Of a stretch of DNA of 64,000 bases, positions 1 to 64,000 are shown one piece after another. The first letter of the stretch is position 1; the number at the start of each line of letters is the position of its first letter. The stretch spans positions 248,001-312,000 of the forward strand of contig JBBPEB010000007.1 of assembly GCA_039096225.1 (NCBI GenBank). Reading direction: 5' to 3'. Made by a program: the position numbers and the translations under genes. The stretch is from Blastocystis sp. Blastoise (Eukaryota; Protista; Bigyra: Opalinata). A model generated the notes under the pieces. The model was not told where the DNA came from and searched no databases. It saw nothing but the letters and a program-made list of their open reading frames with translations.

Positions 1-945
1 ACCTAACTAATAATCTCCTTTTCTTTCCCTTATCAAGTCATTTTTGTAATTGATAATCTATATTCTTATCATAAAGAATTGAATTATAAAAAATGAGGTT
101 TTATATTTAAACATAATTCTATTTCTTCTTTTTTCATCAAATATCTCGATCATTTCTTTTTCTAATAACCTTTATTAACAATATTCATTTGTATATACTT
201 ATAATTCTTATTATGAAATACAAGTATTGTTTATTGTATTTCAAAAATCCATAATCATAATTATTTATATATCTAATCAATAAATCATTCTGTTCTAAAT
301 AGTTTTGACCTCATTCTTTATTTTCCATTAAAAATCCTATTCATAGCATCTTCTTTCTTATTTCTTCATATATATATCTCTTCTTATTCGATAATCAACT
401 TATTCCACAAGAATCATCAATACACAAATCTCAAATAATTCTAATAATTCTAACTGATCTTCATATTCTAATGCATCAAAATCAACAATTTCATAATAGG
501 AATACACATCATTACCCATATAATTAAGGAAAACAGTTCCATCATCAGTTCTATACTCTTCAGAACATTGCTCATCAATAAAAGAACATTTCTAAGTATC
601 TAATTTTGATATCAAAATTCGAAAAACAGGACCATTATTGTTGAAACGAATCAGATCGGTATCTTCTTTATCACATTCATTATACCCATTCTTTTTATGA
701 TTTATAGCTGTAGTATTATGATTATTTAGAGTAGTATTTTCATTATATGAGTGTAATATATCTTCTATTTTGCCATAATCATCATTGAAACGCTTCATAA
801 TATTATTAATAAACATTCTAGAATGAATATCAAGATTTGTTACAGCTGAGAAAACAATTATAACATCTTTCATCAGTTCTTCATATCTATTAATATCTTC
901 CTTCAATCTATTAAACTTCTTAATATCAAATAACCTATCTTTTTA
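1..945 (-). pseudogene. Decayed BTB-TLDc family paralog (5' part; runs off the window start)
   Basis: Reads KDRLFDIKKFNRLKEDINRYEELMKDV..LIRFNNNGPVFRI, matching the N-terminus of 5615-7105. No ATG at the homologous start, an in-frame TAG at 592-594 with homology continuing (SFIDEQ..EEYRTDDGTVFLNY..EDQLELLELFE), then more stops and frameshifts. Confidence 0.85.
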
Positions 946-1155
946 TGCCTTTCTACGAAATATCAACTATAAAAAGAAAAAACAATTTCATTCATTTTTC
1001 CAGTGTAATTACTGTTTTAGACAGGATATCGATCTATTTTCCATGTTATTTTTTTTAACATTATTATTAAGCATAATTCATTTTCTTTTACGTTTTATCA
1101 GTTAATTATTAGTTAGAATTCGTTAAAATAGTATATTGGATTCAATATCAAAAAT

Positions 1156-4100
1156 ATGTCAGAAATAATAAATGAAATTAAGTGTGATCAAGAAAAACTA
1201 GGTATTCTTCTTATTATTCTATTATATTTGAACTATACATAATTAATATAGTTGATTTTATCTTTCAAGATGAGACTAGAATTAAAATTTCAGTGTCATT
1301 TCTTAATAATTATCCCGAATCATTGCTTTCATTAATCTATTTAAATAAAGCAAATTATTTGAAAGATGAAGATGCATATTTTGTTGATTCTCCTACTCTT
1401 CATATCGATAGAATTGTATTATATATGAAAAACGAACTATCTCTGGATACTTTGTCATTTACAGATATATTAGATCTATATTCTGGATTAAAACATTTCT
1501 TTGCTAGTTCATTTCTTGAATATCAAATGAAAATATATGATTATTTGATTTTAAGTATGCAAGAATTCATTGAACAACATGAATGTGGAATGTAATATAT
1601 ATATGTATATATATGTTATATAATATAATAATTGTGGTGATTTATTTGAATTTGATAAAGAAAAGGAATTAACTATTAATAGTATATTATAGAATTCTTT
1701 TCATTTCTCTATTTTTATAGATATATTTACAGAAGAAAGAAACTTATTATTTCAAAAATATTCAAAACTATTTGAGATTTTTAAAGTTACAACAGTTGTT
1801 TTACAATGTATATATATATTATAATATATGTTTATATATATATAGATGATTTTGATGATAGGACTCCTTATGAATATATATATCCCTCCAATTTACATGA
1901 ATTATTTCCTTCTAAAAATCAATATAAAATAAATAGTATGAATATGTAATATAGTATTATATATATATAGTGTCTTATTATCCTCAGAATAAAACTATAC
2001 AATAGATTCTAAAAAATATGATAATAATGATAATCATTATAATGAATATAGTCGTAGTTATTACTCACAACATTACCCTGAATCGTTTGAAAACTATAAA
2101 AATGAACATGAAGAAATGGCTTTCAATCATTCATTTATGAATAAAGATGATAATAAAGAAGATAATAAAGAAGAAATTATACCTTTAAATACAAATAATG
2201 AAATACACTCTTTGAAAGAAGAAGAAAAATCATATTTATATTATGAAATTGATGATTATTATTCCCGTGAATATAATGAGAAACAAAAAGAATTAGAGAA
2301 AAATGATGCTGATATTAAAAAGAAGAAGAAAACAATTAGCTATATTTTCTATTATATAAATAATGAAAATAGTAAATTATATCTATATATATCTTATTAA
2401 TATATATATATAGTTCGTGATATTTTGCATCCAATTTTAGAGTAAAAATATAGACACTATTATTTATAGTTCTATTTTAAATCTTTTTTACTCTGTAACA
2501 ATAATTTAAATATATAAATGTATATAGATATTCAAGTGATGAATGTTATGAAATCTTTAATTATATACTTAATATGCCTATATGTAAACAAATACAAGAA
2601 ATAAAAACAAAATGTATATATATAGAATTCTATTTCTTCTTCTTATTATTATTATATAGCAAGACAAAAAGAAATAATAAATCCAGAAATGCATCCACTT
2701 TTAAAGCATTAAAGAATGGAATATTTGATCATATTTATATATTTAATATTCTTAATTGTATATTTATATATATTGTTATAATAATAATATATATATTAAA
2801 TCTATATATATGTTTAGATATTTAAAGTAAATTCTATTCAAAATATCAAAAATTAATACAAGAAATTATAAGTACACATATTTTTGATAATGTTACAACT
2901 ATAGAAATTAATGGTATATATATATTATATTTATAATTATATTTTCTATATATAGGTGATCATACAAATCAATGTGATATAGAATTTCAAATTGAATTAC
3001 TTCATTTCTTTACAAGAATTCATTTCCCAAAGATATCTATATATGATCTTAGTAAATATTATTGTTGTTGTCCATACGATACTAAATCCAGATTTACAAA
3101 ATATTTAGTACCCTATTCACTTTTAGAATTAATAGATATTATATATATAAAGCATTCAAACTTATATAAGAATACATTTCCTATAAATGTAGAATCATTA
3201 GAAACTATTTTTCAAGTGAAGAAACATCATGATATTACTATTCAATGTATATATATATGATTATGATTTTAAATAATAATGATAATAATACTATTTAGCA
3301 TATATATTAATTGATACATTTGATGAATTAATGAAAATAGTATTATATTCAGGATTATTGATTGATTATGACGTTTATTTTGATTTTATATTATTATATA
3401 TATATAATTATTATATATTATTTATTTATATAGTTGATGATATATCTAAAAGTCTCAGTGATTATTCACTTATTGATTTGAACTTATATCATTCTAAATT
3501 CATTGATGTCGGTATATATTTATTTTATATATATTATTTATATTAAGATAATATATTTTTTATTGAAATACTATATTTATGATAGAATATTCAATATTTA
3601 AAATTAAATTATTATAATATAATATATATAGAAGCTAATATTACAAATTATACTATATTACACAGGATGCAATGTATATGTGAACGAATCAATTGCGATC
3701 ATTTAGAAGCAATATCTATTCACTGTAATCATTTATTATTCTTTTCTTTATATATATATATATATAGTAATTGATATTATAGATGAAACAATAAATGAGT
3801 ATTATAATGAATATATATCATTCTTATCAACATGTAATTATACTACTGTGAATAAATTAACAATAGGTATATATATTAAAATTATAAACAATGAATATTG
3901 ATTATATATAGATAAACATCAATCTTATTTTTCATCATTTGAAACACCTTATTTACAATATATAAAGGAAATTAATGATGTTTTTTATAAATTCTTTTTA
4001 TTATTTTCAAATAATATTCAATATATATATATTTCAGGTATATATACTATTTTTATTCTATTTCAAAATATTAAATATAATTTACATATATAGATTTTAT

Positions 4101-5262
4101 TCTCGCAAAATATTTATTATTTTCAAAGGATACTATACAACTACATTTATGGTCTAATTTACAAGAATTATATCTTTATTTTAGTATAAAATATATGTGA
4201 ATATCTATTCTATACTTACTGTTTATATATAGATGATACTATAGAGAGTTTAAGTCTTACTCTATTTAATGAACTTGATAAAAGACAATTAAATAACTTG
4301 AAAATAGTATCTATTTTATGTCCTTGTATATATACTATGTTCTATTTTATACTTAAGTATTATAGTGTTCTTATAATATTATTAATCAATTTTATATCTA
4401 TATTTATGCTATTCTTGTTTTTTAATTATATAAATCTAATAATTTTATACTAAACTATATATATATATGTATTTAATTATTTCAATTAATTAACTATATT
4501 ATTATTATATAAAACACTATTTAGGTTCTATCTCGTTTGATATGACTCATATATATACATTTATTGATTCATTCAAAAACGTTTCTTCTTCTTCTTTTCA
4601 TAATCTTAATATGTTCAATCTATCAATTCAACCAATGTGTATATATATTCTAATTGAATTCATTATTCTATTTATATACATATTTAACATTTTTTTCACT
4701 TTATTATTATTTTATTTAAATTAATAAGTTATATATAATAATAACTAGAATTCATCATGATTTTCCTATTCTATAGTTGGTGATAATACTATTGATATTC
4801 ATCTACTTGAGTCATTTCCATCCTTCTCTTTCTATTTACATAAGCCAATTACTTCTATTATTATGTGTAAAGATATTTGTTGTTTTGGTAACTCTATTCA
4901 TTCCTATGAAAACTATATATATAATCAATTAAACTCAAAGTATTCAAAGAATATTCAATACTTAGAAATATGTATTTTTATTATGATTTATATATATATG
5001 TTTGTAATATATATATATTATTTTTTTAGTTATCTCAAATCATTCAGTATTCACAAATATTGTACAGTTAGTAGTAAAAGATACATTTCCATTCTTGAAG
5101 AAAATCAAAATATATTTATGCTATTTTTTTAATATAGAATTTATAATATATATAACATCATTTGATTTCAATGAAGAAGTGACATTATTACAATCTTATA
5201 ATGACACTCATTTATTTTATTGTGAAATTATTCAATGTCGTTTACAAGATGATGATTATTAA
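1156..5262 (+). pseudogene. Multi-exon BTB/POZ-like + LRR-like repeat gene (copy A1), probably disabled
   Basis: Spliced start MSEIINEIKCDQEKL/VDFIFQDETRIKISVSFLNNYPESLL..DAYFVDSP is KCTD-like BTB, followed by about 20 short GT-AG exons. There is a 1-bp deletion near 2001 relative to A2, an in-frame TAA at 2823-2825, and no AG acceptor near 1630. Confidence 0.7.
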
Positions 5263-5614
5263 ATTATAAATAATTATTTATATGTATGGTATTTATGGGT
5301 TTATTAAGTTGTTAATGGATATTTTATAAAGAAGTTTATTGTATTTATATTTGTTGCTTACAAAAAAAAAAATAGTATACAATTAATTCTAAAAGTTTTT
5401 TGTAGAAATGTTATTTTGTAGTTATAAATTTTTATTCATTCTAAACTATTCAATAGAATAAAATTTAAAAAATTCATTAATAGACTATATTATATAATAT
5501 ATGATTAAAAAAAAACATATATAAATATTATAAAGAATATATAATAACGTATTTATATATAAATGAATGTATATAAAAAAAAGTATTGTGAATATATGTA
5601 TGCAACTATATATA

Positions 5615-7105
5615 TTAAGTTCTTCCCCAGACTTCATAATCTTCTACTTTAAAATCATTTCTAGAATTAGCATTATTAGTATTCACAAATAAGGATGATT
5701 TTTGGGGAGTATTCACTTCAGAATAAGAATGTGCATTACAATAAGAATCAGTATTACTATAACATTGATCAGATATCTTGATGTCATAACCACCTCCAAA
5801 TTTTGGACCATTAGAAGAAGTACAAAATATAGCATAACTTCTATCACTATTTATATAATCATATTTAGTAGGAGGAATACCATGTTCATTACTTAAAGTA
5901 AATAGAAATTCTTTAGAAAAAGATTTAGAACTCCCTGGACGATATTCCCAACTTTGATCTGTATATCCTCCAAATATATTAATATGATTATTATGACCAA
6001 TATGTTTGATTATAGTTACTGTTTCTCCTTTATTATCACAACATCTATGGAATTCACTTGCTTTATATTCATGTTCACTTGCTCTAAATAATAATTTCCA
6101 TTTCTTTTCTTTACCAAGCCAATTCACTAATGGTCTCTCAAATTCTTTATTAATAATAGTTGATTGATTGAACCATCCTGGAATCATTGCTTCTTTTGTT
6201 TCTTCTTTTCCTTTTTCACCAAATAATTCAACCATCTCTTTCTCTAATAATTCTTTATTAATATCATTAATCTTATCTTCTTCTATATATATATATATAT
6301 TATTCACATATTCAGTAATATATTCAATATATTCATATTTCTTATTCATATATAAACTATTATCAATAGGATTATAATTGATAAATCCATTATCATAATT
6401 CTTAACATAATCATTCCATAAACCATTCTTTACTAAATATTCTTTAATAGTATCATTCGTATTTCCATTAATAATCAAAGAAACTTCATCTCCTTCTTCA
6501 TATTTCTTCATCTTTCGATCTCTTCTTTCTCTACAATCTATTAATTCCATAGGAATTACTAAGCCACAAAATTCAAATAAATTCAATAGTTCTAATTGTT
6601 CCTCATAAGAAAAAGAATCAAAATTTACTTTCTTTCCATTCAAATAATCTATTAAATAATAAATAAAAGCATCATTTCCAGGATAATCAAGATATATAGA
6701 TCCATCATTGGCTCTATATTCTTCATCACGTTGTTCTTCAATAAAAGAACCTTTTAAAGAATCTAAAACAGATTTTGATATTTGAAAAATAGGACCATTA
6801 TTGGTAAATCGTATCAAATCCATATCATTATCATCATTATCATCCATATTTACATTCATATCTTCATTATTCTTATCTTTATAAACACATTTCTTTTCAA
6901 ATTCATTACTTTCACCTTCCTTCTCAATACAATCATCTCCAATATGTTTTATAAGTCTATTAATTGACAATCCAGAATGTATTCCAAGATTCATTACTGA
7001 TCCAAATACATTAACTACATCTTTCATCAATTCTTCATATACATTGATATCTTCCTTCAATCTATTGAATTTATCAGTATCAAATAACACCTTTTCTTTC
7101 ACCAT
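5615..7105 (-). CDS. Intronless BTB/POZ-like + TLDc domain protein (~496 aa)
   Basis: Start MVKEKVLFD is shared with the 26556 paralog. BTB-like segment LIRF..FQISKSVL..SFI..DGSIYLDYP..LIDYL..LLNLFEFCGL. C-terminal TLDc motifs KWKLLFRASEH..EFHRCCDNKGETV..IFGGYT..FLFTL..GPKFGGGYDI..FKVEDYEVW. Confidence 0.9.
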   Translation of the reverse strand: MVKEKVLFDTDKFNRLKEDINVYEELMKDVVNVFGSVMNLGIHSGLSINRLIKHIGDDCIEKEGESNEFEKKCVYKDKNNEDMNVNMDDNDDNDMDLIRFTNNGPIFQISKSVLDSLKGSFIEEQRDEEYRANDGSIYLDYPGNDAFIYYLIDYLNGKKVNFDSFSYEEQLELLNLFEFCGLVIPMELIDCRERRDRKMKKYEEGDEVSLIINGNTNDTIKEYLVKNGLWNDYVKNYDNGFINYNPIDNSLYMNKKYEYIEYITEYVNNIYIYIEEDKINDINKELLEKEMVELFGEKGKEETKEAMIPGWFNQSTIINKEFERPLVNWLGKEKKWKLLFRASEHEYKASEFHRCCDNKGETVTIIKHIGHNNHINIFGGYTDQSWEYRPGSSKSFSKEFLFTLSNEHGIPPTKYDYINSDRSYAIFCTSSNGPKFGGGYDIKISDQCYSNTDSYCNAHSYSEVNTPQKSSLFVNTNNANSRNDFKVEDYEVWGRT

Positions 7106-8691
7106 TAATGAAATAATGCTAATCAAATAAATATAGTTATTTCCCCTGTTTATTTTTATTTTTTCAATATTTATTATTTTCTTATTATTCACTTATTATT
7201 AATCTATGATTATTCATATTATTTTGAATGATTATTAATTAACATGATCTGCAAGAATCTGCTAAAAATTCCTTAAAATAAAAAGATACTTGTGGTTCTT
7301 TACCTCATTGATTGTTTTAAATAAAAAATTGAATATTATCAGGAAATATAGAGGATGCTAGAGACAGAATGACATGCTTAATAAGTATATATCTCTTGAT
7401 TATTTTTCATTTTGATGAATTAGTCTCTTATTTTAAACAGATACATTTCTATTTTTATTTATATGATATATATATATTTATATATACTAATTATTACTTA
7501 TATAGAAATGAATAACTCTGTTTTTATTGTAATTATTCCTGATTTCTGATTGAATTTAATGCGATATTATTTTTTTATATTATATTTATATGATATGCTT
7601 TTATTACTCAAATAAAATCTCTTCTATAGTCTTTAGATACAAAATTCTTCCTTTGTTTTCTATCTCCTTCTTCTTACTCTTGCATTTCTATTTCACATTA
7701 TTTTATTCATGGTATTTTATACAACATTTTATTAATATCTCAAAATCATAATCATAATTATTATAGATAATATATTATCTATATATGGATTAATAATGAA
7801 TATTTCTGATCTTTTATTCAATAGTATATTCATCTTAAAAGAAATCAATATATTTTAAATATGTTACAACAATGTGAATAAATATATCATATTAATAAGT
7901 ATAATATTATTCTAAGCATATTCATTTCATAATTCTTGATTATTATTCGATATTTAAAAAAATAATAATCGTAAAATATATATATAATAATAATAATAAA
8001 ACACAGTAGTTCAAATCATGCTTCTTGAATACACTAATTATATTCTATAAATGCATTTTTGTTATAACATTTGAAAACTTTAAGCTATGTCAACGACTTA
8101 ATAGTAATATATATTATTTCATAATTCTGAATACATAAATTTATCTGTATTTTGATAAAAGCATATATATTAAAAATTATTTATAAAATTATATAAAAAA
8201 TAAAAACATTTTATTCAGTAATCTTTATGAATAATACTATATAACACTTGCCTTAAAACTTTTTAAAAACATAAACAAAGCTGTATCCAACAGAGTCAAT
8301 AAAGTAATGAAATACTGTAAAATATAATACTATTTTCATTATTTTTTGTATATCCAACTAATTCTGTCTCAATAAAATCACTATGTTTTCATATCAATGT
8401 ATATATAGCAACTAACGTTTATGAATTACTTTTAGTTATCTAAATTTCAGAATATCATACCATAATAATAATTTTGAATATATATTTAAAGTAAATGTTT
8501 AGTGAGCACAACATAAAAATGTATTTATAATAAATACAAAAACAATATTTTTTTCAAATGTTTTAAAATAAAAGAGCAATTACCTATAAAAATCTTAGAA
8601 ATGTTAATAAATAATAAAAAATAATAATAGATAAAAAGAGATTATTAAATATAATAGCAGAGAGAAACATAAAAGATAATCATAAAGAAAA

Positions 8692-9023
8692 TTATAATTC
8701 TTCTAATTCATAATTTACATGATTCTCCTGAATAAATGAAGAATCATTTAATTGTTGTTTATACATATCAAGTTGTTCAGTTGAAATATCACAATCTAAA
8801 TAATAGATTATCTATACAACAATTTATATATATATACCAATATAAAAAATAAATTCTTTTAATTTAGGAATTTTTCCAGTAGAAATAAAATTGACGAGTT
8901 TTATTAATTGTTCATCATCATAAATATATAATTGTGAGTTTCTTATATGTTGAGTTTTATTTTCATTTATACATTCAAATAATGTTTCTATCTCATATTG
9001 ACTCATCGTTTCATCTATATATA

Positions 9024-9102
<79 letters not shown>

Positions 9103-10794
9103 ATTTGTACCCATAATTGCATCTATAAATTTATGACTATCATATTTACATCGAAGAATTGAGTCATAAGAATTATTAATATATTCATCATAAGAATAAT
9201 AACTAGTTAATCGGATAGTACTTGACGATGGAAAGTTATTATTATTCATATATCTACAAAATGTGTTCATTAAATCTTCCCACCAATCTTCACAATCGTT
9301 ACCTATATATATATACATATATATATACATATTATTTAATAAAAATAATGTTTAAATAATGATGAGATTATACATGTATATACATGATTCATAGTTTTAA
9401 ATATATTAATAATAATTATAATAAATATATATATATATACAAAACGTGATAGATCTTAGTTGAGGGAAATTATCAATAGTAAATAGTTTGAAAAAGTTAT
9501 CGTCTGGTATATCCTCAATATCTAAATAAATATATATAAAAATATTAGGATAAAATATTTTATATATTATGATTAAAATACTATATATATTTTATATATT
9601 ATGATTAAAATACTATATATATTTAATATATATACTTAAAAATAATTCAGTTGTATTGTGAAAACACCCTTTTTTAATTAATTGATTTATAAAAGACATG
9701 TAGCAAACTAATAAGAATAGATATTAAAATTATTTAAATAAATAATTTTTACACCTAATAATAATTAATATAAATAATTACATTCTATTGAAACAATAGA
9801 AGCTTTAGGAATTAATTTCTCTAATAAATTTTCATATGTATTTAAACATTCAGATAATGAGTCTTTTTTTATAGAAATCACTATATACATATTCATATGT
9901 TTTATAATATAACATACAGTTAATCTCTAATTCATGAATAGTATTAAACTTATTGTCATCAAAGAGAGTTGATATCCATTCTAAATATTTTAGACTTACA
10001 GCAACAAAAAATGTAATATTTAAACAATTCAGATGCTCTAATACATTACTCTTTAAGAATGTTTCCAATGCATTTCTTTTATCAATTTCACCTTGATCAT
10101 TATTATTATCATTATTATCATCATCTATAAATGAATAAATATTAGTAATATTACTACTATATATCCACAATATATTTATTGCATCTATTAATAAATACCT
10201 TTAATTGCTATATGTAAACAATCAATATTATGTTTATAATTTTTAATAATATCTAATGTTTTGATAGTATCAGAACGACAAGAATCAACTGTATAAAATA
10301 GTATATATATAATATAATATAAAAAGTAATTCAATAAAAGAAGAAAGAAATATTTCATACTTAAAAGATTATCAAAAGAAATAAGATCTTTCTCTAACAA
10401 TTCATTTAAATGCGGAAAATAATAAATAAAATCATCTATAAAAAGTAAATAGATGAACTTAATTATATATATAGTATTATAGTCATAAATATATATATAT
10501 ATATATAATACATAAATTCTTATTAATTCCAACAATATGAATTGAATGTGTATAAGCTAAATCATCTAAAAGAATAGCAACTTCCTCTTTCTCATCACTA
10601 TCAATTTCATTTATACGAATAGTATCAATAATAGATATTAAATTAACAGGAAATAGAGAATCAAAATTGTCAGTAGCTACAATAATTATTATAATAGCTT
10701 ATTAAATAATTTATAAATGTACCTATTGTATTATTATAATTGATAATATGTAATTTTGGAAAGTTTTTTGGATTTATTAAAGATAATTGAAAGG

Positions 10795-10834
<40 letters not shown>

Positions 10835-11084
10835 ATCATTATCATATATAAGTTTAGTAACATTTGAAAATATATGAGTTGTCATTATTTTGTCAAATAA
10901 ATTCTCATCAATTATATTTGTTAATTTATTAACTATATTGAATAATAATAATTGCTATTATATAAAAATAATACCCCTGTCAACATTGAGTGTTGTTATA
11001 GAATCAAAAAGTCCTTCTTCAAATAATTTCATAAAAAGCACAGAATTATATTCAGAAATAGAATCTAAAATAAAATATTAATTC

Positions 11085-11156
<72 letters not shown>

Positions 11157-11750
11157 CACGTATGTAGAATGATTTCTGAAATAGATAAATAGGAAGGAAG
11201 TAGTAATAATTGAGATATACCCAATTTAGAAGATGCTTCAATAATACTATTATATATATATTAATGAATTCAAAATATAATTATATACTATAATGTTTTA
11301 TCGTTTATTTTATCTATATATAATGATAATATGTTAAATTATTTATAAATATGTATATACCATCATATTCAATTTTAAATGTATCTATTAATATATATTC
11401 ATCGTTTGTTTCACTGATTTCTACTTGTGAATAATCATTTGTATATATAGCTTCATTAACTATATATTTATATATTTTATGTAATACATTCTTGTCTCTT
11501 CTTTCACTAACAGAATCAATCAAATCATAAGAATAATAGATTTTATTTAGATCTAAAGAAGAAATCTTATTATATTCATTCATTTCGGATTCTGTGTAAT
11601 AATTATATATTCTAGGTTTATATGTTTCATCTTCATCATTATAATATAAACGAATATATTCAATTATATATTCATCACTATTTGGATTTAATAATAGTTC
11701 AGTTTTCTTATAATGCGTATTTACTATATAATATGTTTATTAATAATATG

Positions 11751-11799
<49 letters not shown>

Positions 11800-12021
11800 A
11801 GTAATATGTAATTCTTTTAATGAAGGGAATATATCTTGAATATTTGTTGGATATATATATTCTAATGGAATATTCGAAGAATAATCATCTATATATAGAT
11901 TATTATTATTTATATTATATTATATATATATATATATAATTTTAACTTTTGTAATACATATCATTTTAATAAGAAGAGAATAATATAATAATTCATCTTT
12001 TCGTTGAGGTGTTATTAATCC

Positions 12022-12060
<39 letters not shown>

Positions 12061-12558
12061 TACCTTTTATATGCATTTCTTTTTTATTTGAACTGTATAA
12101 ATCCAAAGTCATAGTTAATTTAACATCTTCATTATCATATTCATATATATCATAATTGTTATCTTTCAAATAATTATAAAATAACTCTTTAAGATGAAAT
12201 AATAAATCACTTTGAAACTCATCGTTAATCACAACTGAATATTCAATAAGTGTTTTATAGATATCATAACTATCTCTCAGATTTAAAGAAGAAACATCCA
12301 CGTTATCTTCCATTAAAAAAGAAATCACTTTTTCAATATGAAAAGGAAGCATATCTATATAATAGCTACCGTCACCATATTTTTCAGAGTGTCCAATAAT
12401 ATCATAAAAGGGAAATTGACAATATTTCTCAATAAATTCCCTAGGAACCCATAATTGCGTCTCATCTTGAAACGAAAACAAATCTATAAGAAAAATAAAT
12501 ATTTCTAATTTATTCAAATACATCTATCTTTATTCAAACTAGTTTCAGTTGCTGACAT
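8692..12558 (-). CDS. Multi-exon BTB/POZ-like + LRR-like repeat protein (copy B1)
   Basis: MSATETSLNKD../DLFSFQDETQLWVPREFIEKY..DGSYYIDM, then short exons with IFPSLKEL, IFSNVTKL, NFPKLHII, NFPQLRS, KIPKLKEF motifs. Ends ELEEL* at 8692. Collinear with B2. Not every splice junction was verified. Confidence 0.75.
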
Positions 12559-13776
12559 GACTCTAAATAAACAATGTTAACAATGGAATTACAAAATATT
12601 TATCGAAAAGCATTTCAGATAATAATCTTCAACACATACAATAATTATACTTGATAAATCTAAAAAATAAGCAAAGAACAACTTATTAAACTTATAAAAT
12701 AAAACAAGAAAAATTATCAAAACAAGAATCTTTCTTTCTCTATATAATAACGAAATCTTTCCTCTTTAACAGTGGAAAAAAACGGAAGTTTTCAGGTTCT
12801 TGTGGAAAAGTACTAAACGATAGTGGAAAAAACGAGTGTTTCACTATGGAGAAACAAACAAAGAATTATGGAAAAAAAAACATTTTTGGTGTGTTGTCAA
12901 TCTTCAGTACAAGCTATTGTTGAGTCAAGAGACCATGGGGTAATCAATGTATATGCTATAACTATACTAACCTTAAAAAATAAAGTAATATTGAACGAGT
13001 ATAAAATATAATTACAATTAATAAAATGGAAATTAGAATTTGGTTCTTTTATTCAACTCTAGACACTATAGTCTATATAAATATATATCAATTACAACTT
13101 TGTAATAAAGTTGAATCAAACATTTTTATTTTTTGCATTATTTTATCAATAAGAATATCTGGTCATGTACATCCCTTTATGTATATTCTTATTTATATAA
13201 AATATCGGTATTTTATGAATTATCGATGCATCTCTATTCATGTCAACTTTTCTAAATATTATAATAGTAGCTTTTTTGTATACAATAGACAGTTTATAAC
13301 TCATAATGATAGATTTTAGATTAAATTTACAAAATATTACGAATATGATGAATAAATATAATTGTATTAATGCCTTATTAATATTGAACAGAACATAAAA
13401 TCTATTTATAAAGTGATATACTCTACAATTAAATAAGATAAATCACTGATAAACTGAATTGCAACTAATTGTCATATATACTTACAATCTCTCCTGTTCG
13501 AAGTGTGAACATAAGTATGTAGAATACAAAAAATATATATAATTTTCAAAAATAAGTATTTTGATATTATTATACAAGAAAAGTCACTTTTAAAAGAAAA
13601 TTTTGGTACAAGTGAAACTTGATGGACTTTGCTTATCTTTAAAAAAAGTACACAACCAAATATACACTTTTCCACAAGAACTTAAGAACGTCTCTACTAG
13701 AATATCCAAAATAATTCTGTTTTATGTATCATATTTCTATCAGAAATATATAAATATATCTATTAGTACTTTGAGA

Positions 13777-16700
13777 ATGTCCCAAGAAACACATTTATAT
13801 GTACATAAGAAACGAAAGTGCGATAATTTAGGCCTACTGAGTGCTAAAAGTGATGAGATATCACATATAAACCTTATTTTTCAAGATGAGAGGAAGATAA
13901 GTATTCCATTGTCGTTTTTGAAGAATTATCAAAATTCTATGTTATATAAAGCATATACGAGTTCTGGAAGTTATTTAAAAGATGAAGGGGCCTATTATAT
14001 CGATTCTCCATTTTTATCTATTGATAAATTAATGGATGTCATGTGTAATTCTGTTCCTCTTGATTCATTCTCATTTCAGGAACTTATTGATTTGAACGAA
14101 ACTTTAACTCATTTTTTAGGATATGAATCGATTGATTATCAAATGAAAATCACAGATTTCCTTGTAAAATTATTCTTGACATTTATTGAAGAAAATTATT
14201 GTGAAGTGTATGCTCTTTAATAACAATAATAATATAAATATATAGAGATAGTGAGATAAAATGCTATTCTAGGAAGTTTATTCATGTGACTCTAAAAGGT
14301 TTGTTAATATTATATATTTCAGTTATTATTTACATTTTATTAATTATTATTTAGATGTATTTACTGAGGAAAGAAACAAGTTATTTCTTCAACATTCTTA
14401 TTTATTTGAATATTTTAATGTTATAGACGTCATTTTAGATTGTATATATATATTATAATATATATAATAAATATATATAGATTCATTTGATGATAGAATT
14501 CCTTATGAATATATATATCCTTCTAATTTACATGAATTATTTCCAAAAATAAAACGTTATGTTATAGAAGGTATATTCTCTTATATTTATAAATTTATTA
14601 CATATCTAGCTTGTTATTATCCATTAAAGAAATATATACAAATAAAACCAACTGATATTCATTATACACTATTATATAAGGAATATAAACGTCAATATTA
14701 TGAAAAGTATTATCCTGAAGCTTATTATATATATAAAGATGAACATCCAGAAATAGAAGCAAATAAGATAAAAGAAGGTCAAGTTCATATATATCCTATG
14801 AATAATCACGGGGATAATGAGAGTATTGAGAAAGAAGAAAAAGAAATTCATCATGAAATTATAGATATAGATATTGATGAAGAAATAAGAAATGAGAAAG
14901 AAGAAGAGAAACCAGATTTATATATAGAATCATTATCTGATTATTCCCGTGAATATAATGAAGAAATGATAAAGAAAGAGAAGAAGGATTCACCGATTGA
15001 TGACAAAATAATATATTCGTTATATTATTTTATATTTGTCGATGATAATGAAAGTATAATATATATATATATAATAATATATTTATTTATAGTAATTGAT
15101 CGACAGCACCCAATATTATAGTATATATATAATATTTATAAATAATTTATATATAGTGACAGAGATTTTGAATCTAATGATATATTATTCTATATATTAA
15201 ATTTACCTATATGTAAGCAACTCAAAAATATAAAAATTAATTGTATATATGAATATATATATATTATAATATATATATAGTTTATAAATTGAAGTTCTTA
15301 TTACAATTAGAAATACCATCTTTATTATTATTCTTAAAAGATTCACTATATTCTTCACTAGAAATATTTAATATCTCTCAGTGTATGTATATATATATTA
15401 TTCTTTATACATATTTATAATAGGAATTTATTCATTTTCTTACGAAGAATTAGAGTCTCTTGAGAATATATATATGAATATGAATTATCAAGAATTACAA
15501 AAATTAACAATAGACTGTATCTTTTTATATAATATCATATATTTTAATATCCTTTATATATATACTATTTAGTGTGTGATCTATATAATAAAGAATATGA
15601 TGTTGTTGAATTCATCAATAAATACTTTTCTTTTCTGTGTAAAGGAAATTATAATACTGTTACTTCTTTAGCTATAAGTATTCTTTATAATATAGTCTTA
15701 ATATTTATTTTATATATATATTAAATTATATTTTTATATAATTAAAAATATAACTATGTTATAAATTATATAATTATTATAGAATACATATTATTATAAT
15801 AATATAGGTTTTCATATGGATATTGAAGAAGAATTAGAGGAATTGAATGAGTTAGAAATCCATGATACCAATAAATCTAATGATTATGAACATATTGAAA
15901 AGAAATTAGAACAACTTTGTGAGTCTGATATACATACATTAAATGATATAATCTATCAATTTTTTTCTTTATTCTCTGATAATATTAAAGAATTCAAAAT
16001 TGATGGTATATATATAATGTATAATTATATATGAATATATATAGGTCACTTTGTTAGAAATAGTATATTTTTAACCGAAAAATATACTAGTCTGCCTTTT
16101 TGGTCAAATATTCAGCATTTATCATTTGACTTAAGTAAATTTATATCTGCTAAATAGTAGTAGTTATAATATATATATATAGTTTGTGATGGTAAGAAAA
16201 AGATATTAAATAGTTTAACACATTTCTTTAAAAATAAAAAACTTAGAAATTTAATATCTTTAAAATTTAATTATGGACGTATATTTATTATTATTATTTT
16301 ATTTATAGATATTTATATAGATCATTTTGAATTATCCAGTTTTCTTGAGTTTATTGAGGGATTCACATTGAATTCTTCTTTTTCTCTTCCTTTTCTCGAT
16401 ACATTTAGTATTATTATAAAAAAAGTATATATAGTATATTATTAGTTATTCTAAATACATAAACTATAGTAATTATTCTATTATTATTTATGATTTACTA
16501 ATACTAATATAATCTATAAAGAGGAGCCAACATCCTACAATGTATTCAATTTCTTTCCTTCTTTTTTATATTTTCTTCATAAACCTATTACGTATATACG
16601 TATGAAAGATTCTATAATTGAATATGAAGAGAATAAAGATGAGAATGATTTATATGATCAATATATATATAATCAATTACAACAAAATTATTGTAAAAAT

Positions 16701-17045
16701 ATTATTGACCTCAATTTATGTATATATATATTATTATAATGAATGTATTTATTATTATTTATATTTATAGGTATAGATGAATCTTCAGTTATATCTAATA
16801 TTATTTATTTAATTATAAATAATCATTTTTGTTATTTAAGAAATCTTTCATTACTTTTTTATGGTAAATATTTATATATATTATAATTTATGTTTATATT
16901 ATTTAATATTGTAAATAAATTATTATTTATACAAGATAATGATACTTATACAAAATATTCATCACTTATTAATAATTATAAAGAGAAATATAATCCTAAT
17001 TTAAATATAACATATCATAATAGACAAATTGATGATTATGATTAG
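13777..17045 (+). CDS. Multi-exon BTB/POZ-like + LRR-like repeat protein (copy A2), apparently intact
   Basis: MSQETHLY..LIFQDERKISIPLSFLKNY..EGAYYIDSP. I could splice about 16 exons in frame to DDYD* at 17043-17045. Paralogous to A1 (FTEERN.LF, FDDR.PYEYIYPSNLHELFP, DYSREYNE, LPICKQ). Confidence 0.8.
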
Positions 17046-17609
17046 TAATGATTCTTTGTTATATATATATTTATATGAATCATTTTTATTCCCATTGGTT
17101 TATATATAAAAATAATATATCCATCAATATTTGTAATTTATGTATATATCTTTATTTGTTTAGAAAAAGTTTTGTTTCTAAATATTATATTTATAAAATA
17201 ATTAGAGATTTTTGTAAGTTATTTTTTAAAAATTTTTCTAAGAAAACTCATTATTTAAAAATGTTCAATTAAGAAATAAAAAACAATCATCTTTGTCATA
17301 ACAACTGCATCGAATTGAAAAAAGCATCCAATTATTATATACTTGCTATTATAAGTTATTTTTATATATTAATAATTATTATTCCATTATTTTCAAATTA
17401 AACAATATTTTTGTTTATATATATAATGAATAGAAACGTTATGAATACTTAAAGAATATTAAAAAAATAAATTAATAATTAAACGCAATAATATAAGAAT
17501 ATAACAAATAAATACAGAATTCATAAATTTTCAATACAAGTTTTCTTTATGTTCTATGTAAATTAGTTAAATAAAAAACTTTTGTATACAATTAAATATT
17601 CTTTTAAGG

Positions 17610-19531
17610 TTATAAATGATTGACAATAGTTTCTTCAAATGAATAAAAGTTAACTTTGTTTATAACAAATGAATAATGGGTTAATTTGTCTACATACATA
17701 TTAATTTGTTCACTTGGAATATTCCAATCTAAGTAACATAGTATTGATGATAAAGTTATATACTTACTGATGTAAAACAGAATCTCTTTCAATTTAGTTT
17801 GTTTCATATTAGCTATATAATTGACTATTTGCGATAATTGTTCTTCGGAATAAACATCTATAATCGGAAAATATTATTTAAAATAGCTATATAAATTTAC
17901 ATATTTTTAATTTTCTTAGTATTTGAGTCTTATTTTTGTTTATACAATCAAGCAATGTTTCTATTTCATATTTACTCATTATTTTATCTATATATAAATG
18001 CATATATATTCGTTAATATATACTTTTTGTATTAAAAATTGTATCTATATATGAATTATTATCATATTTATATCTAAAAATAGAAGTATCAGGATCATAA
18101 ATATAATCATTATCAGCGGCTATATCTAAATAAATGCAGCATAATTAATATAAAATTAATTATTCTAAAACTTACTTACCATTTAATAGAATAGCACTTG
18201 ATGATGGAAAATTAATATTATTAATAAATCTTAATAATCGCTTAATAAAAGAAATCCACCATTGTGTTTTACTACATCTATCTATATATAAGAATCATAT
18301 TTAATAAAAACAATAATTATAAAATATATATAAATATTATAATTTTTAATAGTATATATTATTATTTAAATATACCAAACTTGATAAATTCTAATTTTTT
18401 GAAATTTTCTGTTGTAAATACTTCATTAAAGCTATCATCTGGTATATCATTTGTTTCTAGAATAATATTTATGAATAAAAATTGATTGAGATATATAATA
18501 TATTATATTTGATTTATATTTTAACAATGTATATATATATATACTTAGAATTAGTTGAGTTGTATTATGAAAACAACCATTGACAATTATTCGGTTTAAA
18601 AAAGTCATATAACAATCTAACCATAATAGCAAATAAATTAAAAATGTATTATTATTAAATAATATACAAATATATTGATATAATTATCTTCTATAGTAAC
18701 AATAGATGCCATACAAATCAATTTCCCCATTATATTCTCAAACATTGTCAAATATTCAGATGATAAGTTTTCTTCGATAGAATATACTATATATATACTA
18801 ATATGTCCTATAATATCATATACAATTAATTGTGATATCATGAAGAGTATTATATTTATTATCATTAAATAAATTTGATATCCATTCTAAATATTTTATA
18901 CTCATATTATCATCAACTATAAATAATATAAAAACATAATAATAATAACAATATAAAAATACATGAAACATTTATACTATTAATATTCTCTAATATATTA
19001 CTCTTCATGAATTTTTCTATCGAATTTCTTATATCATTTTTATTTGTATCATCATAATCATTATTATTTTTTTTATCATTATTATTATTATTATTATTAT
19101 TATGATTATTATTATCATCATTATTATTTTTATCATTATCATTATCATTATTTTTATCATTATCATTATCATTATCATTATCATCTATAAAATAATACTT
19201 TTAGTAATATATATATACTATATATCAAATAAATATAAATAATTACTTTTGAATCTTATATTTAAGCAATCAATATTTTGTTTATAGTTTTCAAAATAAT
19301 TTAATTTTTTTATGTTATCAGAGTTAGAAGCATCAACTTTATAAAATAAGACATATAAGATACAAGGTATAATATATAACATTATAAAAAAAATATATTC
19401 ATACTAGAAAGACTATGAATCGATATAAGTTTTTTCTCGAATAATTCTGCTAAATGTGGAAATTTATAAATTAGATCATCTATATAAAATAAGAAAGAAT
19501 ATAATTAATTATATAGATAGTTTTAGTATTC

Positions 19532-19585
<54 letters not shown>

Positions 19586-21534
19586 AATTCCATCAATATG
19601 AATTGAATGAGTATGAATTAAATTATCTAAAACAATCAATTCTATATCTCCACATCTACAGTTTTCATGCATGTGAATAATATCAATTATAGATATTATA
19701 TTCATAGGAAATAGAGACTCAAACGCAGAAGAATCTGTGATTTAAAAAATATTTATAAAATATTTATAGATATTTAAATATACAAATTTCAACCATATAG
19801 TTGATAATATGTAATTTAGGGAAGTATTCTTTCTTTATTAAAGACAATTGGAAAGAATCTATATATATACATATACATATAAACATATACTATCATTATA
19901 TATAAGTTCAGTAACATTAGGAAATATATGAGTTGCCAGTATTTCTTTAAATAGATTATTATACATTTTATGAGTTAATTCTTTAACTATATTGAATAAT
20001 TATATATTAATAATAATAATTAAAATAATACTCCATCCAACACAAAATGTAGTTAAAGAATCAAAAACACCTTCTTCAAATAATTTCATAATAATTATAG
20101 ATTTATATTTTGAATTATCATCTAAAAAAAATTATTTATTTATATATATATATATTTAGTTACGTGTATTTTTCTTGATTTGTGAAATAGAATAACATGA
20201 AGAAAGACCTAATAATTGAGATATACCCAATTTAGAAGAAACTTCATTAATACTATTTAATATAGAGTAGCATAAATTCATAATATAAAATATTAATAAT
20301 ATTTACATGAATGCTTTATCATTTGTTTTATCTATATATAATATTAATAAATTTTTAAATATTTTAATATATATATACCATTATATTCAATACTGATTTG
20401 ATCATTTGATGTATATTCGTCTTTTGTTTCACTGATTTCTACATTCGAATAATCATTTGTATATATAGCTTCATTAACTATATATGCATATAATTTGGGT
20501 AATTCATTCTTTTCTCTTTTTTCATTATATGAGTCAATCATATCTTGAGAATAATATGAATAATTAATATTTATAGAAGAAATATTATTATATTCATTCA
20601 TTTCGGATTCTGTGTAATAATTATAGTTTTCATATTTACTTATTTCATCTTCATCACTATAATATAAACGAATATATTCCATTAAATATTCATCACTATT
20701 TGGATTTAATAATAGTTCACTTTTCTTATAATGCGTATTTACTATATAATATGTTTATTAATAATATGCTATATATATATATATATATACAAGTTATAGT
20801 TAATATCTTTAATGAAGGGAATATATCTTTAATACACGATGGCAATATGTATTCTAATGGAATACTCGAAGCATAATCATCTTTGCATATATTAATATAA
20901 TATTCTATATAAATATATACATACATTCAATTTCAACTTTTGTAATATTCATCATTTTAATAAGGTATGAATAATATATTAATTCATCTTTTAATTGTAT
21001 TGTAAACAATCCTGATACATATATATGTAATACATGATTATCCTCAATAGATTTTATTTTACTTGAACTAAATAATTCAATAGACAAATAATGATTGTTA
21101 TAAAGATCATGATGATCAGCAATAGAAATACTATTATCAATTAAATAATCAGTAAATCTATCTTGAATATGATATAATAAATCACTTTTTATATCACTAT
21201 CTATTACATCCGGGTATTCAAGAAGTTTATTATATATATCATAGCTATCTTTCAAATCTAATGAATTAATGTCAACACAATCTTCTATCAAAAAAAGAAG
21301 CACTTTTTTAATCGTCAAAAAAGGTATATCTATATAATAACTACCATCCTCATATTTCTCAGAGTGTACAATAATATCATAGAAGGGTAATTGACGATAT
21401 TTCTCAATAAATTCTGTAGGAACCCATAATTGCGTCTCATCTTGAAATGTAAATAAATCTATCAGAAAATAAATGATTTTTATTCATATTTATTTACATT
21501 TATCTTCAGATAGTTTGGTTGTATCATCTGACAT
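17610..21534 (-). CDS. Multi-exon BTB/POZ-like + LRR-like repeat protein (copy B2)
   Basis: MSDDTTKLSEDK../LFTFQDETQLWVPTEFIEKY..DGSYYID. Exon-by-exon paralog of B1 (YTESEMNEYN, YIVNEAIYTNDYS.VEISET, GCFHNTT.L). Last exon ends TIVNHL* at 17610. Has an N/D-rich expansion near 19045-19185. Confidence 0.75.
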
Positions 21535-21710
21535 GATTTTTTAAACTTTGTAAACGCAACAATCAACCAAAAAAAATAAGGACACTATTTTTTAAATAAT
21601 AGAATATTATATCTAAAAATAAAATAAGAATTTGAAAGTAAGTATGCAAAATTATAAGTAATTCAAATAATTTAAAATTAAAAAAAAAATTAAAAAAATA
21701 AAGAAATAAG

Positions 21711-23063
21711 TTGGCCAGACTAAATTGCGCTATTAAATATTCTCGGTTCTGGCGGATATTTTAAACCAGAAAATGACAAAAAAAACGCAGTGAAAAAATC
21801 GATCTTATCACGATTATAAAGTAGTTATTTCTGACAATTTTTTAAAAACAAAAAATCGAGGTACAAAAACACGTTTTTTGCTATTTTAAGGGCAAAATTA
21901 TTTGAATATAAAAGAAATTATATTTTTATTTATATATATATGTTATTTAAATTATAAGAAAAGTGAGATATGAATCATAACATTAAAAATAAATGAGATA
22001 TTAAGAAAAGTCTATAATCATTAAAAAAGTAAAATTATAGAGAAAAAAAGTTAATAAACCTGGGAATGCTAAAAAAATTCTTTTTTTTCCATATTATTTA
22101 ATTCTCTATTTTAGATTAATAACAGAAAAAAACTATTTAAATTTAATTAATTCAGATATTATTATATGTATATATTTGTGGAAAAATATCATTTAAAGCT
22201 ATAAACGTTATTTTCTAAGAATCAATACAATTATGTTTATAAAATGCATTATTCGTGTATAATCAGCAAAGTATTATTACTAAGACTACATATATTAAAA
22301 TATTTTATTAAAAAGTCCGTGTTTTCTGAATACTCAAAATGAGAAATAAATCGGTTTTATTCCTAAGAAATGTCTCAGTGTTTCTTAAACAACGATTTAA
22401 ACACGTAAATGTTGCCATTTATTAATTCACATTATATTCACATACACAAAATAGTTTTTTAGTTGCAATTTGTTTTAAATAAATATTTTAAAAATACACA
22501 TCTTGTTAATTATGCTTGAATAGTCATATTTTATAAACATAATTATATTGATTCTTAGAAAATAACGTTTATAGCTTTAAATGATATTTTTCCACAAATA
22601 TATACATATAATAATATCTGAATTAATTAAATTTAAATAGTTTTTTTCTGTTATTAATCTAAAATAGAGAATTAAATAATATGGAAAAAAAAGAATTTTT
22701 TTAGCATTCCCAGGTTTATTAACTTTTTTTCTCTATAATTTTACTTTTTTAATGATTATAGACTTTTCTTAATATCTCATTTATTTTTAATGTTATGATT
22801 CATATCTCACTTTTCTTATAATTTAAATAACATATATGTATAAATAAAAATATAATTTCTTTTATATTCAAACGTCTTTGCCCTTAAAATAGCAAAAAAC
22901 GATTTTTGTACCTCGATTTTTATTTTTGAAAAATGATCAAAAGAATACTACTTTATAATCGTGATAAAACCAATTTTTTCACTGCGTTTTTTTTGTTATC
23001 TTTCTGGTTAGTAGTATCCGCCAGAAACCGAGAACAGTTAATAGCGCAATTTAGTCTGGCCAA
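21711..23063. mobile_element. Non-autonomous foldback DNA transposon with ~535-bp inverted arms and 8-bp TSD
   Basis: Begins TTGGCCAGACTAAATTGCGCTATTAA and ends TTAATAGCGCAATTTAGTCTGGCCAA. Arms at ~21711-22245 and ~22528-23063 flank a ~280-bp spacer. GAAATAAG is duplicated at 21703-21710 and 23064-23071. No ORF. Confidence 0.9.
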
Positions 23064-24915
23064 GAAATAAGAGTAAAAAATAAAATTATTTACGGTTTTG
23101 TTATAGTTATTTCTGAATCAATGAATACTAGTTTTTATAGTTTTTTTTGTGTCAACTACGTTCGATTATTCATGTATTTTATATAGGAATTCATTCAACA
23201 AGTTTTGTATTCCGTTTAGAGTATTTTAAAGCAGTTTACAGAATTTATAGATGTGATTATCAATAAGTTATTGGTTAGAAATTGAATATTAGTTACCCTT
23301 AGATTAGGAGAAATCGTTAAGAACAATATAAGAATGAAAATAAGTACATCTACACGTTGTTGTTATCAATTATACAAATAAATTCTATAGAAATGAGTAT
23401 TTATTCATCTTCATTATTTATTGTATATTACTCAAACAATAAAATACATATTTTCATTGTTTTCGAATTTTAATGGATTTAATCTCCTTTGAATAATCGA
23501 AAAATGACTCTTTAAAGGTAGAACGATCATTTACTAATTAATATTTATGGTTTAAAGCTCTTACTATATTTTTTGTTTGTAAGTTCTTCAAATTATATAA
23601 TAATTAATTTTTAACATGAGACTGTATGGGTTTTGTGTTTTTTATTTATATATTATTATTGATAGGTATTAAAAAGTGTTGTACCACAATCTAGAATATA
23701 TATATATATAAATTATATGTTTGGTGAGTAATCATTAATCTATGTGGATAATAAATATATATATATAATACTTATATCTCTTTTTTTCTTATATCTCTAT
23801 ATATAATTCTAAAAAGCTAAAAATAAATATATAATATAATTTGAGTAATATAATTCTTTGTTTTATTTGAAATCATTTGGATTATATGTATATATTTAAT
23901 AATAGCCATCATAAAATTAATGAATTAAGCCAACAACAAAAAACGTCATTGTTTTATTTCATTCATGTTTATAAATAGAATATATAATAAACAAATTTAA
24001 CAAAAAGAATAGTAATATCATGGATTATTTCTTAGAATTATATATAACTAAATATTGTAAATCATATCTTAATTAAGTGATTATTAACATCAAAAGGCTC
24101 GGTTAATATATTTTTTTTACTTATATATATATATATTAAATAAAACTAATTATTATCTATATCATTTGAAAAACTGGAGGTTTTTTAATCGAAATTCATG
24201 TGACATATATCGAAACAAATTTTTTATGAGTTTTTTTTAGTTGTCACATTCAAAAGAAACTACATTAGATTGGATTGTCTATTAGAAAGAACTAATATAC
24301 TTTCATAATGACAGTTATTATTAGATATACACTCTAAATCCTTTTAGCTAAAAAATGATTTATTTTTCTATATAATATTTTTAAATTATTTTTAATGTTA
24401 AACATTATTTATAGCTTTGTATTGCCTGTTTGGAATGCACATATAGTTATCTTTCACAAAAAAATTTTAACTTTGATATAACAAACTTTATAATATATTC
24501 TCCATTATAAGCAATATTTAGAATTTATCATGATATAGAAAAACAATATATAAAAAAATTAAAAATGAAAAATTTTTATTGATATATACTTAGGGTCAAC
24601 GTTAATTATGAAATTAGTATATTTACCATATATATAAAAGAATCTTATCAATAAATTATCAATAAATCATCCCTGATCAAGTTATATTTTTTGTATAAAT
24701 ATATTATTATATTCAAAAGCATATAAAATGATGAAACTATATTGCTAGAAACCAAAGAATAATAATATACTTATAATTAAAATTAAAAACAGTAATAAAA
24801 ATGTACATTCAATACAAATATATATATATATATAATATTATAAATAAAAATGAGTAATTATTAAATATGATATTGAAAAAATAACATAATAGAAACTAAA
24901 TAGTTTCGTGAATAG

Positions 24916-26556
24916 TTAAGCTCTTCCATATACTTCATAATCTTCTACTTTAAAATAATTAGCATAATTACTATAATTAGTTTCATGTGTATTTACAAAT
25001 AATGCACTTTTTTGGGAAGTATCAAATTCTTCATAATATCTTGCTTCACAACATGACTTATCATTCGAATGACAATTATCAGATATTTTAATATCACTAC
25101 CACTGTCACCAAATGAAGGACCACAAGAAGGTGAACAATAAATTCCATATTTCGAATAATAATTATAATTTCTAGAATACTCATATTTAGTAGGAGGAAT
25201 ATTATGTTCATTTGTTAAAGTAAAGAGAAACTCTTTTGAATAAGATTTATTTACTATATATAAATATATATATTGTGTATTTACATAGAATATATATATA
25301 TACATACCACAAGAATTATAATAGGGTGATTCCCAATTTTGATCTGTATATCCTCCAAATATATTAATATGATTATTATGACCTATATGCTTAATAAAAG
25401 TAACTGTTTCTCCTTTTCGATCACAATATTTATGGAATTCACTTGCTTTATACTCATGTTCACTTGCTCTATATATATATATATTATAAAACAGAATATA
25501 TATATAACATACCTAAATAATAATTTCCATTTCTTTTCTTTACCAAGCCAATTGACTAATGGAGTTTCCATCATATTATTAACAATGATTTTTGTACTTA
25601 AAAAATACTGTACAGGAACCATAGCTTCTTTAGCTATTTCTTTTCCTTTATCTCCAAATAAACTATACATTTCATCTATTATTAATTCTTTTTCTACTTT
25701 TCTATCTTCTTCTGAAACATAAACACTGTTAGATATCATAAATTGATAGATATATTTTAGATATTTATAATTCAACTTTACAAATAAGTTATTTTCATTT
25801 GCATCATTATCAATGATTCCATTATTATATACATAACCATATTCATCAATAATATTCTTCCAATAATCATTCTTTTTTAAATAATTACATATTACTGAAT
25901 CTTTTTTACCATTTATATAAAGAATAACTTCTTCACCACCTTTATACTTCTTTATATTCTTATCTCTCTGTTCACGAATAATATTTAAATCTTCAGGAAT
26001 AGGTAGATTTAAGAATTCAAACATTCTCAATAATTCAACTTGATCTTCTGTATTCAATTGATCCATATTCATTTTTGAATTGATTAGCAAATCAATAAGT
26101 AAAGGAGCGCAAGAATCGTCATAAGGATAATCTATAAATACATTGTCATCATCTGTTTCATTATTATTTTGGCATTGTTCATAAATTGAACTACCTACTA
26201 ATGAAATTGCTATTTTCTTTGGAAGTGAGTAAGAAATACCGTTTGATTTAAAACGAATAAAATAAGTGCTATCTTGTTTTTCAGGAGTTTCTTCAAGCTT
26301 GCAAATATTATCATCTTCCTTTTTTGTAATTGCTGAATTGTGTTCGATTGCACAAACTTCTTGTTCTTTCTCCCTTTCAATGCAATCATCACCGATATGT
26401 TTAACAAGTCTTGTAATGGACATCAGAATGAAGACCAAAAGTTAATACTGATGTAAAAACACCAACTATATCTTTCATCAATTCTTCATAGCAACTGATA
26501 TCTTCTTTCAAACGATCAAATCGATTGGAATCGAATAATACCCTTTCCTTCACCAT
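24916..26556 (-). pseudogene. BTB-TLDc paralog with two introns and an early frameshift
   Basis: MVKERVLFDSNRFDRLKEDI.. shifts frame at ~26424 before MSITRLVKHIGDD. Introns at 25469-25512 and 25254-25307. The TLDc C-terminus is intact to EDYEVYGRA*. It could still be translated from the ATG at 26423, or the indel may be an error. Confidence 0.7.
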
Positions 26557-26730
26557 TTCAACAACAATAAAGAATTTGTATTTATACTTAAAAAGATTTG
26601 AAAGAATATCTCCATGGTTAATGAAAAATTTGTGGCTATAATATTAAGATTCCCTTGTTTTTGAAGAAAAATCATTTTTGGAAATGCATATATAGAAAAC
26701 TAGATGGCATTTAAACAGTCCTTTTTATTC

Positions 26731-26827
26731 CACTATTAGGCACTTTTGACCTTTTAGAATAAATGATTGGCAAAATTCACATTTTTATCCAATCATTTTT
26801 CTTAAAGCGTCAAAATGCCTAATAGTG
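26731..26827. mobile_element. 97-bp CACTA (En/Spm)-type miniature element
   Basis: Termini CACTATTAGGCA...TGCCTAATAGTG with ~40-bp imperfect inverted arms. TTC flanks both sides (26728-26730 and 26828-26830), the 3-bp TSD length typical of CACTA. Confidence 0.8.
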
Positions 26828-27478
26828 TTCCCCTTTGTGTTATTCTGAGAAACATTCATTTTTTTTTAATTAATAATTTTTGACATTGAAACTTATAATG
26901 TATAGAATGCTTTAAAATATCTGTAACATCAAAAAAGAAAAAAATGAAAATGTAAAATGAAAAGTATTTTTCATATATACACACTAATAAACTATCAGTG
27001 ATGAAACTATACCATCACTAGTTGAGTATAAATAACTATTAATAAATCCCGCTAATATCCTAATTTATTTGTTCATGAAAAAGTGATGTTTCAACGATAT
27101 TTAATGTAAAATTAAGCTTTAAAAAAAGTCTCAAACAAAATACAATACTTGTTGAAGCGTCTTAAATAGAAAAAAATCAGCAAATACATTACATATCAAT
27201 TTATATACATTATTATAATTCAAAAAAACTATACAATATACTATGCAACTAATCCACTATTTATTAATATTTTTATAAATACAAATCAGTAATTCATAAA
27301 ATAAAATAAAAGAAAATAATTCATTTTTTTTCTATATTTTTCTGAAAATCGTTGAAAAATCATATTTTTGAATCTTCTAAACCTTTTTCTTTGAATCTTC
27401 AAAATAGGGAAAATTTGTGTTTCACCTTATTCATTATCCATTTTATGTATAAAAAATAATTTTTTTAACAGAATTACT

Positions 27479-29288
27479 ATGAATTTCATCTATTTCTGTT
27501 TCTTTTTATCTATTGCACTTGCTGATTTCTCCATTAGTAATACATTAGGAAGCCATATGGTGTTACAAGTATGTTTTTATCACAAATATTACTATAATAA
27601 ATTATAGAGAGCTCCAAATAGAGCATCCATCTATGGCTCATGTGATGTTGATGATGAAATTGTAGTAGAATTAAAACGAATGAATTATACTGCTTTAGTT
27701 GATGAGAATGGTTTATGGAGAGCTTTATTACCACCTACTGAGGCTGATGATATACCTTATACCATATATGTTTATTCTAGAAAGACAAATACGATGATTA
27801 GCCTTGAAGATGTTCTTTTTGGAGATGTATGGTTTTGTTCTGGACAGTCAAATATGGAAATGAAGATATACGAGTGTTTTAATCCAGAAAAAGAGTATGA
27901 GGAAGCTTCTTTATATCCTAATTTACGTCTTTTTACATTAGCTCATAATGAGCAAGATGACCATGAAGTGAATGATATAGCTTCAAATCAAGTTGTTTTA
28001 CATTGGACACATCCTACTCCTGAAGCTTTAGGTAAAAATCAAACTACATATATATTTAGTGCTGTATGTTGGCATTATGGGAAGTCTTTATATAATAAAT
28101 TACATATTCCTCAAGGTTTAGTTGTATCTTCTGTTGGTGGAACTATGGTAGAAGCTTGGAGTCCAAATGAAGTATATACAGAAGAATGTCCTAATGATGG
28201 TTATGATAAAAAAAGTAGTATGAATATAAATGAAATAGAATCACTTCAAGATCCAAATAAACATTGGTCTTCTTTATGGAATGGAATGGTTTATCCATTT
28301 TTAAGAATGACTATAAAAGGTGTTTTATGGTATCAAGGAGAAGCAAATAGAGTAAATCCAGGTAATAAATTAGAAAAAAGTGGTTATGCTTGTCGTTTTC
28401 CTGCTATGATTCGTTCTTGGAGAAAATATTTTTCACAAATAGAAGGAACAACGTCATCTACTTTTCCTTTTGGTTTTGTATCTCTTAGTGGTTGGTGTTT
28501 ATCAGGTGCTTGTCAACCATTAAAAGAAACACCTACAACTATATATGGTGGTGCAGTATTAAGATGGTCACAACAAGCGGAACATATATTTGTTCCTAAT
28601 AATGATTTAGAAAATGTATTTGTTGCTATGTCTTATGATTTAGAAGATTCTAATGTTCCTATAGTAAAGAAAGGTGTTATTCATCCAAGAGATAAAGAAA
28701 GTGTAGGTCAAAGATTAGCATTATCTGCACTTCATGAAGTTTATCATTATAATAATACATATACAGGACCTATATTAAATGGATGTTCTATCAATAATAA
28801 TACATTAACTATAGAATTTGATAATTCTTTATTAAATGGAGAATTTATAGCTATAAAACAAACATTTGGATATGATATTCAAATTAAACATAAAGAATGG
28901 TATCCTGTTTCAATTCTAAATGTTCCTACTTCTTCTTCTATTCTTCTTAATATTGATTCTATTCAAGATACTATTACTGGATTAAGATATGCTTGGAGAT
29001 GGAATCCATGCTGTCCTCTTGTGTATATTTATATTTTTGTTTTTTTATATTTTTTATATATTTATTTTTATTTATATTTTTTTTAATATTTTTTATATTT
29101 ATTAATATATATTTATAAATCTATAATATATATATATTACTGACACAATATAATTCTATAGAAGTACAGATACTCCCTATGTGAAATGTATTGAACGTTC
29201 TTGTGCTGTTTATACATCAAACAGTGATTTACCTGCTGTACCTTTCACTGTTTCTATTGAAAACAATAAATGTGTGTTGCCTTCTTAG
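27479..29288 (+). CDS. SIAE: Secreted sialate O-acetylesterase (SGNH/SASA family), 3 exons
   Basis: Signal peptide MNFIYFCFFLSIALA, then GSHMVLQ/RAP, DVLFGDVWFCSGQSNM, FSAVCW, VGGTMVEAWS, IKGVLWYQGEAN, IHPRDKESVGQRLAL, LRYAW, LPAVPF. Confidence 0.92.
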
Positions 29289-29789
29289 AATTGCAGTTAA
29301 AAAGTTATTCTTTTTAAACTCTTTTTGTAGTGTTTTGTGTGCAATCTGTATTTTGTTATTTTTATACTATTTGTAGAATAAAAAGAAAGTAATATAGAGA
29401 TGAAGAAGACAAATATAGAACAATCTTTATTTTATATATTCCTTTCAAGTATATTTTTAATAAAGAATCATCTCGTGACAGCTGAGATTTGATTAAATAA
29501 GAAAATATTCATCAAAAAAGAAAATCAACCTTTGAATTCCATTTTAATTGTTCTCTGTTTATTAATAAAGTATATCTAAAATTAATTTTAAATGTACTTA
29601 ATAAATTCAGCAAATACAGAACGAGCTATAAACAAAACAATAGAAAATGAAATATTTTTGAAAATGAAGAGAAACTGGAAGTAATTTGGAAAATAATCAA
29701 AATTTTTACTTTCAATAACAAAAAGCATTTGTTGCTTCTTATTCAAGATTTATCTAGTTTTAAAATATATTAAACATTAGTTAAACGCA

Positions 29790-31480
<1,691 letters not shown>

Positions 31481-32498
31481 CCATGAATCAATTGAACATC
31501 CTTTTTAAATATTATAAAAAAATATTATTTGTAAACCCTGTAGAGTCAATTTATTTTTTTTTCATCATATATATCTTTTGCTTTATGAAACTATTTTGTT
31601 TCGCTATTATATTCTGTAATGAAATTCATCTAGTCATAGAAACCTGTCAAAAAGCATAATAATGACAAATAAAACATTCACAACTGTAGACAGGTTTTTC
31701 CCGTGTAGCCCCATTTGGTGGTACCCCTAAGCGCCAAAAAAAGTTGAACACGCTCTTAAATATGTTTTAAGCTCCACTTTTTGACCACCAAGTGGCGCTT
31801 GATACTCATTTTGTGTATTTTTTTTTATAAAAAGCAAACACAACATTACTTTTTTTTTTAATTATTTTGGATTAGAGTATATAATTTTGAATATGAATAA
31901 TATATATTGTTTGGAAAGTCGATGATACTTGTAATTCAGTTGAAAATGTTATAAAAACAACTAGTTAACGGTGATGGAAAAATATTGTATTAAACTGTTG
32001 AATATGGGTGTCTGCTGTGCTTATTTTGATGTAGACAGTTAGAAGAACCTTAAATAAAAGTAAAAAGAATACTACGATTATATCAACATTTTCTTAATTA
32101 TCTTCTTGTTGAATAATTTGCATTTGACTGTGCTTAGAATACTTGGTAGACACATTATATGACTACTGTATTTAAGGATATCAAAAAAATATTTTAAACA
32201 AATTAACTTTTTTTCCTTTTATATTCTTTTTAAAGTTAATGAATAACATTCTATAAATAAATTCTTCTTAATTCTAAAGGATGTAAGCAAATATAATTAA
32301 TAGTTTTATCAATAAATCCATTTATAATAATTCAATGATTTTTATAATCTAAAGTCAAATAGTAGGCAGACTTTTTCTGTTTTAAGAAAATTCAGTGGCG
32401 ACTGACTTTGTATTAAAAGAATTACACTGAAAAATTATAAAAAAAAAATTAACTTTGTTCTTTTAATAAAAAAAACAGCATTTTAAATACATATTCTG

Positions 32499-34512
32499 AA
32501 TGAATTATTAGTATTTATATTTTATTTTTTATTCTAGCTATCTCAGGAAGTATGTATCATCTCTGTAGTATTAATATTTTCTCTTTATTTGATACTCAAA
32601 GACTTAATTGCAATTATATTCATATTTATTTATATTTATAGCTTATTGTGAGTATTTCAAATAATTAGACCTTGATTCAGTTGTGATAAAGCAGTCAGAA
32701 GTATGTTGAACTAAGTATTGTAAATGTTGATAATTATTATTATTTTTATATAGGTTATTGATAATTGGAATGATTTAAGGTACTCTGACAAGGTATACGA
32801 ACAGTTTCAAATCAGAATAATTTCAAAAAAATCAAAAAGGGAGAGAATGGGAGATCATTTGTTTTTGTATATATTTATTATTTTATATTATTTATTTATT
32901 TTAGTTTAGGATATTAAATCTACTACAATAATGTCATTTTGGATTATTCGATATTCAAAATTAAGAAACAAAAACAAATACAAAAATTCTTATAGGTAAA
33001 TATTTATGCATATATATATTTTTATTTAATTTTGTTTTTTATTTAATTTATATTATTTTACAATGCTATTCTAATTATAGTAATTTTAAATATACTGAAT
33101 ATAGTTATTTTATTGTATATTTACAATTAGTTCTTTAAGTTCAATATTTTATTTATATATATATTTTACTTTTAATTTTTAATAATATTTTTTTAATAAT
33201 ATTTTTTTTTATAATAGTTTTTATCTTATTTATGGTTTATATAGGAAATTTTTAATTAACAAATGATGTTTAAAACAATTTTAATTGAATATGATGGTAT
33301 ATATGTATACTTTTTTATTATTAAGAAGAATATATATACATATATATACATTTTTTATTTAATATATATGAATATATTTATATTTATTTATATTTAGGTT
33401 TTTAAATAATATTATTATATACAAAAATATTAAAAAGAAAGATACAAAAGAGAAATGTTTTTTAACAAAATTTATAATAATAGTATATATATATATATTA
33501 ATTAAATAATACTTTACAGGTATATTCAAATGAACAAGCTAACAGAAATAGTGAGTTTTTATAGAAATTTATTATGTATCTATCTTATTGAATCTATAGA
33601 AAACCATATATATACACTATATATATTATTATAATTACCTTTTATCCTTTTATTATATTATTATTCTTCTATAGTTTACAAATGTATTTAATATGTATTA
33701 AAATACATACAGAATCTGCTTCTATTACTGCTATATTCAATTCATTATATTAAAATAAACAATTTATTCTGTATATATATATCATTATTATCCTTATTAT
33801 AATCATAATCTTTAATATCTTTATAAATAGAATTTCAATACCTTCTTTGTCTTCTTAATCGTCTTATCTTTTGTCTCTTGATAATATTCCTTCTTCTATA
33901 AATATATACAAAGACAAATAATATTACCAACAGAAAGAACTTTAAAATGAATAATAGTATAATAAAGAGTATTTATTAATATACAAAATAAATGGAGAGA
34001 TAATAATTATTGTTATTATATATTTTTTCATTTATTATGATATTATTTATATAAATATAATATTTATTTTTAACATATATATAGTCTTTTTAATGTATCG
34101 TCTTAATTTATATGTATCTCCTCAATTCCGTTATGTATAATCGTGAATAAAACACTATTTGTTAAAGGTTAATAAACTGTATATCTATTACTATTATTAT
34201 ATTTATTATTATTAATGTAGTTTGTTAGAAACCGTTCTTTCTGTATAACTAAATCATAATTGAGGCATTATTTAGATAGTAATAATATTGAAACGATTGT
34301 ATATATATATTATTATCATTATATTTATTATTATTATACTTAATATACATATTTATATATATATATATAGAGTCTGTTCTGTATATGCCTATGAATATTA
34401 CAGAATTACCATAAATATTTTGACTTATATATATCGAATTCATCTAATTTTATTAATGGCTTTTGTGAAGACTTTTATAATATATTCAATAAATAAAGTT
34501 GATGATAGCTAT

Positions 34513-34552
<40 letters not shown>

Positions 34553-34715
34553 GAGAAGCAGATACTTCAATTCCTTCTCTTTATCCTTCTACTGCGGTTA
34601 TTTTAGATTATTCAGTTATCAATCAGTAGATATTATTATTATATATTATATATATATATATATAGATTCTTCTCTTTATCCTCTTCTATCCAATCACAAA
34701 TTGCTACGTCATTGA
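32499..34715 (+). pseudogene. Heavily decayed multi-exon gene of unknown product
   Basis: Exon-like blocks bounded by GTATG/TATAG (e.g. VIDNWNDLRYSDKVYEQF, KYFDLYISNSSNFINGFCEDFYNIF, EADTSIPSLYPSTAVILDY) carry many stops and frameshifts. Boundaries are approximate. Confidence 0.4.
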
Positions 34716-35997
34716 AAGTAAGCGTTGATACAATTTGTACTTATCTAACGCAAATTAACGATGGAATCAATTCTATTTTCTAAATTCTATATATATAATA
34801 TATAATATATATATATAATATAAACTTATTTTCTCAATTTCTTTGGTTTTAAATATTTTTTAACTTTTTCTTTTTAATGTTTTTTTTTATTTGTGAATTT
34901 AAAAATAAAATTGTATATATTATAATTAACTACTTCGTTAATAAACAAGTATAAGATTTTTTGACATTCTCAACAAATTAATTGGAAAAAAATATATAAA
35001 TAATCAATCATATCTATATAAAAATAAAAAATCTCTTTATGATATAACATAATCTTATTCTTAAATTAAATTGTACTAAATAATATAATAGTTGTTTTAT
35101 GTAACATTTTTTATATCAAATGTATTTATTCTTAGTTTGTTAATGTATGAAATCATAATCTTTTTTATTTATAGCTTAATAATATACATATAAAAAATTT
35201 TTTAAAATATAAAAAAAAAAAAAAAAAAAAAAATGTATAATTTTTATTTGTTAAACATGTATACTATATAGTATAATACTTTTTAAGCCTTGGAAGGTAT
35301 TATTGAATAATTGATATTTCTGTTTAATAAACTCCACTATAACTTCAAAACGGTTTTCAATGACTCTGTGAGTCATTTTAACGTTGTAGAAAATGATTAG
35401 AGTAAAAAGGATTAATAAACAATCATGTGTTTCAAAAGGTTACAAGCACCTCATAGTAGAAAATATGAAACACAGTTTTTAAAATAAAAGCTATAGTATT
35501 TTAATTTATATAAAGACAAAAGAAGAAATAGCATATAAAAGAAGTATAAAAGAGTCATTTCTCCAAGTGAAAATCCACAAATATTGTAGAAAAAGAGAAG
35601 ATATATAGGTAAGTGTATTGATTTCTCAAAAACAAATAATCAATTTCTATTGGCTAAAAGTGAGAAAGTTAAATCACAGAAAGTTGTCACAACTTTCTAT
35701 TATCTGATAAGTACTTATTTCAACTTTCTTTCTATCATTTTCAATAAATCCCCGTTGGAAATTATCATTTTTAACAAGACACAATTTTTTTAAAAGACAC
35801 AATAAAATTAGAGATATAGACAATTAAAAAATTATTGGTTACTCTAAAAATCTCGACTTTTGATTCGATAATCTCAAAAGATGACGTTTTTTGAGATATA
35901 TATGACGCATATAGTCTTTATATCCCTCATAAAATTGTTACATTTCTTGTTTTGACATATTTATTTTGCTTTATATTTCAATAAATAATAAATAAAA

Positions 35998-38900
35998 ATG
36001 AATAATTTTATGAAAATTTTTATTTTTATAATAAGCGTCATCAGTATATCTGTCAGAATTAACTTTTTCTTTTTCAATCATCGCTGTCTTATTTTTTTCT
36101 ATATAGTTGCTGGATCTTGTTCTACTGGTGAATATGAAGTTATTCTTGAACGTCAATATGCTAGTAATTCTGGTGAAGTAGTTAAGATTGCTTCTGCTGA
36201 GTCATCATTCCTAAGAAATAATAATGTTTTCCGTGATGAATCTGTTGCTACTCAAGATTCTAAGGTTGAATATAAAGTGTGTATTGATGGAAAGAAAGAT
36301 TATAATTTAGAATTATCTTCAACGTATTGTTTTATGTTATTTATTATCTTAAATATATTTATTATAGTGATTCCAAAGCATGGTCTAAAGATTCTTTTGT
36401 TACTTTGACTTACAATAAAAAAAATATTGCTAAATCTAGTTTAGAAGAAGCTGATAATGGAAAGAAAGTGATTAAATTTAATTGTATATATTTATATATT
36501 ATTATTTTTTATTTATTTATTATTTTATTTATACATTATTTATTTATTTATTATTTTATTTATTTATTATTTTATTTATTTATTATTTTATTTATTTATT
36601 ATTTTATTTATTTATTATTTTATTTATTTATTATTTTATTTATTTATTATTTTATTTATTTATTATTTTATTTATTTATTATTTTATTTATTTATTATTT
36701 TATTTATTTATTATTTTATTTATTTATTATTTTATTTATTTATTATTTTATTTATTTATTATTTTATTTATTTATTATTTATTTATATAATATTATTTTA
36801 TTTATATAATATTTATTTTATTTATATATTATTTTATTATATATTATTTTATTATATATTATTAATTTATTTTTCTAATTATAATATATATAGTATCATT
36901 AGAAAGCATTTCTTCTTTATCTAAAACTATTCCAAAGTATACACAAATGGATTCTAGTGAAAAGAAATCAAGAAGACTTGATGCTACTGAAGTATGTGTC
37001 AATATTCGAAGAGTTACAACAGATTCTGCTTCTAATGAACTTGTTACTATTACATCAGAAGATGGTACTGTAATCGGTTCTATTACACAAACAGATAATA
37101 GAGATGAATTAATTGAAAAGTGTGGTCCTGTAGGAATATGGCAATTTACGCTATCTAGTACAAATAATAATATTTGGCAATCTGGTTCATATTTAACTGT
37201 GTCTGTAATAGATAATAATAATGAATCAGTTATTGTATCTAAAATGAAAACTCTTAAAACATCAACAGAAATATACTATATTAATACTGAATACTCCTTA
37301 TCAATGAATTCTTCATGGAAAACTAATAGTTATAATACTATGCCTACAGAATGGTATTCATTAGATGATTCAAATTGGAATGCTATTACTTATCCTTCTC
37401 CTATTTCTCCTTCTTCTTCTCAACGGTATTTTGTATTTCGTAAAACTATACCTACTCCTTCTATTAAAAATCAAAAAGGATTTATATTAAGTTATAAAAC
37501 ATTGTCAAATACTAAGATATATATAAATAATCATGAATTAGTTACGTATGGATTTAAAGATGGCTATACTGAATCTAATGAATCATCTACTATTATAGAA
37601 CAAACAACTACAGGTCCTCTGTTCTTATTCGATAATCAATCAACTATAACTATATCCGTTATAATATTTGATAGTCAACATTCAATTAATATATCTTTTT
37701 ATGGTTCTCTTCTTATAATAGTTGATAAACATGATGATATATTGAGAAATAAGGATAAGTTTGAATATAATGACGAAATTAGTAAAAATAGAAAGTTATC
37801 TGATGAAACAATTAATAAAGAGTATGCTGATTCTGCAGCAATGCCTATTGTTTATTCTTATGATAATATAACTCCTCCTAAACATTGGTCTACAAATCTA
37901 TTTAATGATGATCTATGGTCTACTGTTTCTTCTTCTTCTTCTCTTCCTGATGTTCCTAATGATAGTATTACTCAATATTATAGAATACATTATACTATAG
38001 AAACACCACTAAGTTTTTATTATCGATTAGATATTTATGCATCTACCTATGCTGGTATGATTATATATATGAATGGAGTAGAAATAAGAAGAGTAAATAT
38101 GAATGATGGTGATAATGTCGAATATAATACATTAGCTACTGCTGAATATAATGAATATAAATCATTTAGATCTGTTGTAGGTGCTTTTATTGATCGAAGA
38201 ATACATTTCGTAGGTGATAATATCATTGCTATTGAAATACATAGATATAATACAATTATTCAACCAAATAATGGACTTTCTGTGACAATAGGTTTTACTG
38301 ATCCAAACGTTCCATCAATAGCAGGTTCATGGTCTGCTAATGGTGATGTAGATCCTAATTATCCCTTAAGTAATCTATATGATTATGATAAAAATACATA
38401 CACAAAAGTACTTAATAAATGTTCAAATACTATATTCACCTATACATATAATGATGATATATGTGTAAATCTAAATGACTTATATATATATTATCAGCAT
38501 GATTTGAGTGAATCCTATAGTCCTGAATCTATTGTAATAGAAGGAGCTTATAATAATGGTGGACAATGGAATGAAGTATTTTCAAAGGATGAATTAAATA
38601 AGAATGTGAAATATTATGAGAAGTTGAATGTAAATAAATGTTATAATACATATCGTATGAGAATTACAAAATGTGGAACAGATTCAAGTATACCTGAAAG
38701 TGAACGTGAAAGTATGATTGTCCTAAATGAATTAGATCTTTATGTTTTAAATTATGGTTGTGTAGATAAAGAATGGTCTACAGCTAGCATGGATCAATAT
38801 GCTTATAAGATATGTCCTAAAGGATATACCAGTAATGCTAAACGTTTATGTATGGATAACGTATTACTATCAATTGAAGGTGATCCAACATGTATAAAGA

Positions 38901-41159
38901 TGAATCCTTCTGAATTATTTTTTGAACAAACAAATATTATTATTAAAAAGAATAATTTCTATGAACAATATTATACAATAGATGCTGTTGATACTGTTAT
39001 AACAAGTTCTCCTACTCTTCCTGAAGGTATTATGATAGATTCTGAATCTCAAAGAATCTATGGTACTCCTACTAGTGAGTCTTCTCCTACTACTTATACT
39101 CTCTCTTATACAAATGATGAAGGTGTTATTGTAACCTTATCTCAAATTTCTATTATAGTTACAGATTCATCATGTTTTCCTGATAATAATTGGCCAAAAA
39201 CTAATCTTGAATCTACTGTTTCTCTTCCTTGTCCTACTGGATATAGTGGTAGTATTTCAAGATATTGCAACTCGGATTGTTTATGGGAAGAACCTGATTT
39301 GAGTGAATGTATATTTAGTTCTACTCCTTGTACTGGTACTACTTATTATAATGGTTCACAATGTGTAGAATGTGAAAATGGTATTACTAGCTCTCTTAAT
39401 GGAAATAATTATATATGTACTCCTTGTGAAGAGGGTACATATGTATATAAGAATAAATGTTTTAATCATTTATATTGTGAAGCTGATGGAAATTGGCCTC
39501 AAACGAATCCTGAAACTACTGCTAAGAAATCATGTCCATTCTTATATAAAGGAGATATTACTAGATATTGTAATGATAATATGATATGGGAAGAAGAAGA
39601 TAATAGTAATTGTGTAGAACTACCTCCTTGTACTGGCACTACTTATCTTAGTGGTACTGAATGCGTAGAATGCGATGGTATTGTTACAGTTGAAAATGGT
39701 AAGAATATAGCATGTACTCCTTGTGAAGAAGGTACATATGCATATAATAATAAATGTTTTAATCATTTATATTGTGAAGCTGATGGAAATTGGCCTCAAA
39801 CGAATCCTGAAACTACTGCTAAGAAATCCTGTCCATTCTTATATAAAGGAGATATTACTAGATATTGTAATGATAATATGATATGGGAAGAAGAAAACAG
39901 TAATAGTTGCATAAAGCTTCCTCCTTGTACAGGTAACACTTATCTTAGTGGTACACAATGTGTAGAATGCATAAATGGTGAAATAATTACTGAAAATGGT
40001 TATAATATTGCATGTACTCCTTGTGGAGATGATGAACATATGTATAATGGCAAATGTTTATCTAATACTATAGTCTGTCCGGCTACAACTAGTGGATTTG
40101 TTGATCTACCTGAAACAAAAGTAGGTAGAAAAGCAGCTATACAATGTTCGAATGATGCTAAATTTGGTTATTATTATGTTTCATGTGATTATATATCTGG
40201 AGTACCTACTTGGTCAAATGATATTGATAAAAGAAATTGTTGTATGTAATTCATTTATAATTTATATATTATTTTATATATATATATAATATTCTATAGA
40301 TCCTCGTCCTTCTGTTGAATCTGGAAAAGGATTACAACTTTTAGATTATACGTTTAATTTAAATGCTTGTCTTGATGATATAACAGATATAATAATTCCT
40401 TATGCAAGAACATTTATACATACATATCCTTATGAGTTAACAGATCTAAAAATGGCAACTAATTATGATGAAAATGTATATATTTCTAAATTATTATTAT
40501 ATTTTATATATAATATTATTATTATTTAGAAATGCCATACTCTTCCTCTTCAAGTATATTATGGTACAAATACAGAGATATATGATTCTGCTACTTATAA
40601 ACAAAAATTATTTATTAAACACGTAGCTGCTTCAACATCAAACATTCAAGAATCTTCTTCTTCACTAGATGATAGAAAATGCTATTTATATGATTCTGAA
40701 AGCGGTTGTCAACATCTTCAAGAAGGTTATCAAATCATTCCTACTAATAGTTATCATTCTGATACATATTTCTGTAAACAACATCAATTAAAATATACTT
40801 CAATGCCTGTAAGATCTTTTGATATTTCGAATACTAATATATATATTCTTGGAATAACAATTGATAAAATGGAAAATTCTTGGGTTGATCCTGAAAATAT
40901 TGCTGCTGTTTATAAATCTATTATTGCTTCCATTGATCTTCCTCTAAAACAATTACAATTAATTGATACAACTTCAAATACATTAAGTAAATTACTTAGT
41001 TTCTCATTCTATATTGCTTTCCCTGAACAAATTGAGATTAATTCTGATACTTTAGATACTCATATTGAAATATCAAAATTGAAAGAACAAATCAAGACTA
41101 TTCTCACATTTGAAAATTCTGAAATTATGACTCAATTACTTCATTACAAAAGTATATAA
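35998..41159 (+). CDS. Large secreted Cys-rich protein with jelly-roll-like, Ig-like and HRM-like/furin-like repeats (6 exons)
   Basis: Hydrophobic N-terminus. IYINNHEL and IYMNGVEIRR..GDNIIAIEIH are galactose-binding-like. SPTLPEGIMIDSESQRIYGTPT is a putative Ig signature. Repeated C..DGNWP.T......CP....G.I.R.C.....WE (HRM) alternates with CxxC modules. No C-terminal TM segment seen. Confidence 0.85.
36508..36780. repeat. Intronic 13-bp minisatellite (TTTATTTATTATT)n
   Basis: About 20 near-perfect copies; these cause the spurious IYYFIYLLFYLFI ORFs. Confidence 0.85.
39416..40010 (+). repeat. Coding tandem duplication, period 297 bp
   Basis: TGTACTCCTTGTGAAGA at 39416 and 39713. The HRM cores (FNHLYCEADGNWPQTNPETTAKKSCPFLYKGDITRYCNDNMIWEEE) are nearly identical at the DNA level. 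Confidence 0.9.
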
Positions 41160-43197
41160 TGAATAACTGATCCCTCTATTATTATTAGATATATATTATA
41201 CTTATTTAATAATAATATATAACTATTTATTTTTATATATCTTTGATAATATACTTTTTTTGCATTATATATTTACTTAATATATCAATATATTTTTCTT
41301 AATTGTTTATATATTTATATTATTATTAATATTTTTTTCACTCTATTATATTTTTTATATTTTTATTGATATACATTTTATTATAAAATAACTATGTTAT
41401 TATAATGATTATAATAATAATTATATTATAATTTAATCTGTTTTTAAATATCATTGCGAACTGTTTATAACAATTTCTTTATATATATAATTATTGACTA
41501 TATATAGCAATATATATTATTATGTTTTTTTCTCATGTATTTATTTTTTATTTCATATTTTTTGTATACTCTTATTCTTATTATTCTTATTCTTATTATT
41601 TACATGAATATGCATAATACTATTATATATTTTTTGCTACTATTATTATTCTTAAATACCTATATCTCATTCATGATATATATGATATTTATATAATTGA
41701 TACATATAATGATTATCAAGTTCCGAAATTATTCTTTCTTGATATTTTTCTATTCCTATTACTATTACTATTAAATTATTCAAAATGTTTGTTTTGTTTA
41801 CTATTTATTATTCATTAACGAGAATTATTGTAATGATGAAATTTAACAATAGATTTCGTTTATGTAAGGAACAAATATTGCATTCGTTATATATATAATT
41901 GTTATACTATAAAACTCTTCTTTATTTTAAATAATAATGAAATTAATTCTTTATAATATAACTTTGTTAAAAGAAATAGAATTTTAGATACATATCATTT
42001 ATTCACAAAATATTCTTGAGAATTGAAATAAAATGATTTTATTATTAGTGAATGAAAGGATAAATACTAGATATAAAATATACTTTTTTGAATATATAAA
42101 ATTTTCTTTTATAATTAATATGTGATATTTATGAATATTAAGGATATCTATAAGTCATGTAATAAATAGAAAAATTATTTCACTTTATATATTAGAAGAT
42201 TTATTATAAAAATATTATAGTATAATTATAAATGAAATTATATATAAGTTTATGTATTTAGACAAAATATTAATACATAAATAATATATGGAATAGTACA
42301 ATATAATACATGAAATTTTAACTTATATATATATCGAAGAATATTAGTCATACTCTTTCTGTTACTATTCTATATAAAACATTAATGACTCATATAATGT
42401 ACTTTTTAAAATCGCAGTCACTTTTCTTTTTAACGTGAATCATCACTATTATAATCTCTAAACTATTTGAAATACATAATTGACGCAATTAATATATTTA
42501 TCATATCAAGTTTCATTAATATTATTTATTTAATATTATAAATAAATCACAATTTACTTAGAACCTGCTAATATGATTAAATTCTATTCTATTGAAGAAA
42601 ATGAAGATCATTCAACTACTAAATTCTCATAGAGTTCTTTTGTCACAGTATTCATTGTACAGAAAACAGTAAGAAGATGCCTAATATTTTCAAAACATAA
42701 AAGAGTCCTCTTGACATAATAAATTCTCCAATCATCCAGAAATATGAGTTTTCATTTATTTATACCAGTGGTATTGATATAGAAAGACAAGTCAATCATA
42801 TATTCACAATAAAAACTCAGCCTTGATGCTTTATTCACGATAGTATTCTTAATTAACTTATGATATATACGTTTTTAATATCATATGCATGTAATATATT
42901 ACGATTAACTTAATTTCATGCATTTAAAAAGAAATTATTTTCTTAGACTCATTGTTTCTTCTCTCTACTTTTATCAAAAAGAAGATTTTATAACTACAAA
43001 CAATGAAACGCTATATTTATAAATGATTTAATTCTTCATCTTATCTAAAGTCTTCATAATTATAACAGCTAATGAAGAGACTGAATATGTAAAGAAACAA
43101 GAAATTAATCTGTTTTTACAGATTGTAGTCTGTAATTTGACCCCTACTACTTGAGGAAAATTCGATAATTTACTGTAATAAGTGGTAATAATATCAG

Positions 43198-43336
43198 CAG
43201 GGTTCACCTCGATGACTCTCTTGGAGTGCAAGCATCTTAAAAGAGACAATTCTATGGGTACTTTTAGGCGCAGAATGCGTAGATAAAAAATCTCTTAGAG
43301 TACAAACCTTATTCAATTACAGTTTGGCGAACCCTG
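43198..43336. mobile_element. Possible hAT-like miniature element
   Basis: CAGGGTTCACC...GGCGAACCCTG (10/11 inverted match). The right end read inward, CAGGGTTCGCCAAACT, resembles hAT Charlie/Buster-type TIRs. Flanks AATATCAG and AATATAGC are only a degenerate duplication. Confidence 0.45.
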
Positions 43337-43565
43337 AATATAGCTTTTCTATAATAAAACATTATTCCAAATTTGTGTTTTCTCATAGAAATATCTTAAA
43401 AATAACATGAAATCTTCAAGATTACCGCAAATATATTTTTTTGTTTAAAAAAAATATTTTCAAAGTTATCTTCTCTTGTTGTTCTTGTTATAAAACAAAG
43501 AATATATATTTTATACGATAAAGTAACAAATAATATAGAATCTAGTTCATTTTATTAACAAAGAT

Positions 43566-49559
<5,994 letters not shown>

Positions 49560-50168
49560 TATAAAGTAATTCTTTTTATTAATATATGTATATAATTCTA
49601 TTTTATATTGTTCATTCTTAATATATATATATTATTATCTAATAAAATTAATATTTTGTTTTCTAATAAAACTATAAGTCCTATAGTCTATTCACTGCGC
49701 TCTTAAGATCTTTCCATTTTATTTTATTATAATTATACTATGTTGTTAATATTAATAATTGTTTTCTTCTATAAATAAATAGTCTATCTCAAATTACAAA
49801 AAGGTGACTATATATATATATATATATATTAACAACTGATTCATTTTAAAATTGTATTTTCACATGATTTTATAAAAGAAATGCTTCTTTATATAACTAA
49901 ACATATCTATACTTTAAATTAATATAAATAAAACCCGATAAACTAGTCAAAATTAAAAAAAAAAGACATAACAATAATTCTTTATATAAAAACTAAGAAA
50001 AATAAATGAATATTATTTCACAATAAATAAAAACTATTGTATCTAAATAGAAAAAAGATATATATATTTATATTATGTTTTATACATGTATTTATAATTA
50101 AAAAAAAATATAAGAAGTATTTTCTTTTAATAATTAAAAATATAATACTATAATACATTCATTTATAT

Positions 50169-51667
50169 TTATAAAAGTATTTTCTTTCCTCTTTCTTCAT
50201 TATCTTCTAAAATTTCTTCTTGTTTTTCTTCTATTGAAGGAACTGGCTCCTCTTTCTCATAAGCTTTATTTAAGATTTCTTCTAATTGATTAATAGAAAT
50301 AAGACCATCACCATCTTTATCCATCTTTGTTATAATACTTTTAGCCTATATATACAAATGGAATAATAATTATTATTATAAATAAAATAATAATAAATTC
50401 TAATAATTAAAAAAACACTAATTAAATAATTAATGAAAAAAATACTCATTAAAAAATAAATAAAAAAAAATACTTATTAAATAATAAATAAAAAAAAACA
50501 CTACATAAATAATTAAAAAAAAACATTAAATAATAAAATAAAAAACATATAATATGCTTCTTCTTCACTTCTTGTTTCTTTTAATCCTTTTAATAAAGCT
50601 ACTCCTAATTCATATTTATGTATATTACCATCATTATCATAATCTAAAATCTTTTTACTATCCCCAATTTGATGATCTAAATGATTCAAATCAACTTCTA
50701 TATTCTTTAACATCTTATTTAAATAATTAATAGCTTTATCTACTATTTCAGGCTTTTCGACTTCTTCTTCTTTAGTTTCTTGAGCAGTTTCTTTTATTTC
50801 TTTCTTTAATTCTTCTAATGTTTCTCTTTCGTTAACTACATAACTCTTAGAAGCCATTGCTTTTAATGTTTCTAATTCTTTTATACTTAAAGTAGCTTTT
50901 TCACCATTCTCAGTATGTGTTTCAATAGCTATAGATTCAGGATTTATTGTTTCTGAAGAAGTACTAGTCACAGAATCAGACGGAATAGCAGACTATATAT
51001 ATATATATTAAAATAATCAATTAATTATTAAAAAAATAATATTGTATTGTTTAGTAAATATATATTATATAAATATATACTTCTTCTGATTGATCATTAT
51101 TATCAATAATCGTTTGAATAACTTGTTCTTCTTTAATTTTCTTTTCTTCTTCTTTAATAACTTGATATTTAATTGCTTTAGCTAGTTTATCATCACTTGG
51201 AGCAGCTTCAATAATAGCCTATATATATATAATGCATTATTTAATAATTTTTTATTTTAAATAATTTATAATATAAATAAAACAATATAAAACTATAGAT
51301 ATATATACTTCTTTAACAGTAGAATCAGATAAAGACGAAATAGATGAAGAAAGATTTTCAATCATATTATTCTGACGAGAAGTAATAGACATAGCATTAG
51401 ATAATAAGAGAAGAGTAAATAATTAAAGATATTCTATAGTATTATTATATTATTATATATTATTATATATTATATATTATTTATTATATATAAATAAGGA
51501 TATGTAATCGGAACTTTTTCATTTACAGAAAGATTAAGCCATTCTTTCATTTGATTATAATAACCAGCCTATATAAGTTTATATATATATATATATAATA
51601 ATAATTATTATTATTATTACTATTATTATTATATTTATTACTATTATTATTATTATATATATATATA

Positions 51668-51716
<49 letters not shown>

Positions 51717-52881
51717 CTTTATTAAGTTTAGTAGACATCATACCACGTTCTTGACACGCAGTACGAAGTTCACTCACTGTTAAATCATCTAATCCCTATA
51801 TTATATATATATAATATATATATAATAATAATAATAAAAATAATTATTATTATAAATAGAATAAACATAATAATAATAAGCATTATATATATATTAATAC
51901 TTCATAGAATATTTCAAGATCATCAGTGATAAGATATTTAATTTTACTTCTTAATTGTACACGTAAATATTCTTCAGGTCCATAAGTAGCTACACCCATA
52001 AAACGACATAATGTTACTAACTATAATAAATATATATATATAATAAATAATAGATATAATAAAACTAACATAAACAAACAAAATATATATATATTATATA
52101 AAAAATTAAATAAATTAAAATAATGAAAATACTTGTGTTCTAGGCATATTATCAATAGTAATATCATTACTAAATAATTTGGATAATTCTACAATTTCAG
52201 TGGTTGATTTTAATTGTCCATCACGTGCTTCTTGTATAGCTGTTAATAAACTCTATTTATATTTATAAAAATAAAATTAAAAAAAAATAATAATAATTAT
52301 ATAAATAGAAATATATATACTTCAGCACTATCTCTATCTTTTCCATCTTCCAATTTAGTTTTTGCCATTTGTTCAATCGCATCTTGGAACACAGTTGCTA
52401 AAGATAATCGTGTTTCGAGGGATTTCTGCATTTTTGTTTCTTTACTTGTTTCTGATTCGAATGTTGATGGCAACATATTAGGGAAAAACTATAATTAAAT
52501 GAATAATATATATATATATTAAAAACAATAAAAAAATATAATATAATATATATATTAAAAATATTTTTTAAATTTTTAAAAAGTATATATATATATTAAA
52601 AACAATATATAAATATATATATATACTGTTAAAAAGAAAGGAAGTGTGAATTCCATAAAAGGAACAATAATAAAAACAGAAAAAGGGATCATTCGTAACG
52701 TATCCCCAACAGCACGTGTTAATTGTTTCTTTTCTCTTCTAGAAAGCATGCCTCCAAGAGCCATTTTATACCCCAATTTAGTGCCGGTAGCCATCTCTTT
52801 ACCTAATAATTTAGTACTAATCCATATATGATGTAATCCATTCTTTGTAGCCTTCCATCCCTTTGAAATCATAGGGCCTGC

Positions 52882-52925
<44 letters not shown>

Positions 52926-53895
52926 ATTATTTATTTTTTAATTTATTTATTTATTTAGATTATTATATATATATATATATAAGATAGTGAATACTATTTA
53001 TTATAATAATAATAAATATTTTAAATATATAAATAGTATCTATATAATAACACATATATATATACTTCTTTTGGATGCATACAATAATGAGCGGTTAATG
53101 TACATATATGACCTGTACCATTCTATATATATATATATAAATAATATTAAAAAAATATACAAATAAATAATAAATAATAAATAAATAAATAAATAAATAA
53201 ATAATAAATAAAATAAATAAATAAATAAACAAATAAATATAAATAAACAATAATTACAATTATTTTAGAACTATATTTGCATGTTTTAGATTCAGGAAAT
53301 AAGAAATCATAACGATTTTTATTATTCTACATATAATAATAAAAATATTTTAATTTAACAAAAAATACCTTAGGAAGATCATCAAGATTATGAATTGTCT
53401 ATACAAAATCATTAATCAATTGACTATTCATGTTAATATAACATACAGATTCTGTGATTTTATTGACATTATCCATAATTATTTTTTGTGTTTCCATAAT
53501 CTTCTTTTGTTCATCAGTAGCATTTGATATCTTAGCAGAAGATACTATAAAGCAAATCAAGTGTTATAAAAAAGTTATTCTTTTACAAAAAGTTATTCTT
53601 TATGTAAAAATACCTGAATTATTATTTTGATTTACAACAGTCTTCGCAGAAGCATTTACAGTTTCTGAAAAGCATCTTACATCTATTCTAATAAAAAATA
53701 AATGAAAAAAAGAGATACTTTGATAAAGAGCAGGAATAGTCTATAAAAATTAAAATATAAAGCATTATAAAGTTGTCAAATAATATGTATACTCTGATTG
53801 CCATTGATTTTGCAACCATAGATCCAGCCATATATAAACTTCGATTTAAACTCTAATGCAATGAGAATTTATAGAAAACATGCGCTTACAAGCAT
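50169..53895 (-). CDS. LETM1: LETM1/Mdm38 mitochondrial inner-membrane protein with EF-hand-like loops
   Basis: Presequence-like MLSLNRSLYMAG, then HHIWISTKLL..LSRREKKQLTRAVGDTLRMIPFSVFIIVPFMEFTLPF, FPNMLPSTF, ELRTACQERGM, WLNLSVNEKVPITLLLLS, DYDNDGNI and DKDGDGLIS. Confidence 0.93.
51415..51503 (-). other. U12-type (minor spliceosome) AT-AC intron in LETM1
   Basis: 5' splice site ATATCCTT, branch-like TCTTTAAT just upstream of the terminal TAC. Removing it restores VPIT-LLLLSNAM in frame. Confidence 0.9.
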
Positions 53896-54834
53896 TTCTT
53901 ATAACTTTTTATTGTGTTTTTAATAGAATTCAAATAGATGAAGTATAAATGAATACAACAACCTAAAAAGTAAAATACGTATAGAAACCGATATAAAAAT
54001 GTATATAAATGTGTCCCGTGAAAAAATAGGGTAAATGAGTGATATTTTTCGATTTTTTTTCAAGAATCTCCAACGACAAACCATTTCTAATTTTTCCAAG
54101 AAAAGTCATCTGATACTACGTGAATGATTGGTTCTCCCTGCGTAACTCACAGACGAACTTTTTATTAATCATTTCCCCGTTTTCTGGAAGCATCCATTGT
54201 ATTCTTCTTCCTAAATGTCATATTTATACACATTATATTGTATCTTATGGTATAAATACAAACATATTTTCGTGAGTAATCCTGATGATAAAATTTCGAA
54301 AAGTCATTAAATGATTTGAATATAGTATTCCATTTAGTGGATCAACTCAGTCATCGTATCCTGAATGCTACAGAGATATTCATGAAAAAAAATAATGAAA
54401 TTTTAAATGGATGAAAGTCTTTTATTGTTTGCAAACGATAATTTGAGATCGTTTATGATGCATCATTATTGACTTATACATACACATAAGTTTTTGACAT
54501 CTAATAGATAAGTTGAAATACTTATTATTATTATAATATATGTTTTTATGAGTTATGAGTATTGCAAAGAACTGGAAAAAGTGAGGAGATCAAATTCATA
54601 ATTAAATAGTTGTTGAGAAAAAGAAATCTTATTTCAAGACATGACATTACTGGACGAAATCTATTAAAAATAAATTGAATAAGAATAACTATATTTCTGT
54701 CATATGATTTTAATAAATAATCAAATCAAATAGCATCAAATAGAGATATAAATTAAAAAATGATAAAAAAACAAAGAAAAATCGATATTGAATCATTAAT
54801 TCTTCAAATATCGTTTGTTATTCTATAATTATAA

Positions 54835-55918
54835 ATGGATCATTCTTCATCAGAGGATGACAATCAGTATATGTCTTATAAAGACATGATAAGGAGTCGA
54901 TCCAATTCACTGAGTTCAGATTCCTCATCAAAATCAGATTCAAAGTTAAAAACAAGAGCTAAAGAGAATACTCATTCAAAGTATAATGATATTCATTATT
55001 ATTCTAAGATTATATACATAGAATAGATGATAAAGAGATGAAAGAGTTTCAAGATTTGGTTTATAATAATGAAGAATCAAGAGATAGATATTCAGATCGT
55101 CTTGATAGAAGAAGTCATTCAAGAAGTAGAAGTTCTTTGAAACAATCTAGGAATTATAAGCGTTCTCGTTCAAGAAGTCGTTCTCCTTCGTATTCAGATT
55201 ATGATTCTTATAGTTCATCACGAGGTTCTTCGAGGAATTCATCAAGGTCTCGTAGTCGTTCATCTTCCTATCATTCTCATCGTCATCACTCGACAAAGAA
55301 AACACATAGAGATTGGGAAGTTCCTCGAAATCCCTTATTTGCTGCACATGACACACGATATTATTATGAACATCTTCATGATAAAAAGTATATTGTTTTT
55401 TATATAATATTCATTATAGTATTTTCTTTTATTATGTATATAAATGTATAGAAGACATAGAAATCGATCCAATTCACCTTCATGGAATCATGACGCATTT
55501 ATAGAAGTATTTTATTTTTATTATTTTTTATATTTATTCTAAATCAAGATATATTTTTTATTTTTTTGAATAATATCTTTTTTTTTACTCTTATTATATA
55601 TAAATATATTAAATGATATCTTATTTTTTTACTCTTATTATATATATTTTATTTTTTTTTAATGATATCCTATTATTTTATTCTTTATATATATATATAT
55701 TATTTTTTTAATGATATCCTCTTTTTTTTTACTCTTATTATATATATATAAAATTATAGAGAGCAAAAAGTCCTTCTCCAGAGCGACCAAAAACAAATAG
55801 TCCTTATATTCCAGAACAACCTACATGGATATCAAAAGCAGGTGGAGTAGCTATTTTTACTGGAAAAGTAACTACATCAGCATCCAGTCAAAAGAAGAAT
55901 ATTTATGATGATTATTAG
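54835..55918 (+). CDS. RS-rich protein with Btz/CASC3-like motif, 4 exons
   Basis: RS dipeptide runs. WEVPRNPLFAAHDTR...WNHDAF resembles the Btz (SELOR) pattern P[RK]xxxFxxHDxR...WxHDxF. Confidence 0.6.
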
Positions 55919-56469
55919 AATTTATTTTATTATTATTATTTTATCGTTTTTATTTTGTTTACAATTTTCATTTTATAATTCGTGAAGGTATCTGACACTA
56001 TGCTATTAAGTTATAATAATTATGAGGAATAAAAACAATTGAAGAAAGAATTATGAGATATTGTCTCATTTCAGTGTATTTTTATTGGTCTTCTGTTATC
56101 TCTTGTATTTGAGTCGATGTATAAACTATATTACATAATACTTATAAGTATATTTTCTTTAAAAAACAGAGAAATGATCACATTTTAATCAGCAATTACG
56201 TTTGAAATAGATATTTTTTTGAGTACCATATTCTATATATAATACTAAACTTGTACACGTAGATATATATACAAGCAAGTACATTATAATGAAGATAGAA
56301 TCCATTATTGAAAGCTAATAAATAATCGTGATTTTATTGTTAATTTACCGAGGAAAAAAAATATCCAATTTGTGGTCAACTGGGCTTTTCGTGAAAACAA
56401 CATTTTTTTTTACCATTTTATTTATCAACTTTTTGGAACACCGCTACAGGTATTATCTCGAAGTTGGAA

Positions 56470-60112
<3,643 letters not shown>

Positions 60113-60576
60113 ACTATTTGAATGTTTGATATTTATACATTCATCGAATCTCTGTTAGATAGTATATTTAGTATCTAATTAGAACAACTATTTGTTTCCA
60201 TTATTTCTTTTACTTATTTGTTTGTGTTTTGATTTATATTTCTTCGAAAAACTATTCTCATCTCATAGTAGACTGTCACATCTCCTATTCATATGTTTTC
60301 ACTCTTATTTTCTTCTCTTGTTAAATTCCATGTGTTATTTTTTTTTGTTTTGTATATCATTCTTTTCTTAACGTTTCAACTTATCTTTTTACTCAATATT
60401 CATTGACTCAGTGATTCCTAACTAGTTGATTTAAAGAAAAAAAAAGAAATAATTTAAAGAAAAATAAATCAGGAATATTCTAGTTTTTTGCCTTGATATT
60501 CAAAATAATTGAGAATAATTATTTTTTTGAAGAAAAAGTTAATTATTTTTGTTTTTATTTAAATCTCTAGAAACTA

Positions 60577-60930
60577 ATGGTATTTTTTTGTTTTCATATA
60601 AGTATTTATAATAATTTATAGAGTACTCCAGATAGATTTAATGTAAATATTTCATTCTCAAAGAATTGGGAACATTTACAAAATAAATTTGTTGGTACTG
60701 GACATCCAGATATTACAAAATATAATTGGGCTGTCAATCAACAAAGAGATATGCTTGCATCACACATTGGTCATGAAGATATGATTTATTATGCATCTGT
60801 TGCAGAAAATCAATCTATTGCCAGAACACGATATGATATGCTCGAAGTAAGTCATGTTCTTTTTTTGTTTATCTGTATATAGAAAATGATTCAACCCTGT
60901 GGACCTCCACCTATTAAAGAAGATGATTAA
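60577..60930 (+). CDS. SF3B5: Splicing factor 3B subunit 5, 3 exons
   Basis: DRFNV..WEHLQNKFVGTGHPDITKYNWAVNQQRDMLASHIGH..AENQSIARTRYDMLE/KMIQPCGPPP. Missed by the ORF track. Confidence 0.95.
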
Positions 60931-61237
60931 ATTGTTCTCATCTATTTGTTTCTCTATTTATCCCTTTCATTTTGTTTTGTTAGTCACAAATTATCTTTCT
61001 TTCTTAACAAAAGCATTTGAAATATATAAAGTGATATTATAAAACTCTAAATATTATTTTATTCATATTAAAAAATAAGTTCATTTGATAAATATCTATT
61101 TTTTGTTTAAAAAAATATTATTTTAATTCTCGAAAAATATTAAGAAAATAATTACCAAAATTCAATGTTTTTCAGATTCTTTAATAAATAAATAAAACAA
61201 CACATTGAGTTTTTTCATTTTTAATAAGAAAATAGCT

Positions 61238-61991
61238 ATGGAAAATAATCATGATCGTATATTCAATGCTTCCTATATATAATAAATACATTTAGGTTCT
61301 AAGTCTGATAAAAAAAGTCAATACCAAAATGGAAATCAGGTGAAACTTGAAGCAAAAAGTATATTAATTATATTATTATAATATAAAACATATTTCTAGA
61401 AACAAAAAGACAACGAGATCTTGCAAAATTATCACAAACTGTATGTTGTTTAATGAATCTCTAAATAGAATTCATTGTTGTTTTTCATTTATATAGGAAA
61501 AAGACCAACGAACTGTTTTCGCATCTAACCTTCCTGAAGGTCTCACTGAAGTATGCTACTTTTTCCAATCTTCCTTTTTTTCTTTTATTTTTTTCATTTA
61601 TTTTTCATAGAAACATTTATTAGCAGCTTTTAGTACAGTAGGCAGAGTTCTCTCAGTTACTATGAATAAAGATTCTGAAGGGAAATTAACCGAATGTCAA
61701 GTGATATTTGATACTTTATCCAGTACTGCCAAATGTCTAAATAATATAGATGGTGTTCGTATTCGTGGACACATTTTATCTGTATATTATTATTTTTGTT
61801 TGTTTTATCAAGAATTATTTTTTATTTTATTCATAGGTTTATCAATCGAAAACAAAAGATAACTCTGTATATTATTATTATTATTATATTTATTATTATA
61901 TTTATGATGATTCATATATTGATATATTATTGATATATTATTATTATAGACATTATTATTACCTGGTACTTATGTTAATCCTGCTGCTTAT

Positions 61992-62035
<44 letters not shown>

Positions 62036-62883
62036 CACTATTGTTATTCTCATCTCTTTAATAATATATATATATAGACGACAATGTATTATAAATGTTG
62101 GCTCCATAAACTATACAATTCCTGCTGCATCTATTCAAGTATTTGCTATTATAATTCATTTATATATATATATCTTTTATATTTATTTATGAATATAATT
62201 ATTATGTTTATTGTTATGATTATCATTTTTATATCGGAATTATTATCAAACTCAATATTATTATATTTATTATGATTATGATTATATTAATTATTGTATA
62301 TTACATAACATATATATAAATAGATGATTTTCTCTCCTTTTGGTACTATTTTGAATTGTCGAATGATTGAAGATCCTGCTACTGGTCTGCATAAGGGCTA
62401 TGGCTTTATCGAATTTGATAATCCAGAAAGTGCTAAGAAGGCTATCGATGTATATATATACTATTATTATATATATATTATTATTATTATTTTTACTAAA
62501 TTTTTTTATGAATTATATATTTATATTTCTATATACAGAATTCTACTATATAATCTATATATTAATATATGTATATATAGGCTATGAATGGTGTCACTAT
62601 TGAAGGTCGACCGATGAAAGTACGTTATGCTAATACTTGTATTCCTGGTAAGTGAATAAATATTATTATTAGTTGTTTTTTTTTTAAAATTTAATTTATT
62701 TAGTACTATTTTTTTAGTTTATATTTTATATTATTATTCTTTTAATTTAATATATATATTATTAGTCTTTAAATTTTGTTTATATATTATTATTCTTTTA
62801 ATATATTATATTATTATTCGTTTATTTCTTTAGGTCTTGGTGTTAATACTAATCTTATTAATAGTTATCAACAAATTATGTAA
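61238..62883 (+). CDS. Two-RRM RNA-binding protein; second RRM is PUF60-like
   Basis: RTVFASNLP (RNP2), then CIINVGSINY..FSPFGTI..DPATGLHKGYGFIEF (RNP1)..AMNGVTIEGRPMKV. All introns are canonical. Confidence 0.8.
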
Positions 62884-63137
62884 CTTTATTAAATTCACAT
62901 TTTTCTGTTTTATTTTTTTTCTCGTTTATAATTTGATTTATAGGTTTTATTTTTAATCTATTTTTTAATGTTTTATATAAATTAACTAGATTAAAAAATA
63001 TAAATAACGAACTTATAGGATAAAAGAATAATATATATAGTCATACACTATTAGTATTATAAGTATAGAAAAAAACACAATATTAAATATATTTAAATAG
63101 AAGTTATTTTTTAAATAATAAGAATATAAATAATTTT

Positions 63138-64000
63138 TTATTCATGATCAGAAGGATTATGTTGTTCGTTAGTACTTTGCCATTTATTTACTAATCCAGA
63201 GAATAATCTATATACATATATAAATAGTAGAATACTATATAAAAGAATATATATACATATATACAAATATAAATAGTATAATACTATATAAAAGAATATA
63301 TATATATATAAATATATACGAATTAGGATCTTCTAAGAGTATAGCAGGTTGTTCGAATTCTTTAACTTCTCCAGCTTCTAAAACCATGACTTTATCACTA
63401 TCAATAATAGTATGTATTCTATGAGCAATAGTAATCACAGTACAATCTTTAAATTCTTCTTTCATTGTTTTTTGTATTTTAAGATCTGTTTCAACATCAA
63501 TAGAAGCAGTAGCTTCATCCATTAAGATAATCTTTGTATGATGCAATAATGCTCTAGCTATACATAATAACTGACGTTGACCAACACTATAATTATTACC
63601 ATGCTCTTCTACCATTGATGATAAACCTAAATCAGAAGAAGCAATTACATCCTTCATATGAGCTCGCTATATAGAATATATTATTATATTATATATTGAA
63701 AGAGCTCATAATGATTGTTATTAATATATAAATAAATATAATAAATAATATAACAAAGAAAAATAAATAATAAATAATTATATAATAATAATAATATAAT
63801 ATAATAATAAAAAAACAATAAAATAATAATAATAAATAGTATATACTTCTAAAGCAATCCATATATCGCTATCTTTATATTCATCAAAAGGATCTATATT
63901 TTCTCTTATGGTACCACTAAATAAAACAGGTTCTTGTGAAATAATAGCTATACGACTTCTTAAGTCATGTAATCCTATTTCACTTATATTCATATTATCG
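63138..64000 (-). CDS. ABCC/MRP transporter, C-terminal NBD2 (partial)
   Basis: [66 protein letters not shown]. Confidence 0.95.

What the first reader, a model, noticed from the sequence alone, without database searches (positions are those of the whole stretch)
1..26556. Seven-gene BTB array mixing LRR-like and TLDc C-termini: candidate diversifying Cullin-3 adaptor or recognition system
Seen: all seven genes in the first 26.5 kb have a KCTD-like BTB segment (F[QT]..[FI].I...L....S......DG.[YI][YF].D.P) near the N-terminus. It is joined to a TLDc domain in three copies and a long LRR-like solenoid in four. Copies are highly diverged, three look disabled, and DNA transposons lie in and beside the array. 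Established: BTB proteins act as CUL3 substrate adaptors, TLDc domains bind the V-ATPase, and LRR arrays under birth-and-death turnover typify non-self recognition. Inference: a lineage-specific ubiquitin-based surveillance repertoire with variable recognition subunits and BTB partners.
Basis: partly seen in the sequence, partly recalled or inferred. Interest (0 to 1): 0.8.

Follow-up and report, generated by a model that had tools for sequence, protein, structure and literature searches.

The report
Amplified BTB-LRR and BTB-TLDc gene triads
This 26-kb stretch of a tortoise-gut Blastocystis genome holds about two and a half copies of a three-gene module (two BTB-plus-leucine-rich-repeat proteins and one BTB-plus-TLDc protein) that recurs across the genome, fills at least 4% of its genes, is found in no other organism searched, and has no known function.

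Summary
The observation largely holds. The window is contig C29:248001-312000 of Blastocystis sp. "Blastoise" (strain Rus-B). Its first 26.6 kb carry seven genes of three families. T has an N-terminal helix, a KCTD/T1-type BTB, a middle domain and TLDc. A and B each have a KCTD/T1-type BTB and an F-box-LRR/NLR-like horseshoe. Pfam confirms TLDc; predicted structures confirm both BTB folds, TLDc and the LRR horseshoe. A and B are homologous along their whole length.

The families are very large: at least 242 T, 95 B and 37 A annotated proteins, all from this genome, about 4.4% of its genes. They co-cluster strongly in a recurring order, A> <T <B. A is always paired divergently with T or B.

Two T copies are dead (T1, T3). 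A1, A2, B1 and T2 have complete GenBank models. B2's model is truncated. Two repetitive mobile-type insertions sit in the array.

Selection is purifying but relaxed (omega about 0.2-0.6), so gene-wide diversifying selection is not shown. No CUL3 orthologue was found, so the ubiquitin-adaptor reading stays an analogy.

First-stage readers of this scan noted the same co-clustering on three other pieces of this genome. The genome paper does not mention these families.

The parts
355..933 (-). T1psi: pseudogene of the BTB-TLDc family (N-terminal helix plus BTB part); its decayed remainder runs off the left edge of the window
   Evidence: tblastn covers aa 7-203 of P0001 at 49.5% identity. There are 3 in-frame stops. 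The remnant for aa 221-422, with 9 stops, lies at C29:247687-248308.
1156..5259 (+). A1: BTB-LRR gene of type A, GenBank WA158_007062 (P0122, 773 aa, 18 exons). BTB is about 1189-1550; the LRR horseshoe is about 2350-5250.
   Evidence: Exact exon mapping. AF2 model pLDDT 77.7. BTB Z 10.0; LRR matches.
5618..7105 (-). T2: intact single-exon BTB-TLDc gene (P0001, 496 aa). BTB is 6512-6832; TLDc is 5618-6178.
   Evidence: Pfam TLD 85.4 bits. AF2 pLDDT 79.6. BTB Z 10.4 and TLDc Z 19.4.
8695..12558 (-). B1: BTB-LRR gene of type B, GenBank WA158_007064 (P0240, 824 aa, 18 exons)
   Evidence: Exact exon mapping. Collinear with P0129 over aa 14-866. B and A profiles are homologous at E 3.5e-56.
12783..13694 (.). 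Nested repetitive insertion in the B1/A2 divergent intergenic region: outer ends of about 90 bp, seen elsewhere as inverted pairs, enclose a repeat of about 765 bp
   Evidence: Paralogous cassettes align up to 12782 and again from 13695. A 27-nt inverted repeat sits at 12785-12811 and 13666-13692. The inner repeat has 16 further copies at 75-95% identity; the outer ends occur as inverted pairs on C13 and C4.
13777..17042 (+). A2: BTB-LRR gene of type A, GenBank WA158_007065 (P0142, 718 aa, 16 mapped exons)
   Evidence: Exact exon mapping. 95% nucleotide identity over 3.8 kb to C23:384493-388317. pN/pS 0.20-0.48 and no stops in the paralogues.
17634..21534 (-). B2: BTB-LRR gene of type B, GenBank WA158_007066 (P0275, 707 aa; the model ends at 18175). 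Its status is uncertain.
   Evidence: Exon mapping. Homology to P0138 covers aa 1-847 down to 17634. A stop follows ...LLNGK at 18172-18174, then a stretch of about 17 codons with three stops in all (counting that one), which could be an extra intron or a lesion.
21703..23071 (.). Foldback-type non-autonomous DNA element (21711-23063) with an 8-bp target-site duplication, GAAATAAG
   Evidence: Inverted arms 91-98% complementary. The duplication was read directly. Five genomic copies are 99-100% identical.
24919..26556 (-). T3psi: BTB-TLDc gene with a frameshift at codon about 45 (near 26425-26441). The rest is collinear with the family, and the TLDc part is split by gaps in the match of about 35 nt.
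   Evidence: Three tblastn pieces in frames -2, -3, -2 overlap by 17 nt. Sequence read. Pfam TLD E 6e-11.

Best explanation
SHOWN. The stretch is a segment of a lineage-specific, genome-wide amplification of a three-gene module in a tortoise Blastocystis. The module encodes three soluble proteins with no N-terminal signal peptide. Each carries a KCTD/T1-type BTB domain.
- A and B join the BTB, through a conserved linker, to a long irregular LRR horseshoe of the F-box-LRR/NLR kind. Roughly one repeat is encoded per exon.
- T joins a conserved N-terminal helix and the BTB to a middle domain and a TLDc domain.
- The units are ordered A> <T <B. A always shares a divergent intergenic region with T (about 0.2-0.3 kb) or B (about 1 kb).
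- Units multiply by segmental duplication and exchange segments. They are under purifying but relaxed selection and decay into pseudogenes. The window holds one full unit (A1-T2-B1), one unit lacking T (A2-B2) and two dead T genes.

INFERRED. The BTB domains oligomerise, as KCTD BTBs do (my knowledge). They may form mixed A/B/T assemblies, so that the LRR horseshoes act as variable ligand-recognition arms, in the manner of cullin-RING substrate receptors. The TLDc subunit may couple the assembly to the V-ATPase, and hence to vacuolar or endosomal membranes.

The descriptive part is near certain. The mixed-oligomer recognition mechanism is about 30% likely. Dependence on CUL3 specifically is less likely than that.
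For: - Genome identity: the window is G000:C29, and contig lengths equal those attached to the 'Blastocystis sp. Blastoise' proteins. Rus-B is Blastoise.
- Folds: T2; A1.
- Sequence link of the A/B N-terminus to BTB_2. Weak profile link between the T and A/B BTBs, in the matching region: E 1.9e-4.
- A and B are homologous over 825 columns.
- Family sizes and restriction to one genome: 242 T (the 120 listed are all Blastoise), 95 B and 37 A (all Blastoise). An exhaustive HMMER search of 1.84 billion representatives with the N-terminal profile gave only 73 hits. Of the 20 looked up, the 14 with a source name were all Blastoise; the other six were unnamed metagenomic proteins, one of them a generic 8x BTB_2 protein.
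- Module order: 12 other loci plus the window show it.
- Co-clustering statistics: (P below 1e-17).
- En-bloc duplication and mosaicism: a 7.4-kb alignment spans T2 and B1 at 76%. In one paralogous locus B1 is 80% identical but A2 is 95%.
- Selection: omega 0.21 (N-helix) to 0.63 (TLDc) in T and 0.20-0.48 in A2 duplicates, with no stops in the paralogues.
- The GenBank models come from a pipeline tuned to prefer RNA-seq-supported introns.
- Nearest shapes for the LRR part are F-box/LRR, FBXL18 and PRAME substrate receptors.
- Solved TLDc proteins matched by T2 are V-ATPase binders: mEAK7, Oxr1, NCOA7B and Rtc5p.
Against: - Pfam calls neither BTB nor LRR above threshold in A or B. Best scores are BTB_2 16.2 bits against 21.4 and LRR_14 12.6 bits against 40.
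- Z of about 10 for a repeat protein is below the aligner's caution line of about 13 for repeats.
- B itself was not folded.
- No oligomer or complex was modelled, so hetero-oligomerisation, ligand recognition and V-ATPase binding are inferences from family knowledge.
- Co-linearity may reflect en-bloc duplication alone rather than a functional partnership.
- Gene-wide omega below 1 gives no sign of an arms race. NG86 in a 20% GC genome may also mis-estimate dS.
- Only one clear cullin locus was found, and it does not resemble CUL3 best.
Confidence: 0.5

Rival explanations
1. Classical CUL3-RING substrate adaptors. Each A, B and T protein binds CUL3 through its BTB and presents substrates through the LRR or TLDc domain, giving a ubiquitin-based surveillance repertoire.
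For: - The BTB fold is of the KCTD type. It matches KCTD7 from a solved KCTD7-Cullin3 complex at Z 9.3-9.4.
- KCTD proteins commonly act as Cul3-dependent E3 ligases (PMC5664961 abstract).
- The LRR part most resembles F-box-LRR and PRAME receptors.
- BTB-LRR is the architecture of the Protochlamydia PEX1 family, interpreted as ubiquitin-pathway effectors (PMC4209131).
Against: - No CUL3 orthologue was identified. The Pfam Cullin and Cullin_Nedd8 scans find one clear locus (C15:290-292.5 kb) plus one weak Nedd8-like hit.
- An exon of that cullin matches CUL4B, CUL5 and CUL1, and no CUL3 chain appears at E up to 1.
- Several KCTDs and all Kv T1 domains do not bind CUL3 (my knowledge).
- The T BTB has no sequence-level match to any solved KCTD, so binding residues could not be compared.
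Confidence: 0.2
2. Cullin-independent V-ATPase regulators. T proteins are oligomeric TLDc regulators of the V-ATPase of the large central vacuole. A and B are scaffolds or targeting partners. The many copies reflect dosage or stage-specific variants rather than recognition of non-self.
For: - TLDc is the best-supported domain.
- All solved relatives found are V-ATPase-bound TLDc proteins.
- T is the largest family and mostly single-exon.
- The BTB_2+TLDc architecture is widespread in eukaryotes, including stramenopile diatoms.
- Cells in culture are dominated by a central vacuole (PMC10690189).
Against: - Hundreds of paralogues at 45-82% identity are hard to explain by dosage.
- TLDc is not the most constrained part (omega 0.63 against 0.21 for the N-helix).
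- The tight linkage to two LRR families is left unexplained.
Confidence: 0.15
3. Largely non-adaptive or selfish amplification ('genomic drift'). A duplication-prone cassette spread by unequal or ectopic recombination. Most copies are redundant and slowly decaying, with no repertoire function.
For: - Pseudogenes and truncated copies are common. The window has 2-3 of 7, and many genomic hits carry stops or cover only part of the protein.
- Omega of about 0.5 is relaxed.
- Mosaic identity suggests frequent ectopic exchange.
- The same argument was made for the chlamydial F-box and BTB families (PMC4209131 abstract).
Against: - Omega is clearly below 1 in recent duplicates, with no stops in three A2 paralogues.
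- The N-helix and linker motifs are strongly conserved.
- Order and orientation are kept across cassettes as diverged as 67-75% in DNA.
Confidence: 0.13
4. Cargo of a large mobile element, or an assembly artefact.
For: Copies are dispersed over most contigs, and transposon-like repeats sit inside the array.
Against: - No transposase-like ORF is evident among the ORFs of 100 aa or more listed for the first 27 kb; all lie in or beside the seven genes, and the remainder were not scanned against family libraries.
- The two repeats are insertions private to this cassette, or unrelated to arrays elsewhere.
- Copies differ by 5-33% in DNA, so they are not collapsed or duplicated assembly.
Confidence: 0.02

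Closest known systems
Protochlamydia PEX1 family (N-terminal BTB plus C-terminal LRR, 73 members; Domman et al. 2014, PMC4209131)
   Same: Both have a BTB-then-LRR architecture and form a large lineage-specific family evolving by birth and death, partly in tandem arrays.
   Different: PEX1 is bacterial and its members are presumed secreted effectors without introns. No TLDc partner and no fixed three-gene module are reported in the passages read. No sequence relationship was detected here; the only link is a weak feature-based lead to a chlamydial LRR cluster (score 0.79).
KCTD proteins (BTB_2/T1-type BTB; many are CUL3 adaptors)
   Same: The BTB fold matches KCTD13, KCTD10, KCTD5, KCTD9 and KCTD17 at Z about 10 over nearly the whole domain. 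The BTB sits near the N-terminus and is followed by a partner-binding domain.
   Different: The Pfam BTB_2 threshold is not reached. The C-terminal domains (LRR, TLDc) differ from those of human KCTDs. Oligomeric state and CUL3 binding are untested.
F-box-LRR receptors (FBXL, TIR1/COI1), PRAME, and plant BTB-BACK-LRR 'FBL11'
   Same: The horseshoe has a similar shape. The logic is an adaptor domain plus an LRR recognition arm. Plant FBL11-like clusters are the nearest by language-model features, though weakly (0.81).
   Different: The adaptor domain is a T1-type BTB, not an F-box or BTB-BACK. The repeats are irregular and invisible to Pfam LRR models.
BTB_2+TLDc proteins of other eukaryotes, and TLDc proteins OXR1, NCOA7, mEAK7 and Rtc5
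   Same: Same two domains in the same order. Clusters occur in Rotifera, Evosea and diatoms. The TLDc fold matches at Z 15-19.
   Different: This genome has at least 242 copies, with an added conserved N-terminal helix and a middle domain, and physical linkage to two LRR families.
Expanded adaptor families: MATH-BTB in grasses (PMC4091423), and MATH-BTB and F-box in nematodes (my knowledge); head-to-head paired NLR genes of plants (my knowledge)
   Same: These are lineage-specific expansions of E3-adaptor-like genes. Paired NLRs likewise have divergently transcribed partner genes kept together.
   Different: The recognition domains differ, no positive selection is shown here, and the unit here is a triad repeated about a hundred times.

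Membership tests
BTB/POZ, KCTD/T1 subtype (Pfam BTB_2, PF02214) | Score at or above the Pfam gathering threshold (21.4 bits) | tested here: not met
   Best scores are 14.8 bits (A1 exon) and 16.2 bits (P0154). Nothing was found for T2.
BTB/POZ, KCTD/T1 subtype (Pfam BTB_2, PF02214) | BTB fold covering the whole domain | tested here: met
   T2 aa 92-198: Z 10.4, rmsd 3.3 A, 100 aa against KCTD13. A1 aa 12-115: Z 10.0, rmsd 3.0 A, 98 of 101 aa against KCTD17. Both are predicted models, with pLDDT 85-97 in these parts.
BTB/POZ, KCTD/T1 subtype (Pfam BTB_2, PF02214) | Sequence-profile link to bona fide members | tested here: met
   The A/B N-terminal profile hits P0170 (eight Pfam BTB_2 domains, E 5.5e-136) at E 2e-13 over 8 stretches. 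The T BTB links to the A/B BTB only weakly (hhalign E 1.9e-4, probability 47%).
BTB/POZ, KCTD/T1 subtype (Pfam BTB_2, PF02214) | Homo- or hetero-oligomerisation through the BTB | not testable with these tools
   No multimer prediction was available.
TLDc (PF07534) | Pfam threshold and TLDc fold | tested here: met
   85.4 bits against 24.5. Z 19.4, rmsd 2.1 A, 158 aa against NCOA7-AS 7obp.
TLDc (PF07534) | Binding to the V-ATPase V1 sector | not tested
   Inferred only from the solved complexes that the fold search returned (7u8o, 7fde, 7uzg, 9nn1).
Leucine-rich repeat horseshoe (RI / FBXL / NLR type) | Pfam LRR models above threshold | tested here: not met
   No LRR family reached threshold in 10 full-length proteins. 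The best was LRR_14 at 12.6 bits against 40.
Leucine-rich repeat horseshoe (RI / FBXL / NLR type) | Alternating strand-helix solenoid that superposes on known LRR domains | tested here: met
   The model has about 14 strand-helix units. Foldseek probability 1.0, E 2.4e-5 to 2e-4, 400-470 columns against NLRP5, COI1, TIR1, RI and FBXL3. VIA Z 9-10 over 270-380 aa, below the caution line for repeats. This is a predicted model of A1 only; B follows by homology.
CUL3-RING substrate adaptor | A CUL3 orthologue exists in the genome | tested here: inconclusive
   One clear cullin locus (C15) and one weak Nedd8-domain hit (C13) were found. An exon of the C15 gene matches CUL4B (E 8e-4), CUL5 and CUL1, and no CUL3 chain at E up to 1. 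Six-frame searches across many introns are insensitive.
CUL3-RING substrate adaptor | The BTB binds the CUL3 N-terminal domain | not testable with these tools
   No residue-level alignment to KCTD/CUL3 complexes could be obtained, and no multimer model was available.
Birth-and-death multigene family | Lineage-specific tandem or dispersed duplicates of graded age, with pseudogenes | tested here: met
   DNA identity to paralogous cassettes ranges from 67% to 95%. There are pseudogenes T1 and T3. All named relatives come from one genome.

The most novel reading that the evidence does not exclude
The A/B/T triads are a combinatorial cytosolic recognition system of a new kind. Neighbouring genes would encode subunits that co-assemble through their T1-type BTB domains into mixed oligomers. 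Two different LRR arms would sense ligands such as viral, bacterial or transposon proteins. The TLDc subunit would dock the complex on V-ATPase-bearing membranes, or switch the pump. About a hundred linked triads would provide the repertoire, making this a protist analogue of paired NLR loci built from entirely different parts.
Probability: 0.12. Interest if true: 0.85.

Novelty: new variant of a known kind. Interest (0 to 1): 0.6.

Why it matters
At least 374 annotated genes, about 4.4% of the proteome and probably more, belong to three linked families. The genome paper does not mention them. No paper in the searched library connects Blastocystis with TLDc, BTB or KCTD.

Large private families in gut protists are usually surface antigens. 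This one has no N-terminal signal peptide and is built from an oligomerisation domain, receptor-like horseshoes and a V-ATPase-binding domain. It comes as a fixed triad with shared divergent intergenic regions.

If the triad is a functional unit, it offers a tractable case of how eukaryotes outside animals and plants build recognition repertoires. It would also give TLDc proteins a role beyond pump regulation. If it is drift, it is a striking example of cassette amplification in a host-associated protist, in the tortoise-associated lineage whose genomes are larger than those of the human-associated subtypes.

Tried and rejected
- Pfam on single exons and on full-length A and B proteins gave no BTB or LRR call above threshold.
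- Sequence searches of solved structures returned only weak TLDc hits for the T-family profile and no KCTD hits for a BTB-only T profile. Residue-level comparison of CUL3-contact positions was therefore impossible.
- The look-up of encoding contigs for P0001 found no record.
- The genome paper has no supplementary files held as text.
- The N-terminal cullin exon gave no solved-structure match.
- tblastn stop counts are uninformative for the multi-exon genes, because alignments run through in-frame introns. I relied instead on exact mapping of GenBank proteins returned by the tools, and on collinear block chaining.
- The mobile-element-cargo and assembly-artefact readings were considered and rejected (see rivals).

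Full report
WHERE THE WINDOW COMES FROM
The window has about 20% G+C. The longest ORF in the region (5618-7192, minus strand) gave 242 database relatives. The 120 listed all carry the name Blastocystis sp. 'Blastoise'. The window is G000:C29:248001-312000 of a 33.3-Mb, 34-contig assembly. Its contig lengths equal those attached to these proteins. The genome paper equates Blastoise with strain Rus-B from a Russian tortoise: 33.3 Mb, 23% GC, 8,547 genes. That paper contains no occurrence of TLDc, BTB, LRR or ubiquitin.

THE SEVEN GENES
Three belong to a family I call T.
- T2 (5618-7105, minus) is an intact single exon of 496 aa (P0001).
- T1 (355-933) matches only aa 7-203, has three in-frame stops, and continues off the left edge as a remnant with nine stops.
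- T3 (24919-26556) is collinear with the family but has a 2-nt frameshift in the glycine codon at about position 45.

Four genes are multi-exon. The exhaustive and word-based protein searches returned their GenBank products, which I mapped back exactly:
- A1 = WA158_007062 (P0122, 773 aa, 18 exons);
- B1 = WA158_007064 (P0240, 824 aa, 18 exons);
- A2 = WA158_007065 (P0142, 718 aa);
- B2 = WA158_007066 (P0275, 707 aa).

B2's model ends at a stop (18172-18174), although blocks homologous to the family continue to 17634. The stretch of about 17 codons that begins at that stop holds three stops in all and could be an unannotated intron or a lesion. The annotation pipeline was tuned to choose RNA-seq-supported introns. 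That is indirect evidence that the annotated genes are transcribed.

DOMAINS
Pfam finds TLDc in T2 (85.4 bits, cut-off 24.5) and in T3.

An AlphaFold2 model of T2, built on 36 paralogues (pLDDT 79.6), has these parts:
- a long N-terminal helix;
- a disordered variable linker;
- residues 92-198, which superpose on KCTD BTB domains (KCTD13 Z 10.4, rmsd 3.3 A, 100 residues);
- an untested middle domain;
- residues 310-496, which superpose on TLDc domains (NCOA7 Z 19.4).

For the LRR-type genes, Pfam gives only sub-threshold BTB_2. A profile of the four window N-termini was searched against 1.84 billion representatives and found 73 proteins. Nearly all are 700-950-aa Blastoise proteins. One exception is a metagenomic protein with eight bona fide BTB_2 domains, hit at E 2e-13.

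The A1 model (pLDDT 77.7) has residues 12-115 on KCTD17 (Z 10.0, rmsd 3.0 A, 98 of 101 residues). Residues about 291-770 form an alternating strand-helix horseshoe. It matches NLRP5, COI1, TIR1, ribonuclease inhibitor, FBXL3 and NLRC4 (Foldseek probability 1.0; VIA Z 9-10). In the ESM Atlas its nearest shapes are F-box/LRR, FBXL18 and PRAME families.

A and B profiles align over 825 columns at E 3.5e-56, so B shares the architecture. A weak profile match (E 1.9e-4) aligns the A/B BTB with the T BTB in the right place.

FAMILY SIZE AND RANGE
Annotated proteins number at least 242 for T, 95 for B and 37 for A. Every B and A hit, and every listed T hit, comes from this genome. Together they are 4.4% of 8,547 genes. 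Six-frame searches of the assembly gave 659, 217 and 229 first-look candidates for T, the B first exon and the A first exon. Many of these carry stops.

The BTB_2+TLDc architecture is known in other eukaryotes, including diatoms. No relative of A or B was found elsewhere.

CO-CLUSTERING
- Of the 30 best T loci, 27 have an A or B first exon within 7 kb, against a chance expectation of 8-17% per locus.
- Independently, 31 of 40 T locus tags have a B tag within three positions, against a chance of 6.5%.
- Twelve fetched loci show the same order and orientation, readable as a repeated A> <T <B. A is always divergent from T (about 0.3 kb) or from B (about 1 kb).

The window reads T1psi, A1, T2, B1, A2, (no T), B2, foldback element, T3psi. 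A further B (WA158_007060) and another T lie to the left, outside the window.

First-stage notes of this scan on three other pieces of the genome reported the same co-clustering. I tested it as described above.

DYNAMICS
DNA identity to other cassettes ranges from 67% to 95%. One 7.4-kb alignment spans T2 and B1 together at 76%. Within a single paralogous locus, the B1 segment is 80% identical but the adjoining A2 segment is 95%. This implies en-bloc duplication plus later exchange between cassettes.

Among 12 T genes, NG86 dN/dS has a median of 0.55:
- N-terminal helix 0.21;
- BTB 0.49;
- middle domain 0.51;
- TLDc 0.63;
- linker about 0.9.

For the unsaturated A2 duplicates, pN/pS is 0.20-0.39 in the BTB and 0.41-0.48 elsewhere, with no stops in the paralogues. 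The genes are therefore maintained by selection, but loosely.

MOBILE DNA
A 1.35-kb foldback element (21711-23063) has a perfect 8-bp target duplication and five copies 99-100% identical in the genome. This indicates very recent movement. A 912-bp insertion private to the B1/A2 intergenic region (12783-13694) is a repeat of about 765 bp (16 other copies) nested inside an element with inverted ends of about 90 bp.

MECHANISM
What is shown is a triad of BTB-domain proteins with no N-terminal signal peptide, kept together and amplified.

By analogy with KCTD proteins, the BTB domains should oligomerise. By analogy with F-box-LRR and NLR proteins, the horseshoes should bind ligands. By analogy with OXR1, mEAK7 and Rtc5, the TLDc should bind the V-ATPase. 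My preferred reading is a BTB-mediated, possibly mixed, assembly that joins LRR recognition arms to a V-ATPase-binding subunit.

The CUL3 version is weaker. Only one clear cullin locus was detected, and its exon resembles CUL4B, CUL5 and CUL1 rather than CUL3. Intron-rich genes are, however, hard to find in six frames.

A non-adaptive amplification remains a serious rival. That argument was made for the closest architectural parallel, the 73-member BTB-LRR family of Protochlamydia (PMC4209131).

VERDICT
The architecture claims hold at the level of predicted structure. Co-clustering is strongly confirmed. 'Diversifying' and 'CUL3' are not established. I class it as a new variant of a known kind: a lineage-specific expansion of adaptor-plus-repeat proteins, made notable by the fixed three-gene module and the TLDc partner.

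Noticed in passing
window 21703-23071: A foldback element with an 8-bp target duplication (GAAATAAG) and only five genomic copies, 99-100% identical (C29, C4, C3, C2, C1). It is a very recently mobile, low-copy non-autonomous DNA transposon. The other four copies are not near A, B or T hits in my lists.
   Followed up: yes
window 12783-13694: A nested insertion in the B1/A2 divergent intergenic region. A repeat of about 765 bp (16 other copies, 75-95% identity) lies inside an element whose ends of about 90 bp occur elsewhere as inverted pairs about 670 bp apart (C13:850484-851150, C4:1733156-1733820).
   Followed up: partly
window 13900-13953: The GenBank model of A2 (P0142) splices out 54 in-frame nucleotides (18 aa) from the middle of the BTB domain. 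This is either an alternative junction seen in RNA or an annotation artefact.
   Followed up: no
window 2616-2957: The 342-nt 'intron' of the A1 model contains an in-frame stretch (around 2700-2770) encoding the family's conserved ...ALK.G.FD... motif. A1 may therefore have lost or skipped one repeat exon, which may be why a first-stage note on this window called it disabled.
   Followed up: partly
Many exons of A and B are 87 nt (29 aa), about one repeat each.
   Followed up: partly
G000:C15:290059-292539 and C13:393465-393530: Only one clear cullin gene, heavily split by introns, and one weak Cullin_Nedd8-like hit were found in the whole 33-Mb genome by six-frame family scans. The cullin repertoire may be very small.
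   Followed up: partly
L019 (G000:C29:238500-248400): The array continues left of the window: another T (first 65 aa, 89% identical to T2) at C29:238501-238695, a B gene (WA158_007060, P0254) at C29:240205-243965, then about 3.7 kb without a recognisable A gene before T1psi.
   Followed up: partly
P0061, P0067, P0072, P0081 and others (about 700 aa): A subclass of T proteins is about 200 aa longer. Residues 494-698 of P0061 align a second time to the TLDc region of T2 (32% identity), so these seem to carry two TLDc domains.
   Followed up: partly
P0123 (WA158_006655, 1174 aa): A B-type protein is annotated as fused to a NEMP-family domain (Pfam E 2e-21 at aa 863-1079). It is probably two neighbouring genes merged by the annotation.
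   Followed up: no
window 13695-17514 against L011, and 8585-12782 against L011: Adjacent segments of one paralogous cassette differ sharply in identity to the window (95% and 80%). This is a signature of ectopic exchange or gene conversion between cassettes.
   Followed up: partly

Follow-up and report, generated by a model that had tools for sequence, protein, structure and literature searches.

Structure of the A2 gene

The window, a 64,000-nt stretch of the genome of Blastocystis sp. 'Blastoise', contains on its forward strand the multi-exon gene A2 (13777-17045), which corresponds to KAK8810490.1 (P0001), annotated as a hypothetical protein. The 718 aa of this protein map residue for residue on the locus. 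The reading frame starts with the ATG at 13777 and ends with the TAG at 17043-17045, and the annotated model comprises 16 exons and 15 GT-AG introns (Table 1). The introns are short and TA-rich, and many of them start with GTATAT and finish with ATAG. Their phases, in order, are 1, 2, 1, 1, 1, 1, 2, 1, 1, 1, 1, 1, 1, 1 and 1; the exact mapping thus gives 13 of 15 in phase 1, in agreement with the estimate of about 13 made in an earlier sequence-only reading of the locus. An Rfam scan of the window returned zero matches.

Table 1. Exons, selected introns and unannotated exon-like ORFs of the A2 gene. Exon lengths exclude the stop codon; phases are given as entry-exit.
Feature	Position	Strand	Length (nt)	Phase	Description	Basis
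Exon c1	13777..14207	+			N-terminal; KCTD/T1-type BTB domain	annotated as 13777-13900 + 13952-14207, with a doubtful 51-nt in-frame intron between
Intron 1	14208..14245	+	38	2	one of just two conserved introns outside phase 1	exact mapping; absent, to the base, from L032
Exon c2	14246..14298	+	53	2-1	linker strand	exact mapping
Exon c3	14355..14441	+	87	1-1	helix + strand repeat unit	mapping, strand-end comparison
Exon c4	14481..14570	+	90	1-1	ends in LFPKIKRYVIE	repeat exon with the highest conservation
Intron after c4	14571-14609	+	39			precise loss in L034
Exon c5	14610..15053	+	444	1-1	helical and acidic insertion, conserved acidic motif	exact mapping
Micro-exon c6	15093..15120	+	28	1-2		exact mapping; kept in 10 paralogs
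Exon c7	15157..15242	+	86	2-1	repeat unit	exact mapping
Exon c8	15281..15382	+	102	1-1	ends in YSSLEIFNIS; final base T	exact mapping
Hybrid intron	15383..15423	+	41		scar of a ~790 bp deletion	c8-intron donor region joined to the acceptor region ahead of c13
X7 (class c13)	15424..15516	+	93	1-1	ends in YQELQKLTID; skipped in the annotated mRNA	HMM match, E 2e-9
Exon c14	15573..15677	+	105	1-1		exact mapping
Exon c15	15808..16005	+	198	1-1	acidic helix + repeat	exact mapping
X10 (class c16)	16045..16134	+	90	1-1	ends in WSNIQHLSFDL; outside the annotated mRNA	HMM match, E 2e-12
Exon c17	16183..16278	+	96	1-1	ends in LRNLISLKFNYG	exact mapping, profile comparison
Exon c18	16321..16407	+	87	1-1		exact mapping, profile comparison
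Exon c19	16522..16719	+	198	1-1	about two repeat units	exact mapping
Exon c20	16771..16863	+	93	1-1	ends in FCYLRNLSLLFY	exact mapping, profile comparison
Exon c21	16936..17045	+	107		last exon, holds the TAG stop	exact mapping

Two exon-like intact ORFs, X7 and X10, lie within annotated introns of A2. Six peptides had been quoted as the ends of repeat exons before any protein was mapped; all six do lie at exon ends, but those of X7 and X10 fall outside the annotated mRNA. X10 was scored intact, its junction codons (GGT and ATT) are not stops, and it is free of indels among close paralogs. The 51-nt intron annotated within the BTB exon (13901-13951) is doubtful, since it occurs exclusively in the A2 model and cuts out 17 residues of the BTB domain that are conserved throughout the family. 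An alternative structure, with exon 2 starting from 14323 and a 111-nt phase-1 intron at 15054-15164, is ruled out by the database model and is also contradicted by the precise intron loss in the close copy L032 and by the conserved 28-nt micro-exon. Full-length searches and structure predictions were performed with database proteins only; exon joins were confined to checks of frame, stop codons and dN/dS, and the local HMM scans for exons were run with positions 15049-15094 masked.

Predicted BTB domain and LRR solenoid

The AlphaFold model of exon 1 (pLDDT 84) and the fold searches made with it assign a KCTD/T1-type fold to the N-terminal exon, in support of its identification as a BTB domain. 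In a VIA-align search of 48,161 chains all 50 matches listed were BTB or Skp1 folds, the best being KCTD7, KCTD17, KCTD10, KCTD1 and KCTD9 (Z 8.2-8.9, rmsd of ~3 Å, ~100 residues aligned), and all the matches listed by Foldseek were T1/KCTD proteins (E ~4e-3). At the sequence level, the Pfam BTB_2 family (PF02214) had no match in A2 exon 1, and its best match in the family, paralog P0007, scored 16.2 bits, below the cut-off of 21.4. A family profile compared with PDB sequences gave chance matches only.

The identification of the remainder as leucine-rich repeats (LRRs) is likewise supported by the solenoid that AlphaFold predicts for paralog P0002 (pTM 0.72), in which regular strand-helix units extend from about residue 150 to residue 770. 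The full-length model has a mean pLDDT of 75 and is poor beyond residue 770; the input alignments were shallow, with 23-26 paralogs. Among the top Foldseek matches to the solenoid all of the named ones are LRR proteins (E ~1e-4), namely, NLRP family members (NLRP5), TIR1, COI1, D3, ribonuclease inhibitor (RI), FBXL3, NLRC4 and CARMIL, the others being chains of large assemblies. The repeat units comprise ~26-36 residues, longer than the canonical LRR (20-30 residues), and close with a strand of the form L/F-x-x-L-x-I, while the Asn/Cys position of the LxxLxLxx(N/C)xL consensus is inconsistent. Pfam LRR families gave no match at E <= 0.1 when ten complete paralogs and the A2 exons were searched. 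Since Pfam detects no LRR, and BTB_2 only below threshold, the fold assignments rest on the AlphaFold models, which predict an RI/FBXL-like LRR solenoid C-terminal to a BTB domain of the T1/KCTD type.

KCTD proteins, with their T1-type BTB domains, are CUL3 substrate adaptors. The predicted Blastoise proteins resemble them in fold and in the N-terminal position of the domain, with a repeat domain after it, but differ in that the similarity of the BTB sequence is under the Pfam threshold. The order of an adaptor domain and an LRR solenoid also recalls the F-box-LRR receptors FBXL3, TIR1, COI1 and MAX2/D3, top matches of the modelled solenoid, although the adaptor is a predicted BTB fold rather than an F-box. 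We infer that the protein may serve as an adaptor, either CUL3-type or oligomerising, with variable targets bound by its LRR surface. A single cullin locus was detected in the genome, which weighs against the explanation preferred below. The term 'BTB-LRR' was found in no paper of the literature searched.

The gene family and its exon plan

At least 143 copies of the family, counted as matches to exon 1, are present in the 33-Mb genome. When 1.8 billion protein representatives were searched, 27 matches were returned, of which 18 map exactly on the Blastoise genome and 13 are named Blastocystis sp. Blastoise, 26 in union; the remaining match, P0026 (E 2e-4), is an ENA protein of 6519 aa. On these searches, the family appears confined, so far, to the genome of the tortoise-gut Blastocystis Blastoise, and it may help to explain why the gene content of tortoise isolates is larger. 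In all 21 loci scanned (of ~143) the exon classes follow one collinear order of ~21 exons, and no LRR exon is duplicated or reordered in these loci. Exons encoding single repeats are ~78-126 nt long, with lengths set by their position, and a few bigger ones contain two or three repeats. The dN/dS values are 0.17-0.4 for the BTB exon and 0.4-0.8 for the C-terminal LRR exons.

The predominance of phase 1 extends to the whole family. In 18 exactly mapped genes 260 of the 288 paralog introns are in phase 1, 27 in phase 2 and one in phase 0; among the conserved positions ~18 of ~20 are in phase 1 (binomial 8e-9). A crude ORF-joining scan of the window minus the family genes counted 25, 14 and 12 introns in phases 0, 1 and 2 (~27% phase 1), and the same crude scan within the window's family genes counted 5, 29 and 8 (Fisher p = 7e-5 versus the rest). 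Of the 16 exon boundaries that the repeat region of the P0002 model contains, 14 fall within ~4 residues of the end of a beta strand, a figure that 0 of 20,000 random placements of the boundaries reached. The arrangement first noticed in A2, with each repeat encoded by one symmetric phase-1 exon ending past the strand, holds for almost every repeat, as judged from the mapping, the conserved positions and the strand-end test.

Profiles of different exon classes match each other in register (c17-c20 90%, c10-c20 79%, c18-c20 79% and c13-c14 74%). This similarity is weak, and part of it could stem from the shared LRR motif instead of common descent. The intron positions are common to paralogs of only 25-40% identity, and thus predate the expansion of the family.

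These genes probably represent a BTB-LRR family with a fixed collinear plan of ~21 exons that varies by loss, duplication and conversion. The array would have originated in the distant past, ahead of the family expansion, when a unit made of an exon and its intron underwent tandem duplication; as duplication of such a unit copies its phase, the phase shared across the array would follow. The variation seen today consists of whole-gene duplicates at dispersed sites, block deletion, precise intron loss and short-tract gene conversion.

Exon loss and possible decay in A2 and its close copies

A block of four exons, c9-c12 (96+285+87+78 nt in L034), is present in the close copies L033 and L034 and absent from A2 and from L031 and L032, which are 95% identical to A2. 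Both breakpoints of the deletion lie directly past similar GTATATAT intron starts, and comparison of the copies shows that the block was removed via recombination between these two TA-rich starts. The close copies also contain three precise intron losses, including the two listed in Table 1, and in P0002 the homologue of c13 is coding and has merged with c14 through intron loss. Informative sites form a mosaic among four dispersed young copies of 93-96% identity, the product of short-tract gene conversion.

With symmetric exons, the frame survives the loss of any whole exon. The suggestion that whole exons can be lost in frame holds, with a caveat: the block is gone from A2, L031 and L032, and the frame of A2 was kept, but when c8 is spliced to X7 the codon formed across the junction, T|GA, is a stop, even though the ORF of X7 and its AG/GT sites are intact. 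About 96% of possible single-exon skips escape a stop at the junction; A2 falls by bad luck among the rest. Since the deletion left this junction, a full-length A2 protein can be made only with X7 skipped, as annotated.

A2 may, alternatively, be a decaying copy with a truncated or nonsense-decayed product, its exon pattern being a relic. This is compatible with the collinear-family explanation and is possible, if less likely than not. Apart from the T|GA junction itself, it is favoured by splice-site arrangement: the proximal acceptor, which defines a 41-nt intron, looks normal, and the annotated skip requires a 190-nt intron where 36-60 nt is typical of the genome. The sisters L031 and L032, with the same block missing, have moreover both lost 2 bp from a TA run near 14726 (c5), which breaks the frame, and divergence within the A2 clade is 3-5% in exons as in introns; on these two grounds, part of the clade may be decaying. 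However, A2 itself has no further stop or frameshift, and the annotated skip restores the 718-aa ORF. Indels in close copies, except for the c5 frame breaks, are intronic or multiples of three, and the exons past the junction show dN/dS of 0.37-0.64 among deletion-carrying copies, which argues against decay.

Exons as proposed interchangeable cassettes

The sequence-only reading had noted that the symmetric LRR exons can be skipped, lost or swapped in frame, and had proposed a modular diversification comparable to that of the ROCO genes of the brown alga Ectocarpus. On this view the exons would serve as interchangeable cassettes, as in Ectocarpus ROCO or human NLRP3, and their shuffling between and within paralogs and/or alternative skipping would produce a diverse receptor repertoire. 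The precedent was cited correctly: in the ROCO (and NB-ARC-TPR) genes of Ectocarpus each LRR is encoded by its own exon (Zambounis et al. 2012, PMC3341825; 2024 follow-up PMC11378527). Both systems are multi-copy stramenopile families in which each LRR occupies its own symmetric exon, and in both some of the repeat exons that reside in introns are inactivated or unannotated, and pseudogenes occur; the partner domain is of the predicted T1 BTB type in Blastoise and ROC-COR in Ectocarpus ROCO. However, the Ectocarpus exons are uniformly 72 nt long, are intermixed in exon trees and are also found on the non-coding strand (PMC3341825), whereas those of Blastoise are 78-126 nt long according to position and, in the 21 of ~143 loci scanned, keep one collinear order with neither duplicates nor inverted copies. 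Diversification comparable to that of Ectocarpus therefore finds no support in the loci scanned: an HMM scan of the introns turned up no exon-like sequence in reverse orientation, and comparison of distant paralogs found no outlier exon identity beyond the generally conserved c4 and c9.

Several observations still speak for cassettes. The internal repeat exons are all 1-1 symmetric, copies that are 95% identical differ in having or lacking the four-exon block, and close copies are mosaic. The introns of 18 annotated models contain, on the sense strand, 24 intact unannotated exons with AG/GT sites in the correct phase, besides one with an internal stop and three with junction stops. Of 226 possible single-exon skips only 9 yield a stop, so that ~96% are stop-free. 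This low rate reveals no selection for skip-compatible junction codons, as stops arise in 4.0% of i-to-i+2 joins and 4.1% of non-adjacent pairs, with 3.4% expected from composition. The annotation pipeline of the Blastoise genome preferred RNA-seq-supported introns (PMC12129017), and some of the annotated skips might for this reason be real isoforms, but the skipped exons, being short and AT-rich, are possibly prediction errors. Together with the fixed, position-specific order and lengths, this makes the cassette reading unlikely. Equally improbable is its boldest form, in which more than 140 cytosolic BTB-adaptor receptors carry optional symmetric exons, including the 24 unannotated ones as real cassettes, and each gene provides several LRR surfaces. 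If true, it would describe a gut protist with a combinatorial recognition system, either resembling immunity or aimed at the host or its microbiota, analogous to NLRP3 skipping and brown-alga ROCO.

It is very improbable that the pattern arose by repeated independent intron gain past each strand, for instance through TA-rich elements that generate introns and favour certain targets: the introns are indeed short, TA-rich and often of the GTATAT...ATAG form, and the codons they split are compositionally biased, with NAT and NTT dominant, but their positions in 25-40% identical paralogs are older than the expansion, exon classes match in register with the boundaries as if exon and intron had been copied together, and introns of the same style elsewhere in the window have an ordinary phase spectrum.

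Comparison with vertebrate NLRs

The predicted Blastoise solenoid belongs to the RI-like LRR class, as do the repeats of vertebrate NLRs, and NLRP proteins and RI are among its best structural matches. In both groups the exon border is constant relative to the beta strand and the exons are frame-neutral. NLRP3 is encoded by LRR exons of 171 bp and undergoes skipping of exon 5 (Hoss et al. 2019, PMC6642158). The NLR exons are of identical length and contain two repeats (28+29 aa), with the border within the strand (PMC6642158), whereas those of Blastoise mostly contain one repeat of ~29-35 aa, with the border past the strand. Alternative splicing is established for NLRP3 (PMC6642158), while exon skipping in the Blastoise family is only a candidate.

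Significance

The encoding of one LRR per exon is a known way of keeping recognition domains adjustable, as in NLRs, ribonuclease inhibitor, Slit and brown-alga ROCO. The modular design is not new in itself; here it marks a large unnamed family, so far seen in this genome only, that varies by whole-exon loss rather than shuffling. Loss of whole exons through intron recombination keeps the frame, and a stop may still arise at the junction. The analysis also points to a systematic weakness of the published annotation, in which many intact short exons lie inside introns and one doubtful intron interrupts a BTB domain. Proteins hitherto listed as hypothetical gain a description at the level of the predicted fold, a T1-type BTB domain joined to an LRR solenoid. 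The family could plausibly be a fast-evolving system for recognition or a ubiquitin-adaptor system.

Structure of the A2 gene

The A2 gene, in a window with a GC content of about 20%, consists of multiple exons separated by short GT-AG introns. The database protein P0001 (KAK8810490.1, 718 aa) matches the window residue for residue and maps exactly onto 16 exons, and the adjoining paralog A1 corresponds exactly to P0009. The exon classes of the family are numbered in gene order (c1-c21). The N-terminal BTB exon (c1) is 431 nt long and later exons are mainly 86-105 nt, apart from a 53-nt linker, the 444-nt acidic insertion (c5), a 28-nt micro-exon (c6) and two 198-nt exons. The annotated intron phases are 1,2,1,1,1,1,2,1,1,1,1,1,1,1,1, so that the estimate of about 13 phase-1 introns in 15, made in the sequence-only reading, is exact. 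All six strand peptides quoted there were located at exon ends, two of them falling in the unannotated exons X7 (class c13) and X10 (class c16).

One in-frame 51-nt annotated intron is doubtful because it occurs in KAK8810490.1 alone among the mapped models and cuts 17 family-conserved BTB residues; an artefact of annotation or a minor isoform is the probable explanation. The mostly low-complexity c5 contains a strongly conserved motif, EIIDIDIDEEIRNEKEEEKPDLYI.SLS.YSREYNEE, which ranks with the best-conserved stretches of the family and is a possible binding site.

Features of the A2 region and related loci (window positions unless a contig is named)
Feature	Position	Remark
A1, copies of c8 and c9	2614-2955	within P0009 intron 7
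'B' subfamily gene	12158-12475 (-)	head to head with A2
Segment shared with L031, L032 and L033	13695-17493	four dispersed copies, 93-96% identity, about 3.8 kb
A2	13777-17045 (+)	ATG at 13777, TAG at 17043-17045
Doubtful intron of KAK8810490.1	13901-13951
Intron 1	14208-14245	lost to the base in L032
Intron after c4	14571-14609	precisely lost in L034
TA run of c5	~14726	2-bp deletion in L031 and L032
c5, conserved motif	14850-14990
TA-rich intronic stretch	15049-15094
X7	15424-15516	exon-like ORF within annotated intron, end YQELQKLTID
Intron between c13 and c14	15517-15572	precisely lost in L034
X10	16045-16134	exon-like ORF within annotated intron, end WSNIQHLSFDL
A2/B pair at close paralog	contig 16, 1222569-1223742
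A2/B pair at close paralog	contig 8, 2182635-2183801

Predicted fold

The family proteins, used at full length only as database entries, gave no Pfam match above threshold. The first exon, modelled from an alignment of 23 paralogs (pLDDT 84), shows a beta-beta-alpha-alpha-beta-alpha pattern, and all 50 matches listed by VIA-align against 48,161 chains were BTB/Skp1-fold proteins, the best being KCTD7, KCTD17, KCTD10, KCTD1 and KCTD9 (Z 8.2-8.9). Foldseek listed the same T1/KCTD proteins (E about 4e-3). P0002, a full-length paralog of 860 aa that retains the block missing from A2, is predicted to form a regular strand-helix solenoid (pTM 0.72). Its named top Foldseek matches were all LRR proteins of the ribonuclease inhibitor (RI)/FBXL kind (NLRP5 and other NLRPs, TIR1, COI1, D3, ribonuclease inhibitor, FBXL3 and NLRC4), the other top matches being chains of large assemblies. 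In the repeat region of this model 14 of the 16 exon boundaries are found no more than about 4 residues from the end of a strand, a fit equalled by none of 20,000 random placements, and a 285-nt exon covers three strands. The proposal that each exon encodes one repeat and ends just after the strand thus holds for the predicted structure.

Intron phase and origin of the exon array

The 18 exactly mapped annotated paralogs contain 288 introns, of which 260 are in phase 1, 27 in phase 2 and one in phase 0. On the family alignment these reduce to about 20 conserved positions, and only two, after exon 1 and after the micro-exon, are not phase 1. Outside the family genes the window has an ordinary spectrum (25/14/12 for phases 0/1/2), as against 5/29/8 inside them (Fisher p = 7e-5), although these counts come from a crude heuristic joining long ORFs over short GT-AG gaps and include some false introns. 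A binomial test for 18 of 20 conserved positions gives 8e-9, with the positions non-independent if the array arose by duplication; such duplication is the explanation we favour and no ground to doubt the phase pattern.

The favoured origin of the array is ancient duplication, in tandem, of a unit comprising exon and intron, an event that necessarily copies the intron phase. Profile-profile comparison of exon classes gave in-register matches (c17-c20 90%, c10-c20 79%, c18-c20 79%, c13-c14 74%, c9-c20 71%) that are consistent with this origin. The similarity between classes is weak, and the common LRR motif could account for part of it.

Unannotated exons

Introns longer than 95 nt number 77 in the 18 models, and many hold the exon class expected there. 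Intact exons with AG/GT sites of the correct phase and non-stop junction codons account for 24 of the 37 hits, the remainder being mostly of class c7, which the phase-1 test is unable to score. Since a neutral 30-codon stretch at such AT-richness would be open about 5% of the time, as estimated from base composition, these exons are coding in at least some transcripts. Judged from sequence, the 24 or more omissions reflect either systematic under-calling of short AT-rich exons by the annotation or widespread exon skipping. Across the family, 226 skips of a single exon are possible and just 9 of them would create a stop, a rate no lower than expected from composition, and thus there is no sign of selection for skippability among these skips.

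Variation among paralogs

Class HMMs run over the DNA of 21 loci revealed one collinear order of exon classes in all of them, with no duplicated or reordered LRR exons and no matches on the opposite strand; between distant paralogs no outlier exon was found besides the generally conserved c4 and c9. In the ROCO genes of Ectocarpus, by contrast, uniform 72-nt exons intermix and some lie inverted within introns (PMC3341825). Of the Ectocarpus-like diversification suggested earlier, the modular design and whole-exon loss are borne out, whereas the collinear order in the 21 loci speaks against shuffling.

The whole-exon loss concerns c9-c12 (about 790 bp), which are missing from A2 and from its dispersed, 95% identical copies L031 (contig 23) and L032 (contig 16), and are retained in L033 (contig 8) and L034 (contig 21). 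Each breakpoint lies directly past a similar GTATATAT intron start, so the block was lost through recombination or slippage between two introns. Three precise intron losses were found among five close paralogs; they independently confirm the splice junctions concerned and c13 as a real exon, and suggest that cDNA-mediated intron loss is active in the family. Informative sites in the four closest copies form alternating blocks supporting each of the three possible groupings, a pattern indicative of short-tract ectopic gene conversion. The A1 copies of c8 and c9, omitted from its annotated model, carry a junction stop and an internal stop, respectively, and are exons that have decayed within a gene that is otherwise open.

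In A2, c8 ends in T and X7 starts with GA, so that inclusion of X7 yields a TGA stop; the deletion itself preserves the frame. The annotated model avoids the stop by splicing c8 past X7 over an intron of 190 nt, although introns of this genome usually measure 36-60 nt. This caveat is absent from the earlier account. That A2 is a decaying copy is the less probable reading, though one that deserves weight: exon and intron divergence are about equal in its close copies, so the clade may be decaying, and the shared 2-bp deletion breaks the c5 frame of L031 and L032. These two differ in poly-A length about 30 nt further on and are both frame-broken in c5, a state that may reflect either genuine decay or leftover long-read indel errors. 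In favour of continued constraint on A2, it has no defect besides the junction stop, the close-copy indels apart from the c5 frame breaks of L031 and L032 are intronic or multiples of three, and exons past the junction have dN/dS of 0.37-0.64.

Family size and possible function

An exhaustive HMMER search of 1.8 billion representatives with the A2 first exon recovered only 27 proteins. Eighteen map exactly onto the same assembly and 13 are named 'hypothetical protein' of Blastocystis sp. 'Blastoise', together covering 26; the last, P0026, is an ENA entry of 6519 aa (E 2e-4). The description of the 33.3-Mb genome of this tortoise isolate mentions neither BTB nor leucine-rich repeats (PMC12129017). 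At least 143 first-exon matches occur in the genome, about 20 with stops within the match.

A2-type genes lie head to head with genes of a distant 'B' subfamily, whose first exon matches the A2 family at E about 1e-4 to 1e-6 and whose introns are mostly phase 1 in a heuristic scan. The pairing recurs at close paralogs, so the divergent pair may be the unit of duplication.

The observation of LRR-like repeats encoded mostly one per phase-1 exon at A2 is confirmed, the repeats being those of the predicted structure. Exon-per-repeat LRR genes are already known (PMC3341825, PMC6642158); the A2 family is a new family of this design with a new domain combination. The genome contains one cullin locus, and the modelled fold suggests that these proteins may act as CUL3-type adaptors or oligomerising scaffolds with a variable LRR surface.
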